The notes: a model not told the origin generated them from the sequence alone. Shown: positions 1 through 64,000, numbered from the stretch's first letter. The stretch: 64,000 bases of DNA from Granulicella sp. (GCA_027339965.1 DAHWNL010000034.1:59551-123550), one strand, 5' to 3'. Program-made: numbers and translations.

Positions 1-114
1 ATTCCAGTGCCCGCACTGTATGGACCGTCAGCGGATGAGCAGTGGGAAATGCGGAAATAAGCGAAATGGAAGTGGGTGCCTCCCAGAGCTTCGGCCGGAG
101 CGCAAAGACCGCAG

Positions 115-1983
115 CTAGCCTGCCTTCTCGCTCAGCTCCGCCCAACGCTGGTAGATTGCGTCGTGTTCGGCCCGAGCAGCGTTCATCTCTGCCAGCGCCT
201 CGGTGAGCGCAACCGGGTTTGTGACGACGGCCGGATCTTCCAGCCTCTTGCTCGCTGCTGAGAGCCGGTGGTCTGCCTTGTCAACGCGCTCCTCCATACC
301 GTCGAACTCCCGCTGCTCCAGATAGGAGAGTTTCTTGCGGCTCGGCGCAGACGAGGAGGCCGACGCTGCGGCGGTGTTCAATGGCAGCTCCGTGCCCTGC
401 TGCGCAGGCTCGGCGTCCGCGCCGCCAGATTCTTCCTCCCTCCACTGTTCCCATTGCCTGTAGTCGGCAAAGATCCGCGCCTGGCCGCGTCCATCCAGTC
501 CCAGCACGATGTTGGAGACGCGATCCAGCAGATAACGGTCATGCGTCACCAGCACCAAAGCCCCCTTGAACTCAAGCAGTGCCTCCTCCAGAATCTCCAG
601 CGTGGGTATATCCAGGTCGTTGGTCGGCTCGTCGAGCATGAGGACATCGGCTGGCTGCAGCATCAGCCGCGCGATCAGCACCCGGCCACGCTCACCGCCG
701 CTCAACCGTTCCACAGGCTGGTTCAATTGGTCGCCAGTGAACAGAAACCTGGCCGCATAACTGGCTACATGGACCACACGGTCCTGGTAGACCACTGCAT
801 CGGAGTCCGGAGCTAATGCCCTCCGCAGAGTGAGTGAGGGGTCAATCTCGCGCATCTGTGAAAAGTAGACCGTGCGCAGACCCTGGGCACGCTTGATCTC
901 GCCGCCCGCAATCGGGATTTCTCCGGAGATAGCGCGCAGGATGGTCGTCTTGCCGCTGCCATTGGGGCCTACCAAGCCGAGCTTCATGCCGTTGGTCACG
1001 CTAAAGCTGACTGCGCGCACAATCTCCCGCCCGCCCAGAGCGATACTCACGTCGTTCAGGGCGATCAACCTCCGGGTCTGACGGTCGGTTGCTGCGAACT
1101 CGATTCCCGCGGTTGCTGTGCGGGTGCGGGCGTCCACGTCAGCGAGCTTGCCGATCAGCTCCTGGGCGTTGTCGATGCGCGCCTTGGCTTTGGTGGCCCG
1201 CGCTTTGGGCCCGCGCCGCAGCCACTCAATCTCTGTTTTGACGCTATTGCGCAGGCTCTCCTGCATCCTGCTCTGGGCCTCCTGGTACTGCTCGCGCCCC
1301 TCCAGAAACCTGGAGTAGCTGCCACGCACCCGCAGAATGCCCTCAGCATAAAGCCGATTCAACTCCACGACCTCGCTGGCTACGTTCTCCAGGAAGTAGC
1401 GGTCATGCGAAACCACCACGCAGGCAAAACGGGCTGTCCGAAGCACGCCCTCCAACCACTCAATTCCTTCCAGGTCTAGGTGGTTGGTCGGCTCGTCGAG
1501 CAACAAGACATCGGGGTCAGTCACCATGGCCTCGGCGATGGCCAAACGCTTGCGCCAACCGCCGGAGAGGCTAGCTGCTGCGGTGTCCATGTGATTGGCT
1601 GTGGCCGCGCCCTGATCCGCAAAGCCGGCGCGTCCCAGCGTCTCGCGTAACCGTCCCTCCATCTCTTCACTTCCGAAGCTGGAGTAGGCCGAGTTCTCCG
1701 CACCCCGCAGGGCGGATTCCAAAACACCGCGCACCGTAAGTCCAGCGGCGAACTCGGAGATCTGGCGAACGTAGCCAACCCGGGCTCGACGGCGCACAGA
1801 AACCTCTCCGCGATCCGGCTCGACTTCACCGGCAAGCACCGCCAGCAGCGTAGACTTCCCAGCCCCGTTCGGGCCGATGAGGCCAATGCGGTCGCCTTCA
1901 TTTACGGCAAAGCAGATGTCTTCAAACAGGGGTGTCGCCCCAAAGCGTTTCGAGACGCCTTGAGCATTCAGAATCGGCGGCAT
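115..1983 (-). CDS. ABC-F family ATP-binding protein (Uup-like)
   Basis: Two ABC domains (GPNGAGKS/LSGGW/LLDEPTNHLD and GPNGSGKT/LSGGE/DEPTNDLD), no TM segments, C-terminal KKLSY.EQRE coiled tail typical of Uup. Confidence 0.9.
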   Translation of the reverse strand: MPPILNAQGVSKRFGATPLFEDICFAVNEGDRIGLIGPNGAGKSTLLAVLAGEVEPDRGEVSVRRRARVGYVRQISEFAAGLTVRGVLESALRGAENSAYSSFGSEEMEGRLRETLGRAGFADQGAATANHMDTAAASLSGGWRKRLAIAEAMVTDPDVLLLDEPTNHLDLEGIEWLEGVLRTARFACVVVSHDRYFLENVASEVVELNRLYAEGILRVRGSYSRFLEGREQYQEAQSRMQESLRNSVKTEIEWLRRGPKARATKAKARIDNAQELIGKLADVDARTRTATAGIEFAATDRQTRRLIALNDVSIALGGREIVRAVSFSVTNGMKLGLVGPNGSGKTTILRAISGEIPIAGGEIKRAQGLRTVYFSQMREIDPSLTLRRALAPDSDAVVYQDRVVHVASYAARFLFTGDQLNQPVERLSGGERGRVLIARLMLQPADVLMLDEPTNDLDIPTLEILEEALLEFKGALVLVTHDRYLLDRVSNIVLGLDGRGQARIFADYRQWEQWREEESGGADAEPAQQGTELPLNTAAASASSSAPSRKKLSYLEQREFDGMEERVDKADHRLSAASKRLEDPAVVTNPVALTEALAEMNAARAEHDAIYQRWAELSEKAG

Positions 1984-2060
1984 GGCTTCAGTTTACCGGT
2001 TCTGCCGGCGGGGCACTGCATAGCGGCTGATCGCCAGCAACGGAGGAAGCGGCGGAAGCT

Positions 2061-2369
2061 CTACTCCAGATCGAAGTCACGCAGCGGCTTGCCCGTCAGC
2101 GGCGACTCCTTGGCCTTCTTCACCGCCTCAGCAAACTTCTTCGCCATCACGTCTTCTTTGTTTTTTTCCGCCTGAACGGATTGGGCAAAGATCGACTCAC
2201 GTCGTGCGTCCTGCTCCTTGAGCGCCCGGGCCGCTGCGCTCAGGTCCTCGAAGGTCTTCTTGCGCGGCGCCGGCGTGTGCGCGATCACCGTACGGCTGAT
2301 CGGGTCTACCTTCAATATTCCACCACAATCCGGGCACATCACCTCAAATGGCTCATCGCTCAATCCCAT
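2061..2369 (-). CDS. Small hypothetical protein with N-terminal CxxC (Zn-ribbon-like) and helical tail
   Basis: CPDCGG motif; ATG 2369 preceded by GAGG and a TACAAT -10-like hexamer (2391-2396, minus strand). Confidence 0.7.
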   Translation of the reverse strand: MGLSDEPFEVMCPDCGGILKVDPISRTVIAHTPAPRKKTFEDLSAAARALKEQDARRESIFAQSVQAEKNKEDVMAKKFAEAVKKAKESPLTGKPLRDFDLE

Positions 2370-2415
2370 GACACACAACCTCAGCTAACGATTGTACGGC
2401 GGCGGAACATACCTG

Positions 2416-2628
2416 TTAGGAGAAGCGAGGAGTATCGCGCAGCGCCCAGATGAGGGCCACCACCCAGCCAATCAGGGTCCAGCCAAAGAACAGGTTAACC
2501 AGAAAGATCCACCAGAAGTTGTTCGCGTGGCGGGAGCCAGCGACGAAGGTGGGCAAAAAGTGGATCAAAATCACCACGGCGCCCATCAGGACTAAAAGAA
2601 GAAGCGGTAATCCCAAAATATAAGCCAT
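2416..2628 (-). CDS. Superinfection immunity family (T4 Imm-like) small membrane protein
   Basis: 70 aa, hydrophobic; FLPTFVA..RH..N..WIFLVNLFFGWTLIGWVVALIWA matches the Imm family pattern. Confidence 0.8.
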   Translation of the reverse strand: MAYILGLPLLLLVLMGAVVILIHFLPTFVAGSRHANNFWWIFLVNLFFGWTLIGWVVALIWALRDTPRFS

Positions 2629-2670
2629 GCCTTGCAGTATGCCTCTGAACGCACTCTGTGTACATGGAAA

Positions 2671-4332
2671 TCAAAGAGAAAGCACCAGGTGCTCCGCCCG
2701 CTCGACGGACGCATGTTGGATCAGCTGTGCGGCCAGATCCTCGTCGTGGCGGGCCAGAAACCAGATTCCTCCCAGCACTCTTTCCTGCAGATGTCCCTCC
2801 GGGAACAGGTTCAGCATGATGGCCGACGCATGCCTGTTCAGGGAAGATTCTTTGTGCACCTCAAAGTTCGCCGCCATGCGGCGCAGGCGATTCATCTGGT
2901 AACGCATCTTGCTGGCTGAAACCCCTGCGGCGCGGCCCAGCTCCGCGCTGAGCGAAGCCATGTAAGCAGTGAGCGCTGCCAGCTCAGCTTCCAGGGTGTT
3001 CCCAACCGCTGCAAGTTTCCGTTTGCCTTCGATCGGCATGGCGCGGGCGCCCATCTTCTGTGCCAGGGCTGCCGCCGTCTTCGCCTCCAGCACATCGGAA
3101 AACCGCAACTCGTGGGCGGCCAGCGTGTTCGCAATGGCAGGCTCAACCAGCGTAGCCATCATTCGCGGCAGCACCGGTGTCACCCGGCCCAGAATCTGGC
3201 GGTATAACACCTCAGCTTGAGCGAAGTACGCCACTTCCGCTGGTCCCCCCACGTACGCCGCCGTAGGCAGAATCGCATCCTGGAACACCGGGCGCAGCAG
3301 GGCGTTCGGGCTCAGACGCTCCGGCTCCGTCGCCAGAACTTCAAGCAGATCCGCCGTTGTATACGCCTTTGCTCCCGCCTTCCACCCACCCTGCGCCAAA
3401 CGGAGCAAAGGCCGCCTGGCGCCGCTCTCGTGATCCAGTAGAAAGAGCAGCGAATGGTCTGCGGTGACCAGTACCTGAGCGTGATATCCGTGCTCTTCCA
3501 ACTCCAGCGAACGCTGTAAAAGCAACTCCCTCATCTCGTCGGAGCGCTCCAGGGCGGCCCGGAGCACACCTGCGCCCATAGCGTGGAAGGCGCGTGAGCC
3601 GGCATCCATCACCACCAGCCCGTGTGCGGCAAAGATCTTGCTGAGCAGCTTGCCGAAGGCAGATGCCATCGTCGCTCCCGGCGCATAACACTCGCGCAGC
3701 AGATCGCAGATGGGCGACCAGCCCAGCAGAGCGCAGGCGCGATCCAGCGTCACCTCAAGGCTCTCCTTGCTCGCTCCGCCTCCATCACCCAACCGCAGCC
3801 CCCCTACAGGAAGCGGACGGCTGACCTGGAGACCCAGACGTAAAGTTTCCACCGTTGCCTGTCCCCCGGTCTTCGACAGCAGCGCCACCTGATCGGCCTC
3901 GGCTAGGTCGTGATCCTCACTAGCCATCCAAAAGATGGGCACATGCATCCGGCCGCTGGCCGCAGTGGCGTCTTGCGCCTTGCGAATGGCCGTGGCAGCC
4001 TTCAGCAGGGTCAACAATGGGCCGCCAAAGAGTGAAACTTGCTGGCCGGTCACCACGACGGCTGCGCCGTCACGCAGACTCGCGATGTTGGCCAGCGCCG
4101 CCGGACCCGCGGCCATCTGCTTGGCCTGTTCCGCCAGCGCACTCGCCAGTTCTACCCTTCGTTCTGCTTCCAGCCGGGGGGACGATCTCGCCCACCCCAG
4201 AGAGAACGGATCTGCCGGATACCAGCGCCGCACTCCTGTCCGGTCCGGAAAAGCAGCCATCTCCGTGAAGTTGCGAAACAGCGCCGTTGTTCCGGGTAAG
4301 GTCGAAAGGGGGTAGCTCTCTATTTCTTCCAT
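2671..4332 (-). CDS. bshC: Bacillithiol biosynthesis cysteine-adding enzyme BshC
   Basis: VVTGQQ.LFGGP, FWMASEDHD, SPNALLRP..QD..LPT.AYVGGPAE.AY, LQER motifs. Confidence 0.9.
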   Translation of the reverse strand: MEEIESYPLSTLPGTTALFRNFTEMAAFPDRTGVRRWYPADPFSLGWARSSPRLEAERRVELASALAEQAKQMAAGPAALANIASLRDGAAVVVTGQQVSLFGGPLLTLLKAATAIRKAQDATAASGRMHVPIFWMASEDHDLAEADQVALLSKTGGQATVETLRLGLQVSRPLPVGGLRLGDGGGASKESLEVTLDRACALLGWSPICDLLRECYAPGATMASAFGKLLSKIFAAHGLVVMDAGSRAFHAMGAGVLRAALERSDEMRELLLQRSLELEEHGYHAQVLVTADHSLLFLLDHESGARRPLLRLAQGGWKAGAKAYTTADLLEVLATEPERLSPNALLRPVFQDAILPTAAYVGGPAEVAYFAQAEVLYRQILGRVTPVLPRMMATLVEPAIANTLAAHELRFSDVLEAKTAAALAQKMGARAMPIEGKRKLAAVGNTLEAELAALTAYMASLSAELGRAAGVSASKMRYQMNRLRRMAANFEVHKESSLNRHASAIMLNLFPEGHLQERVLGGIWFLARHDEDLAAQLIQHASVERAEHLVLSL

Positions 4333-4547
4333 GCAGGCTCTGTTCTGTCTCTCACCCTGAGACTCTTTGGATGTCGCCGCCGGCCGACCGATGCACAGAA
4401 TTCAGGACCGGAGCCTTTAACAGAGTAAAAGCCTCCCGCTTCAGCGATGTGGAAGACAACTCCGGCCCCAGTCTTCGGCGTGGGGCGCCCGGCAACCCGC
4501 CGGGGCCCTTGTGCAGTTTCTCCTCAGAGGTCGTGTACCTTACCCTT

Positions 4548-5264
4548 ATGGCACGCAAAACGACAAAATTATCTTCCCGTCCGCACTCCTCCGCAGCCTC
4601 TCGCCGCAGAGCCGCATCTCTCTCGCCCGAAAAAAGCAATCCATCCGCGTCCTCAAAGACACGCAAGCTCACCGGCCAGGGACGGGCCATCACCTCCACA
4701 ACCGTCTTCGCCGGCAGAACCTTCTGGGTCACCAAAGATGAGGTGATCGAGCCGGGTGGGGTCCAAGCTACCCGTGAGGTCATTCGTCATAACGGCTCTG
4801 TGGTTGTCTTGGCCGTGGACCGAGAGACCAATCCCAAAGATCCAGGCATCCTGCTGATCAGGCAGTATCGGCATGCGGCCGGCAAGTTTCTTCTTGAGCT
4901 GCCCGCCGGACGCATCGAACCAGGTGAAAAGCTGATTCCGGCCGGAAAACGCGAGCTCATCGAGGAGACCGGCTATCGCGCCCAGCGTTGGTCCCGTCAC
5001 GCCAATTACTATGCCAGCCCGGGCTTTCTTACCGAGACCATGACCATCCTGCTCGCTGAAGGCCTGACGCTGGGAAAGGCCGAACCCGAAGAGGATGAAA
5101 AGATCGAGGTCAGAATGACGCCTCTCTCCAAGGTGCTTAGAATGATCCACGCGGGCAAGATTGAGGACGGAAAGACCTTGATCGGCGTCCTGCTCTTCCT
5201 TTCCCTGCACGGCGCAAAATTCCCGGTTAGAGGCAAAACATCCGGCTCTTTCGCCAGCCGCTGA
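4548..5264 (+). CDS. Nudix hydrolase (ADP-ribose pyrophosphatase-like) with basic N-terminal extension
   Basis: Nudix box [11 protein letters not shown]....[14 protein letters not shown] and SPGF motifs; start set at ATG 4548. Confidence 0.88.
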
Positions 5265-5279
5265 CCGGCTTTGTACGAG

Positions 5280-5308
5280 TTGCGGTAAAGATTTCTTTTC
5301 AAGATACT
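5280..5308 (+). promoter_or_regulatory. Putative sigma70 promoter of the cold-shock gene, giving a ~165-nt 5' UTR
   Basis: TTGCGG-17 nt-GATACT; long leaders are typical of csp genes. Confidence 0.4.
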
Positions 5309-5481
5309 TACCTGCCTTTGGGTGGTCTCCTCTTGGTTTTCTCTTGGTTTCCGCGATGCGCTCGCTGCGCAGAAATTCTCGATTCCTGCGGAACTCAGAC
5401 CGCCTAATGGCCCTCGGATGCGTCTTAGTAGATAACTTCCGCCCAAGCGGTAAGGATATTTCGAGCATGGTAAGGGAACCC

Positions 5482-5697
5482 ATGGCACAGTACAAAGGCA
5501 CGGTTAAGTGGTTCAATAACGCAAAGGGCTACGGATTTTTGGGGCGCGAGGATGGCCCCGATGTCTTCGTACACTACAGTTCCATCAAGTTGGAGGGGTA
5601 TAAAACACTGAAAGAAGGCGATGAAGTGGAGTTCGATGTGATTCAGGGAACCAAGGGACCGCAGGCTGACCAGGTCGTTCGCACCAAGGCGGGTTGA
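5482..5697 (+). CDS. Cold-shock protein (CspA family)
   Basis: [14 protein letters not shown] (RNP1), DVFVHYS (RNP2), GPQA. Confidence 0.95.
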
Positions 5698-5965
5698 CCC
5701 ACAAATGGCTTCCACGGAAGCAGATGAAGAGGGTAAGAGCGAATCGTCTCTTCAAAGAAGCCGTGACGACTCTGCGCTCTTGCCCTCACCCTAGCTGGAT
5801 ACGCTGCCTGGATCATGGGTTTGCACCTCGGGAGAAGTTCCTCCTTCTCAAAGCCACGAGCCCAGACCACAGACGTATGTTTCCGGCCCAAGCCCATCTT
5901 ACAATCGAAGACAGCTCCCGATCCCAGCTCTGCTTCAGGGCCAAGCTCGGGATCTTCGGTTCACG

Positions 5966-7858
5966 ATGGACAATCCGACCATTGCCCGGCTGCTCGATGA
6001 GACAGCGGCGCTGCTTGAAATTGACGCCGGAGACCCCTTTCGGATCCGGTCCTACAGGCGCGCTGCTGAGGCCGTCCTGCAGCAGACCATTCAACTGGGG
6101 CCGCTCGCAGCCAAGGATGCTGATTCCAAGTCTCTTCTCTCCATCCCGGGCATCGGCAAAGGGATGGCTGCCAACATACGCGATCTCGTAGCCACCGGCT
6201 CCTTCCCGCTGCGCGAAGAGTTGCTTCGACGCTACCCAACGACAATCCTTGAACTGCTTCGGCTCCCCGGGATGGGTCCAAAGACCGTTGCCCTGGTTTA
6301 CGCTGCGCTTGGCATAACGGAGATCGATGCTTTAGAAAAGGCGGCCCGGCAAGGCGACCTGCTCTCCTTGCCCCGCATGGGTCAGAAGTTTACCGATAAG
6401 CTCCTGAAGGGTATTGAGGATTACCGCAAGAACTCCGCGCGGTTCCGCATCGACGTGGCGCGTAGCTATGCCGAACAAATCTGTGATTTCATAGCTACCG
6501 TTCCCGGCGTTGAGACGATCACCCCGGCCGGCTCCCTGCGCCGTGGCCGTGAGACGGTCGGCGATCTCGATCTCTTGGTCACGGGCCCGGCCTGCGAACC
6601 GGATGTCGTGGCCGCCGTGTCTGATCACGTCGCCTCCCTGCCTCTAATCGCAAAGCTGCTGGCGAAGGGCCCCAATAAGGTAAGCTTCAACCTGCACAAC
6701 AATCTTCAGGTGGATGTGCGGCTGCTTCCCCCTGCCAGTTACGGAGCCGCGCTACAGTACTTTACCGGATCCAAAATGCACAACGTCGCGCTTCGCCAGC
6801 GCGCGATGAAGCGTGGCCTTACTCTCAACGAGTACGCCCTCCTGCGGCTCGAAGATCATCTCGTGCTCGGCTCCCGAACCGAAGCGGAGATCTATCACGC
6901 TCTGGGCCTTGAATTCATTCCTCCCGAGCTACGCGAGAATAGTGGCGAGATTGAGGCGGCAGAAGCCCATACCCTACCCAAGCTCATCGAGCGCTCGGAG
7001 GTGCGTGGCGACCTCCATATGCACACCACCGAGTCCGATGGCCACAACTCCATTCGCGAAATGGCAGAGGCTGCGATCGAGCGTGGCCTGGAGTACATCG
7101 CCATCACCGATCACTCCAAAAATCTGGCGATGACCAACGGCATGGATGACGTTCGCACACTGGCTCATGCGGACCGTATCCGCGCCGTCTCCGCCGAACT
7201 GGCTGAAGAGTTCGCCGCAGGCCGAGGGCCGCAGTGGGCACGTTACGAGCGGCTGCTGCACGGCCATCCATCCAGCCGCCCGCTCTCTCGTCACCCGCGT
7301 GAAGCGCAGCCTCAAGAGCCCACCACTCCCTTCCGCATCCTCGCCGGCGTGGAGGTGGACATCCTCCTGGATGGAACGCTCGATCTCTCCGACCAGACGC
7401 TCTCCAGTCTGGATATCGTCGTCGCCAGCGTGCACACAGGATTTAACCAACCCACGGAAGAGATTACGGAACGAATGTTGCGGGCAGTGCAGAATCCGCA
7501 TCTGCATATCCTCGGTCATCCCACCGGAAGAAAGTTGCTGGAACGCGAGCCTTACAAGGTCCAACTTCCGCCAGTTTTAGAAGCATGCGCACGGGCCGGA
7601 GTGGCCGTTGAACATAACGCGCAGCCGGAGAGGGCCGATTTGAACGACCTCCATCTGCGTCTCGCCCTGCAGCTCGGCTGCAAAATTGCCGTGAACACCG
7701 ACGCCCACTCCACAGGTCAACTTGACCATATGGCTGGTGGTATCGTGCAGCTTCGGCGCGCCTGGCTCAAAGCTTCGGATGTCCTCAATACACTACCCGT
7801 CGAACGGCTGCTGTCCTACCTGAGCAGAACCGCCGCTGCCGCAGCTACCTCCGAGTGA
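5966..7858 (+). CDS. polX: DNA polymerase X / PHP 3'-5' exonuclease
   Basis: HhH motifs (IPGIG, LPGMG), GSLRR...GDLD and VDVR catalytic Asp residues, YFTGS, PHP motifs HMHT..SDG, TDHS, HPTG, TDAH. Confidence 0.92.
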
Positions 7859-8029
7859 GACCAGCACTCCCATCAAAATGCTCGTGAAGAGTCTTCGCCA
7901 TCTCTCCGCGATCAGCTTCCATGGCAATCCCCTCCCAGGCTCACGCAGCCGCGCTTCTCCTGCCGCAAACGGTCTCCGTTCTCCGGCGCCCCATCTCGAC
8001 GCCTGAAAATTCTTTTATTCTTAGGGAGC

Positions 8030-8623
8030 ATGCACTCGCCCGAACTTCATCTTCACCCGATCGAGGACAGAGATCGGCTTCTTCCCAAACTCCTGATTGC
8101 CGCAACCCTTATGATCACGGTGAGCGCAATCGTCTATCGCCTTCATCCAAGAAGAGTCCCCAAGCTCAACGTTCAAAAGGTGCAGATCTTCGCTCCGCAC
8201 ACCGTCATGAACCCGCCCCGCAGAGCCATTCACATCCTGGGCGCTGCTCCGGAGTCCGAAGATGATGTTTATGCCCTTGCCACTTTCACCATCACCAACA
8301 CCCTGTCTCATCGCGTCTTCTTGGACAGTATCTCCTCAACCATGACCGCCGGGGATGGAGCCACCCGGCAGGCAACCATCATCGCGCCAGCGGATCTGCC
8401 TCGCCTTGAGGTTATCTTTCCGCAGATTCTTACCCTCATGAAGCCGCCGCAGCCTCCCTCGCTTGGCTTCCAGGAAGCCATCGAACCTGGCGACACACGC
8501 CTAGCGGCAGTCATGCTCCTTTTCCCGCAAACATCCCTCCAGGCTTGGCAGGCAAAAAGATCCGCTACGCTCAGCGTCTGGTTGCTTCACCAGACCGCGC
8601 CCATCTCCGCGAACTTCCGCTGA
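8030..8623 (+). CDS. Hypothetical membrane-anchored protein
   Basis: AGGGAG RBS, single N-terminal hydrophobic helix followed by a beta-rich-looking domain. Confidence 0.65.
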   Translation: MHSPELHLHPIEDRDRLLPKLLIAATLMITVSAIVYRLHPRRVPKLNVQKVQIFAPHTVMNPPRRAIHILGAAPESEDDVYALATFTITNTLSHRVFLDSISSTMTAGDGATRQATIIAPADLPRLEVIFPQILTLMKPPQPPSLGFQEAIEPGDTRLAAVMLLFPQTSLQAWQAKRSATLSVWLLHQTAPISANFR

Positions 8624-8701
8624 CCAGAACTCCCTCTTTCCAAAAGCGGGAAGGCTGCACGGAACGACCGTGCAGCCCCGGCGTCGCATGGATGTTGCTC
8701 T

Positions 8702-9571
8702 TCAGGGAACCGAGATGGGTTGCGGAGCATTCTTCGGTGTGCTCAGATAGCCCGTAACCGTCTTCTTGGTCATCTGATTGACGACGATCTCAAAGAGTTG
8801 CGGCGTCTTGCCAGAGTAAAACTGGATAGGTTCATCGATGTTACGGTCTCTCTTCTCAATATTCCGGTCGTCGGAACTGACGATCAGGGTGAACTTGGAG
8901 CGCTTCGAATCCACCTTCCTCAACCGGATCTTGATCGTGCCGACATTCTTTGCCGGCGCTCCCTTGGTCAGCGTGAACTCGTAGTAGTTGCGATCGCCCT
9001 GATGTTCCAATTCGAGCAGTTCCGAGTGGTTTTTTGCAATCAGACCGCTCATCACACCCGCATCGCCCACCACTCGCGTCAATTGTGTCTTGGTTGCAGC
9101 CAGGTCAGCCTTCGTGTTGGCCACATCGGTCTTCACACCGCCCACATCCGTCTTCACGTTGGAGACGTCGCCCTGGACGGCGCCAACCTGAGCGGCTGTC
9201 GCCCTCTGCTCACGCGCCAACCGCGCCGTCTGGATCTGGTTTCTCCGCTGCTCAGCCACTAACTCGTTCGACTTCTCCTGGAGCTGTTGCTGCGTCAAAC
9301 CGACGCTCTGCGCGAGTGCCTGCCCCTGAGCCTTCATGCGCTCGTTCGTGTCTTCAATCTTCTGCGACAGATCGGCATTCTGTTGGCTGGCAGAGGCCAG
9401 TTTGGACTCCGCCGTCGTCAAACGGCTCTGCAAAGCGATGCTCCATACCAAACCCCCAACCGCCAGCAACAATGCAACAACGGCCACTCCTGCAGGCCAC
9501 ATGGCCGGCTTCTGTGCTTCATACCCGTGCTGGGCTGTTGTTCCCTCATCCTTCTCATCCAAAAGACTCAT
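8702..9571 (-). CDS. Hypothetical membrane-anchored coiled-coil protein
   Basis: GGAGGAG RBS before ATG 9571; one TM helix, long heptad region (VKTDVGG VKTDVAN), C-terminal beta domain. Confidence 0.75.
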   Translation of the reverse strand: MSLLDEKDEGTTAQHGYEAQKPAMWPAGVAVVALLLAVGGLVWSIALQSRLTTAESKLASASQQNADLSQKIEDTNERMKAQGQALAQSVGLTQQQLQEKSNELVAEQRRNQIQTARLAREQRATAAQVGAVQGDVSNVKTDVGGVKTDVANTKADLAATKTQLTRVVGDAGVMSGLIAKNHSELLELEHQGDRNYYEFTLTKGAPAKNVGTIKIRLRKVDSKRSKFTLIVSSDDRNIEKRDRNIDEPIQFYSGKTPQLFEIVVNQMTKKTVTGYLSTPKNAPQPISVP

Positions 9572-9731
9572 CTCGTCTCCTCCCGGCATCAAGTTGGGCT
9601 TCTTGTTGCTCTACAAAGCGTTGGAAAATAAGATGCGCATCAGGCGGGAGTGTTGCCCGCTCTCATCAAGATAGATACATCGTAAATCGATGTATTCCTC
9701 TCTTCCTGGTCTTCAGCATCCTAAGGAAAGT

Positions 9732-10778
9732 ATGATTCCACCAAGTTCCCCTACCGTTTCGCGCGCTTCATGCGATGTTGTGATTCTTGGCGCCGGCCTG
9801 ATTGGCCTGGCGACTGCCCTGGAGTTGGCGAATCGCGGAGCCTCCGTCACCGTTATCGAAAGAGACCGGATGCTCGCTGCGGCATCTACCGCCGCAGCGG
9901 GAATGCTGGCCGCCGACGACCCCTGTAACCACGACAGCCTGCGCGGTCTCTCTCGGCTCAGCATTCAGCGTTATCCCGAATTCCTGCACCGAATTGAACA
10001 TCTCTCTGGACTCCCTATCCCTTTCCAAACGGAAACAACGTTGCAGTACATGGCTGGAGGCCCTGCTCTTCGACTTCAGGAGCGCTCCATCGATCCCCGC
10101 CAGCTTGCATCCTCCCTGTCGGCCGCCATTCGAGCTACTTCCATCCAGGTGGTGGAGAAGACTCGCGTCTCCGCGATCAAAGCCAAACCATCCGGTAGCG
10201 AGCTGCATCTGGAGGATGGCTCTTGCATCTCCACGGGAGCAATCCTCTTTGCTACCGGAGCCTGGACGGCTGAGACCTCGAACGCTCTCGTAGGCAAACC
10301 GCTTTCGGTATCACCTCGCAAGGGACAGATGCTGCGAGTTCGCATCTCGCCGCCGCACTCTTTCCGGGAGGTTCACCGCAGCGAGCGGATCTATATCGTT
10401 CCTCGAACCCATGGCCCCCAGGCTGGTACCGCCGTCATCGGCGCCACCGTGGAAGAGGTCGGCTTTGATACAACCGTGTGCGGACGTGATCTGGATGGGC
10501 TGCGGGCGCTGGCGGCGGCCTTACTCCCCTGGCTCGGCTCAGCGGAAGAGGCACCCATGGTGGAGTCTTGGGCAGGGCTCCGGCCGGCAACTCCGGACCT
10601 GCTGCCAATGCTCGGAGCAGGTCTTCACAGGGGACATTTCATCGCCACCGGACACTATCGAAACGGCATCCTGCTCGCTCCGGCAACCGCTGTCGTGATG
10701 GCGGATCTGATCGAAGGAAAGTCACCTGGCGTGAATTTGTCCGATTTTTCACCTCTTCGCTTCCACTCTGAACCCTGA
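9732..10778 (+). CDS. FAD-dependent oxidoreductase, glycine oxidase (ThiO/DAO) family
   Basis: GAGLIG Rossmann motif, AAAGML, WAGLRP, GHYRNGILLAP; AAGGA RBS before ATG 9732. Confidence 0.85.
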   Translation: MIPPSSPTVSRASCDVVILGAGLIGLATALELANRGASVTVIERDRMLAAASTAAAGMLAADDPCNHDSLRGLSRLSIQRYPEFLHRIEHLSGLPIPFQTETTLQYMAGGPALRLQERSIDPRQLASSLSAAIRATSIQVVEKTRVSAIKAKPSGSELHLEDGSCISTGAILFATGAWTAETSNALVGKPLSVSPRKGQMLRVRISPPHSFREVHRSERIYIVPRTHGPQAGTAVIGATVEEVGFDTTVCGRDLDGLRALAAALLPWLGSAEEAPMVESWAGLRPATPDLLPMLGAGLHRGHFIATGHYRNGILLAPATAVVMADLIEGKSPGVNLSDFSPLRFHSEP

Positions 10779-10896
10779 TCCTGCGCCTCGGGCACGGCTG
10801 GCCAGCATCTCAACTTGTTTACACCATTCCAGGAGTTCGAACAGGAGAGCAACCGGCAGAGAAGGAGAAGCCCCAACTTCCATCTTGGCTCCACAT

Positions 10897-10928
10897 AAAA
10901 GGGCTCCGGCCGGTTTCGGCTGAAGCCC
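10897..10928 (-). terminator. Intrinsic terminator downstream of korB, between convergent genes
   Basis: GGGCTCCGGCCG-GTTT-CGGCTGAAGCCC hairpin with an A4 tract on the left (U tract on minus strand). Confidence 0.55.
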
Positions 10929-10955
10929 CGTCTCTGTGCTATGCTTTGCTGCGAT

Positions 10956-12002
10956 CTAAGAGAGCTCTTGCATCAGCCCTGCCAGAACCTCAGGACCGGG
11001 ACGAACCCGAGCCTCGGAAGCCAGCGAAAGCGGCTCGTCAATCAGATTCAGCCGGGTCACAAAGTCCATTCCGTGCGGATTCACATAAAAGACCCCCGTC
11101 AACACCTCGCCTGAATCGTGCGCCTCAGTCAGCATACTGATCGCGCCCGTCTTGCTCGTCGGAGCATAATTTTCATGGATCTTCCGTAGACGCAAATGCG
11201 AGCCGTCATGCAGTTGCACGTCAACAGTGGTATTGGGATCGTAATCTACAGTTATATCCTCGAAGGGCGCGATGAAGCCGGCCTCGTTCACTGCCTCATC
11301 ATGTTCCTTCATGTACCTGTAGCTCTTTGTGGAGCCCTCATGATCGTTGAAGGTGACACACGGCGAGATGATATCCAGCAGGACAGTTCCCTTGTGTGCA
11401 ATGGCCGCCTTCAACATGGTGGAAAGTTGCTTCTTGTCCCCGGAGAACGACCGGCCTACGAAAGTAGCACCTACCTGGATCGCCAGCGCGCAGATATCGA
11501 TCGGCGGCATGTCATTGACCACACCTGTCTTCAGCTTGGACCCAATATCGGCCGTTGCGGAGAACTGTCCCTTGGTGAGCCCGTACACTCCATTGTCTTC
11601 GACAATGTAAATGATGGGCAGATTGCGGCGTAGCAGGTGCATGAACTGCCCGAGCCCAATGGAAACGGTATCCCCGTCCCCACTGATGCCGATGGACCGC
11701 ATGGTCTTGTTGGCCAGCAGAGCTCCGGTCGCAACCGCAGGCATGCGTCCATGCACGGAGTTGAAACTGAAAGACCGAGACATGAAGTACGCCGGCGACT
11801 TGGAGGAACAGCCGATGCCGCTCATCTTCATGACATCTTCCGGCGGAACGCCCATCTCGTAAAAAGCTTCGATCAAACGCTCGGAGATCGCATTATGACC
11901 GCAACCAGCACATAGGGTCGACTTGCCGCCACGATAATCAAGGATCTCAAGGCCGATCTGATTGGTCCGAGCAGGCGTGGATGGAACGGGTGAAGTTGCC
12001 AT
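10956..12002 (-). CDS. korB: 2-oxoacid:ferredoxin oxidoreductase beta subunit
   Basis: CAGCG, GIGCS, HGR, TPP motif GDGD...N..YGLTKGQ, SPCVTFN. Confidence 0.9.
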   Translation of the reverse strand: MATSPVPSTPARTNQIGLEILDYRGGKSTLCAGCGHNAISERLIEAFYEMGVPPEDVMKMSGIGCSSKSPAYFMSRSFSFNSVHGRMPAVATGALLANKTMRSIGISGDGDTVSIGLGQFMHLLRRNLPIIYIVEDNGVYGLTKGQFSATADIGSKLKTGVVNDMPPIDICALAIQVGATFVGRSFSGDKKQLSTMLKAAIAHKGTVLLDIISPCVTFNDHEGSTKSYRYMKEHDEAVNEAGFIAPFEDITVDYDPNTTVDVQLHDGSHLRLRKIHENYAPTSKTGAISMLTEAHDSGEVLTGVFYVNPHGMDFVTRLNLIDEPLSLASEARVRPGPEVLAGLMQELS

Positions 12003-12004
12003 GA

Positions 12005-13858
12005 TTACTTTCTTGCTCCTTCAAATTTGGTGATGGCCTCGCTAATCACCCTCGCCTCGATCGGCAAGCCGGCAAAGTAGGTGATCGAATGCAGCTTGAC
12101 CGCCTCGGATGCGTCCAGGTCGGTCTTCAAAAGGTTTCGCATCTGACCGTCGCGGTTCTGTTCCACCACAAAGATGGTCTCGTGGCAAGCCACAAAATCA
12201 TTGACCTCCTGGGTAAACGGATAGGCCCGAAGGCGCAGATAGTCGGTGTGGATTCTCGCTTCACGCTGCAACTGGTCCCGGCTCTCCAGCACTGCGGGAT
12301 CGCTGCTCCCAAAGGCGATGATGCCGATCTTCTCCTTGCCCGTCCCCTTCAGTACGGGCTTGGGAACCAGAGTCTTTGCGGTTTCAAACTTGCGCGCCAG
12401 GCGCTGCATGTTCTGCGCATAGTCTTCCGGCCTCTCCGAGTACTGAGCCCTCTCATTCTTGCCCGTGCCGCGCGTGAAGTAGGCTGCCTTCGGGTGGTTA
12501 GTCCCAGGTAGCGTCCGGTAAGGAATTCCGTCGCCATCCACGTCCTGGTAGCGAGCGAACTCGCCCAGGTCTTCCAGTCGATTCGCGTTCAGGACCTTTC
12601 CTCGATTGATCGGCTTCTCTGGATACTCGAACGGTTCGGACATCCAGTTGTTCATCCCTAAATCCAGATCGCTCAGGATGAAGACGGGAGTCTGCAGCAT
12701 CTCGGCGACGTCAAATGCCTCCACGGCTAGCTCGAAGCACTCCTTCACCGAGCCTGGAAGCAGCATCACGTGCTTGGTATCCCCGTGCGATAGCCCGGAG
12801 ACAAAGGCGATATCGCCCTGTTGCGTGCGGGTAGGCAGACCTGTGGAAGGGCCCGTTCGCTGCACATCCAGGATGACGCCTGGAATCTCGGCAAAGTAGC
12901 CCAGCCCGGCGAACTCCGCCATCAGCGAGATGCCGGGTCCGGAGGTCGCTGTCATGGCGCGAGCTCCACCCCATCCCGCACCCAGCACCATCCCCATCGC
13001 GGCCAGTTCATCCTCGGCCTGCACAATGGCGAAGGTGGCCTTGCCGTCCTTCTCTACCCGATACTTCTTCATGTACTTGATCAGATCTTCCACTACGCTG
13101 GTTGAGGGTGTGATCGGATACCAGCTCACCACCGTCACTCCGGCGAACATGGTGCCCATGGCGCAGGCCGCATTTCCATCCACGATGATCTTTCCCTGGG
13201 TCGCGTTCATCGGCTCAACCGTAAGCCCGTCCTGCTTGGTCAGCGCGCTGGAGGCATAATCAAAACCTAGCTGAACCGCTTTCCAGTTCAGGTCCGCCAC
13301 CGCAGCCTTGCGGGCAAACTGCTGTCGCACAATGCCTTCCAAGCCCTTCATGTCGATCGCCAAGAGCTGCGCCGCCACCCCCACATAGACCATGTTCTTG
13401 ATCAGCTTGCGAACCTTCATCTCCGCACCGGTAGCTGCCGCCAGTTGATCAAAAGGAACCGGGTAGTAAACCACATCGGCGCGGCGATCTCCGATCGAGA
13501 AGCTCTCGTCATAGATGGCGGCCCCACCCGCCGGCAGTTTGCGAATATCGTCCAGCACGGTCTCCGGATTCAACGCAATCAACAGATCCACATGCCCCTT
13601 GCGCGCCACCCAGCCATCACGGTTGGCGCGGATCAGATACCATGTGGGCAGTCCCGCAATGTTGGATGGAAACAGGTTCTTGCCGGAGACCGGAACCCCC
13701 ATGCGAAAGATGCTTCGGAGCAGGATGTTGTTGGCCGATTGCGATCCGGATCCGTTTACCGTTGCGACCTGGATGGTGAAATCGTTCACCAATTTTTTGG
13801 GGTGAACAATCGAGTCCGCTGCGGACAGACTCTCAGCTTCGAGATTGGTGGTAGCCAT
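12005..13858 (-). CDS. korA: 2-oxoacid:ferredoxin oxidoreductase alpha subunit (gamma-alpha fusion)
   Basis: N-terminal gamma domain, YPITP, EDE, TATSGPG, QR.GPSTG.PT; AAGGA RBS before ATG 13858. Confidence 0.9.
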   Translation of the reverse strand: MATTNLEAESLSAADSIVHPKKLVNDFTIQVATVNGSGSQSANNILLRSIFRMGVPVSGKNLFPSNIAGLPTWYLIRANRDGWVARKGHVDLLIALNPETVLDDIRKLPAGGAAIYDESFSIGDRRADVVYYPVPFDQLAAATGAEMKVRKLIKNMVYVGVAAQLLAIDMKGLEGIVRQQFARKAAVADLNWKAVQLGFDYASSALTKQDGLTVEPMNATQGKIIVDGNAACAMGTMFAGVTVVSWYPITPSTSVVEDLIKYMKKYRVEKDGKATFAIVQAEDELAAMGMVLGAGWGGARAMTATSGPGISLMAEFAGLGYFAEIPGVILDVQRTGPSTGLPTRTQQGDIAFVSGLSHGDTKHVMLLPGSVKECFELAVEAFDVAEMLQTPVFILSDLDLGMNNWMSEPFEYPEKPINRGKVLNANRLEDLGEFARYQDVDGDGIPYRTLPGTNHPKAAYFTRGTGKNERAQYSERPEDYAQNMQRLARKFETAKTLVPKPVLKGTGKEKIGIIAFGSSDPAVLESRDQLQREARIHTDYLRLRAYPFTQEVNDFVACHETIFVVEQNRDGQMRNLLKTDLDASEAVKLHSITYFAGLPIEARVISEAITKFEGARK

Positions 13859-14206
13859 TGATAAATCCTTCCATCTTGTTGCGCCAATAGAGTTCTGCGG
13901 ATGGTCGGGAAGGCAGGAAAGTTCGCGTTTCACTCCCGCAGCCGTCACAGCAACCGGCTCCTATTACGCCAACAGAGATTGTATTCCTTCCTCACAACAG
14001 TTCGCTATCAAGCCGAACCACGCCGCATCTGGAAATACCCCACCTTCATAAGGCGTCTCGGATGCGAAACAGCACCCTGCAGCCCATGTCGGCACCTTTT
14101 CGAACGAGTGGATCTGCTTGCTCCACAATCATTCCCTGGTGGTTTGCGCAGCATCCTGACTCACTGAAATGGCTGCCATCCACAGCAAGGATCCGCAGTG
14201 CGATTA

Positions 14207-17200
14207 TCAACCTCTAGGACCTGCGGGAGTATCAGGCGCAGAGGTTGAAACACCCTTCTTCGAGGCCAAGTTGCCGGGCAAGGAACTGTCCCCAGAGGCG
14301 TATTCCTGATATAACCGCCATTTCCTCCGCACGTCTTCCTCTGCCTCTTCCAGAAGGCGCTTGGCAGCCTCAGGATGGCTGCGCGAGAGCATGGTATAGC
14401 GCGCTTCCTTGTAGCTATACTCCTTCAAAGCGATGGAGGGCGGTTTGGAATCCAGTTGAAATGGATTTTTGCCCTGCGCCTGCAGCATCGGGTTGTAACG
14501 CATCAAAGGCCAGTATCCAGACAGCACAGCGTTCTTTTGTTGCTCCATTCCGAGGCCGAGATCATATCCGTGGGCGATGCATTGGCTGTAGGCGATGATG
14601 AGAGCCGGCCCGTCATAGGCTTCCGCCTCCTGGAACGCTTTTACCGTTTGGATATCGCTGCCGCCCATGGCCACCCGGGCCACGTAAACCGAACCATAAC
14701 TGAGCGCCTCCATCGCAAGATCTTTCTTGCCCGTCAGCTTGCCTCCTGAAGCAAACTTGGCCACGGCCCCGCGCGGCGTCGACTTTGACATCTGTCCGCC
14801 GGTATTGGAGTACGTCTCTGTATCCAGCACCAGAATCTTCACATTTTTGCCCGAGCCCAGCACATGGTCCACGCCCCCAAAGCCGATATCGTAGGCCCAA
14901 CCATCGCCACCCACCAGCCATACGCTCTTGCGCACCAACGAATCAGCCAGACTGTGCAACAAGCGTGCCTCCGGCCTCTCCACTCCGTCTAGCCGGCCGC
15001 GGATTCGTTTCACTCGCTCTCGTTGCCGATCAATCCCGACTTCCGTCGTCTGATCGGCACTGAGCGCCGCTTCTACCAACTCCTCCCCAACAATCGCCGC
15101 TTGTTGCCGCAACAGAGCCTCAGCCTGCTCCTTTTGTTGATCCAGCCCCAGGCGAATTCCCAAACCAAACTCCGCGTTGTCCTCGAAGAGCGAGTTGGCC
15201 CAGGTCGGTCCGCGGCCCTCATCGTTCACCGTGTACGGCGTGGTGGGCATGCTGCCGCCATAGATCGAAGAGCAGCCTGTGGCGTTGGCGATGTATAATC
15301 GGTCGCCGAACAACTGCGTGAGCAGCTTGATGTAGGGTGTCTCTCCGCAGCCTGCGCAAGCGCCGGAGAACTCAAACAGCGGCTCCAGCAGTTGAACATC
15401 CTTCACCTGATTGTGCGACAGAGTTGCTCGTTTCACCGGCGGCAGAGCCGCAAAGAACTTCCAGTTCTCCGCCTCCGGGGCGCGCAAAGGCTCTTGCGGT
15501 TCCATCTGCAGCGCCTTGCGCCGGGGACGGGCCGCCGGCTCCGTCCTGCTGACTGCCGGGCAGGTCTCCATGCACAGCCTGCACCCGGTACAGTCTTCGG
15601 GCGCAACTTGCAGGGCGTAGAGCTTCTTTTCCATATCGCGCCACTTCGGCTTGGCAGTCTTAAAGCTTTGCGGCGCCTCTGCCAGCAGAGTGCTGTCGAA
15701 GACCTTGGCGCGGATCGCCGCATGCGGGCACACCAGAACGCACTTCCCGCACTGAATGCAAAGCTCCTGATCCCATACCGGGATCATCTGAGCGATGTTC
15801 CGCTTTTCCCAATGCGTGGTTCCCGTGGGGAAGGTTCCATCCGGAGGCAACGCGCTTACCGGCAGCAGGTCGCCCCGGCCCGCAGCCATCTCCCCCAGAA
15901 CGTTCGTAACAAACTCCGGCGCCGACGGCGAAAAGATCGGCAGCAGATCAACCTGAGATGTGGCCTTCTCGGGCACTTTCACGCGATGGAGATGGGCCAG
16001 CGCGGCATCCACCGCGGCGTAGTTTCTCTGCACCACATCCCCGCGCCTTCCGTAAGTCTGCTGAATGGCCTTTTTGATCTGCTCAACCGCCTCGGCCAGC
16101 GGCAAAACACCGCTGATGGCGAAGAAACAGACTTGCATGACAGTGTTGATGCGGCTTCCCATCCCCGTCTCGCGGGCCACGCCATAGGCGTCGATTACAT
16201 AGAACTCTAGCTTCCGTTCCACAATGGTCTCCTGCACTTTGCGCGGCAGATGTTCCCACACCTCCTCCGGTCCGTAGGGAGCATTCAATAAAAACACGGC
16301 GCCTGGAGCCGCGGCGGAGAGAATGTCCATCCGCTCCAGAAAGGAGAAGCTGTGGCAGGCCACAAAATTGGCTTGCGTGATCAGATACGTGGACAGGATC
16401 GGCGCCGGCCCAAAGCGAAGATGAGAGGTGGTCATCGAGCCCGACTTCTTGGAGTCATAAACGAAGTAGCCCTGGACGTAGTTCGGCGTCTCGTGCCCGA
16501 TGATCTTGATCGAGTTCTTATTGGCGCCCACCGTCCCATCCGATCCCAGACCGTAGAACAGGGCGCGGAAGGTGCGAGGATCCTCCGTGCAGAACTTCGG
16601 ATCATACTCCAGACTGGTATGCGTAACGTCGTCTGTGATGCCGATCGTGAAGTGATTCTTCGGCTGCGGGTCCCATAACTCTTCGAAGATGCCCTTCACC
16701 ATCGCCGGGGTGAACTCCTTGGAAGACAGACCGTAACGTCCGCCGATCACCTTGGGAAGCCTGGCAAACCGCGGGCTCGCATCCTGCATGCTCTCGCCGA
16801 TCGCCGTCAACACATCCTGGTACAACGGTTCACCAATAGCGCCCGGTTCCTTGGTGCGATCCAGCACCGCAATCGCTCGCACCGACTTGGGAAGAGATCT
16901 CAGGAAGGTCTCTGTGGCGAACGGACGGTACAGCCGAACTTTTAACAGGCCGAGCTTCTCTCCACGCGCATTCAAGTGGAGAATTGTCTCTTCGACCGCT
17001 CCGGCTCCTGAACCCATGATCACGATCACCCTATCCGCCTCGGGATCGCCCACATAATCAAACAGATGATAAGAGCGGCCGGTCAGCCGGGCGAAGTCAT
17101 TCATCACGCGCTGCACGATCGAAGGACAAGCCAGATAATATGGATTCGAGGCTTCGCGCGCCTGGAAAAAGACATCGGGATTCTGTGCTGTTCCGCGCAA

Positions 17201-17872
17201 AATCGGGCGGTCCGCACTCAAAGCCCGCTTTCGATGAGCCTCGATCAGCTTTTCGTCCATCAGCGCGCGGATGGTCTCGTCGGAGATGCTGGCCACCTTG
17301 TTAATCTCATGCGAGGTTCGAAAGCCATCGAAGAAGTGCAGAAACGGGACCCTCGCCTCCAGCGTCGATAGATGCGCAACCAGCGCAAGGTCTCCGGCCT
17401 CTTGCACCGAATCAGAGGCTAACATTGCATAGCCAGTCGCACGACAGGCCATCACGTCCGAATGGTCCCCAAAGATCGAAAGGGCATGCGTGGCCACCGA
17501 CCGCGCGGTGACGTGAACAACGTTCGACGTCAGCTCCCCGGCGATCTTGAACAGATTGGGGATCATCAACAACAATCCCTGAGAGGCGGTGAAGGTGGTG
17601 CTCAAAGAGCCTGCTTGCAGGGCTCCGTGCATCGCGCCTGCGGCACCCCCTTCGCTTTGCATCTCCGCGATCAGCGGAACCGCTCCCCAAAGGTTCCGGC
17701 GGCCTTGTTCACTCCACTGGTCGGCCCACTCGGCCATCGTGGACGATGGAGTGATTGGGTAAATGGAGATTACCTCCGCCAGCCGGTAGGCCACATCCGC
17801 CACAGCCTGGTTGCCATCTACGATCTCGAACTGTTCTGAATTCAACTCAACACCCCGCTGCTTCCCCACCAT
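14207..17872 (-). CDS. nifJ: Pyruvate:ferredoxin/flavodoxin oxidoreductase (single-chain)
   Basis: 1221 aa; YPITPS, QSEGGAAG, two CxxCxxCxxxCP motifs, GACAGCGE, ATGCS, GGDGWAYDIG. Confidence 0.95.
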   Translation of the reverse strand: MVGKQRGVELNSEQFEIVDGNQAVADVAYRLAEVISIYPITPSSTMAEWADQWSEQGRRNLWGAVPLIAEMQSEGGAAGAMHGALQAGSLSTTFTASQGLLLMIPNLFKIAGELTSNVVHVTARSVATHALSIFGDHSDVMACRATGYAMLASDSVQEAGDLALVAHLSTLEARVPFLHFFDGFRTSHEINKVASISDETIRALMDEKLIEAHRKRALSADRPILRGTAQNPDVFFQAREASNPYYLACPSIVQRVMNDFARLTGRSYHLFDYVGDPEADRVIVIMGSGAGAVEETILHLNARGEKLGLLKVRLYRPFATETFLRSLPKSVRAIAVLDRTKEPGAIGEPLYQDVLTAIGESMQDASPRFARLPKVIGGRYGLSSKEFTPAMVKGIFEELWDPQPKNHFTIGITDDVTHTSLEYDPKFCTEDPRTFRALFYGLGSDGTVGANKNSIKIIGHETPNYVQGYFVYDSKKSGSMTTSHLRFGPAPILSTYLITQANFVACHSFSFLERMDILSAAAPGAVFLLNAPYGPEEVWEHLPRKVQETIVERKLEFYVIDAYGVARETGMGSRINTVMQVCFFAISGVLPLAEAVEQIKKAIQQTYGRRGDVVQRNYAAVDAALAHLHRVKVPEKATSQVDLLPIFSPSAPEFVTNVLGEMAAGRGDLLPVSALPPDGTFPTGTTHWEKRNIAQMIPVWDQELCIQCGKCVLVCPHAAIRAKVFDSTLLAEAPQSFKTAKPKWRDMEKKLYALQVAPEDCTGCRLCMETCPAVSRTEPAARPRRKALQMEPQEPLRAPEAENWKFFAALPPVKRATLSHNQVKDVQLLEPLFEFSGACAGCGETPYIKLLTQLFGDRLYIANATGCSSIYGGSMPTTPYTVNDEGRGPTWANSLFEDNAEFGLGIRLGLDQQKEQAEALLRQQAAIVGEELVEAALSADQTTEVGIDRQRERVKRIRGRLDGVERPEARLLHSLADSLVRKSVWLVGGDGWAYDIGFGGVDHVLGSGKNVKILVLDTETYSNTGGQMSKSTPRGAVAKFASGGKLTGKKDLAMEALSYGSVYVARVAMGGSDIQTVKAFQEAEAYDGPALIIAYSQCIAHGYDLGLGMEQQKNAVLSGYWPLMRYNPMLQAQGKNPFQLDSKPPSIALKEYSYKEARYTMLSRSHPEAAKRLLEEAEEDVRRKWRLYQEYASGDSSLPGNLASKKGVSTSAPDTPAGPRG

Positions 17873-17898
17873 TCTCGGCGGCTGGGAGTGGTCCGAAT

Positions 17899-17914
17899 TG
17901 TGACCAATGTCACA
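17899..17914. promoter_or_regulatory. Palindromic TGTGA-N6-TCACA operator (CRP/FNR-family or Rex-like) in the divergent nifJ/nuoA spacer
   Basis: TGTGACCAATGTCACA; extended -10-like TGaTAAGCT at 17932-17940 on plus strand. Confidence 0.7.
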
Positions 17915-17951
17915 TGGATTTGATTCGTTTCTGATAAGCTAAAGGCGAGCT

Positions 17952-18323
17952 ATGGTGAATCACACGTATCTCCCGGTTCTTGTGCTCTTGATTGCAGGTG
18001 CGGCTTTCGCCATCGGTCCCCTGGCTCTTGCATGGCTATGGGCCAGGAAGTTTTCTCCACAAAAGACAGGCCCGACCAAAAACGCGATCTACGAATGTGG
18101 CTTGGAGTCCAACGGAGATGCCTGGATCAAGTTCAAGCCAGGCTATTACCTCTACGCCATTCTCTTTCTCATCTTTGACGTGGAAGCTGTCTTCTTGCTG
18201 CCGTTCGCCGTCGCCTTCGGGGGCTTCACTGTAGCGGAGTCCGTCTCCATGCTTGTATTTCTGCTTCTCCTGGTCGAAGGACTCGTCTGGGCCTGGCAGA
18301 AGAACGTCCTTTCCTGGATCTGA
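17952..18323 (+). CDS. nuoA: Complex I-like subunit A
   Basis: 3 TM helices, YECG loop, FLIFDVE. Confidence 0.92.
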   Translation: MVNHTYLPVLVLLIAGAAFAIGPLALAWLWARKFSPQKTGPTKNAIYECGLESNGDAWIKFKPGYYLYAILFLIFDVEAVFLLPFAVAFGGFTVAESVSMLVFLLLLVEGLVWAWQKNVLSWI

Positions 18324-18463
18324 TTCCAGAATCCGTATCCTTCAAGCATCCACCAGCCATCGGGCCACCGCTGTCACGGCATCAAAGCTAAGGGAAAACC
18401 GGAAGCAGCTGCGGTTCGATTCTGCAAGGCCAACGGAAACATCCGCGCAAAGGGTTCTAAGGT

Positions 18464-19105
18464 ATGGACGAACAGCTAAAAAGTGAGTTGAGACGCCAGG
18501 GCGTAGTCGCCACTTCTCTCCAGGAGCTTTACAATTGGGGCCGCAAAAGCTCCATCTGGCCGCTCAACTTCGGCCTCGCCTGCTGCGCGATTGAGATGAT
18601 CGCCACTACCATGGCGCGTTACGATCTGGCTCGCTTCGGAGCTGAGGTCTTTCGTCCCTCGCCGCGTCAGGCCGATCTGATGATCGTCGCTGGAACCGTC
18701 ACCAAGAAGATGGCCCCCCAGGTGGTGCGTCTTTACAACCAGATGGCCGAGCCCAAGTACGTCATATCCATGGGCGCCTGCGCGATCTCCGGCGGGCCCT
18801 TCAAGCAGGGCTACAACGTGCTCAAGGGCATCGACCGCTATATCCCCGTGGATGTCTTTATCCCCGGCTGCCCTCCCCGTCCGGAGGCGCTGCTGGATGC
18901 GTTTTTGATGCTGCAACGCAAGATCGACGAGCAACAGCTCACCGGCCCCGAACGCCCCCGTCATCTTCAGGCGGAGCAACCAAGCGAGTTCATCGTGCCG
19001 CAATACAGCGAACACGACCTGATCCCCACGCGGAACGACACGATCTGGCATGCTCCGCTGGTCAACATCTCAAACGCAGGCGCCAATGAATCTGGAAGAG
19101 ATTAA
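18464..19105 (+). CDS. nuoB: Complex I-like subunit B (cluster N2)
   Basis: [28 protein letters not shown]. Confidence 0.95.
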
Positions 19106-19739
19106 AATCCAAATCGAAGCCAATGTTCCAGGCTGCTTCCTGGAGATCCTCCCCAACGCCAGTCCTTCCGGGCAGCACTCCCTGATTGTGGACACAGAGC
19201 ATGCTCTGACCGTGGCCAGCTTTCTGCGAGATGGCGCCAACCCACGGTTTGATTACTGCTCCAACGTCACCGGCGTCGATTGGCCCCTCAAAGAGACCTC
19301 CGCCAAGCAAAAGACAAAAAAGATCGTTGACGGCGTGGAGAAGGAGGTGGAAGAAGTGGTCAAAACCTCCACTGGCAACTATCTAGAGGTGGTCTACCAT
19401 CTGTTTTCTCTGGAAGATCGCCAAGGCCCTGTCGTACTTCGCATGCGCACCGAGGATCGCGCAGAACGGGTTCACCTTCCTTCCCTGACTCCGGTATGGC
19501 GCAGTGCGGAGCTTCAGGAGCGTGAGGTCTATGATCTGTTCGGCATCGTCTTTGACGGCCACCCCGATCTGCGCCGGCTGCTGATGTGGGAGGAGTTCAC
19601 GGACCACCCCATGCGCAAAGACTACGTCGACCCGGATGACTACGAGTACGAGCCAACCCCCCACGACGAGATTCTCAAGCGAACCCAGGCCCACTATGCG
19701 GCACAAGAACCACGGTCCGAAGCAGGGGAAGCGAGATGA
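19086..19739 (+). CDS. nuoC: Complex I-like subunit C
   Basis: [33 protein letters not shown] 19086 overlaps the end of nuoB. Confidence 0.92.
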
Positions 19740-20896
19740 GCGTTCTGACCGAAGTCTCCATCGATACCATCTCCCAGCCGGCCAACGATCATCTCCACGG
19801 CGATCTGCTGGAGATCTCCATGGGACCCCATCATCCCTCCACGCACGGAGTCTTCCGGATGAACATCGTGCTGGATGGGGAGCGTGTGATCAAACTGAAG
19901 CCGGTCTTTGGCTATCTGCACCGCAATCACGAGAAGATCGCCGAGCATGAGACCTACCTGGGCTCCATGCCCTATACCGATCGACTGGATTACATCTGCT
20001 CCATCACCAACAACTGGGCCTACGCGCTGGCAGTGGAGAAGCTAGCGGGCATTCCAGTGCCGGAGCGCGCCGAGTACCTGCGCGTGATCACCGGCGAGCT
20101 GACCCGGCTGCAGAACCATGCCGGACTCATCGGCTTCCTTTTGCAGGATATGGGAGCCAGCGGCACCCCCCTGATGTACGCCTTCCGCGAACGCGAGAAG
20201 ATTCTGGATCTGTTCGAAGCCCTCACCGGCGCGCGCATGATGTGCAACTATATGCGCTTTGGAGGCTGCCGCCGCGATCTTCCCTCCGGCTGGATGGAGC
20301 AGGCTCAGAAGGTGGTGGATGGATTTCCACGATTCCTGGATGAGTTTGAACGGCTGCTGCGGACCAACGAGATTCTGATGGCTCGCACCCAGGGCGTCGG
20401 CGTCGTGACGCGCGAACAGGCTATCAACGCCGGAGTCAGCGGCCCGATGGCCCGGGCCTCCGGAGTCAACTACGATCTGCGCAAGGTGGACAAGTACGGC
20501 ATCTATGACCGGTTCTCCTTCCGTGTCCCTCTGGGCGAGCATGGGGACGTTTACGACCGTTACATGATGCGCTTGCTGGAGATGCGTGAGTCCCTCGATA
20601 TCCTCAAGCAGGCCATGCGCGACCTGCCCGCCGGCCCGATCATGGATCCCAACACCAAAATCCGCAACTTCCGGCCCAAGGCGGGGGAGGCTTACGGACG
20701 AATTGAGGCTCCCAAAGGCGAGCTGGGCTTCTACCTTATCAGCGACGGAGGACCCAATCCCTATCGCTACCGGGTGCGTCCGCCCAGCCTGATCAATCTC
20801 ACCCTGCTGGAACAGATGTGCCTCGGGCACAACGTCTCTGACGTCGTCATTATCCTGGGCAGCGTCGATATCGTCTTGGGCGAGGTGGACCGTTGA
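19736..20896 (+). CDS. nuoD: Complex I-like subunit D (quinone-binding)
   Basis: [29 protein letters not shown]-terminal GEVDR; no NiFe-binding CxxC pairs. Confidence 0.95.
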
Positions 20897-20996
20897 ACTT
20901 CAAGATGCAAAGCAAAGGAGCAACTCCGGATCGTTGCGGTTTGACCGGCGAGCCGTCACTTCAGACCAAAAATACAAAGTGTGTGGGAGGCTGCCT

Positions 20997-21695
20997 GTGC
21001 TAGGGGACGGAATCATCAAAGGCCTTGCCGAGACGGCTCGCAACTTCTTTGGAAGCTACGTGGACAAAGAGCGTCTGACCACGGTTCAATATCCGGAGGA
21101 GCGGCTTCCGCAAATTGAGGGAACGCGCGACTTCCCTTTTCTGGTCTATGACGGCGACGACTGGGAGAAGGGTCTGCGCTGCGTCTCCTGCCACATCTGC
21201 GAGAAAGAATGTCCACCCAAGTGCATCTTCATTGAAAAGAGCAAGGACAAAAAGCCTGACGCTGTCGGCAAGCTCCAGTTCTACCCCGTAAGATTCGATA
21301 TCGATATCTCCGTCTGCATGAGCTGCCAGATCTGCGTCGAAGTCTGCCCCTTCGATGCCATCAAGATGAACGTGGAGTTCGAATTGAGCTCAGATGATCG
21401 CTTCGGCGGCTTACTCCTCTCCAAGGACAAACTGGCCCGCTCCAACGAGTACTATCACGAGATTCATCCCACAGAAGCCGCAGCCGTTGATGCCGCCTTG
21501 GCGGAGGATCGAGAAAAGGAAAAAGAGAAGCAGAAACAGGCTGCTTTGGCAGCCGCTGCCGCCGCTGCTGCTAAAGCCGCGGCCGCCTCGCCCTCAGCCT
21601 CGGCAGCACCTGCTCCGACTCCGGCCTCCGGCGCAGGACCCGTCCCGGACGCCGGCAATGGCGGCAACGCATCCAGCAAAGAGGAGACGAAATGA
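20997..21695 (+). CDS. nuoI: Complex I-like subunit I (2x[4Fe-4S]) with low-complexity C-terminal tail
   Basis: TVQYPEE, CVSCHICEKECP, CMSCQICVEVCP; GTG 20997 after GGAGG. Confidence 0.9.
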   Translation: MLGDGIIKGLAETARNFFGSYVDKERLTTVQYPEERLPQIEGTRDFPFLVYDGDDWEKGLRCVSCHICEKECPPKCIFIEKSKDKKPDAVGKLQFYPVRFDIDISVCMSCQICVEVCPFDAIKMNVEFELSSDDRFGGLLLSKDKLARSNEYYHEIHPTEAAAVDAALAEDREKEKEKQKQAALAAAAAAAAKAAAASPSASAAPAPTPASGAGPVPDAGNGGNASSKEETK

Positions 21696-21749
21696 CCCTC
21701 TGGACGCCTATCGAAGAAAAAAGACTTTGTAGCGAACGGTAGCCAAATT

Positions 21750-22925
21750 ATGCCTGAGATGGTCGATCAGATCTTCGTTCTCCTGAAACACTGGATCATG
21801 GGGTATGTGCCCGGCAGCCTGCAGCCGCTCTGCTCCGCTATCCTGTCCGTGCTCCCAATCCTGGTCGTGTTTCCGCTCTTGTTTGCCATCACCACCGTAC
21901 TGGAGCGCAAAGGCCTGGGCAGGATGCAGAACCGATACGGTCCCAACCGCGCCGGCCCGTGGGGCATCTTGCAGCCGGCGGCTGACGGCATCAAGTCCCT
22001 CACCAAGGAAGACATCGTTCCTCGCTCCGCGGATCAACTCGTCCACTTGTCAGCGCCTGTTCTCATCGTGATCGCCTCCCTCCTGGTGTACTCGGTAGTG
22101 CCGGTAGGCCGGAATATGGTGGTGGCCGATCTGAATGCGGGCGTCCTCTTCTTCTTCGCCATCGGAAGCATGGTGGAGCTGGCGGTCTTCATGGCGGGCT
22201 GGTCGAGCCGCAGCAAGTACTCTTTGCTGGGAGCCATGCGCGCCATCGCTCAGATGATCAGCTACGAGATGCCCATGGTTCTCTCCGGAGTGGTGGCGAT
22301 TATGGCGGCGGGCTCGCTCTCCACCGTCACCATCGTCAACATGCAGGCCGGCTACACCGGCATCTGGCCACACTGGTATCTTTTCACTCCCTGGGGCATC
22401 ACCGGCTACATCCTCTTCATGATTGCGGCCACAGCCGAGTCCAACCGCTGTCCCTTCGATCTGCCCGAGGGCGAGTCGGAGATTATCGCCGGCTACTTCA
22501 TCGAGTACTCAGGCTTCAAGTTTGCCCTCTTTTTTGTCGCGGAGTATCTGGGCATGATGGCCAGCAGCGCCATGGCCATCACTCTCTTCCTGGGTGGTTG
22601 GGCCGCGCCCTTCTCCTTCCTCACCTGGATTCCCTCCTGGTTCTGGTTCTTCGCCAAACTGATCTTCATGCTCATGATCTTCATCTGGATTCGCGGCACG
22701 CTACCACGCCTGCGTATGGATCAATTGATGAACTTCGGATGGAAGTTCATGCTGCCGCTCTCCCTGATTAACATCGTGTGCGCCGGGCTCTGGCATTATC
22801 TTCCCGCCGGCTTTGCGCGCTGGTCCGTCATCAGCCTTCTGCTCCTACTCTCTTGTTTCCTGTTGAGCCGGAGCCTCAGGCGCAACAAATGGTTTCAGGA
22901 ACGCACCTATCGCTTCGCCAGTTAG
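21750..22925 (+). CDS. nuoH: Complex I-like subunit H
   Basis: ERK...MQNR.GPNR, LQP.ADGIK...KE, AQMISYE, PFDLPE.ESE. Confidence 0.93.
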   Translation: MPEMVDQIFVLLKHWIMGYVPGSLQPLCSAILSVLPILVVFPLLFAITTVLERKGLGRMQNRYGPNRAGPWGILQPAADGIKSLTKEDIVPRSADQLVHLSAPVLIVIASLLVYSVVPVGRNMVVADLNAGVLFFFAIGSMVELAVFMAGWSSRSKYSLLGAMRAIAQMISYEMPMVLSGVVAIMAAGSLSTVTIVNMQAGYTGIWPHWYLFTPWGITGYILFMIAATAESNRCPFDLPEGESEIIAGYFIEYSGFKFALFFVAEYLGMMASSAMAITLFLGGWAAPFSFLTWIPSWFWFFAKLIFMLMIFIWIRGTLPRLRMDQLMNFGWKFMLPLSLINIVCAGLWHYLPAGFARWSVISLLLLLSCFLLSRSLRRNKWFQERTYRFAS

Positions 22926-23024
22926 CCGAGTGCTGATCATCAGCGATGCTCTTCATCCCTCGGACATCGGGTTCCATATGTTCATCCACCATCACCAACT
23001 CCGCAGAACTGGAAACGTCTTAAA

Positions 23025-23528
23025 ATGACTCTCTCCTTTGTGCTGCTCGCCGCCATCGCGATCCTCGGCGCCGCCGCGGCGATGAATCTCAAAAGTGCCG
23101 TCCACTGCGTTCTCGCGCTCACCCTGGGCATGGTCGGCTTGGCTGCTCTCTATCTCCAGTTAGGAGCTCAATTTGTCGGATTGACGCAACTGCTTGTCTA
23201 CGTCGGCGCAGTCGCGATTCTGGCAGTCTTCGCCATTATGCTGACCCGCAGCAGAACTGGGGAGAGTGTCGCGCATGGCCCGGCCTCCTCCAGGATCTCG
23301 GGAGCGCTGACCGCGCTGCTGGTCTTCGCTGTGCTGGCCTGGGCGATCTTCACCGGAGTCTCCCCGCAGCCGCTCTCCGGCGCACAGCCGGAGGCCTCCG
23401 TTCGCGAGGTTGGCGTGGCCCTGATGCAGCGCTTTGTCCTTCCACTGGAGATCATCGGCGTGCTCCTGACCGCGGCACTGATCGGAGCCGGCGTCCTCGC
23501 CATCGAAGAAAAAGGAGGAGATCGATGA
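23025..23528 (+). CDS. nuoJ: Complex I-like subunit J
   Basis: 5 TM helices, Q.LVYVGAV..L..FAIML. Confidence 0.9.
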   Translation: MTLSFVLLAAIAILGAAAAMNLKSAVHCVLALTLGMVGLAALYLQLGAQFVGLTQLLVYVGAVAILAVFAIMLTRSRTGESVAHGPASSRISGALTALLVFAVLAWAIFTGVSPQPLSGAQPEASVREVGVALMQRFVLPLEIIGVLLTAALIGAGVLAIEEKGGDR

Positions 23529-23836
23529 GCCCGCTCTCCGGCTACCTGCTCCTCTCCGCCCTTCTGTTCTCCATTGGCCTCTCCGGCGCACTCACCCGGC
23601 GCAATGCCATCCTGGTTCTCATTGGCATCGAACTCATGCTCAACGCTGCCAACCTGAACTTCATCGCCTTCTGGCGCTACAGTCCTCACCCGGAGATGCT
23701 CACCGGCGTGATGTTCGTCATCTTCTCCATCGGCATCGCCGCGGCAGAAGCCGCCGTTGGCCTCAGTATCATCGTTGCCGTCTACCGGCACTTCCGGACG
23801 ACGGATCTCGACAAGATCAACTTCCTGAAGGGGTAG
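23525..23836 (+). CDS. nuoK: Complex I-like subunit K
   Basis: RRN, IELMLNAANL, AAAEAAVGL. Confidence 0.93.
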   Translation: MSPLSGYLLLSALLFSIGLSGALTRRNAILVLIGIELMLNAANLNFIAFWRYSPHPEMLTGVMFVIFSIGIAAAEAAVGLSIIVAVYRHFRTTDLDKINFLKG

Positions 23837-23947
23837 GCGCTACATCATGAACGTACGACCTGGCAACATCTTCAACACCGCAACCGCCTGCGTTGTCGAC
23901 AAAAAACCTGGCTCTCTTTCTCACCTGCAACTCTTGACTGGCGCTCA

Positions 23948-26065
23948 ATGAACTGGATCGTGCAAAATCTCTGGCTGATTCCTGCGTTACCCCTGCTTGC
24001 GGCGGGGATCATTGCCCTTACCCCGCAGAAGGGCCACGTACGCGGAGCTGCTCTCGCCATCGGTTCGATGGGCATCTCCTTGCTTCTCTCGATCTGGGCA
24101 TTTGCGCACGTGCTATCCCTGCGCGGCAGCGGCCAACTCACCACTCAGGTCTTCAACTTCCGCTGGTTCCAGTTTGGCAACGACTGGCTGTCGCTCGGCT
24201 GGGTCTTGAATCCCCTCACCGCGGTCATGCTGGTCATGGTCACCTTCGTGGGCCTGCTGATCTTCATCTTCAGTGTCGGCTATATGGCGCACGATGAGAA
24301 CTTTACTCGGTTCTTCTGCTTCCTTGCCCTCTTTGCCGGGGCCATGCTCGGCGTCGTTATCGCCAACAGCCTGCTACTGCTGTTCATGTGCTGGGAGATC
24401 GTTGGCTTGACATCCTATCTCCTGATCGGCTTCTGGTATCACAAGCCCAGCGCCGCCGCCGCCTGCAAGAAGGCATTCATCACCACCCGCATCGGCGATC
24501 TGCCCTTCTTCCTCGGCATGGTCTGGCTCTACTCCCAAACCGGAACTCTGCTCTTCTACAACAATGGCGGCGGATGCATTGAGCCAAGCGCCATCACCCA
24601 CATGCTCTCCCAAGCCACGCCCCTGGGAATCTGCGCGGCCACCGCCATCGCCCTGCTCGTCTTCTGCGGAGCTGTGGGCAAGAGCGGACAGGTTCCGCTG
24701 CACGTCTGGTTGCCCGACGCCATGGAAGGCCCCACGCCCGTCAGCGCGCTGATCCACGCCGCCACTATGGTCGCCGCCGGCGTCTTTCTGGTCGCTCGCG
24801 TCTACCCTCTCATGAGTGCGCAGCACTCCATCAACGGCATGCTGACTACCTCAGCCGCCCTGCAGGTGGTTACCTGGGTTGGCGCCATCACGGCTTTCTT
24901 TGCCGCCACCATCGCCGTCGCGCAGTGGGACATCAAGCGGATTCTGGCCTACTCAACCGTCTCCCAGCTCGGCTATATGATGATGGGCCTGGGAGTTGGC
25001 GGTGTCGCGGTTGGAATCTTTCACCTCATCACCCACGCCTTCTTTAAATCCCTGCTCTTCCTCGGCGCCGGCTCCGTCATTCACGGCTGCTCGGACGAAC
25101 AGGATATTCGCCGCATGGGCGGCTTAGCCAAATACATGCCGGTGACCTTTGCCGCTTATGCGGTCGGCATGCTCGCCCTATGCGGCTTTCCGCTTTTCTC
25201 CGGCTTCTGGAGCAAGGATGAGATCCTGCATGCGGCCAGCACCTGGAACGTCTCCCACGTGCCGTATCTTCTCGGCGCAGCAGGAGCTCTACTGACGGCC
25301 TTCTATATGTCCCGCCAGGTGATCTACGTCTTCTTCGGAACCCTTCGCGCGGCGCCGATCGCCCATCAGGGCGCTCACGGAGCCAGTCTCGCTCCAGCCC
25401 ATGCGGATGCTCACCACCATGCTTCGGGAGTCCCGCATGAAAGCCCTGCTGTGATGACAGTCCCTCTCGTGCTGTTGTCCATCTTCGCCGGGCTGCTCGG
25501 CTTTGTCGGAACAGCCGCTTGGCCCTGGTTCCAGTCCTTTGTGGAGGACGCTCCGCTCAAGCTGGACTTTGGCGCTTTTACCCAAGGCGGAATCCTCCCC
25601 GTCATGCTGACCTCCTCGGTGATCGTCCTGCTCGGCCTTGGTTTAGGTTGGTGGTTTTACGGTCGCCGGCCCTTGGAAGGAACCGACGCTCCCGACAACC
25701 TTGGGAGGCTTGCGCCCTCCGCCTTCAGCTTCCTCGGTCACGCTGCCTATGTGGATGCGCTCTATGGAGCCACCTTCATTCGTCTCAATACGCTCTTCTC
25801 CAAGATCTCCGATTGGTTTGACCGTTGGATCTGGAACGGCGCCGTCAAGACGGTGACCCAAACGGTCTTTGGATTTGCTCACTTGGACAACTTCATCGAT
25901 ACACACGTGGTGAACTCAGGCTTTGACGAAGGGTGCGAAGGCGTCTCCGGCGGCGGAAGGCTCCTAGCATTGCTCCAGGCAGGCCGTATTCAGGGATATC
26001 TCAAGATCATCGCAGGCGCGTTGGTTGTGTTCACCGTCCTGCTGCTATGGAAGGCACGCATATGA
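23948..26065 (+). CDS. nuoL: Complex I-like subunit L (705 aa, extended lateral helix)
   Basis: WE.VGL.SY.LIGFW, GKSGQ.PLH.WLPDAMEGPTPVSALIHAATMV.AG, YSTVSQLG, HAFFK. Confidence 0.95.
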   Translation: MNWIVQNLWLIPALPLLAAGIIALTPQKGHVRGAALAIGSMGISLLLSIWAFAHVLSLRGSGQLTTQVFNFRWFQFGNDWLSLGWVLNPLTAVMLVMVTFVGLLIFIFSVGYMAHDENFTRFFCFLALFAGAMLGVVIANSLLLLFMCWEIVGLTSYLLIGFWYHKPSAAAACKKAFITTRIGDLPFFLGMVWLYSQTGTLLFYNNGGGCIEPSAITHMLSQATPLGICAATAIALLVFCGAVGKSGQVPLHVWLPDAMEGPTPVSALIHAATMVAAGVFLVARVYPLMSAQHSINGMLTTSAALQVVTWVGAITAFFAATIAVAQWDIKRILAYSTVSQLGYMMMGLGVGGVAVGIFHLITHAFFKSLLFLGAGSVIHGCSDEQDIRRMGGLAKYMPVTFAAYAVGMLALCGFPLFSGFWSKDEILHAASTWNVSHVPYLLGAAGALLTAFYMSRQVIYVFFGTLRAAPIAHQGAHGASLAPAHADAHHHASGVPHESPAVMTVPLVLLSIFAGLLGFVGTAAWPWFQSFVEDAPLKLDFGAFTQGGILPVMLTSSVIVLLGLGLGWWFYGRRPLEGTDAPDNLGRLAPSAFSFLGHAAYVDALYGATFIRLNTLFSKISDWFDRWIWNGAVKTVTQTVFGFAHLDNFIDTHVVNSGFDEGCEGVSGGGRLLALLQAGRIQGYLKIIAGALVVFTVLLLWKARI

Positions 26066-27630
26066 GCCCCGCTACGAGCCCTATTCCCTGGATTACGACG
26101 CTGACGGCGCTTCCCCTGGTAGGGGCCCTCCTGGTGCTCGCTTTGGGCAGAAACAAAGCCATGGCGCGCTGGACGGCGCTAGCGTTCAGCCTTGTTGCCT
26201 TGGTCTTTACCCTGATCCTCTGGCACAACTTCAACTCCGCGGCCGCTGCCTTCCAGTTTCAAGAGATCCACACATGGATTCCCTCGCTCCATGTTGACTA
26301 CCGCGTTGGAATCGATGGCCTCGGCCTGCTGATGCTCCTGCTCACCGCCGTCGTGATTCCCATCAGCGTCTTGGCTTCCTGGCATGTCGAACACAAGGTT
26401 GGGTTGTATTTCTCTCTGGTCCTGGCCCTGCAGGCATGCCTCTTTGGCACCTTCACCGCCCTTAACTTCTTCCATTGGTTCATCTTCTGGGAACTGGGCC
26501 TGATTCCTGCCTTCTTCTTGGTCAAGCTTTGGGGAGGCCCGGGCAGCGCCAAAGCCGCCATGCAGTTCCTGGTTTACACCATGGTGGGCGGCGTGGCCAT
26601 GCTGCTCTCCTTCCTGGCCATCTTCCTGGCTACGGGAACATTCGATTTCACTGAACTGGCCACCATGGCTCAGAATGGCACTCTCATGCCGGCTGTGGTC
26701 GCCCGGCTCAACTGGCATCTTCTAACCCCGCAGCATGTGGCGATGATCATCTTCTGCGGAGCTCTGCTCGGCTTCGCAGTCAAGGTTCCCTTGTTTCCCT
26801 TCCACACATGGCTGCCCTCCACCTACTCCGAGGCACCCTCAGGCGTTACCATTCTGCTGACCGGAGCCATGTCAAAAATGGGCCTCTACGGCTTCCTGCG
26901 AATCCTGCTCCCGATCTTCAGCGCGGAGATGCAGCGCGCGCTCAACCTCCTGCTCTGGCTCGCTGTGGCCACCATTGTTCTGTCCGCTTACACCGCTCTG
27001 GCGCAGAAGGATCTCAAGCGCATCTTCGCCTACTCCTCCATCAACCACCTGGGCTACTGTTTGCTGGCGATCTTCGCAGTGGTCAGATTCACCGGCGGCG
27101 ATCCTTTGCTCACCAGTCAGAAGTTTGCCGCCATCAATGGCGTCTTTCTGCAGATGTTCAACCACGGCCTTACCGCCGCCACCCTTTTCTGGTTTGTCGC
27201 CATGCTGGAACACCGCAGCGGCGGCCTGCGTGGTCTGGATGACTTCGGCGGCTTGCGCAAGGCCGTGCCGGTCTTCACGGGGCTGATGGGCATTGCGCTC
27301 TTCTCTTCTCTTGGCCTGCCCGGCCTCAATGGCTTTGTCGGAGAGTTCCTCATCTTCAAAGGCGTCTTCCCCCTCACGATGTGGGCCGCCTCGCTGTCGA
27401 TCATCGGCCTGCTCATCACCGCCCTCTTCATTTTGGGCATCCTGCAACGTGTCTTTTCCGGTCCACTTAACGAGCGGTGGGCGCATCTGCCCGATCTCAC
27501 CCTCGGCGAGCGCCTCGCGCTGATTCCCGTGATCGGACTCATGTTCGTTCTGGGTCTCTATCCCCAGTTGATCCTCGGCGTCGTCAACCACACCGCCATC
27601 CAGATGGCGCTACATCTGCGGACTTTCTGA
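26062..27630 (+). CDS. nuoM: Complex I-like subunit M, copy 1
   Basis: FWE...IP, FAVKVP.FPFHTWLP, KMGLYG, GFVGE; ATGA overlap with the nuoL stop. Confidence 0.92.
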   Translation: MSPATSPIPWITTLTALPLVGALLVLALGRNKAMARWTALAFSLVALVFTLILWHNFNSAAAAFQFQEIHTWIPSLHVDYRVGIDGLGLLMLLLTAVVIPISVLASWHVEHKVGLYFSLVLALQACLFGTFTALNFFHWFIFWELGLIPAFFLVKLWGGPGSAKAAMQFLVYTMVGGVAMLLSFLAIFLATGTFDFTELATMAQNGTLMPAVVARLNWHLLTPQHVAMIIFCGALLGFAVKVPLFPFHTWLPSTYSEAPSGVTILLTGAMSKMGLYGFLRILLPIFSAEMQRALNLLLWLAVATIVLSAYTALAQKDLKRIFAYSSINHLGYCLLAIFAVVRFTGGDPLLTSQKFAAINGVFLQMFNHGLTAATLFWFVAMLEHRSGGLRGLDDFGGLRKAVPVFTGLMGIALFSSLGLPGLNGFVGEFLIFKGVFPLTMWAASLSIIGLLITALFILGILQRVFSGPLNERWAHLPDLTLGERLALIPVIGLMFVLGLYPQLILGVVNHTAIQMALHLRTF

Positions 27631-27632
27631 TT

Positions 27633-29141
27633 ATGCTTGCTTGGACGATCTACCTATCCTTTCTTGGAGCACTGGCGCTTCTGCTGTTGCCCAGCCGCAG
27701 CGCCACCTTGGCGAGGTTGCTGGCATTGCTGGTCAGCGTCACCACCTTTTCGCTTGCTCTCATGGGATTCCTCCAGCATCGCTCCGGCGAGATGTTCACC
27801 GTCGCCGGCGTTCCCTGGATTCAATCCCTGGGCATCCAATATTCCCTTAAAGCCGACGGTATCAGCTTGACTCTGCTTCTACTTACCGGTGTTATCGGCA
27901 TTTGCGGCGTTCTTCTGTCCTGGGATATTAACGTTCGCGTCAAGGAGTTCTTCGCCTTTTACCTGGTGCTCATCGGCGCCGTCTACGGCGTCTTCCTCAG
28001 CTACGACCTCTTCCTCCTCTTTGTCTTCTACGAAATTGTCGTCATCCCCAAGTACTTCCTGATCGCCATCTGGGGCTCAACGCGGCGGGAGTACGGAGCC
28101 ATGAAGCTGGTGATTTACTCCTTCATCGGCAGCGCCATGGTCCTGGTTGGTCTTGTCGCCGCTTATGTCTGCTCTGGCTCCAGAAGCTTGTCTCTGGACT
28201 ACTTGGCCGGTTACCACTTCTCGCCACACTTCCAGATGTGGGCGTTCCCTCTGGTCTTCACCGGCTTTGCCGTTCTTGCCGGTATGTGGCCCTTTCACAC
28301 CTGGGCCCCCACCGGACACGTCGCTGCGCCCACTGCTGCTTCCATGCTCCTGGCCGGCGTCGTCATGAAGCTCGGGGCCTATGGATGCCTTCGAGTCGCC
28401 ATGACGCTCTTCCCTCTCGGATTGGGTCCATGGGGCTTTCACGTCCTCGGGTTTGGATCCTGGCGTGACGTCTTTGCCGTCCTGGCCGTGATCGGCATCA
28501 TCTACGGCGCGTTGGTCGCCCTGGTGCAGAAGGACTTCAAATTCGTCATCGGTTACTCCAGCATCAGCCACATGGGCTTTATTCTGCTGGGCTTGATGAC
28601 GTTGAATCAGATTGGCCTCTCCGGTGCCGTCGTGCAGATGGTCTCCCACGGTATCCTCGCAGGATTGCTCTTCGGCGTGGTCGGCCGCATGGTCTACGCT
28701 CGCACCCATACCCGGGAGCTGTCGGCCCTGGGCCCCATGCACCTCAGCAAGGTCATTCCCTTTGCCGCAGCTACTTTCGTCATCGCCGGCATGGCCAGCA
28801 TGGGGCTGCCCGGATTCAGCGGTTTTGCTGCCGAACTCATGATTCTCATCGGCGTCTGGCGCTCTTATCCAACCCTGATTCTCTTCGTGGGCGTCGGTCT
28901 GGTCGCCGGCGTTGCCTATATCTGGCGCGCCATGCAACAGGCATTCTTTGCCGGAGGGCCCCCGGCCACCGCTCCTCCCGATCATCCGCTTCCACCCATC
29001 TCCCTCCCGGAACGCGTGGCCGCTGTCATCCTCATCGCATCAAGCGTGATCGTCGGCATCTTCCCCCAGATCTTTCTCAGTGTCATCCATCCAGCCCTGA
29101 ATTCGCCGATGTTTGACGGCCTGCGCAAGGGGGGCTGGTAA
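27633..29141 (+). CDS. nuoM: Complex I-like subunit M, copy 2 (divergent)
   Basis: FYE...IP, PFHTWAP.GH..AP, KLGAYG, YSSISHMG, SHG, PGFSGF.AE. Confidence 0.9.
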   Translation: MLAWTIYLSFLGALALLLLPSRSATLARLLALLVSVTTFSLALMGFLQHRSGEMFTVAGVPWIQSLGIQYSLKADGISLTLLLLTGVIGICGVLLSWDINVRVKEFFAFYLVLIGAVYGVFLSYDLFLLFVFYEIVVIPKYFLIAIWGSTRREYGAMKLVIYSFIGSAMVLVGLVAAYVCSGSRSLSLDYLAGYHFSPHFQMWAFPLVFTGFAVLAGMWPFHTWAPTGHVAAPTAASMLLAGVVMKLGAYGCLRVAMTLFPLGLGPWGFHVLGFGSWRDVFAVLAVIGIIYGALVALVQKDFKFVIGYSSISHMGFILLGLMTLNQIGLSGAVVQMVSHGILAGLLFGVVGRMVYARTHTRELSALGPMHLSKVIPFAAATFVIAGMASMGLPGFSGFAAELMILIGVWRSYPTLILFVGVGLVAGVAYIWRAMQQAFFAGGPPATAPPDHPLPPISLPERVAAVILIASSVIVGIFPQIFLSVIHPALNSPMFDGLRKGGW

Positions 29142-30637
29142 TGAACATCATCGACTTTGGACAACTTCTTCGCCTTCTCTGGCCTGAGATCACCATCATC
29201 CTCGCCGCTCTGCTCGCCCTATCGGTCGATCTGGTCGCGCTCCGGCACTCTCACCTCCGCCTTCGCTTCCTGACTGCCAGCATCATCGCATCCGTCGGAT
29301 GCCTTCTTGCGATCGACGAGCTTCTCCATGCCTCAACCCAAGGAGCGCTTCTCGATAAGATCCTCGTCACTAGTCCGCTGACACAAATGGTCCAGATCGC
29401 CTTGCTGGGCATCGCCATCCTGACCCTCTTTTTGGCAGTCGACGCCGATTTCACCGAACATGTCGGAGAATTCGTCCTTCTCATTCTTCTAGCCACTACA
29501 GGAATGATGTTCCTGGTGTCTGCCCAAGATCTCCTCGTCCTCTTCCTCTCGTTGGAGTTGCTCAGCCTGTCAGCCTATGCTCTTTCCGGTTTTGACAAAC
29601 TCCGCCCCCGCTCCTCAGAGGCTGCGTTGAAGTACTTCCTCTTCGGCGGCATGTCCGCCGCGTTCCTCCTGTTCGGTTTCAGCCTGCTTTACGGCCTGGC
29701 CGACTCCACCAACTTCGTGGACATAGCCTACGCGGTTCAAGGACATCCCTTCAGCCCCATCCTGATGCTGGCCATCGTCACCACCGTCATCGGCTTCGGT
29801 TTCAAACTCGCTGCCGCTCCCTTCCACTTCTGGGCGCCGGATGTTTACCAGGCCGCGCCCATCCCCAGCGCAGCCTTTATCGCCTCCGGTTCCAAGGTTG
29901 CCGGCTTCTTTATCTTCTTCCAACTTCTGGTTCTCGGGTTTGCCGGTGCGGAAGGCGCAGCATCCCCGCTTCACTTTCAGAGCGGCTGGGTGCCGGTTCT
30001 GGTGGCCGTCTCCGTCGTCTCCATGATTCTGGGTAATCTGATCGCAATCACCCAGACGAGCCTCCGCCGCCTGCTCGCCTACTCCGCCGTAGCCCATGCC
30101 GGCTACATGCTGCTCGCGTACGTGGCCCATTCGGAGCAGAGCTTGGCAGCGCTTCTCTATTACGTTGTGACTTATGCTCTGGCGACGCTCGGGATCTTTG
30201 CAATCCTGGCGGTCACCGAGAAGCATCTGGGCAACGATCATATCGCTGACCTGGCCGGCCTTAGCCGCCGCGCACCCTTTCTTTCAGCCTGTCTCTTCGT
30301 CTTAATTCTGTCTCTGGCCGGTATTCCACCGCTCTCTGGCTTCTTCGCCAAGTTCTTCCTGTTTGTCTCCCTTCTCAACACGAATCCAGGATCGAAGTTA
30401 CTGCTTTGGCTCATCATCCTGGCCATCGGCATGAGCGCGGTCTCGCTTTACTACTACCTGCGAGTCCTGAAGAGCGCCTTCGTCGCCGATGCGCCGCCTG
30501 AGGCCGCTCCAATCCAATCCACCATGCTCATGCGCCTGCTCGTAGGGGTTCTGGCGGGAGGAGTAATCGTTCTGGGATGCGCGCCCGAACTGATTCTTCA
30601 TCAGATCCTGAAGGTCATCCAGGCCTCCGGCCTTTAA
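29141..30637 (+). CDS. nuoN: Complex I-like subunit N
   Basis: SSEAALKYF, FKL...PFHFWAPDVY, RLLAYS..AHAGY, SLAGIPP..GF.AKF. Confidence 0.93.
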   Translation: MNIIDFGQLLRLLWPEITIILAALLALSVDLVALRHSHLRLRFLTASIIASVGCLLAIDELLHASTQGALLDKILVTSPLTQMVQIALLGIAILTLFLAVDADFTEHVGEFVLLILLATTGMMFLVSAQDLLVLFLSLELLSLSAYALSGFDKLRPRSSEAALKYFLFGGMSAAFLLFGFSLLYGLADSTNFVDIAYAVQGHPFSPILMLAIVTTVIGFGFKLAAAPFHFWAPDVYQAAPIPSAAFIASGSKVAGFFIFFQLLVLGFAGAEGAASPLHFQSGWVPVLVAVSVVSMILGNLIAITQTSLRRLLAYSAVAHAGYMLLAYVAHSEQSLAALLYYVVTYALATLGIFAILAVTEKHLGNDHIADLAGLSRRAPFLSACLFVLILSLAGIPPLSGFFAKFFLFVSLLNTNPGSKLLLWLIILAIGMSAVSLYYYLRVLKSAFVADAPPEAAPIQSTMLMRLLVGVLAGGVIVLGCAPELILHQILKVIQASGL

Positions 30638-30800
30638 CCGAAGGTCCGTTCTCATCCCTGTTGCCCCTTTGCTCCTAGAATTTCTTTTTTGGGATGCGTT
30701 TTCCCATATAGAGTCCTGTTTCTACCATATGGCCGACGCAACTCTGTGGGGTTTTTCTTTTGTAAACAAAGCTCCGTGCCAATCGTTTTATAATCCTTGC

Positions 30801-31124
30801 GTGAGCCGTCGATTCCACATCTTCTTCTCGATCGCCGCCATCCTTCTGATTGTTGGCTCACAGCTATGTCAGCTCTGCGATCGTTGGGACACCATCGCTG
30901 ACTTTGGACATGATTCTGAGTTCATGTTCTTTGTCATAGGGCTCTGCATTGGGATGTGTCTCCTTTTAGCATGGCTGGCCGTGCGGCTCATCAGGGTCAT
31001 GCTTCTGCTGATCCTACGGATCTTCGAGGCCGCGCCAGCTGCCTGCGAGATGCATTTTCCTGACACCGGGTATCTACGCCTGCTCTTCTCTCCGCCTTTG
31101 AGTTCGACCTCCCTCCGCATCTAG
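30801..31124 (+). CDS. Small two-TM protein (CxxC..WD, HDSE, C-terminal SPP...LRI), probably leaderless, upstream of the RND operon
   Basis: GTG 30801 lies 6 nt after a perfect TATAAT (30789-30794); two hydrophobic stretches. Confidence 0.6.
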   Translation: MSRRFHIFFSIAAILLIVGSQLCQLCDRWDTIADFGHDSEFMFFVIGLCIGMCLLLAWLAVRLIRVMLLLILRIFEAAPAACEMHFPDTGYLRLLFSPPLSSTSLRI

Positions 31125-31208
31125 GCCCAGCTCTTCGTAGCGCGTGTCCGTGCACGTACAAGTTGCCGTGCGCTCATTTTCCTTCGGACAGCCATCAGCG
31201 GAGTCGTT

Positions 31209-32282
31209 ATGAAGACCCATCGCTTTGCCCCGTGGCGCAGCGCACTCCTTAGCTCGCGCGCTTCAGGTATCTGCGCCATTGCGCTAGCCTGTGCCCTATC
31301 TTCCCGTGGCCAAACACCCGATGCGAACACGATCACCGTCACGTTGCAACCGTTCATCGCCAAGCTGATCGCCTACGGCCAGGTGGAGCCCATCCAGCTT
31401 GTTCCGCTCATTGCCGCGGAGACAGGCGTCGTAGAAGGTCTGCGTGTCGTTCCCGGGACTCACGTTCATGCCGGCCAATCCCTGGCCACTCTCGCCGGTC
31501 CCACGATGCAAACGTTGCTTCTACAGAGTCAAGCCGAGGTCCGCAGCGCTCGCTCTGCCCTCGACGCTGCCCAAAAAAGCCTCGCGATCGAACGAGAGCA
31601 GTTGCCATCACACCTCACCACTCGCCAGGCCGTCCAGCAAGCAGATAGCGCCACAGCGCAGGCGCAGGCTGTCTACGATAGCGCCCAATCAAAGCTCGCC
31701 TCGGTGCGCCAGATGATGACGCTGACTGCTCCCACCGGGGGAATCGTCATCGCCATCAACAGCTCGAATGGCCAGCTCGTCAGCACTGGCCAGACGGTGA
31801 TCACCTTGCAGCCTGCCCTGGGCCTTTGGCTACACGCCAACTACTATGGTTCTGACCTTAGCTCAATCCATCCCGGTATGACCGGCACATTCGTGCCTTC
31901 CGATGGCAGCGCCTCCGTCCGCGTCCGCGTCTGCTCCGTCGCCGGAAGTCTTGCCGCCGGCGGCGGCGAATCTGTCTTTCTCTGCCCCCCGCGTAACAGC
32001 CATGCGTGGATCAATGGAGAGGCCGGTGAGGCTCGTATCGACCTTCCAAAGCAGAACTTCGCCATCGTACCCACCCGTGCGCTGGTTCTCAGTCAAGGCA
32101 AATGGTGGGTGCTGGTTCATAACCGCAAGGGTGACCATGCTCAGCAAGTGGAGCCTGACCATGCTCAAGGCTGGAATACCTTTATCAAGAATGGTCTGAC
32201 GCCTGGAATGCAGGTTATCGTCAACAACGCCTATCTTCTCTTCCACGCAAAAATAGCCGAACAGTTCCAGATACCCGACTGA
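31209..32282 (+). CDS. RND efflux periplasmic adaptor (MFP)
   Basis: Signal-like N-terminus, lipoyl halves (G.V..G..LA; AP.GG.V....GQ.V..G), helical hairpin, VP.ALV, GL.PG..V. Confidence 0.85.
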   Translation: MKTHRFAPWRSALLSSRASGICAIALACALSSRGQTPDANTITVTLQPFIAKLIAYGQVEPIQLVPLIAAETGVVEGLRVVPGTHVHAGQSLATLAGPTMQTLLLQSQAEVRSARSALDAAQKSLAIEREQLPSHLTTRQAVQQADSATAQAQAVYDSAQSKLASVRQMMTLTAPTGGIVIAINSSNGQLVSTGQTVITLQPALGLWLHANYYGSDLSSIHPGMTGTFVPSDGSASVRVRVCSVAGSLAAGGGESVFLCPPRNSHAWINGEAGEARIDLPKQNFAIVPTRALVLSQGKWWVLVHNRKGDHAQQVEPDHAQGWNTFIKNGLTPGMQVIVNNAYLLFHAKIAEQFQIPD

Positions 32283-32287
32283 CGCCC

Positions 32288-35200
32288 ATGACTGAGAAGA
32301 ACTTTCTTCGCAATCTCCTTTTGCAGCCAATCTTCTGGGTCCTGATCTACGGTGCTCTTGTTGCCTATGGTGTCTATGCCTGGTGGAAGATTCCTGTGGA
32401 AGTGCTGCCTCGCTTCAACTATCCGATGATCAGCGTCATCACTCATCAGCCCGGCGCCACGGCCACGGAGCTCGAAACCGGGATTGCATGGCCGTTGGAA
32501 GGTGAGCTGCTATCTCTACCCAATATCGTCGATGTCCGCTCCAGCATGGGTAACGGCGTTGTGGAGACCGATATCCGCTTTCGCGAGGGCACCAGTAACC
32601 AGATGGACCTCATGTCCGTCAACGGAGCCATTGATCGTGCCCATCCAGAGATGCCGCCCGGCGTGCAACCTGTTTCAGAGATTATGGGCAATGCCATCGA
32701 CGAAGTAGCTGATTATGCTCTTCAGATCCCGGCATCGGTGTCCCCTACCGAAACCCAGCACGCTATCATGGCCAACATTGCGCCTGAACTCCGCGCCCTG
32801 CCCGGCGTCGACCAGGTTGAAGTGTATGGCGCTGGCGAAGAAGCTCTCTGGGTCCAGCCCGATCTGGGCGCTATGGTTCGCTACGGCGTTTCCGTCACGG
32901 CCCTGCTCAGTGCTCTTCAACAACAGGTCCTTCTGAACCCCGGAGGTTACATCACGGCAGGCCATCAGGATATCTTCATCGAGGTCCGGAGCCTTCCCCG
33001 CCATATCGCCGATCTGGAAGACATCCCTGTTGCATCTTCCGGCGGCCCTATTCCGCTGCATGACCTGGCACACGTTGTGCGAGCCGCTGTACCCACTCTG
33101 AATGCAGCTCTGCTGGACAACCATGCCAGCGTGGCCATGATTATTTTCAAGCAACCCGATGCATCCACCATCCCTGTGGCTGAAAACATAGAACAGTACT
33201 TGAACGCCAACATCCGGCAACTGCCGCCGGGCGCTCACTGGGTGCGAATTTACAGCCAGGGCCATTTGGTCAAAAGCGTCGGCACGGATCTCAGCCGCAA
33301 TCTTCTCTTGGGCGGCATACTCGCGATTGGCGTTCTGCTCTGGGTTCTCGGCGCCGGCCGCGGCATCTGGATCCTTTCCCTTAGCATCCCTCTCTCTCTG
33401 TTGCTGGGCATCGCCGGCCTATACGCCGCCGGACAAAGCCTCAACCTGATGACCCTTGGTGCTCTCACCGTCGCCGTAGGCTTGCTCTGCGACGACGGCA
33501 TCATCGTTCTAGAGAGCATCTACCACCGTTGGGAAAAGGGCGACGACCGCTGGACCGGCGTCGTACAAGGCCTTAAGGATATCGCCGGTCCCGATGTCAC
33601 TGGCACCCTCGCCACCGTCTCCACCTTCACGCCTTTGCTTTTCGTCGGCGGCCTCGCCGGCCTCTTCTTCCTTCCCTTTGCCCTGGCGATGACCTTCTCG
33701 CTGCTCGCCTCCTTGCTGATCTCGGTCAGCTTGATTCCGCTCTGCCTTGGCTTCCTGGGAGCCAAGGCTCGCACCAAACCTACTCTTGCGGGCAAAGCGC
33801 TTGAGTTCCTGCGTGGAAAGAATCGGCTTCTTTTTGGAATCGTATCCCGTTACCCGCGCTGGAGCATGAGCGTCTGTGTCGCTCTCCTTCTTGCCAGCCT
33901 CGCCGGCCTCATCCTTGTGCCGATTGATTTCCTTCCGCTACCGAATGAAGGGGTATTGCTTGAAAGCTTCACTTTGCCTCCCGGCAGTTCGCTGGTGGAT
34001 ACCCAGGCCGCAGTCATGACCATGACGAAACACATGGCGTCCGACCCCGCTGTTAAGCATATCTACGCTCGCATTGGCTCCTCGTCCAACAGCATCTACA
34101 CTGATCCTGCTTACTCCGGCGAGATTCAGATCACCCTCAGGCACAGCATCAAGGTCAACTCGCTGGATGCTATCAGCAAGCGGCTGACGGAAGAAAGCCG
34201 GTTGGCCGGCGTGCAAACCTCCATCGACACACCCACCATCGAGCGAGTCGGCGAAAGTCTCTTTGGTCTGCCCCAGCCCTTCGTTCTTGACGTCTATGGC
34301 AGCAGCATTGCCACGATGCGCTCACTCGCCGCGCAGATCACCGATCGTCTTCGTCCCATCCCAGCGCTCAGCGGCATCTTCAATAATGACGGCTACCTCA
34401 TCACACAAGTCCAAATCACACCGAAGACCGCGGCCCTCGCCGCGCGGCATATCACCCCAGCACAGCTTTATGCGCAGATCTCTCCGTTGCTCAACGGTGC
34501 CATCGTGGCGCAGATACCCCAGGATAACGTCTCCCTCGCGCTGTACCTTCGACTGGCGGACGCACCCGGCCAGTCCCTGAACACACTCTCCCGTCTGCCC
34601 ATCCGCACGGATGGCTGGACCCCTCTGGGTCAGTTGGCCAACATCAGCCTCGGCCCCGCTCCCAGCACCATTCGCCACATTGACGGCGCACGCGCTCTTG
34701 AAATTCTCGCCACGCCCACCGGCCCTTTGAGCACCACGATGGCAGCCGCGCGCAAAGCCCTCTCCGGCCTGCCCCTTCCGCCCGGCTATCGCTACGAGTT
34801 CGGGGGTTTGCTCCCCCAGCTTGAAGATGCCGCCATCGGCTTGGTCGCCGCTGCCCTGGCGGCCTTCCTGCTGTTGGTCGCAATCCTGATTCTACAGTTT
34901 GACGGCCTGCTCATCCCCGGTCTCCTTCTCCTGCAGATTCCGCTGGCCTTCACCGGAGGCGCCATCGCTCTGGTCATCAGCGGGGTGGGGCTCAATGCCG
35001 TCGGCATGATCGCCTTCCTCACCCTGGTTGGCATCGGCCTCAACCATGGCATCGTGCTCCTCTACCGTACTCGCCGGAATGAGGCTTTCGGCATGGACCC
35101 GGAAGCGGCGGTTCGTGAAGCGGTCGAGGTTCGCTTCCGACCCATCGCTCTCACCACCCTTACCGCCGTTCTGGGCATGCTGCCCACGGCGATGGGCTGG

Positions 35201-35344
35201 GGCCAGGGAGCAGCGCCGGAACAGGGTCTCGCCGCCGTGGTTCTCGGAGGAATCCTATGGAGCGCCATCCTCAGCACCAACCTGTTACCCGCGCTCTACC
35301 TTCACATGCGCCGCAAGCAAATCTCCAGGGAGATCAAGGCATGA
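32288..35344 (+). CDS. RND efflux permease (AcrB/CusA superfamily)
   Basis: 1018 aa; PG....E, N.MTLG, TM4 DDGIIVLE, R.RPI..TTL...GMLP. Confidence 0.92.
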   Translation: MTEKNFLRNLLLQPIFWVLIYGALVAYGVYAWWKIPVEVLPRFNYPMISVITHQPGATATELETGIAWPLEGELLSLPNIVDVRSSMGNGVVETDIRFREGTSNQMDLMSVNGAIDRAHPEMPPGVQPVSEIMGNAIDEVADYALQIPASVSPTETQHAIMANIAPELRALPGVDQVEVYGAGEEALWVQPDLGAMVRYGVSVTALLSALQQQVLLNPGGYITAGHQDIFIEVRSLPRHIADLEDIPVASSGGPIPLHDLAHVVRAAVPTLNAALLDNHASVAMIIFKQPDASTIPVAENIEQYLNANIRQLPPGAHWVRIYSQGHLVKSVGTDLSRNLLLGGILAIGVLLWVLGAGRGIWILSLSIPLSLLLGIAGLYAAGQSLNLMTLGALTVAVGLLCDDGIIVLESIYHRWEKGDDRWTGVVQGLKDIAGPDVTGTLATVSTFTPLLFVGGLAGLFFLPFALAMTFSLLASLLISVSLIPLCLGFLGAKARTKPTLAGKALEFLRGKNRLLFGIVSRYPRWSMSVCVALLLASLAGLILVPIDFLPLPNEGVLLESFTLPPGSSLVDTQAAVMTMTKHMASDPAVKHIYARIGSSSNSIYTDPAYSGEIQITLRHSIKVNSLDAISKRLTEESRLAGVQTSIDTPTIERVGESLFGLPQPFVLDVYGSSIATMRSLAAQITDRLRPIPALSGIFNNDGYLITQVQITPKTAALAARHITPAQLYAQISPLLNGAIVAQIPQDNVSLALYLRLADAPGQSLNTLSRLPIRTDGWTPLGQLANISLGPAPSTIRHIDGARALEILATPTGPLSTTMAAARKALSGLPLPPGYRYEFGGLLPQLEDAAIGLVAAALAAFLLLVAILILQFDGLLIPGLLLLQIPLAFTGGAIALVISGVGLNAVGMIAFLTLVGIGLNHGIVLLYRTRRNEAFGMDPEAAVREAVEVRFRPIALTTLTAVLGMLPTAMGWGQGAAPEQGLAAVVLGGILWSAILSTNLLPALYLHMRRKQISREIKA

Positions 35345-36678
35345 ACACCCGACAAGTCGTTTTTTCTCCCACTGTTTTGCTCTTCTGCCTTTCTCTCGTG
35401 GGCTGCGCACACTACCATGCGGATCCGCTGCCCACTGCGCCCGATCTCCAAAGAACCCCACAGCTCACGGTAACTGCCAGAGAGTTCTGGCTGCCCGGCC
35501 TCACCGAGCACGCTGTTTCTACGAGTGGCCTTGATCAAACCACGGTGATGACCCTGGCTGTCTTCAACAACCCTAATCTCAAAGCGGCGCGACTTCAGGC
35601 CGGCATCGCCGGCGCCCAACTTCTCCAGGCGGGCCTGCTTCCCGATCCTCAGTTCAATACCGGTTTCGCAACCTCCGCACTGAACTACGGCGGCGCATTG
35701 GGGCTCAACCAACAGATTCAGACGTTGCTTACCCGCGGCGCAGCCAAGGCCGCCGCACGGGCGTCGGCACAGCAGGTCAATCTCAATATTCTCTGGCAGG
35801 AATGGCAGGTCGCCGAGCAGGCCCGCGAGCTCTTCATCCAGACGCGCACCAACTCACAGCTGCTTTCCGTTCTCCGCTCGGCGCGGCTCCTTGTCGCCAA
35901 TCGCTACCTCTGCGACCGGGCTGCCATGCAGCGCGGAGACGCCACCGCCGCCACCGTCGCAACTGACCTGTACACGCTCTCCAGCGCGGATGCATCCCTG
36001 CGCCAACTGCAAGCCCAAATCAGCCTGAACCATCAGACCCTCAACGCTCTGCTTGGCCTGGATCCGAGTGTGCATCTGCATCTCATCGGCCCCATCTCCG
36101 TGCCGGCGCTCAGCGATGCTGAATATAGATCTGCCGCCGCCGCGCTGCCGCATCACCGCGCTGACCTTCTGGCTCTCCAGGCCGGCTACCAAAGCCAGGA
36201 AGAGACCCTCCGTCGAGCTATTCTTGCTCAATTTCCGGCACTCAGCGCCGGCGTGGAACTGGAGCGCGATCCAGTGGAAGGCGTCAACGCCGGTGGTCCA
36301 GAGATTTCCTTGAGCCTCCCTCTGTTCAACCGCAATCGCGGCCAGATCGCAATCGAGCGAGCCACCCGAGCCGTCCTCCGCCAGACCTACCAGGCTCGTC
36401 TCGACTCCGCCCAAAGCCAGACCGAACAGGTCTGGCAGGCATCCAAGATCCTCACCGCCCAGCTAAAGCAGCTCGACGTCCAGTTGCCTGAATTGGCCCA
36501 GGCCGCCGACGCAGCCCAGCAGAGCCTGCGCAAGTACAACCTCAACGCCGCGCTCTATGTCACGTTAGAGTCCAATCTACTGGGAAAACAGGCCGAAGAG
36601 ATTCGGTTGCGAGAATCGTTGGAATCCGCTCGATCAGCCCTCAGAACGCTACTTGGGCTGCCGTTCGACGCTCCCTGA
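35341..36678 (+). CDS. TolC-family outer membrane factor (lipoprotein)
   Basis: Lipobox LVGC, NP.L.AAR, LPLFNRNRG; ATGA overlap with the permease stop. Confidence 0.88.
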   Translation: MNTRQVVFSPTVLLFCLSLVGCAHYHADPLPTAPDLQRTPQLTVTAREFWLPGLTEHAVSTSGLDQTTVMTLAVFNNPNLKAARLQAGIAGAQLLQAGLLPDPQFNTGFATSALNYGGALGLNQQIQTLLTRGAAKAAARASAQQVNLNILWQEWQVAEQARELFIQTRTNSQLLSVLRSARLLVANRYLCDRAAMQRGDATAATVATDLYTLSSADASLRQLQAQISLNHQTLNALLGLDPSVHLHLIGPISVPALSDAEYRSAAAALPHHRADLLALQAGYQSQEETLRRAILAQFPALSAGVELERDPVEGVNAGGPEISLSLPLFNRNRGQIAIERATRAVLRQTYQARLDSAQSQTEQVWQASKILTAQLKQLDVQLPELAQAADAAQQSLRKYNLNAALYVTLESNLLGKQAEEIRLRESLESARSALRTLLGLPFDAP

Positions 36679-36893
36679 ACACGCAATCGGCGCCCCTCTG
36701 GACACCGCCAAAGTGATTCTGGATGAGAACCCCAGTGTTCTTGTGCGACGGGGCCTTGTTCATTCCGGCGCCAACAGATTCATCTTCCAGTCTTAGCCCG
36801 GGCCTCTCCTGAGCGGTAGGCCGCATTCCGCCGACACGGCTCTGCACGATCACCCGAGGAAAACTTTTCCTCGCTCTCAAAATTCTCTGCCGG

Positions 36894-39020
36894 TTATCGT
36901 TCGTCCGCCTGCGTCTGCTCCAGAACCGCCACGCCGTAGATCCCCAGGTCAAGAGAATGCACCGTCTGCCCCGTCAGCACGTTCTGCATCGTCACAGGCA
37001 GATCGACCGTCTGATTCTGATCGCCATCGTTTTCGACGATGAAGATCTCATGATCCTTGGAGTGGCGCCGGTAGACCTCCACACCCTTGGGAACGGCAAA
37101 AAGATCGGGACGGAGGCCACTTTCCCTTGCCATCCACTGCACGGCGCGCTGCATAGCTGGCGCATCAAGCCATGCGCCGACGTAGGTGATCGAGCCACCG
37201 CCAACCTTCCGCGTCACCGCGGCGGGCTGTCCATCGAACCAGGAGTGCGGGGCATCGTACTTCATCAGAATCTTCACATCCGCGCCTTGCACGGTTAGCG
37301 GCTCAGCGAATAACAGAGCCCTCGCGTCTCCCCAAGCGCCATCCGCTTCAACTGGATTCGCCAACGCTGTGTACTGCTGGACGCGTGCGCCCAGCAATCC
37401 CTCCAGCGGTCCGGGCTGGAGCTGTGGCCACCGGGCATCGTAATCGTCCTTCATCGCCGAGCGCTGCCCTAGCACGAGATTTCCACCCTGCTTCACGTAG
37501 CGCTCCAGGTTGGTTGCCTGCGCCTGGGTGAGCACATTCAGCGCGGGCGCGATGACAAGTTTGTACTTGCTTAGATCTCGGTCGGGCGGAACGATGTCAA
37601 TCGTGTAGCCCAGGTCATGCAGAGGGATGTAATAGTTCAATAGTGCTTGGATCGCATTGTATGCAGGGTTCATCTTCTGCCAGTTAATCGTCCAGCGACT
37701 GGGATAGGATTGCAGGATCGCCACATGCGCATGGACCTGACTCCCCCGGAGAGCAGGACCGGCTCTTTCAAACTCCTGTCCTACCTGCGCAATCTCTGCA
37801 TAAATCGGGTCCGGCCGGCCGTCAACATCAACAATCGCCCCGTGATTCTGCTCCCCACCGTTGAGCGCGTCGCGCCACTGCCAATAGCTGATCAGATTCG
37901 CTCCATGGCCGATGTCGTGCCACATCACAGCCCGCATCGCCCCCTTGGGAAGCATCACGCTGGCATCGCCACCGCCACGCGGCCCCGCGGTGGTTTCCAT
38001 CACCCAGAAATCAGCACCTTTCAACCCCCGCATCAGATCATTCGCCGCGCCATTGGTCACCGGATCAAACTTTCCACTCACCTGCGGGTTATCCCACGCG
38101 ACGATATCCAGATCGTGGGCAACCGTGTAGTGATCGTAAAGGTCAAACCAGCCCATCATGTTGGTGGTGATCACTTGCCGGGGTGCAGCGTACTTGCGAA
38201 TGGCATCGATTTGCACCTTTTGATAGCCGCGCAGCGAGTCGGTGATAAAGCGTTTGGAGTCAAGCCATAGTCCGGGATTGTTCTCCTGGGTTCCATCGAC
38301 CAGCGGAATCTCGCCAAAGGCAGAGTAGGTCTGATTGTCGTACGCGGTGGTCCAAGCCTGGTTCAGCCGGTCGATGCTCCCATAACGCGCCTGGAGCCAG
38401 ACGTGAAACTGGGCTTGCGTTTGGGCATCAAACGACATCCTGGAGTACTCATTATCGATCTGCCAGCCGATGACATCAGGATTTTTTCCAAAACGTTGCG
38501 CCAGTTTTTCATCGATCTCGCGCACGAACCGACGATAGCGAAGGCTGCACCAGTTGTAGTGATTGCGGGTGGCGCCGAAATAACGCTGACCGATTGGATC
38601 AGTCACCATGATGTCCGGGTACTTGGCTTCCATCCAAACCGGAGGCGCTGCCGACGGCGTCCCCAGGATCACATAGATTCCATGCTTTGCAGCGAGGTTT
38701 ACAGCTCGCTGCAGCCAATCCAGTTGATATCTTCCTTCTTCCGGCTCCAGTGCCGTCCAGGCAAACTCTCCCACACGCACAACATGTATGTGGGCCTTTT
38801 GCATCAACTCCAGATCCGTCTCCCAGCGCGACTCAGGCCATTGCTCGGGGTACCACGCCGCTCCCAAGAGCAATGACGGAGACTGAACCTGACGGGGTAA
38901 GCCCAAAGTGCTCTGGCAGTTTGCCCGCCAGGCCGCCGACAGGCATCCCAAACCCAGGAGTAAAAGGAGCCGCCCTGCAAGCGATGCGATCCAGTACTTC
39001 CCTTCTTTCCTCGAGATCAC
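36894..39020 (-). CDS. Beta-galactosidase, GH42, with signal peptide
   Basis: YPEQW, GEFAW..LEP, WQIDNE acid/base, VME nucleophile, E..HG; hydrophobic N-terminal leader. Confidence 0.9.
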   Translation of the reverse strand: MISRKEGKYWIASLAGRLLLLLGLGCLSAAWRANCQSTLGLPRQVQSPSLLLGAAWYPEQWPESRWETDLELMQKAHIHVVRVGEFAWTALEPEEGRYQLDWLQRAVNLAAKHGIYVILGTPSAAPPVWMEAKYPDIMVTDPIGQRYFGATRNHYNWCSLRYRRFVREIDEKLAQRFGKNPDVIGWQIDNEYSRMSFDAQTQAQFHVWLQARYGSIDRLNQAWTTAYDNQTYSAFGEIPLVDGTQENNPGLWLDSKRFITDSLRGYQKVQIDAIRKYAAPRQVITTNMMGWFDLYDHYTVAHDLDIVAWDNPQVSGKFDPVTNGAANDLMRGLKGADFWVMETTAGPRGGGDASVMLPKGAMRAVMWHDIGHGANLISYWQWRDALNGGEQNHGAIVDVDGRPDPIYAEIAQVGQEFERAGPALRGSQVHAHVAILQSYPSRWTINWQKMNPAYNAIQALLNYYIPLHDLGYTIDIVPPDRDLSKYKLVIAPALNVLTQAQATNLERYVKQGGNLVLGQRSAMKDDYDARWPQLQPGPLEGLLGARVQQYTALANPVEADGAWGDARALLFAEPLTVQGADVKILMKYDAPHSWFDGQPAAVTRKVGGGSITYVGAWLDAPAMQRAVQWMARESGLRPDLFAVPKGVEVYRRHSKDHEIFIVENDGDQNQTVDLPVTMQNVLTGQTVHSLDLGIYGVAVLEQTQADER

Positions 39021-39680
39021 CCTGTCTCCTTATCCAGCATGCGGGCGTTTCACACGCTCACCGCTCCCCAACCGAATGCCCCGCGTTATGGTTATCGAGC
39101 TCTCAGGAGTTCGGCCCTTCAGCCGCACAGCGTTAGATCCTGCCCGGAAAGCCTTAGCGGTCTTGAACTTCCGTCCTCACGGCCCGATTCCTTTGAACAA
39201 AGGCGAAACGCGCCAGGCCGGGTCTCCGTTTCAAGAACACACAGGATAACCAGCGGGAGATCAGCAACACGGAAAAAAGTTCTTTGGATGACCCAAGGAA
39301 CGCTCTCCGTGTCCCGAAAGCATGTTAGTCGATTGGAATTGATCGCTACAAGCCTCTGGCCAAAAATCTGCCGTAATCGTCAAGAGCCCGCGGCTGGCGG
39401 GTTGGCGAAGACCGAATGAGCATCTCTGCGGGACACGCTGCGCATACCATTGGCGGATGACCGAGGGTTGCCTTACGGTCAACCTCCACCTCTTCCAGAA
39501 ATCCCTTCAGAGGCTCGATGGCGACGGCCTGGCGTGCACATCTCTGTCACAAAAGCGCTCGCGGAGGTAGAGAAACGCGTTGAGGTCACACTGAACGGTG
39601 TCGTCCACGGTCTTCAGCTTCCTCTTCGTGTCCTGTCCGCTCCTGCCAGTGGCCAGATGGCCCAACTTCGGCATGCAAGC

Positions 39681-41942
39681 TCAATATGCGGCCAAATCGC
39701 GCATTGCTGCATAGAGATGCTCCGCCTGGGGCAGAATCTGATTCTCCAGCAGCGGCTGGTAGGCCACGAACGTGTCCATGGCGCCGACCCTTCGCACGGG
39801 CGCATCCAGATCGTCAAATAGCTCTTCGCCGATCCGCGCCGCGATCTCCGCTCCATATCCCCAGCTCTTCATGTCCTCATGCGCCACCAGCACCCTGCTT
39901 GTTTTCCTCACTGAAGCCGCAATCGTCTCCCAGTCGTAGGGGCTGAGCGTGCGAAGATCAAGCAGCTCCACATCCACTCCCAACTCCCGCTCCAGCCGCT
40001 CGGCGGCCTGCAGCGCCCTTGGCACCACAGCGCCGTAACTGATGACCGTCATGTCCTTCCCTGGTCTCACGATGGATGCCTTACCAAACGGAATCATATA
40101 CTCTGGCCCGGGGTAGGGCGCCCTGCCGAAGACAGCCCGGTAGAGATGCTTGTGCTCCAGAAACAGCACCGGATCATCGCAGCGAATGGCCGTTCGCAAT
40201 AACCCGATCGCGTCCAACGCGTTGGACGGCATGACCACTCTGACTCCAGGAGTGTGCGTGAAGATGCTCTCTCCTGACTGGGAGTGATAGATGGATCCTC
40301 CAGTCAGATACCCACCGGTAGGAACGCGCATCACCAGGGGACAGCTGAACTGCCCGTTGGAACGCCAGCGCATCAGCGATAACTCGTTTCGCATCTGATG
40401 CATCGCCGGCCAGATATAGTCAAAAAACTGAATCTCCACAACTGGCTTCAATCCCCGCACGGCCATTCCAATCGCACGGCCGGTAATATTCGCCTCCGCT
40501 AACGGAGAGTTCCAAACCCGATCCTTGCCAAACTCATTCTGTAGCCCATGGGTGACCTTGAACACTCCTCCCTTGCCCCTAAGCTTGTTTTGCTTGACTC
40601 CGGCGTCCCTGCTCAGGTCGGCAACATCTTCGCCAAACACCACGATCCGTTCATCCCTCCGCATCTCATCGCGCAAGCAGTGATTGATCTGGTCCAACAT
40701 CGTATGTTCGGTGGTGCTCGCAGTCGTCTTCATGGCGCTTGCAAAGACCGCATCGGTCGGCTTGAGCGCCTCGGAGTACACCTCTTTCAGAATGGACTCC
40801 GGCTTTGCAAGCACCGCCGCCAACGCCTTGTCGGTAGCCCTCTGCACCTCCTCGTCCACCTTGCGCTCCAGCGCATTGATTCCGTCCGCATCGAGAATCC
40901 CCTCGCGCAGCAGCCACATCTGCATCCGATAGATAGGATCCTTCAGTGCATCGGCCTGGATCTCCTCCGGGCTCCTGTAATTCGTCTCGTCATCGGACTG
41001 CGAGTGAGAGTACGGCCGAACCACATGCCCATGCACCAAGGCCGGCCCGCGTCCCGCCCGGCAATGGGCTGCAGCCTCGACCATCGCCGCATAGCTGGCC
41101 ATCGCATCCGTTCCGTCGACCTCGGCAAAATAGAAGTTGGGGAAGTTGGCAATCAGTCTCGAAATGTTTCCTCCCGGAGTGTTCACCTCCACCGGCGTAG
41201 AGATGGCGTAACCGTTATCCTCAATCAAATAGAGCACGGGAAGCTTCTCATTTGAAGCCGTATTCAATGACTCCCAGAACTCACCCTGACTGGTGGATCC
41301 TTCTCCAAGCGAAACATAAACAACCTCATCGGACTGAAACTTGACATCCTTGAATTGACGATAATCGATCCCTTCAGCCGGCTTCTTTGCCGCGTCGGGA
41401 TGCCGGGAAAAGTACCGTCCAGCCTCGGCGCAGCCCACGGCATGCAGACACTGGGTGGTGGTGGAGGACGACGGAGATACTACATTCAACCGCCGGCTGG
41501 TCCAATGCGACGGCATCTGCCGTCCTCCACTGGCCGGATCATTCTCCGCGCCTACGGCCTGCAGCAGTTGTTCCTCTACCGTATTTCCAAGCGTCAAACA
41601 CAGCGCCCGATCGCGATAGTACGGGAAGAACCAGTCATAGCCTGCCTTCAGCACCATGCCGGCTGCCACCAGCAGCGCCTCATGCCCGGCGCAGGAGATC
41701 TGGAAGAAGCTCTTTTGCTGCTTCTTCAGTTGAATCTCGCGATCATCCGTTCGCCGCGACAGGTACATCAACCGGTAGAACTCGATCCATTGCTCGCGGC
41801 TCAATCCCGCCAGGCTACCCTGCCTTTGGCTCTTGCCCGCGGTGCCCTCTTGCGCCATCACAAGGGTTGTCTCTCCGCCAGTGGAACCTGCTGCCAGCGC
41901 ACGCCCCGCGGCCCTTCCATGAAGACTATTCCTCTGCACCAC
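39681..41942 (-). CDS. 2-oxoacid dehydrogenase E1 alpha/beta fusion (branched-chain-like)
   Basis: GHEA, PYYRD, TPP motif GEG...GE..E..N..N, HS.SDD, GEDV, EIQF.DY, EHK; AAGGAGG before GTG 41942 (alternative ATG 41858). Confidence 0.9.
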
Positions 41943-42196
41943 AGCGAGTTCCCTCCTTCACGAGCCATCGAAGATTCTACTCATATTCTCAGTCTCCAGA
42001 GTAGTCCCTCTTTCCACAAAGGAGGCCGGCGAGCTGGAAACCGGCCACTCGCCGGCGGAGGGGATCTTCGCCTACCCAGAACGCCAGGACCCTCCCAGGC
42101 AATCACGGGACAAGCCTCAGACGGTTATGGGGTTTTGCGAGAGACGCCCTCCAGTATTCTTTACCTTAACAGCTACTTTCAGGATCCCACGATTCG

Positions 42197-43165
42197 ATGA
42201 TGATCATAATCACCCCGGTTTCCCATCTAACCACCTCGATCCCTCAGGACGAGAACTTCCTAAGACACATCGAGAGCGGCTGGCGGCTGAACTTCTCCAA
42301 CTTTGTTCAGAATGGGATTCCTCAAATTCTGTTCGCCCTGCTCCTGGCCTTCCTCTTCCAGTCGATCATCAGCTTCTTCATCAAACGCCTGTACCGCCAC
42401 GCCGATCTTCAGGTCGGCAACCATCATCGCGCCGGCCAGCTCCGCACGATGGCCGCCATCCTGCGGGCCACTTCCTACGGGGTCTCCGGATTCTATGTCT
42501 TCACCCAGCTACTGAGCGCTCTGGGCGTCTCCCTGGGCCCTTTTATCGCCTCTGCCGGAGTCATCGGTCTGGGCATCAGCTTTGGAGCTCAGTCCATCTT
42601 CAAGGACATGCTTACCGGCATCTTCATCCTCCTCGAAAACCAGTACTCCGTCGGGGACAACATCCGCATCGCCGGCCTCACGGGAACGGTGGAAGACCTG
42701 AGCCTCCGCATCACCCGTCTGCGCGACAGCGACGGCACCGTTCACATCATCCCCAACAGCCAGGTCACCACCGTTTCCAACCTCTCTCGAGACTTTGCCG
42801 TGGGCACGCTGAATATCTCCGTGGACGCGAGCGAAGATCCAGACCGGATCCTCTGCATTCTCCGCAGCCTCGCCGGCTCCCTGCGTAAAGATGAAGCCTT
42901 CAAGGATGTTGTCATCGCCGAGCCGAGCATTCCCGGCGTCGGCAAAATGGACAACTACGAGGTCGTCTACCCTATCAGCGTCCATGTGATGGTGAATCAG
43001 CGCGATGCCGTCTTGCGTGAACTGCGCCGCCGCGTCCTTCAGGCCTTTCAAAAGGAGAAAGTCATGCTCGCCGCCACCAAAAGCACGCAAATCATCGCCA
43101 CGCCGCCCCCGGGCTACGGCCCAGCCAATCCCGAACCAACCCGGAATCCGACGACCTCCGCATGA
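42197..43165 (+). CDS. Small-conductance mechanosensitive channel (MscS family)
   Basis: AGVIGL.I.FGAQ...KD...G, GD.I.....GTVE...LR.T.LR..DG....IPN. Confidence 0.9.
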   Translation: MMIIITPVSHLTTSIPQDENFLRHIESGWRLNFSNFVQNGIPQILFALLLAFLFQSIISFFIKRLYRHADLQVGNHHRAGQLRTMAAILRATSYGVSGFYVFTQLLSALGVSLGPFIASAGVIGLGISFGAQSIFKDMLTGIFILLENQYSVGDNIRIAGLTGTVEDLSLRITRLRDSDGTVHIIPNSQVTTVSNLSRDFAVGTLNISVDASEDPDRILCILRSLAGSLRKDEAFKDVVIAEPSIPGVGKMDNYEVVYPISVHVMVNQRDAVLRELRRRVLQAFQKEKVMLAATKSTQIIATPPPGYGPANPEPTRNPTTSA

Positions 43166-43246
43166 CCCTACTCCCTGACCGCATTCGGTGATTGGCTGCA
43201 TGAAGCCTGGCCCTGGTTCCAAACCCAACGTTGCCCGGCTCCTGGT

Positions 43247-45385
43247 CTACAGCACGGCCCGCAAGCGGTCCGCCTGATCGATCGGGGGAAGGCAAACGCC
43301 ACCTCTGCACACCACCGCCACGCTTCCTTCCCTCTCTGGAAGATGCGTCAGCGTCTCAGCCAGCGCGGGCGGCAATGCACCCAGTTGATCTCTGCGCAAC
43401 CGGATCACGCTGCGATTCACCGCATATCGCGCCATCGCTGCCGAAAGAAGCTCTTCCGCCGCAGCGCCGTCTCCAATGACACACACCTGCTCGATACCCT
43501 CTACCGCTCGACGCAGCGCCAGACCGTAGCTGGCCGCATAGAGTCCAAAGTGTTCGACGATGCCGGCAAAAGTCTCCAGCGTCTCAAAAGCCCGCGTCTG
43601 GTACCCTTCCTCACCCGTCAACGCCGCCACGCGCAGCAGTGCCGTTGCGGCCGTAGGGTTCCCCGCCGGTGTGGGCGCATCCTGCAGCGGCTTCCGCCGT
43701 GCCGTCAGCGCCCCAAGCGCCGCCGCATTCGCTTCGGTGTCAAAGAAGCCTCCGCCGGTCCGGTCATGGAAACGGGCCAGCATCGCGTCGCAGATCTGTC
43801 TGGAAGCGGTAAAGTAGCGCATCTCGCCGGTTGCCTCCCAGGCGTCCAGAGAGGCGTTAGCCACAAAGGCATAGTCCTCCAGCGTTCCCTTCACCGGCTC
43901 TGCCGCAGACTTCTCAGCAGCCGTTTCCCCGTACGCCACCACATGCGCCATCATGCCCTGCGCGCTCCAAGCTGTCCGCAGCAGCCGATCCAAGGAGCGC
44001 AAGGCAAACTCCACCGGAGCACTCAACCCCAGTATCCGTCCCGCAGCCAGATAAGCGGAGATACACATCCCATTCCAACCCGTGTAGACCGTCTTATCGA
44101 CGAACGGCGTCTTGCGCAACAACCTTGCCCCATACATCTTTCGTTTGGCGCCGGCCAGCACCCCATCTTCCTCCGCCATCAACGTAGACCCGGTTCGGTG
44201 CAGCACATTCTTCTGCGGGTGATGATGCATATCGCCCACCACTCGCAGGTCATAGTACCTCTCGACAGCGGCAAACTCCTCGGCGCTCAGAACCGCAGCG
44301 GCCTCCTCCCGCGTCCATGTGAAGTAGTCGCCATCATCTTCCAAGGACACGTCCGCATCCTGCGATGCATAGAACCCGCCGTGCTCGCGATCGCTCAACC
44401 ACTCATCCATCCAGCGCAAGATGTCCTCAGCCACGCGCCTCATCTCCGGGCCCGCTTCGATGCCCGCAAAGCTCTGCGCCGCGTGGCTGTAGCTCTTCAG
44501 CAACTCGCTGTTGTCATAGGCCATCTTTTCAAAGTGCGGCACCCCCCACCGTTCATCCACGGAGTAACGATGAAACCCGCCGGCCAACTGGTCATAGATC
44601 CCACCCGCAGCCATTTTTTGCAGTGTCACAGCCGCCGCATGCCGTGCCTGCTCCGCCTCCCGGCCTCCCCTGGAGGCCACGTCGATCAGAAAATCCAGCG
44701 CCGCTGGATGCGGGAACTTCGGCTGTGACCCAAACCCCCCATTGCGGGCATCGAACTGCTTCAGCATAGAGTCCAGCAACTTCTCCAAAAGCGCGACCCC
44801 AGTCCGGCTCCCGGGCGCAAGTTCGCCGGCCAGAGCTGCCCGCCCGGAGAAACTCTCATTGTGCTCGATGGCGTGCATCACACCCTGGGCGGTCTCTTCC
44901 ACCTCCTCGCGCCGATTCGCGAAGGCATCCGCCATGAGCAGCAACACTCGCGGGAACCCTGGCCGCCCATACCGGTCCTCCGGCGGAAAGTACGTGCCGC
45001 CGAAGTAGGGCCTTCCCTCTGGGGTGAGGAACGCCGTCAAGGGCCATCCTCCCTGCCCGCTGATCGCCGCTACCGCGGCTTGGTAGCGGGAATCCACATC
45101 AGGCCGCTCATCCCGATCCACCTTCACAGCTACGAACCGCTGGTTGATGATCCTGGCGACCTCTGGATTTTCGTAACTCTCGCGGTCCATTACATGGCAC
45201 CAATGGCACCATGCGGCTCCTACATCGAGCAGCACCGGCTTGTTTTCACGCTGGGCCCTGGCAAAGGCATCGGCCCCCCACTGATTCCACTCGATCGGCT
45301 GATGCTGGGCGGAGCGCAGGTACGCGGAGGCCGCCCGGCTCAAAGAGTTGAACGGTACGTCATGCTTGGGAGATGGATCGCTCAT
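43247..45385 (-). CDS. Thioredoxin-domain protein, YyaL/DUF255 family
   Basis: S.YL......P..W..W, CHWCHVM..ES, KVDR.ERPD.D, GGWP, GGF.RYSVD..W..PHFEKM.YD. Confidence 0.9.
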   Translation of the reverse strand: MSDPSPKHDVPFNSLSRAASAYLRSAQHQPIEWNQWGADAFARAQRENKPVLLDVGAAWCHWCHVMDRESYENPEVARIINQRFVAVKVDRDERPDVDSRYQAAVAAISGQGGWPLTAFLTPEGRPYFGGTYFPPEDRYGRPGFPRVLLLMADAFANRREEVEETAQGVMHAIEHNESFSGRAALAGELAPGSRTGVALLEKLLDSMLKQFDARNGGFGSQPKFPHPAALDFLIDVASRGGREAEQARHAAAVTLQKMAAGGIYDQLAGGFHRYSVDERWGVPHFEKMAYDNSELLKSYSHAAQSFAGIEAGPEMRRVAEDILRWMDEWLSDREHGGFYASQDADVSLEDDGDYFTWTREEAAAVLSAEEFAAVERYYDLRVVGDMHHHPQKNVLHRTGSTLMAEEDGVLAGAKRKMYGARLLRKTPFVDKTVYTGWNGMCISAYLAAGRILGLSAPVEFALRSLDRLLRTAWSAQGMMAHVVAYGETAAEKSAAEPVKGTLEDYAFVANASLDAWEATGEMRYFTASRQICDAMLARFHDRTGGGFFDTEANAAALGALTARRKPLQDAPTPAGNPTAATALLRVAALTGEEGYQTRAFETLETFAGIVEHFGLYAASYGLALRRAVEGIEQVCVIGDGAAAEELLSAAMARYAVNRSVIRLRRDQLGALPPALAETLTHLPEREGSVAVVCRGGVCLPPIDQADRLRAVL

Positions 45386-45597
45386 CGTCCCCTAGTCTAA
45401 ATGCCCGGATGAAACTCCCATCCTGAAGCTCCTCGCACACCCGAGGCGGGCGGCTGGTGTCAGCCGGATGAGCACGGAATCGCCGGCTGGAGCCACTCCG
45501 CTCCTGACTCCTGTCGCCGTTGCTCAGCTCCGCCGAAAAGTCGGGCTGGATGCCGTAAACGCTTCGCCACGGCAAGCTCTCAGATTTCGCCCATCGC

Positions 45598-47208
45598 CTA
45601 CTTCGCAATGGCCGTTGGATACCACTGCTCCAGATCCGCATGGAACTGCTTCAGCGCCTCAACGTTGAGATACACCATGTGTCCGGCCGGGTAATAGCCG
45701 AACCGCACATTCGAAGCGATGGAAGGCGGTAGCATCATCTGCGCAATATCGTGCTCCGTGCTGAAAAACGGCGTTGCCAGATCAAACCACCCATTCGCCG
45801 AGTACACCTTCAGGTGGGGGTTCTTCCGCATCGCATCGCCCAGGTCGATCACCGTATCCGGCATCTGTTGCGTTCGGCCGAACCCGGGTCGAGCGCCCGA
45901 AGGCTGGTGCTTCCAGTCCCAGGCCTTGTTCACGCCTGGTCCCTGCAAATCGTAGGGTTCCGAGTCCGGATACTTCAGCTCGTTTTGCAGGTAGTTGTGG
46001 AACGCGCCCACAAAGGCGCCTGAGATCCCCGAATCCGAAGGATCGAACCCCGGATTCTCTCCCGCCGCATCCACATCGAACGCCTCGAACCGAGCGTCAT
46101 ATCGCCCCAGAATCTGGTCGTCGTCGCGGAACAGTTCCTTGCGGAAGTGGATCGCCGGAATCCTCAACTTCGAGTCCTTCACGTACTGCACGCTCAGCCC
46201 GGTGAACGCCGCCACCTGCTTGGCGGTCGCGTCAAAGTCCTGAGCCGATAGATTATCGCCCTGCTCCAAGGCCGTCGCGTACGGGCCACGGGCAAAATCC
46301 CTCGCCTTCTGCAAGAACTCCGCCATCGTTCCGGTGTGAGGAACCTTGTTGTAGTACCAGGCAATCGCCGCATAGCTGGGCAGATAATATTCCGTCGCCA
46401 GGTCATATCCCGGGCTCATCACGTTATAGTTCAGGATCGAAGACAGCAGCACCACGCCATTGAACTCGATGCCATCGTTATTCAGCGCGGCGACCAGCGC
46501 CGCCGACCGCGGCGTCCCATAGCTCTCGCCAAACAAAAACTTTGGCGAGTTCCATCGGTTGTTGATGGTGATATAGCGCGTGATGAACTTCTCAAATGCC
46601 TTCACATCCTGGTCCACACCCGCAAAGTCCTTCACGGTCCCTTTGCCCACCAGGCGCGAAAACCCCGTCAGCGGAGCGTCAATAAACACCAGATCCGTCT
46701 TGTCGATCAAGCTGTACTGGTTGGGCACCACCGTAAACGGGGCCGGCCCGGTAGCCTTGGGACTGTCCGTGACCACCCTCACCGGCCCCACCGAGCCCAT
46801 ATGAAGCCACAGGCTGGCTGATCCCGGCCCACCGTTATACAGGAACGTCACCGGCCGAGTAGCCGGCGCGGCCCCGTCCTCGGTATACGCCACATAGAAC
46901 ATCGTCCCGATCGGTTTGTTTGCCTCATCCTTGATCAGGAGCGTCCCCGCGGTGGCCGTATAATGCACCGTCCGCGAGCCCGCGGTCCAGTCGTGCCTGG
47001 TCTCCACCTTCACTTCCGCCGGCACAGGCAATCCACCGCCATCTTTCTTGTCCGGTGACGCCGTTTCAGCCTGAGCATCGGGACTGTGACGCTGCTGCGC
47101 ATCCTGCGCAGCCGAGCTCGGCAAAAACATCATCCAACCAGCCAGCGCCAAAGCCGGAACTCCAGCCATGCGCAGCACCCCTCGGAAACCAATTTCCATC
47201 CTGTTCAA
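45598..47208 (-). CDS. Serine carboxypeptidase, family S10 (secreted)
   Basis: NGGPGSAS, GESYG nucleophile, DLATP, AGHM; signal peptide; exact start uncertain. Confidence 0.88.
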   Translation of the reverse strand: MNRMEIGFRGVLRMAGVPALALAGWMMFLPSSAAQDAQQRHSPDAQAETASPDKKDGGGLPVPAEVKVETRHDWTAGSRTVHYTATAGTLLIKDEANKPIGTMFYVAYTEDGAAPATRPVTFLYNGGPGSASLWLHMGSVGPVRVVTDSPKATGPAPFTVVPNQYSLIDKTDLVFIDAPLTGFSRLVGKGTVKDFAGVDQDVKAFEKFITRYITINNRWNSPKFLFGESYGTPRSAALVAALNNDGIEFNGVVLLSSILNYNVMSPGYDLATEYYLPSYAAIAWYYNKVPHTGTMAEFLQKARDFARGPYATALEQGDNLSAQDFDATAKQVAAFTGLSVQYVKDSKLRIPAIHFRKELFRDDDQILGRYDARFEAFDVDAAGENPGFDPSDSGISGAFVGAFHNYLQNELKYPDSEPYDLQGPGVNKAWDWKHQPSGARPGFGRTQQMPDTVIDLGDAMRKNPHLKVYSANGWFDLATPFFSTEHDIAQMMLPPSIASNVRFGYYPAGHMVYLNVEALKQFHADLEQWYPTAIAK

Positions 47209-47383
47209 GGAAATCCTCCCTAAAGATCTGTTGCCCCAAACACAATGCCCGTTGATAAGACCATATACGACTGTCGATCACCAAAAGTCTCGCTCCCAGC
47301 ACGACCACCCATTCCCCTCTCACGCCGGGGCCTGTACCCATCCGCTGCGGGTGGCAAAGATTATGCGAAGATAAGCGCAGGCC

Positions 47384-50029
47384 ATGAGCACGCTGTCGCC
47401 AACCGAGACCCTCTCCGACCTCCTCCATCGCGTCTTCGGCCACGGCGACTTCCGCGCTCACCAGCAGAAGGTCTGCGAGAGTGCGGCGGCCGGTCGTGAC
47501 GTTCTCCTAGTGATGCCCACTGGGGCCGGCAAGAGCCTCTGCTACCAGCTTCCGGCGCTCGCCCGCCGCGCCTCGGGAGACTCCGGCGCCGCTCTTGTCA
47601 TCTCGCCCCTGATTGCCCTGATGGACGATCAGGCATCCAAACTCTCCGCACTCGGCCTGCATGTCGCCCGGGTGCACTCCGGCCTGTCTCGCGAGGAGGC
47701 CCGTCAGGCCTGCCGCGACTATCTCTCCGGCAACCTTGACTTTCTCCTCATTGCTCCTGAACGCCTTCGCGTCCCCGGCTTTCCGGAGATGCTGGTCAAG
47801 CGCAAGCCCTGCCTGGTCGCCGTTGATGAGGCGCACTGCATCTCTCAGTGGGGCCATGACTTTCGCCCGGACTATCGCACGCTCGGCCACTATCTTCCCA
47901 GCTTGCGCCCGGCTCCTATCCTCGCCCTCACGGCCACGGCGACCCCCACCGTCCAGCGAGATATCCTCCTCCAACTCGGTCTCCGGAACCCAGCCATCTT
48001 CATCACAGGCTTCCGCCGCCACAACCTGGCCGTTGAGGTCGTCGAGCTCTCCAAGCCCCAGCGCGCCGACTTCGCCATCCGGTTGCTGCAAGCGGCCAAC
48101 TCCCGTCCCGCTATCGTCTATGCCCAATCTCGCCGGGACGCGGATGAATTGGCCTCAACCCTTCACCAGCACTTTCCCACCGCTGCCTACCACGCCGGTC
48201 TAGATCCCGGCACCCGGGAGAGGGTGCAGCGCGCCTTCTTATCTGGAAAGTTGGAAGTGGTCGTCGCCACCGTCGCCTTTGGCATGGGCGTGGATAAAGC
48301 TAACATCCGCACCGTCATTCACGTGGCCCTGCCCGGATCGGTCGAGTCCTACTACCAGGAGATTGGCCGCGCCGGCCGCGATGGTCTTCCCGCCCGCGCC
48401 ATCCTCCTGCACGGCTTCGCGGATCGCCGCGTGCAGGATTTCTTCCTGGGGAAAAACTACCCGCCCGTTGCCGACCTGGAAAGCGTGGCCGAATCCCTCC
48501 CCGCGGAGTTCACCCCCGTCGACGCGTTGCACCATGCTCTGGCCAAAAAGCGCCTCGCGATCGACCGCGAGACCCTCGACCGCGTCATCGAGAAGCTGCT
48601 CATCGCCGGCGTCTGCCAGATGGACATCAACGGCGATATCTGCCGGGCCGACGATCCACCCGCCAGGCAGAAAAACCAGCCCGCCTGGAAGTCTGCCTAT
48701 GAGACTCAGGTCGCCATCCGCCGCGCTCAGGTCGGCAGCATGATCGCCTTCGCGGAGTCCGCCACCTGCCGGATGGCCAGTCTGGTGCAGCATTTCGGCG
48801 ACACCACAGATAAGCTCAAACCCTGTGGCCTCTGCGACGTCTGCAACCCCGCCGCCAGGGAAGCCGCCAACGCCGCGCACCAGCCCCGCCCCAGGGAGCG
48901 CCGTTGGCTGCTCCAGATCCTCGCGGCGCTCGAGCACCGCAGCACCTCCACCGGCAAGCTCTTTGCTGAACTCAACCTGACCAAGGACCGCAAAGCCTTC
49001 GACGTCCTTCTGGACGGCCTGGCGCGAGCCGGCCTCCTCACCCTGGCCCATGAGACCTTCCGCACGCAGGACGAACGCGAGGTCACCTATAAAAAGGCAA
49101 CCATCACTCACGATGGCAAGGCCGTGCTCTCGGATGGCGACGACGCGGCCCTGGACACCGTCTGGCTCCGTTCCGCGATCCCCGATACGCGCCGCGAAAC
49201 CCGCCCCCGCGAAACCCGTCCAAGGAAAGGCTCAGCCGCAGTCCAGTCAGAACGCACTCGACCGGACAACCCCAAGCCCACTCCCTCGCCCTCCCCGGAC
49301 TCTACCCACCTCACCCCGGCAGCCAAACACATTCTGGAACACCTTCGCAACTGGCGCACGGAGACTGCGCGCCCCACCGGAACCCCAGCCATCTTCATCC
49401 TGCCCGATGCGGTCCTGCGCTCCATCGCCGTATACGCTCCAAAGACCCTTACCGCCCTTCACGCTGTGCCCGGGATGATCTCCGCCAAGATCGACCGCTA
49501 CGGCGCAGATCTGATCGCCATCTGCCGCGGCCGGGAGTATCCCATAGCCGGCACAGCCCGCCAAAGCCCCGGCCCCCCGCTTCGAGACCCCGGCCCGCCC
49601 CTGCTTCTTGCAGCCGCTGCGGATGTGAAACACAGCGCGCCGGCACTGGCCTCCGCAGCCTCCGCCAGGCCGGAAAAGGCCCCCAAAGCTGCGGCTCCTT
49701 TTTCTGCCTCCGCCCCACTGCCGGCCCGGCCAACTGCATCCCCGCCCCCACCCACACCACCGCAGACCTCCCAACTCACCCCGGCACAACTCACCCTCGA
49801 AGCCGGCCTGAAGGACTGGCGCCGGGAGGCAGCCAAAGCATCGGGTCTACCTACCTTCTTCATTCTTTCGGATACCCTGCTGCGCAGCATCGTCCTTAGC
49901 AGGCCCGGCTCCATGGAGGCTTTGGCCTCCATTCGCGGCCTCAGCCGAGACAAGATCGCCGAGTTCGGCGCCACGATCCTTGGCCTTTGCCAAGCCGGCT
50001 CACCCACGAGGGGACCCTCCGGCAAATAG
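47384..50029 (+). CDS. RecQ-family DNA helicase with two C-terminal HRDC domains
   Basis: PTGAGKS, DEAHCISQWGHDFRP, TATA, QEIGRAGRDG, Zn cysteines (CR...CGLCDVC); two L..WR...A.....P...I..D..L units. Confidence 0.9.
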   Translation: MSTLSPTETLSDLLHRVFGHGDFRAHQQKVCESAAAGRDVLLVMPTGAGKSLCYQLPALARRASGDSGAALVISPLIALMDDQASKLSALGLHVARVHSGLSREEARQACRDYLSGNLDFLLIAPERLRVPGFPEMLVKRKPCLVAVDEAHCISQWGHDFRPDYRTLGHYLPSLRPAPILALTATATPTVQRDILLQLGLRNPAIFITGFRRHNLAVEVVELSKPQRADFAIRLLQAANSRPAIVYAQSRRDADELASTLHQHFPTAAYHAGLDPGTRERVQRAFLSGKLEVVVATVAFGMGVDKANIRTVIHVALPGSVESYYQEIGRAGRDGLPARAILLHGFADRRVQDFFLGKNYPPVADLESVAESLPAEFTPVDALHHALAKKRLAIDRETLDRVIEKLLIAGVCQMDINGDICRADDPPARQKNQPAWKSAYETQVAIRRAQVGSMIAFAESATCRMASLVQHFGDTTDKLKPCGLCDVCNPAAREAANAAHQPRPRERRWLLQILAALEHRSTSTGKLFAELNLTKDRKAFDVLLDGLARAGLLTLAHETFRTQDEREVTYKKATITHDGKAVLSDGDDAALDTVWLRSAIPDTRRETRPRETRPRKGSAAVQSERTRPDNPKPTPSPSPDSTHLTPAAKHILEHLRNWRTETARPTGTPAIFILPDAVLRSIAVYAPKTLTALHAVPGMISAKIDRYGADLIAICRGREYPIAGTARQSPGPPLRDPGPPLLLAAAADVKHSAPALASAASARPEKAPKAAAPFSASAPLPARPTASPPPPTPPQTSQLTPAQLTLEAGLKDWRREAAKASGLPTFFILSDTLLRSIVLSRPGSMEALASIRGLSRDKIAEFGATILGLCQAGSPTRGPSGK

Positions 50030-50069
50030 ACCTCTCGTAGAAACCCCTCCAACGGATGATAATCAGCCT

Positions 50070-51500
50070 ATGGAAACCTCTTCCTTTGGAATCGCCATTA
50101 TGGCGGCCGGCAAAGGCACCCGCCTGAACTCCCGCCGCCCGAAAGTGCTTCACGAAATCGGTGGCCAGGCTTTGCTGCTGCACGTCATCGCGGCCGCCAG
50201 ATCCCTGGTCCCCCCATCGCAGATTTACTGCATCATCGGCCATCAGGCGGAGGCGGTCCACGCCGCCGCCGCCACCACCGGCGTTCACTTCGTCCTGCAA
50301 CCGGAGCAGCACGGCACCGGCCATGCCATGCAGCAGCTTCGCGAACACCTGGCCGCGAGCAATAAGGCCGCCCCGGAGAACTTTCTTGTGCTCTCTGGCG
50401 ATGTCCCCCTGATCCAGCCCGCCACCCTCCTGGCCCTATGCAACTTTCACCTCGCCGAGCGCGCGGCCATGACCATCCTGACCGCCGTACCACCCAACCC
50501 CACCGGCTACGGCCGAGTCCTGCGGACTTCAGGTTCCGCGCCGGAGGTGCAGGCGATCGTCGAGCAGAAGGCGCTCACAACCGATCAACTCTCCGCGCCG
50601 GAGATAAACTCCGGTATCTATTGCTTCCGCACCTCTGCGCTCTTCGCGCACCTTGACTCCCTCACCCCCAACAACGCCCACGGCGAACTGTACCTCACCG
50701 ATGTCGCCGCCCGGCTCGTCGCCCACGGGGAACGCGTTGTCGCCCTGCGCTCCGCAGGTCCGGTCGAAGAGGTGCTCGGCGCCAACACCATCGAGGAGAT
50801 GATGCACCTGGACGCCGCCATGCGCCTGTCTACCGCACGCCGCCTCATGGCCCAGGGCGTCACCATCTTCCGCCCTGAAACCTCGGTCATCGATGCCACC
50901 GTCCAGATTGGCCCGGACACCGTCCTCCAGCCCTTTGTCCAACTGCTGGGCAACACCCGCATCGGCGCCAACTGCAAAATTGGATCCTATAACGTGCTGG
51001 AGAACACCCAGCTAGGCGACAATGTTCTGATTCGCCCCAACTGCGTCATCGCGGACACAACCATCGGGGACGACGTAAAGTTAGGCCCTTTCTGCCATCT
51101 CCGCCCCGGCAGCCACATCGGTCCGGAGGCCCACATCGGTAACTTCGTCGAGACCAAGAACGCCAGAGTCGGGCGCGGCTCCAAAGCCAACCACCTTGCG
51201 TATCTGGGCGACACCACTCTTGGCGCCTACGTCAACATCGGCGCGGGAACCATCACTTGCAACTACGACGGAGAAAGGAAACACCCCACCACCATCGGCA
51301 ACGGCGCCTTCGTCGGTTCCAACTCCACCCTGGTCGCCCCCGTCGCCATTGGGGATTCAGCCTACGTGGCGGCCGCATCCTGCATCACAGAGGATGTCCC
51401 TGCCGCGGCTTTGGCCTTGGGCCGCAGCCGTCAGGTCACAAAGCCCGGCTGGGTCAGCGCCCGCAAGCAGTCCGCCCCATCGGCTGCAACGGGCGACTGA
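50070..51500 (+). CDS. glmU: Bifunctional UDP-GlcNAc pyrophosphorylase / GlcN-1-P acetyltransferase
   Basis: MAAGKGTR..S..PKVLH, GTGHA, GYGR, ELYLTD, hexapeptide repeats, NIGAGTITCNYDG. Confidence 0.95.
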   Translation: METSSFGIAIMAAGKGTRLNSRRPKVLHEIGGQALLLHVIAAARSLVPPSQIYCIIGHQAEAVHAAAATTGVHFVLQPEQHGTGHAMQQLREHLAASNKAAPENFLVLSGDVPLIQPATLLALCNFHLAERAAMTILTAVPPNPTGYGRVLRTSGSAPEVQAIVEQKALTTDQLSAPEINSGIYCFRTSALFAHLDSLTPNNAHGELYLTDVAARLVAHGERVVALRSAGPVEEVLGANTIEEMMHLDAAMRLSTARRLMAQGVTIFRPETSVIDATVQIGPDTVLQPFVQLLGNTRIGANCKIGSYNVLENTQLGDNVLIRPNCVIADTTIGDDVKLGPFCHLRPGSHIGPEAHIGNFVETKNARVGRGSKANHLAYLGDTTLGAYVNIGAGTITCNYDGERKHPTTIGNGAFVGSNSTLVAPVAIGDSAYVAAASCITEDVPAAALALGRSRQVTKPGWVSARKQSAPSAATGD

Positions 51501-51596
51501 ACCGGCCATAAGATGCAGACAGATGCTCCCCGGCAACCATCCAGCCCTGCACGGATGCCGGGATGAGTCTCTGCGCGAGGAGGAGTGAGAGTGAGA

Positions 51597-51875
51597 ATGC
51601 CGGAGATAATTGCTGATACACAGTTGCAAGCCGCTCTGCTCAGTTTGCCGGCCTGGAAGCTGGAGCAAGGCGAGCTGACCCGGACCGTCGTCTTCCAAGA
51701 CTTCAAACAGGCAATGGGATTCGTCAACCGGGTGGCGGAGCTTGCCGAAGCCAAGGGTCATCACCCCGACATCGACATTCGCTACAACAAGGTGCGCCTC
51801 GGCCTTGTAACCCATGATGCCGGAGGAATTACCGAGAAGGATCTTCGCCTCGCCCAGGAAATTGAAAGAAATTAA
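51597..51875 (+). CDS. Pterin-4-alpha-carbinolamine dehydratase
   Basis: F.DF..A..F...VA..AE...HHPD, THD.GG.T..D; alternative GTG starts at 51585/51591. Confidence 0.9.
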   Translation: MPEIIADTQLQAALLSLPAWKLEQGELTRTVVFQDFKQAMGFVNRVAELAEAKGHHPDIDIRYNKVRLGLVTHDAGGITEKDLRLAQEIERN

Positions 51876-52018
51876 CAAACTTGATCCGTTGAGGGCTGGA
51901 CATCCCCATCCAGTTATGTGCTATATTCTTTTTAGCGTAGATTTCTCCCAAAGAGCATATCTCGCGAAGGTTTCTCGAGACGCCGACTACTCGAGAGCAA
52001 GTTGCGTCACTGGCCTCC

Positions 52019-52055
52019 CGGCACGGACAGATTACCGTTCGTGCCGTCTTTTTTT
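52019..52055 (+). terminator. Intrinsic terminator
   Basis: 10-bp stem CGGCACGGAC/GTTCGTGCCG, 8-nt loop, followed by TCTTTTTTT. Confidence 0.8.
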
Positions 52056-52515
52056 GTTGGCTATGCAACGGCTGGAGGCAGGCCAGTTCTCGGAACAGAC
52101 ATAAGTCTCTGATAATAAAACAATAAAAGCCAGGAATCAAGGTGGGCATCCATTGCTTCTCTTTTGGTGCCGGGGCTAAATTCTCAAAAGGAGCCTTCCC
52201 GGGATCCTCCTGAGGCCCAGGCCCCTGAACCGAGACCTCGTATCTGCTGGTGATGCCGGGTCGAGATTCTTATTCCTGGAAATCTGTTTTTGCGGCTACG
52301 CAATCGCGTAGGTCCAATCGAAATTCTCCGTTCCGCAGCATCCGAGGGCGCACTTGACGCAATCGGCGGTGTCGCCCCGCACTGGAAAGGTCCACGCTCT
52401 TCGCGACGAGGGCTGCTGCCGGAGCGGGCCATGCCTTCGGCCGCGCACTCCGGCCGAGGTATACTTGGGATAGTTCTTTTTCGCCCAAGGGAACGTTTGC
52501 ACCGGCCTCTGCAAA

Positions 52516-52869
52516 GGGGGCGTCACGGTTTCGACGGGATTACTTGCGGCAGAGAGGCATGCCGGGGTGTGGACACCCGTAATCGCTCACAAAACTATAA
52601 GTGCCGAACCTCAATTCGCGCTTGCTGCTTAAGAATTAAGTAGCCGATCGCTCCGGCTTCGCCTACGGGCCGGTACCGATCGTCGCACAGTAGGCTGGTC
52701 CAGGGGCGTTCCGCCTGTACGCCGAGGACGAGATCAATCAGGCTGGTGGCTGGCGCATCTTTGTCCGTTCCAAGCGCTGGCTACGAGACAAAAGCGAACT
52801 GGAAAAAGCATGAAGGCTCTCTGTTGAAGGTTTTTTCGGACGCGGGTTCGACTCCCGCCGCCTCCACCA
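52516..52869 (+). ncRNA. ssrA: tmRNA; tag (A)AEPQFALAA* at 52603-52632
   Basis: 5' GGGGGCG..GGTTTCGAC, 3' T-arm GCGGGTTCGACTCCCGC + CGCCTCCACCA, G3.U wobble in the acceptor stem, tag ending ALAA; TATACT -10 at 52460-52465. Confidence 0.96.
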
Positions 52870-53080
52870 ACCTATCTATCTTATTTTGCGTGTTTTACCA
52901 GCCCGCACGCAGATTGGGATTCAGGTGCCGAGTGCAACATCGGCTAGTTTAGCTGACCAGAACTTTTGCAAGTCGAAGGAGCCTTTGGGGAGGGAGATTT
53001 CAGCGGGGGCTCTCACACCTGACGATCCCAAGCTTGGCTCAGCCTCACGCTCAACGGTCGACCGAAAAGCGGAACATACC

Positions 53081-53665
53081 TCAACTGACGGGGGAGATCA
53101 GGCCTCGCATGGTGAGATGAATATCCACCTGCTTGGCTACTCGAAAGACGAACCAGCTAGGATCCTTCAGCCCCCACTGAACGTAGGGTACTTTGAAATT
53201 TGTCGTCGCCGTGCACCGGCTGCCTTCAATGTGAATCACCATGGGCACGGTGATGGTGTGAGGCGTGCCGTGGAGAGTAAAGACTCCAGTTACCTGAACT
53301 GTCGAGTCGCCGGTTAGGGCCAGCGTCCCGGTGTAGCTCTGCGGAGCAAAGGTGATATCGGCGAATTTGCTCGCCTGCAGAACCTCCTTGAGCATCTTCT
53401 TATCGCGACCGGCGATACCGCTGTTCCCGGTTGCCGCTGAGACCAAGATCAAGCCGCTGAGCTGAGATGAGTTCGGATCGAAAGTTACGCTTCCCTTCTC
53501 CACCTGGAAGGTTCCCTTGGTGGTGTCGTCATTGCTCGCCAAGGTGAAGTCAACGACGCTGAGACTGGGACTGATGCTGAAGTTCTGGTGCTGCGCTAGG
53601 GCAAAGGGGGTGAAAAAGGTAGCCAGAGATACGAGCAGGGTGCGTAGAGTCGTCTTGATCATCAT
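53081..53665 (-). CDS. YceI-family periplasmic protein
   Basis: Signal peptide (ALA-Q), S.V.F, G.F, SG...RD, I.F, G..TLHG; AAGGAG RBS. Confidence 0.82.
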   Translation of the reverse strand: MMIKTTLRTLLVSLATFFTPFALAQHQNFSISPSLSVVDFTLASNDDTTKGTFQVEKGSVTFDPNSSQLSGLILVSAATGNSGIAGRDKKMLKEVLQASKFADITFAPQSYTGTLALTGDSTVQVTGVFTLHGTPHTITVPMVIHIEGSRCTATTNFKVPYVQWGLKDPSWFVFRVAKQVDIHLTMRGLISPVS

Positions 53666-53747
53666 CAGGGATGGTCTCCTTCGAGCGTTGGTTGTTTGCG
53701 TTGGCAAAGAAGTTTTGCGCTCAAAAGCATTACGATCAGAGGGAACC

Positions 53748-53803
53748 CCCGGACTCACTCACCGGGACCGACTCACCCGGACCGGCTCATCGGGATCGAC
53801 CCA
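53748..53803. repeat. Four imperfect tandem 14-bp repeats (consensus CC[C/G]GGACCGACTCA)
   Basis: cccggactcactca / ccgggaccgactca / cccggaccggctca / tcgggatcgaccca. Confidence 0.75.
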
Positions 53804-54674
53804 TCCAGCTTCCGCACCTTGCCACCAGACAAGTCGAGATCTCGGCTCGGGAGGCTTCCAGAGCGGAAATATCGGCATTCGGTTTGGTAAATGGGAAGGG
53901 CTACGCCAGTCCCCGGCATCGTAAAACAGACGGTGCGGCTGCTTCAGTACGATAGCAGGCTCCCCCACAGACGAGACAAAAGACAGGACCCGAAGGATAG
54001 CGAGAATCATCCGGAGCAGGGCGGACGCGATGGCCACAGGAGCAAGAACAAGCAGCGCCGGAGTCCCGTATACCGCGGAGGGATGGTTCGTTGAACAGAA
54101 CAGACCGGAACGGATCATCGAGTCGGTGTCCATCCTCTCGTAATGGAAGCGTCTCCTTCTGCCGGCAAAGAAAGCGCACAGGGCGCGGTCGAGTCCCGGA
54201 ATGAAGTCATCGCGCAAGGGCTCTGACGGCCGCTTGATGTTCGAGGGGAGCAGATGCAGGAGAGAAAAAGAAGAGCGTCGGGCGGTGACTGCATGCGCAT
54301 CAGGCGCAGCGTCAACGAGGGCGCGCAGAGAAGGAGGATGCTGGTAGAGACATCGGAAAGCGCTCTGCGTAGCTGGTAGGCGAAGAGAACAAGCTTGGGA
54401 CGGATCATGCGTTCACCTTCCATTCTTCGGTGTGCCGTCTTGCATGGCCGTAGGGATCTGGATCTAACCAGCTCTAAGCTCGGCCAAAGCCCAACGGGTT
54501 CCTTAAGCGGTAGCATGGATGAGAGGGATGAGCCCAACCCACAGGCAATTTTGTGACCGAGCGTGGGGTATAGCTTCCATCTCTGGATGATGCGCTTTGC
54601 CTGAGCTTTTGCTTGGCTTTGTTCTTCAGACGAAGCACAGATTCTGTGGATAGCATTGAATCCCGCCCAGCCCA

Positions 54675-54690
54675 ATGACAATTTGTTCAT
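54675..54690. promoter_or_regulatory. CusR/CopR-like inverted repeat upstream of the response regulator
   Basis: ATGACAATTTGTTCAT, two mismatches from ATGACAAnnTTGTCAT. Confidence 0.4.
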
Positions 54691-54750
54691 GCCGGGCAAG
54701 CCGATGAAAGACTATGGGAGTCAATGGAATGAAGGGATTACCATCGCTTC

Positions 54751-55443
54751 ATGAAGCTGCTTCTGGTAGAAGACGAACTCGAGATTCAAAACTTTCTGAA
54801 GCCGTCGCTGGCCGATGCCGGTTATGAGGTGGACCTCGCAAACGATGCTCAGGCTGCGGAGAAGCTTGCTTCCGCGCATATCTACGATGCGCTCATCGTT
54901 GACCTGGGGCTGCCCGACCTGGATGGAATCGATCTGATCTTGCGGCTGCGAAAGATCGGCGTAACGAGTCCGGTGCTGATTCTCTCCGCGCGGCGGTCCG
55001 TAGACGACCGTGTCGCCGGCCTTGAACTGGGCGGGGACGATTACCTTACCAAGCCGTTTGCCATGGCCGAGCTGCTGGCGCGCCTGCGGAATCTGCTCAA
55101 ACGCAACATCGCCGCCAGCGCGGCGCCGACAATGCTCCGGGTTGGCGACCTGGAGTTAGACTTGCTCAGACGAAGAGCCTCACGCGCCGGGGATCTTCTG
55201 AATCTGAGCCCGCAGGAGTTCGGACTTCTGGAGTATCTGTGCCGCCACGCGGGGCGAGTAGTGACGCGCTCGATGCTCCTGGCAGAGGTTTGGGGGATGC
55301 GAATTCAACCGGATACCAACGTGGTGGACGTGCATATTTATCGGTTGCGCGGTAAGGTCGATACGGAGGGGCGCGCTCCGTTGATCAAAACCCTGCGAGG
55401 TGTTGGATATGTACTCGAAGCTCAAGAAGCGGCAACCGCATAG
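54751..55443 (+). CDS. OmpR-family response regulator (CusR/CzcR-like)
   Basis: LLVEDE, D.GLP..DG, DDYL.KPF, wHTH NVVDVHI.RLR.K, TLRGVGY. Confidence 0.92.
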   Translation: MKLLLVEDELEIQNFLKPSLADAGYEVDLANDAQAAEKLASAHIYDALIVDLGLPDLDGIDLILRLRKIGVTSPVLILSARRSVDDRVAGLELGGDDYLTKPFAMAELLARLRNLLKRNIAASAAPTMLRVGDLELDLLRRRASRAGDLLNLSPQEFGLLEYLCRHAGRVVTRSMLLAEVWGMRIQPDTNVVDVHIYRLRGKVDTEGRAPLIKTLRGVGYVLEAQEAATA

Positions 55444-56893
55444 CGCGGCCTGGAGAGTCTCTCTTTGGGCGACGCTGGCCTTTACCTTAGGGGCCTCTCT
55501 GGTGTTCGCCGAGCTGCACGGTTTTGTGGCCAAAGACATTCAGCGGCGCAGCGATGCCTGGCTCTCGGGCGAAGTGCAGGTGCTGAGCGATGTGGCCGAG
55601 AGAACTCCAAAAGATCGCCTCTATCGCCGGGTGGTCGGCGAGGTCGCTGAACTGGCCAGCAACGAGGTCCCGAATCGGACCGGCGATGAGCACGAAGAAA
55701 ACGATGCTGTGTTCTTCCTGCAGGCAGATCCAACCGGGCCGGCCAAGCTTTGGGTGGGTGCCGGGAACGGAAAAGCGAATCTAGAAGCGATCCGCACCAT
55801 CCATGCGACACCAGACGTCCCGTTTCATCTTAAGGTCAAAGGCTTCCCCATACCGTTTCGCGTGGTTGCGTCGCGGATAGACGATGGGAGCTACGTCTAC
55901 CTGGGCCTTTCCGAACGGGATGAACTTCGGGTATTGAGAGATCTGCGCCTGCGGTTTCTTTCGGTGGCGCTCTTGATCATCTTGTTGGAGTTCAGCCTGG
56001 TCTTCTATACCACGCGGCGGATGCTGGGCCATGTTCGGCGGATCAGCGAGGTGGCATCGCAGATCGGCGAATCGGATCTCAGCCAGCGCGTGCCCTCGGC
56101 GCCGCGCAACGATGAGATTGGGCAACTGGCTCTTACGTTGAACCGGATGCTGGATAGAATCGAGAACTCCGTGCGTCAACTGCACACCATCACCGATTCC
56201 CTGGCGCACGACCTGCGCAGCCCGCTGACAGCGATTCGGGGCAAGCTGGAACTTTCGCTGTCAGCCAAGCGGCTGGAGAGCGGCGAGCCTGAATGGAAGT
56301 CGATGATCGTCGCAGCGATCGACGAACTGGACCGGTTGGCCGACTTTCTAAACACCTCCCTCGATCTGGCTGAGGCGCGAGCCGATGCGCTGCGCCTTCG
56401 GCGATCGGAGATTGATCTGGACGAGTTGATCCGCTTGATGATGGATCTTTATGCCCCATCCATGTCTGAACGAGGTTTGAATATGCAACTGCGCTGCAGC
56501 CGAGCCTTGATGGTCTCCGCTGACGCGGCGCTGCTGCACCGCGCGGTTGCCAACCTGCTGGACAATGAGATGAAGCACGTGCCGGCAGGGTGTACCGTAA
56601 CCATCCGCCTGCAGGCTGAAAATGGCGACGCCAAGATCACAGTGGAGGACGATGGTCCGGGATTTGAGCACGAGCTGAGCCAGAAAATCTTTACGCGCCG
56701 CGCAAAAGGCAAGGCATCCACCGGGCACGGGTTGGGATTGGCCTTTCTGGAGGCTGTGGCGCACGCGCATGGTGGCGCTGTTTCAGCCTGCAACCGCAGA
56801 GAAGGTGGGGCGCGCATCACCATCACGCTACCACTTTCACCGGCAGCTCGGCAGCCTGACCCTCTGGAAGTCAAGACGGCCGCTATCGCGTGA
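55409..56893 (+). CDS. Sensor histidine kinase (HAMP-HisKA-HATPase)
   Basis: Two TM helices, DEIG.LA...N.ML, AHDLRSPL, NLLDN, DDGPG, GLGL; ATG 55409 after GAGGTG. Confidence 0.92.
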   Translation: MYSKLKKRQPHSAAWRVSLWATLAFTLGASLVFAELHGFVAKDIQRRSDAWLSGEVQVLSDVAERTPKDRLYRRVVGEVAELASNEVPNRTGDEHEENDAVFFLQADPTGPAKLWVGAGNGKANLEAIRTIHATPDVPFHLKVKGFPIPFRVVASRIDDGSYVYLGLSERDELRVLRDLRLRFLSVALLIILLEFSLVFYTTRRMLGHVRRISEVASQIGESDLSQRVPSAPRNDEIGQLALTLNRMLDRIENSVRQLHTITDSLAHDLRSPLTAIRGKLELSLSAKRLESGEPEWKSMIVAAIDELDRLADFLNTSLDLAEARADALRLRRSEIDLDELIRLMMDLYAPSMSERGLNMQLRCSRALMVSADAALLHRAVANLLDNEMKHVPAGCTVTIRLQAENGDAKITVEDDGPGFEHELSQKIFTRRAKGKASTGHGLGLAFLEAVAHAHGGAVSACNRREGGARITITLPLSPAARQPDPLEVKTAAIA

Positions 56894-57078
56894 GCCAGCT
56901 TCGGGGCAGACGGAATGCCCTGCCATAGGCGGTACAACTGCCCTCTCCTTCTACCCCATCCGCAAAGCTCGGTAACCCCAAACCTGCAAGACTACCCCCG
57001 GAAGTTAGGCGCCGCAGCAGTTTTGAACGAAAGATGCTTTCGCCACATGGAAAGCCGCAGGCGGCCTTGGCAAGGCTT

Positions 57079-58662
57079 CTAAAACCCCAACGACCTGCAA
57101 ATTGCATCCACTCTGGATCTCACATCTTCGGGCATGACCACCATCTGCGGCCAGGGGCGATGGAAGCCTTCAGCAGGCCATTTGCGGGTAGCGTCGATAC
57201 CCATCTTGCTGCCGTAGTTCGGCAGTCTGCTGGAGTGGTCCAGCGTGTCGATGGGGCCCAGCGTGAATTGAATATCGCGTTCCGGATCGATGTTGTTGCT
57301 CACCCGCAGGGTTACCTCAGCCAGATTCTGCACATCGCAGTCCTCATCCAGAACAATGATGCACTTGGTGAACATCGCCTGTCCCATGGCCCATATGCCA
57401 TGCATCACCTTGCGCGCGTGGCCGGCATAGCTCTTGCGGATACTCACTATCATCAGGTTGTGAAAGACACCCTCAGCCGGAAGATGGATGTCGCAGATCT
57501 CCGGCAGCGTCAATCTCATCAGTGGCAGAAAGATGCGTTCCACGGCTTTGCCCATCCAGGCATCCTCCATAGGCGGTTTGCCGACGATGGTGGCCGCGTA
57601 GATGGGATCCTTGCGGTGCGTGATGCAGGTGATATGGAAGACCGGATACTCATCCTGCATGGTGTAAAAACCGGTATGGTCGCCAAAGGGGCCCTCGGTG
57701 CGTAGCTCCGCCAGATCCACGTAGCCCTCCAGGATGATCTCGGCGTGGGCTGGAACCTCCAGGTCCACCGTCTCACACTTCACCAGCTCTACGGCCCTTT
57801 GGCGCAGAAAGCCGGCGATCAGGTACTCTTCCACCTCGGGCGGTGCGGGAACGATCGCCGAAAAGGTTGTCGCAGGATCCGTGCCAATGGCTACGGCAAC
57901 TTCCATCCGTTCGCCGTGAATGCGCGCCGCCACCTGCGGCGGAATCGCCCCGGGAGGGGCCCCTGCCGTCCCGCCGGCGGTTATGGCCATCAACTCCACC
58001 TGGTCGGCTCTCGCCGACGTTGTTGCCCGCAACCGCTCACGCAGATGCTCGGCGGCGTTCTTCTGGCGCTGCCAGTGCATTCCTGTCGTCTTGCCGTCAT
58101 AGACCTGCATCCGATACATGCCCAGGTTGCGCTTGCCGGATTTAGGATCGCGGGTGGTTATGCAAGGCAGGGTGATGAAGCGTCCCCCGTCCTGCGGCCA
58201 GGTCTGCGGAATGGGGAACTGCAGCACATCGATCTGTTCGCCACGCAGGATGACTTCCTTGCAGGGAGCCTTACGGGCGTCAACCGTCTTGGGAAAGAAG
58301 CTGCCGACCTCGGCCAGCAAAGGCAACATTTTGAGCTTGTCCATGATTCCGCTGGGTGCCACCGGATGGAGCAACGTCTCGATGCGTTTGGCCACATCGT
58401 CCAGCGAATCCACCTCCAGCGCCAGCCGCATGCGGCGTTCGCTGCCGAACTGGTTCATCAGAACCTGCGCTCCCTTGTAACCTGTCACGTTCTCAAACAG
58501 CAGCGCGGGGCCACCAGCGCCTGTGCCGCCGCGGCCCGACTTCGCGGCACGATCCGCAATCTCCGCCATCTCCAGAATGGGCGAAACCTCGGCGCGGACA
58601 CGCTTCAGTTCTCCTGCCTTCTCCAACGCCTTCATCCAATCCCGCAAACCTTCAAATGCCAC
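57079..58662 (-). CDS. UbiD-family prFMN-dependent decarboxylase (possibly menaquinone pathway)
   Basis: N.G.YR.Q, EGPFGDHTG.Y, GKPP.ED, K.GIDAT.K; GTG 58662 after AGAGGG. Confidence 0.88.
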   Translation of the reverse strand: MAFEGLRDWMKALEKAGELKRVRAEVSPILEMAEIADRAAKSGRGGTGAGGPALLFENVTGYKGAQVLMNQFGSERRMRLALEVDSLDDVAKRIETLLHPVAPSGIMDKLKMLPLLAEVGSFFPKTVDARKAPCKEVILRGEQIDVLQFPIPQTWPQDGGRFITLPCITTRDPKSGKRNLGMYRMQVYDGKTTGMHWQRQKNAAEHLRERLRATTSARADQVELMAITAGGTAGAPPGAIPPQVAARIHGERMEVAVAIGTDPATTFSAIVPAPPEVEEYLIAGFLRQRAVELVKCETVDLEVPAHAEIILEGYVDLAELRTEGPFGDHTGFYTMQDEYPVFHITCITHRKDPIYAATIVGKPPMEDAWMGKAVERIFLPLMRLTLPEICDIHLPAEGVFHNLMIVSIRKSYAGHARKVMHGIWAMGQAMFTKCIIVLDEDCDVQNLAEVTLRVSNNIDPERDIQFTLGPIDTLDHSSRLPNYGSKMGIDATRKWPAEGFHRPWPQMVVMPEDVRSRVDAICRSLGF

Positions 58663-59041
58663 GCACTTCCCTCTTCCCGGTCCTTCCCATCGGGATGACC
58701 TTTTTTCTATTCTCCTCCTGAACTGCCCCATGAAGCCGGGATTTGTTGCGGTCTCCTTCCAGGCAATCGGCTTGCTCCCGGCGTTCAACCGCCCCCTGTG
58801 TCCCGGCAAGCTTTCATTCTGCGAGAGATCCCTGCCCAGCTCATGCATCTGGATGGCATGAAGGAACGCACGCGCCCAACCGGGGGTGAACGATATACTG
58901 CTAAAAGAAGTGAAATCAGTCGCTGCCGCCCTCCCCGAACGCGGGGCGAGGCAAGTCGCAGCGGCGCAGGTCAGGCGCAGGTTTCAGGCGAGCGTGACGA
59001 AAGAAGGCAGCCAAGCGGCGGGAGTGCGGGGGAGACAGAAT

Positions 59042-59905
59042 TTGGCCAAAGCAGAGATCGGCATCATCGGTGGTAGCGGGCTGTACAACATGGACGGCTT
59101 GACCAACGTCAGCGAACACCGGATCCCGACCCCCTTCGGCGATCCTAGTGAGGTATTTCTTTTGGGCTCCATCGAGGGGCGTCAGGTCGCCTTCCTTGCG
59201 CGCCACGGCAAAGGCCATCGGATTCTGCCCTCAGAGCTGAACTTCCGCGCCAACATCTACGCCATGAAGTGGCTTGGAGTCTCCAGCATCCTGTCCGTGA
59301 GCGCTGTTGGCAGTCTGAAGGAGGAGCACAAGCCGACCGAGTTCATCATCCCCGACCAGTTCATTGACAGAACCTTTGCCCGCTCCAGCACCTTCTTTGG
59401 AGATGGCGTGGTGGGCCATATCGGCTTTGGAGATCCGGTGTGCCCCATCGTCAGCGATGTCTTTGCCCAGGCCTGCGCCGAGGTGGGGGTAGTTGGCAAG
59501 CGCGGGGGCGTCTACGTCTGCATGGAAGGTCCGCAGTTCTCTACCCGCGCTGAGTCAAACTTGTATCGGTCCTGGGGAGCGGACGTCATCGGCATGACCA
59601 ATCTTCAGGAAGCCAAGCTGGCTCGAGAGGCCGAGATCAGCTATGCAACCCTCGCCATGGTGACCGACTATGACTGCTGGTTTGATGGTCATGATGCGGT
59701 TACCGTGGAGCAGATCGTCGCGGTGATGCATCAGAATTCCGGTAACGCTCAGAAGGTGATCAAGGCGGCGGTTCGCCGGATGCCCGCTGACCTGAGCGCC
59801 AGCCCGGCACAGACTGCGGCAAAGTTCGCCATTATGACCGATCGCTCCGTCATTCCGGCCGAGACCAGGGTCAGGCTGGAACTGCTCTTCGGCAAGTACT
59901 GGTAG
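59042..59905 (+). CDS. mtnP: S-methyl-5'-thioadenosine phosphorylase
   Basis: IGIIGGSG, TPFG.PS, RHG..H, EGPQFSTRAES, GMT, VTDYDCW; TTG 59042 after GGAG. Confidence 0.9.
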   Translation: MAKAEIGIIGGSGLYNMDGLTNVSEHRIPTPFGDPSEVFLLGSIEGRQVAFLARHGKGHRILPSELNFRANIYAMKWLGVSSILSVSAVGSLKEEHKPTEFIIPDQFIDRTFARSSTFFGDGVVGHIGFGDPVCPIVSDVFAQACAEVGVVGKRGGVYVCMEGPQFSTRAESNLYRSWGADVIGMTNLQEAKLAREAEISYATLAMVTDYDCWFDGHDAVTVEQIVAVMHQNSGNAQKVIKAAVRRMPADLSASPAQTAAKFAIMTDRSVIPAETRVRLELLFGKYW

Positions 59906-60021
59906 CGCTGTCGCTCTGCCGCCACAGCGCTGCAGAGCTGGAAAATCCGGTTTCCGCCCGTGCCTGACTGGCAGCGAAAGAAGCTGGAGACAAATAAGGA
60001 AAGAAAGAAAAAGGAGAAACT

Positions 60022-60948
60022 TTGTCCGTTCTGGTTGTTGGTTCCGTGGCATTCGACACTCTGGAGACCCCCAGCGGAAGACGGGAGCGTGTGCTGGGTG
60101 GCGCCGCTACGCACTTTGCCCTGGCTGCCAGCTTCTTCACCACGGTCCGCGTGGTAGGCGTGGTCGGTGAAGACTTCCTCCCCGAACATGAGTCCGTGCT
60201 CACCTCTCGTGGCATCGATACTGCCGGTCTGGAGCATGTTCCGGGTAAGAGCTTCCACTGGAGCGGAAGCTACATGCGGGATCTGAGCACGGCCGACACT
60301 TTGACCACCGACCTGAACGTCTTCGCCGACTTTGCCCCCAAGATTCCAACCAGCTACCTGGATACTGAGCACCTCTTCCTCGCAAATATCGATCCGGTGT
60401 TGCAGGAACGCGTGCGCAGCCAGATACCGGGAGCGAAGCTGGTAGCCGGAGATACCATGAACTACTGGATCTCCGCGCATCGCCAGAACCTGCTGAAGGT
60501 GCTCCGCGAACTGGACGTGCTGGTGATCAACGATAATGAAGCCCGCATGCTGAGTGGCCAAACCAACAACGTCCGGGCGGCCAGGGGAGTCCTTGAACTC
60601 GGCCCCAAGTCGCTGGTAGTCAAGTATGCGGAACACGGCTCGGCGGCTTTCTTCTCGCCGAGCAGCTTCGGTGACGGTCAGCAGCACAAGCTTTTTCGCG
60701 CCCCAGCCACGCCGACGGAAGATGTAGTGGATCCAACCGGCGCGGGTGACTCCTTCGCGGGCGGCTTCTTTGGCTACATCGCCTCGCAGAAGCAGCTCAC
60801 CCCGGAGGTCTTCCGCAAGGCCATGTTCTACGGCTGCGCTCTGGGGTCGCTCTCTGTGGAGGACTTCGGCACCGAACGCCTGCAGCGTACCACCCGGGAG
60901 GAGATCGATCGACGATTCGACGAACTCAGGGAGATATCTCACCTATAA
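60022..60948 (+). CDS. PfkB-family sugar/nucleoside kinase
   Basis: GS.A.D, GG.A, N..E, DPTGAGDSFAGG; AAGGAG before TTG. Confidence 0.9.
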   Translation: MSVLVVGSVAFDTLETPSGRRERVLGGAATHFALAASFFTTVRVVGVVGEDFLPEHESVLTSRGIDTAGLEHVPGKSFHWSGSYMRDLSTADTLTTDLNVFADFAPKIPTSYLDTEHLFLANIDPVLQERVRSQIPGAKLVAGDTMNYWISAHRQNLLKVLRELDVLVINDNEARMLSGQTNNVRAARGVLELGPKSLVVKYAEHGSAAFFSPSSFGDGQQHKLFRAPATPTEDVVDPTGAGDSFAGGFFGYIASQKQLTPEVFRKAMFYGCALGSLSVEDFGTERLQRTTREEIDRRFDELREISHL

Positions 60949-61223
60949 GCATTTGCCGGACTCAGGCCGAAACAGCCCGCAAGACGCCCCCGGATGGTGA
61001 AGTGGAAACGGGCGGACGCAATCGATTGGGAGATTTGCTCGGTCACAGGATCTTTCAACAACTCCCCAAGGAGGCTCAAATGAAACCAGGACGTGCCACC
61101 TGGGAACAGCGCACCCTCCCTACAATAGGCCGGAATGATTTCAGCCGATCTTCGGCGCGGCGGCTGCCGAGCCAGAGCAAGAACGCCGCTTCCTTAGAAC
61201 TCCTTTAACCCTTCCATCCCTCT

Positions 61224-63071
61224 ATGCCAAGATCAAAGTCAGAACGGAATGATGCCCCGCTTCACGAGCAGGGCAAGGATGCAGAGCTCCTTTTGCCCAC
61301 TTCCCCTAACCCTGCGGAGGGCCGGCCCAGCGAGACGCCTCAAGGCAAACTGCTTGCGAACCGCAGCCTAAACAAGCTGCGCAACCGGGGCTCCCAGAGC
61401 GAGGCGCGCATCTGGGTCCAGGTCGATCCGGAGACGGTGAGCCCGGCCGTACCGGGCGAAACTTATCCGTTTTTCGCGGCCGGGATTGTTCTGGCCTTTG
61501 TGGCGTTGTACATCTGCTACCGCCAAAGCTTCCTTTTGCTGTACGGCGATGCGGTGGCGCACTTGGCCGTCGCCCGCCGCATCCTGGATGCGCGCTGGCC
61601 AGGCCTGGCGCAACTCGGCAGCGTTTGGCTTCCGCTGCCCCATCTTTTGATGCTTCCCTTCATTATGAATATGCGCATGTGGCAGACCGGCCTGGCGGCG
61701 GCTCCCATGTCCATGCTGAGCTACGCGGCTAGTGTGGCCGGCATATGGCGGCTGGCGCGGCGCATGATGCGAATGCGTTGGGCGCTGGTGGCCACGACGT
61801 TCTACGCGCTCAACGCCAACCTGCTCTATCTTTCTACCACCGCCATGACGGAAGCACTGTTTTTGGCTCTCTTCATCTGGTCCGTGGTGGCTGCCATGGA
61901 ATCCATCGCGGCCCTGCGTCAGGGAGATCTGACGCTAGCTCGCGCGCGCATGATGCTGGCCGGGCTACTCATCCTGGGGCAGGTTTTTACGCGCTACGAC
62001 GGCTGGGTGATCGGCGCGGTGATCTGGTTGTGCTTTGCCTGGAACCTGTTGCGCAGCGTGCCGGATGTGCGCCGCCGCATGACGCCATGGTTCGTGCTGT
62101 TCACGGTGTTTGTGGCCATCGGCCCTCTGCTTTGGTTCTGGTACAACGCCCACTTCGAAGGCGACTGGCTGGACTTTCTGCGCGGACCCTACTCTGCCAA
62201 ACAGATTGAGCTGCGCACCGCGCCCCCTGGCCAGCACTACCGGGGCTGGCACAACATGGGTTGGTCTGCGTTGTTCTTTACCCGCACCGCGCAGCTGGAC
62301 GCAGCCGCCTGGGAGACCGGCTTTGGCCTGATGGCCGCAGCGCTCTACGGACTCTGGATCGCAGTGCGGCGCCGCGCGGAGAGTGCGGCTCACAGCCGCG
62401 GGGAGTTCCTCGCTCTTCTGCTTTGGATTCCGCTGCCCTTCTATATCTACGCCATCGCCTACAGCTCCGTTCCCATCTTCATCCCCCAGCTCTGGCCTCA
62501 CGCCTACTACAACTCCCGCTACGGGATGGAACTTTTGCCGGCCTTGGCGGTCTTTGCAGCGCTGGCCGCAGAACGCCTGGAGGTTTGGCTCAAGTCACGG
62601 CGAGCGGCTGGCGAGCGGCTGATTGGAACGCTGTGGCAACCTACGGCGATGGTGTTATGCGTGACCAACTGCATCGTGATGATGCACCTCACCCCTTTGG
62701 TGCTGCAAGAGGCTGCGGTGAACGCCACCACTCGGATGACGCTGGAAGCCAACCTCGCCTATGCGCTGGAAGAGTTACCCAAGAACGTACCCGTAATGAT
62801 GTCGCTCACCGACCACGTCGGCGCCGTGCAGGACGCCGGCCGCGATCTGCGCAGCGTGATCAGTGAAGACGACCAGCAGGAGTGGAAGACGGCCCTGACA
62901 GACCCGGCAAAGTACGCCGCCTACGTCATCGCCATCCAGGGCGACCCGGTAGCCAAGGCAGTCGCCGCCAACTCCAACGGCCTGGCTGAACTGGATGTCA
63001 TCTGCACCAACGGCCAGGCCTGCGCGCATATCTACCAGTCGCTGATCTATCGGCCCGGGCAAGGAAACTGA
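61224..63071 (+). CDS. Multi-pass membrane protein, probable GT-C (PMT/ArnT-like) glycosyltransferase
   Basis: YGDA..H loop after the first TM, WLPLPH, MTE.L, RYDGW, RY; many TM helices; start uncertain. Confidence 0.7.
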   Translation: MPRSKSERNDAPLHEQGKDAELLLPTSPNPAEGRPSETPQGKLLANRSLNKLRNRGSQSEARIWVQVDPETVSPAVPGETYPFFAAGIVLAFVALYICYRQSFLLLYGDAVAHLAVARRILDARWPGLAQLGSVWLPLPHLLMLPFIMNMRMWQTGLAAAPMSMLSYAASVAGIWRLARRMMRMRWALVATTFYALNANLLYLSTTAMTEALFLALFIWSVVAAMESIAALRQGDLTLARARMMLAGLLILGQVFTRYDGWVIGAVIWLCFAWNLLRSVPDVRRRMTPWFVLFTVFVAIGPLLWFWYNAHFEGDWLDFLRGPYSAKQIELRTAPPGQHYRGWHNMGWSALFFTRTAQLDAAAWETGFGLMAAALYGLWIAVRRRAESAAHSRGEFLALLLWIPLPFYIYAIAYSSVPIFIPQLWPHAYYNSRYGMELLPALAVFAALAAERLEVWLKSRRAAGERLIGTLWQPTAMVLCVTNCIVMMHLTPLVLQEAAVNATTRMTLEANLAYALEELPKNVPVMMSLTDHVGAVQDAGRDLRSVISEDDQQEWKTALTDPAKYAAYVIAIQGDPVAKAVAANSNGLAELDVICTNGQACAHIYQSLIYRPGQGN

Positions 63072-63094
63072 TTCTCCCCGAAACTGCCTCAGCC

Positions 63095-63809
63095 ATGGCC
63101 GGGAGCACGAGACTTGCCTTCATCGAGTGTCATGCTCAGCCGATCAGTTGGCAAGACGACCCCACGACGTACCGGGTTGCGGGAATTGCGGAGAAATTAA
63201 AGCGGATAGATGGGTCTATCCGCAATCTTGACTGCGATATTGATCTGTTCTTTTCAAGACGGGAAGTACTCTCTCCTAACGGAACCCGATAGCGAAGACT
63301 GGCAGGCGGCGGTCGACTATCACATGAGTCGGTCCATCCCGCGCCGCTTCGCCGTGCTGACGGGATAGATCATCCACCATCTTCGCTCTTGTCTGGACCA
63401 TGCTGTATGGGCTCTGTCGGACGACAATTCAAGGGAAACCAAGAGCGCCGCCATCGAGAACCCGATCTTTGACAGCAATCCGGAAGGAAACAAGAAAGAC
63501 AAAGACTACGAGCGGAAAATAAAAGGAATCACAGATCAGAAAATCGGGGCTCTGATTGAGAAGAGCCAGCCATACAGACCTGACGACCAAGCTAAGGAAC
63601 ACCCTCTTTTGATCCTTCACGACCTCGACAGGTTCTGGAGGCACCGCGAGCTCGTGCTCGTCTCATCGGCTGCGATTGCAAGCGTTCCGAACAACCCACC
63701 CGAGCTTGCGGAAAGGGCGGAACAATCCCAGAAGCACAAGGAGCCGACGTCTGTGGACATTGCCCTTGTCAACGCACGCAAGGAGGGGGCCTCATCAAAC
63801 CCGGCTTAG
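63095..63809 (+). pseudogene. Disrupted hypothetical gene (frameshift ~63250-63254, in-frame TAG 63366-63368)
   Basis: Joining frames gives ...AEKLKRIDGSIRNL..IDLFF/QDGKY...FAVLTG*IIHHLRSCLDHAVW...QPY...HPLLILHDLDRFWRHR, a coherent protein. Confidence 0.65.
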
Positions 63810-63845
63810 CTTTCGGGCACTTCGGAACTCGAAAACTCTACCCAC

Positions 63846-64000
63846 TAGAGCACTCTGCCAAATACGATAGATCTGTGGCGCAGAGCCGGAACCATCCCCT
63901 GGCATCTTCCGGGGTGATGAGTTTCAGCGCCTCGCCCGTGGCTTGATCGAGCAGCTCTTCGCTTCTTGCCTTGGCTTTGCGCAGGATGTGCTTGAGCTTG
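63846..64000 (-). mobile_element. Right end of an IS630-family element (transposase C-terminus, truncated by window edge)
   Basis: Minus-strand frame 63999-63838 reads KLKHILRKAKARSEELLDQATGEALKLITPEDARGWFRLC, like IS630 C-termini; TA followed by GAGCACTCTGCCAAA as putative end. Confidence 0.7.

What the first reader, a model, noticed from the sequence alone, without database searches (positions are those of the whole stretch)
10956..30637. Candidate ferredoxin-to-quinone energy module: PFOR + KOR divergent from an NuoEFG-less, two-NuoM complex I
Seen: korB-korA-nifJ on the minus strand and nuoA-B-C-D-I-H-J-K-L-M-M-N on the plus strand share a 79-bp spacer; no nuoE/F/G occurs in the window. 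Established: PFOR and KOR exchange electrons with ferredoxin/flavodoxin; complex I homologues lacking the NADH module can use ferredoxin (cyanobacterial NDH-1); '2M' complexes with an extra antiporter subunit have been described and proposed to move more protons per electron pair. Inference: this is a co-regulated unit coupling anoxic 2-oxoacid oxidation to high-stoichiometry pumping via ferredoxin, or running in reverse to supply low-potential ferredoxin for PFOR/KOR carboxylation. The physical linkage points to an electron donor for this complex type. No ferredoxin gene is visible here, so the carrier is unidentified.
Basis: partly seen in the sequence, partly recalled or inferred. Interest (0 to 1): 0.85.

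Follow-up and report, generated by a model that had tools for sequence, protein, structure and literature searches.

The report
Four-pump complex I beside ferredoxin enzymes
A known four-pump variant of respiratory complex I that lacks its NADH-binding part sits back-to-back with genes for ferredoxin-reducing enzymes across a conserved regulatory palindrome, which suggests that it likely takes its electrons from ferredoxin when oxygen is low.

Summary
Observation confirmed: korB-korA-nifJ (minus strand) faces nuoABCDIHJKLMMN (plus), with no nuoEFG. The genome is a Granulicella-like acidobacterium that also has a canonical operon with nuoEFG. The complex is the published 2M type, already reported in Acidobacterium capsulatum and found before by this scan on other DNA. 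Added here: (1) a 2-oxoacid:ferredoxin oxidoreductase gene is nuoA's direct neighbour in 12 of 30 evenly drawn family genomes, from three enzyme lineages, but in 0 of 30 Verrucomicrobiae loci; (2) the spacer holds a perfect TGTGA-N6-TCACA box, kept in 34 of 34 nifJ-linked loci and flanked by -10-like hexamers on both sides; the genome's other boxes precede Fnr-like regulators, haem, cytochrome and TCA genes; (3) no Rubisco, Rnf, hydrogenase or flavodoxin was found, there is no sign of citrate cleavage, and a 7Fe ferredoxin is present. Best reading (0.6): a low-oxygen ferredoxin:menaquinone proton pump. Against it: korAB is near-universal in the family, 49 of 50 2M genomes keep nuoF, A. capsulatum data show only the first three genes induced at low oxygen, and the second NuoM lacks the TM7 lysine. 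The 2018 paper was not readable, so the linkage may already be in print.

The parts
10956..12002 (-). korB, beta (TPP-binding) subunit of a two-subunit 2-oxoacid:ferredoxin oxidoreductase; substrate not determined
   Evidence: CAGC/GIGC/GDGD motifs
12005..13858 (-). korA, alpha(+gamma) subunit; ORF could start as early as 13948
   Evidence: TIGR03710 570 bits over cut-off 483; YPITP motif and ATG 13858
14207..17845 (-). nifJ/PFOR, single-chain pyruvate:ferredoxin oxidoreductase with two own 4Fe-4S motifs; longest ORF starts 17872, TTG 17845 is the inferred start
   Evidence: TIGR02176; motifs; start inferred
17871..17876 (-). predicted -10 hexamer (GAGAAT) of the nifJ promoter, 23 nt from the box core
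   Evidence: alignment; best hexamer at offset 22-23 in 24 of 35 loci (no shuffle control)
17899..17914 (.). perfect TGTGA-N6-TCACA palindrome, predicted Crp/Fnr-family site shared by both promoters
   Evidence: at least 9/10 match in 34 of 34 nifJ-divergent loci against 0.5% background; 11 perfect sites in the genome against 0.7 expected
17935..17940 (+). predicted extended -10 (TG-n-TAAGCT) of the nuoA promoter, 21 nt from the box core
   Evidence: offset 21-24 in 33 of 35 loci, TG in 23 of 35 (no shuffle control)
17952..18323 (+). nuoA
18464..19105 (+). nuoB with N2 ligands and a conserved C-terminal extension of about 45 aa
19086..19739 (+). nuoC with a lysine-rich insertion (absent in one relative shown) and a conserved C-terminal extension
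19736..20896 (+). nuoD, quinone-site motifs intact
20997..21695 (+). nuoI (placed before nuoH), two 4Fe-4S motifs, lysine-rich inter-cluster loop, Ala/Lys-rich tail
21750..22925 (+). nuoH
23025..23836 (+). nuoJ and nuoK
23948..26065 (+). nuoL, pump residues intact; lateral helix lengthened by a 26-residue repeat (about 25814-25969)
   Evidence: anchor distance 79 (window counted by eye from the tail; 79 in 64 of 77 related rows) against 55 in the genome's canonical NuoL and 50 in E. coli
26062..27630 (+). nuoM1: E144, K234, K265, E407 (E. coli numbering) kept, K173 replaced by Q
27633..29141 (+). nuoM2: TM7 lysine replaced by Leu215 (28275-28277), new invariant Lys140 in TM5 (28050-28052) six residues after Glu134; K265 and E407 equivalents kept
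   Evidence: 64 of 64 rows; helix-rich model pLDDT 88.8
29141..30637 (+). nuoN
   Evidence: TIGR01770 over cut-off

Best explanation
The locus encodes a 12-subunit, two-NuoM complex I without NADH module that likely works as a ferredoxin:menaquinone oxidoreductase, and it is predicted to be switched on together with PFOR by an Fnr-like activator at a single palindrome between them. Shown: the genes, the lengthened NuoL helix, the conserved box, the repeated neighbourhood to 2-oxoacid:ferredoxin oxidoreductases, and the presence of a 7Fe ferredoxin, menaquinone synthesis and four-cysteine Crp/Fnr proteins in the genome. Inferred: at low oxygen the regulator activates both back-to-back promoters; PFOR (and KOR, probably under its own control) oxidises pyruvate and 2-oxoglutarate and reduces the C17 ferredoxin; ferredoxin hands electrons to NuoI, they pass to N2 and menaquinone; the larger drop from ferredoxin pays for a fourth antiporter-like subunit; menaquinol drains to the bd oxidase or to box-preceded cytochrome systems (decaheme DmsE/MtrA type, possibly Fe(III) reduction). 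The fifth proton is a hypothesis from the 2M literature and is not tested.
For: Linkage: direct neighbour in 12 of 30 evenly drawn family genomes (nifJ 6, window-type korA 4, second korAB lineage 2), plus one with another oxidoreductase cluster 3.4 kb upstream. In the genus, 8 of 10 loci with visible upstream DNA have one; the other 2 have icd. Co-oriented and downstream arrangements also occur (L174, L175, L132, L134), and linked loci fall in several branches of the NuoD+NuoH tree. Box. Genes behind other boxes: two Crp/Fnr genes, hemA, hemY, ccm genes, multiheme and decaheme cytochromes, an NrfC/D-like cluster, hcp/ric, citrate synthase with succinate CoA-transferase, sucA. Regulators: three Cys invariant or nearly so (33, 32, 33 of 33 rows), a fourth in 27 of 33, and an RETV/I-type recognition helix; no Rex. 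Alternative ferredoxin sinks not found: Rnf, NiFe hydrogenase (only a NuoD cross-hit), flavodoxin. Ferredoxin present in 45 of 45 family 2M genomes tested; MqnL at window 57079-58848. Arithmetic with textbook potentials (recalled): five protons allow at most 98 mV per proton from NADH, 138-170 mV from ferredoxin. In A. capsulatum the 2M nuoA/nuoB rise 3.2/2.8 log2 and por 0.75 from 10 to 0.1 uM O2 while canonical nuoEFG fall 1.0-2.6 (PMC11636273 Tables S3, S4). A PFOR-ferredoxin-complex I route is proposed for Desulfitobacterium (PMC11238625).
Against: 17 of the 30 family genomes show no oxidoreductase upstream (2 had under 1.5 kb of upstream DNA; downstream DNA was mostly not fetched). 0 of 30 Verrucomicrobiae loci have one within about 1.5 kb upstream or the box; 1 of 20 has one downstream, and the window-type ferredoxin was not found in 5 of 5 Verrucomicrobiota genomes. 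49 of 50 2M genomes have a NuoF. korA is in 232 of 250 family genomes and nifJ in 131 of 250 (19 of 30 with 2M, 112 of 220 without), so these enzymes work without this complex. In A. capsulatum por (ACP_2686) and korAB (ACP_0328/9) are not beside ACP_2565-2576, korAB fall 1.8-2.1 log2, and the 2M genes from nuoD to nuoN fall (nuoM-II -2.6, nuoN -2.7). M2 lacks LysTMH7, described as invariant and essential (PMC7419157). Kin share gene order, so the counts overstate independence.
Confidence: 0.6

Rival explanations
1. The 2M arm borrows NuoEFG from the canonical operon and is an alternative NADH dehydrogenase; the PFOR link reflects shared low-oxygen regulation only.
For: One intact nuoEFG in this genome; NuoF in 49 of 50 2M genomes; this family already splits complex I genes (canonical nuoB and nuoI lie apart).
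Against: NADH to menaquinone supports five protons only below about 98 mV (recalled potentials); nuoEFG fall while 2M nuoAB rise in A. capsulatum; three different ferredoxin-enzyme lineages sit beside nuoA, and the korA-linked loci mostly lack the box, so co-regulation alone does not explain them.
Confidence: 0.15
2. The complex runs backwards, using proton motive force and menaquinol to reduce ferredoxin for biosynthesis or for PFOR/KOR carboxylation, as proposed for Nitrospira.
For: Five protons at 170-180 mV exceed the 692-852 meV span; A. capsulatum expresses the whole operon more evenly at 10 uM O2; reverse use is proposed for Nitrospira 2M (PMC6606698).
Against: No Rubisco; single sucC/sucD and two citrate-synthase homologues, so no sign of citrate cleavage (the ACL domain search had no positive control); citrate synthase and sucA carry the same box.
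Confidence: 0.12
3. Ferredoxin is the donor but the second NuoM is a non-pumping spacer or a regulator of slip, so the stoichiometry is ordinary or lower.
For: TM7 lysine replaced by Leu in 64 of 64 M2 rows; a lengthened NuoL also occurs with one nuoM (L050), so the helix does not prove a working fourth pump.
Against: Glu TM5, Lys TM8, both histidines and Glu TM12 are kept, and a new TM5 lysine is invariant; the only NuoM of two Bacteroidales operons also lacks the TM7 lysine. This rival can hold together with the donor part of the best explanation.
Confidence: 0.25
4. A different module docks directly, for example the stand-alone FdhF-like protein with a NuoG-like N-terminus (C82:18756-21821), making it a formate:menaquinone pump.
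For: The protein passes TIGR01591 and resembles NuoG over about 650 residues; no second nuoE/F lies beside it.
Against: No linkage to the operon among recurring flank genes; no box before it among the 53 sites; the Hyf-like cluster on C17 is a more usual partner (established knowledge).
Confidence: 0.05

Closest known systems
2M complex I (Chadwick, Hemp, Fischer and Orphan 2018, ISME J 12:2668; not held, known here only through PMC6606698, PMC9040806, PMC7117926, PMC7300363, PMC8004040)
   Same: Second NuoM, lengthened NuoL lateral helix, no NuoEF(G); proposed extra proton.
   Different: Keeps nuoH and has no enlarged nuoG (unlike Nitrospira clade 3); the direct link to PFOR/KOR and the Crp/Fnr box are not mentioned in the passages I read.
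Acidobacterium capsulatum 'unusual complex I' ACP_2565-2576 (PMC11636273)
   Same: Same family, same gene order A B C D I H J K L M M-II N by locus tag, no nuoEFG, beside a canonical operon.
   Different: There por and korAB lie elsewhere; the authors list it as an NADH dehydrogenase and the word ferredoxin does not occur in the main text.
11-subunit complex I-like enzymes (Desulfitobacterium hafniense, PMC11238625; Bacteroidales operons)
   Same: No NADH module; PFOR and ferredoxin proposed as electron source; the Bacteroidales NuoM also lacks the TM7 lysine.
   Different: Three antiporter-like subunits, short NuoL helix; no gene linkage to PFOR; no TM5 lysine in the two Bacteroidales NuoM.
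Cyanobacterial NDH-1 (ferredoxin:plastoquinone; 6HUM is the best solved match for NuoL)
   Same: Ferredoxin-fed complex I without NuoEFG (established knowledge).
   Different: Uses extra ferredoxin-binding subunits, none of which is encoded in this operon; three pumps.
Crp/Fnr class II promoters with a TGTGA-N6-TCACA site; one site serving divergent promoters (E. coli malI-malX, recalled, not read; search gave listings only)
   Same: Consensus, spacing to the -10 hexamers, RE-x-x-x-R recognition helix.
   Different: The cognate protein is not identified among 8 Crp/Fnr proteins; cysteine spacing is Cx2C-x8-C, against Cx2C-x5-C recalled for E. coli FNR.

Membership tests
2M complex I | Two nuoM genes in one complex I operon | tested here: met
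2M complex I | About 26-residue extension of the NuoL lateral helix | tested here: met
   79 against 55 and 50 residues between anchors; not diagnostic alone, since L050 has it with one nuoM
2M complex I | Canonical charged residues in all four antiporter-like subunits | tested here: inconclusive
   L and M1 keep them; M2 lacks the TM7 Lys and gains a TM5 Lys; N was assigned by HMM only
2M complex I | Both NuoM subunits in one assembled complex, H+/2e- above 4 | not testable with these tools
   needs purification and pumping assays
Nitrospira clade 3 2M | No nuoH, enlarged nuoG (PMC6606698) | tested here: not met
   nuoH present, no nuoG
Canonical 14-subunit NADH:quinone oxidoreductase | nuoEFG in the operon | tested here: not met
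   no E/F/G hit in any 2M locus
Ferredoxin:quinone oxidoreductase (NDH-1-like) | Ferredoxin binds the hydrophilic arm and reduces quinone | not testable with these tools
   indirect only: linkage, ferredoxin gene, lysine-rich NuoI loop
Fnr-type regulon | Conserved palindrome at class II distance from -10 hexamers | tested here: met
   transcription starts are not mapped
Fnr-type regulon | Regulator with four conserved cysteines that senses O2 and binds this site | tested here: inconclusive
   cysteines and recognition helix present; best NCBIfam scores are below cut-offs; cluster and binding untested
Rex regulon | rex gene in the genome | tested here: not met
   0 matches in a 98.9% complete genome, control rang in 7 of 14
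Reductive TCA cycle | Citrate-cleaving enzyme | tested here: not met
   single sucC and sucD homologue; one search found nothing but had no positive control

The most novel reading that the evidence does not exclude
After Acidobacteriaceae acquired a four-pump complex I shared with Verrucomicrobiae, ferredoxin-reducing enzymes were moved next to it several times, and in one arrangement PFOR and the complex were wired to one bidirectional Fnr-type promoter. The result would be a five-proton ferredoxin:menaquinone pump, with the TM7 lysine's job moved to TM5 in the extra subunit, feeding decaheme cytochromes for Fe(III) respiration in acidic anoxic habitats.
Probability: 0.3. Interest if true: 0.75.

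Novelty: new variant of a known kind. Interest (0 to 1): 0.5.

Why it matters
The electron donor of 2M complexes is described as uncertain (PMC7300363) and their stoichiometry is only hypothesised. Repeated gene linkage to ferredoxin-reducing enzymes and a conserved shared promoter give a concrete donor, carrier and regulator to test, and the nifJ-linked form is in a cultured strain (L066, titled Granulicella sp. L46). It also bears on how abundant soil, peat and acid-drainage acidobacteria conserve energy at low oxygen, and M2 is a natural test of whether the TM7 lysine of antiporter-like subunits can be replaced.

Tried and rejected
Chadwick et al. 2018 could not be read, so whether it already notes the PFOR/KOR linkage or the M2 lysine change is unchecked; paper searches gave no passage I read that describes this linkage. 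RNA: no RNA holder listed; three same-study RNA assemblies gave only short, divergent pieces, which say nothing on expression. Complex prediction of ferredoxin with NuoI+B+D: no answer, score 0.09 against a mark of 0.32; not evidence either way. The sigma-70 scan found no promoter in the spacer and no excess of sites, as expected for activator-dependent promoters without a -35. One hit of the box in the window alone is not significant (1 found, 1.39 expected at one mismatch); the case rests on conservation and the genome-wide excess. Rex rejected. rTCA and Calvin cycle rejected (uninformative). No conserved ferredoxin, flavodoxin or adaptor gene among recurring flank ORFs. The direction of transfer from Verrucomicrobiae is not shown: the acidobacterial rows form one branch (SH-aLRT 96; nested in FastTree), but the AU test does not reject a single Verrucomicrobiae clade (p 0.108, 20 rows). 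The M2 model gave no coordinates, so the Glu134-Lys140 geometry was not measured. Rfam found only a tmRNA in the window.
Full report
Observation. The window holds korB, korA and nifJ on the minus strand and nuoA-B-C-D-I-H-J-K-L-M-M-N on the plus strand at the stated coordinates, 79 bp apart. NifJ passes the PFOR equivalog cut-off; korA passes the oxidoreductase alpha subfamily cut-off; korB matches the beta family below its cut-off. The two NuoM proteins are 32% identical, so they are not a recent duplication. Fe-S and quinone-site motifs of B, D and I are intact.

Organism and genome. The closest M2 relatives are titled Acidobacteriaceae or Granulicella (up to 98%) and Verrucomicrobiota (62-69%). 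The 3.8-Mb genome (98.9% complete) also has a canonical operon with nuoE, F and G on C80, with nuoB and nuoI elsewhere, a second korAB on C70 and a Hyf-like cluster on C17. It has one NuoF-family gene, one small 7Fe-type ferredoxin found by motif on C17, a menaquinone-pathway decarboxylase in the window, sucAB, a bd oxidase and two haem-copper oxidases. Searches found no flavodoxin, Rnf, NiFe hydrogenase, Rubisco or Rex. There is a single sucC/sucD pair, so no sign of citrate cleavage.

Family membership. NuoL has 79 residues between two anchors of the lateral helix, against 55 in the genome's canonical NuoL and 50 in E. coli; 64 of 77 related rows give 79 and 13 were not matched by the pattern (the window was counted by eye). 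This and the second nuoM are the 2M features cited from Chadwick 2018 in PMC6606698 and PMC9040806 (passages). The same operon order is reported for A. capsulatum (PMC11636273; parts 2 and 3 of 6, passages and supplement rows read), and a 12-gene version for Chloroflexus (PMC8004040, passages). The complex is therefore a known kind. M1 keeps E144, K234, K265 and E407; M2 has Leu for K234 and Lys for M150 in 64 of 64 rows (rows include some duplicate loci). PMC7419157 (passages) calls the TM7 lysine invariant and essential. The sole NuoM of two Bacteroidales operons also lacks it, though without the TM5 lysine, so its loss does not show a dead subunit.

Distribution and linkage. The M2 orthologue is in 14 of 24 genus relatives, in 8 of 25 family genomes and 0 of 275 other genomes of the phylum. 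The nuoA orthologue is in 30 of 250 family genomes and 62 of 201 genomes of the Verrucomicrobiota class sampled (9 of 20 fetched showed both M genes within 14 kb). For the 30 family genomes, the gene next to nuoA is nifJ in 6, window-type korA in 4 and the second korAB lineage in 2; one more has another oxidoreductase cluster 3.4 kb upstream; 17 show none. In the genus 8 of 10 readable loci are linked and 2 have icd instead. Co-oriented and downstream versions exist (L174, L175, L132, L134). Different enzyme lineages in different tree branches imply more than one juxtaposition. Against over-reading: 0 of 30 Verrucomicrobiae loci are linked upstream; korA is in 232 of 250 and nifJ in 131 of 250 family genomes (these tallies and that include two unpublished genomes, G047 and G066, as rows only); 49 of 50 2M genomes have a NuoF.

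The spacer. TGTGACCAATGTCACA at 17899-17914 is a perfect Crp-type palindrome. Among 82 non-redundant acidobacterial loci a match of at least 9 of 10 lies within 300 bp of nuoA in 34 of 34 nifJ-divergent loci, 1 of 13 korA-divergent, 6 of 18 without an oxidoreductase neighbour, and 1 of the 17 others; the background is 0.5%. The flanks diverge while -10-like hexamers sit 21-24 nt away on the nuoA side (33 of 35) and 22-23 nt away on the nifJ side (24 of 35), the spacing of class II activation (established knowledge; no shuffle control was run for this). The genome has 11 perfect sites against 0.7 expected, and 0-3 for other spacer lengths. Of 53 sites with at most one mismatch, many lie inside genes; the others precede two Crp/Fnr genes, haem and cytochrome c maturation genes, multiheme and two DmsE-type decaheme cytochromes, an NrfC/D-like cluster, a cytochrome b/Rieske cluster, hcp/ric, citrate synthase with succinate CoA-transferase, and sucA. 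Three of the eight Crp/Fnr proteins carry N-terminal cysteines and an RETV/I recognition helix, conserved in 33 rows. This fits an oxygen-sensing Fnr-like regulon; which protein binds, and whether it activates or represses each target, is not shown.

Expression in a relative. In A. capsulatum, going from 10 to 0.1 uM O2, 2M nuoA, B and C rise 3.2, 2.8 and 1.0 log2, and por rises 0.75; 2M nuoD to nuoN fall (down to -2.7), as do canonical nuoE to nuoN (-0.9 to -2.8) and korAB (-1.8, -2.1). The promoter responds to low oxygen, but the whole enzyme is not shown to be induced, and KOR behaves differently. In that strain por and korAB are not adjacent to the operon.

Mechanism. With recalled potentials (menaquinone -74 mV, NADH -320 mV, ferredoxin -420 to -500 mV), five protons per electron pair are affordable up to 98 mV from NADH and 138-170 mV from ferredoxin. 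Together with the linkage, the box and the missing alternative ferredoxin sinks, this favours ferredoxin:menaquinone oxidoreduction in the oxidative direction at low oxygen (0.6). A proteomic study proposes the same route for the 11-subunit enzyme of Desulfitobacterium (PMC11238625, passages). Rivals are a borrowed NuoEFG (0.15), reverse transport (0.12), a docked FdhF-like protein (0.05), and, compatible with ferredoxin as donor, a non-pumping M2 (0.25). The NuoI inter-cluster loop is net positive in 58 of 61 rows and the ferredoxin is acidic (7 K/R, 17 D/E), which is weak support, since the E. coli loop is also net positive.

Other papers seen: bioRxiv 10.1101/197269 (passages: peat acidobacteria have several nuo operons, one with nuoEFG; supplement closed), PMC7117926, PMC8115632 and PMC7300363 (passages). 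Other titles were seen as search listings only.

Verdict. Real, conserved and mostly of a known kind. The new content is the repeated link to ferredoxin-reducing enzymes and the shared Crp/Fnr box, which make the donor question testable in a cultured strain. Interest 0.5; new variant of a known kind.

Noticed in passing
L050 (G025:C16:19000-38900): NuoEFG-less operon nuoA C D H I J K L M N with one nuoM but a lengthened NuoL tail.
   Followed up: partly
L001:15330-16985 (G000 C80 canonical nuoM): The canonical NuoM has V for H248, E for H348 and a 3-residue gap before K265.
   Followed up: no
L003:4169-11446 (G000 C17): Hyf-like membrane cluster whose large subunit lacks the Ni-binding cysteine motifs, so Ehr-like (name recalled); a possible second ferredoxin-linked complex.
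   Followed up: partly
L194:9165-12926 (G000 C44) and G000 C80:11021-14754: Two near-identical DmsE-family decaheme cytochrome genes, each with a 901-aa partner of no family and a perfect box upstream; the duplicated sdh operon (C25, C44) suggests some strain mixing.
   Followed up: partly
L190:4756-7821 (G000 C82): Stand-alone formate dehydrogenase alpha with a NuoG-like N-terminus and no nuoE/F partner.
   Followed up: partly
L187:1827-7853 (G000 C70): GltD-like flavo-Fe-S gene in one run with Rieske, split cytochrome b and multi-cytochrome c genes, behind a 9/10 box.
   Followed up: no
G073, G077, G178, G200, G247: nifJ lies within about 15 kb of a second, longer NuoF-like gene, possibly a Hox-type cluster (coordinates).
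   Followed up: no
L046, L048, L099, L114, L120: An isocitrate dehydrogenase-like gene (named from its sequence, not by a family search) is the divergent neighbour of nuoA.
   Followed up: partly
window 52516-52869 (+): tmRNA.
   Followed up: no
window 2671-4332 (-), 39681-41942 (-), 57079-58848 (-): Bacillithiol synthase bshC, a fused E1 alpha-beta 2-oxoacid dehydrogenase, and a futalosine-pathway menaquinone decarboxylase.
   Followed up: no
window 31209-36678 (+): RND efflux adaptor, permease and outer-membrane factor directly after nuoN; not among the recurring neighbours of the operon.
   Followed up: partly
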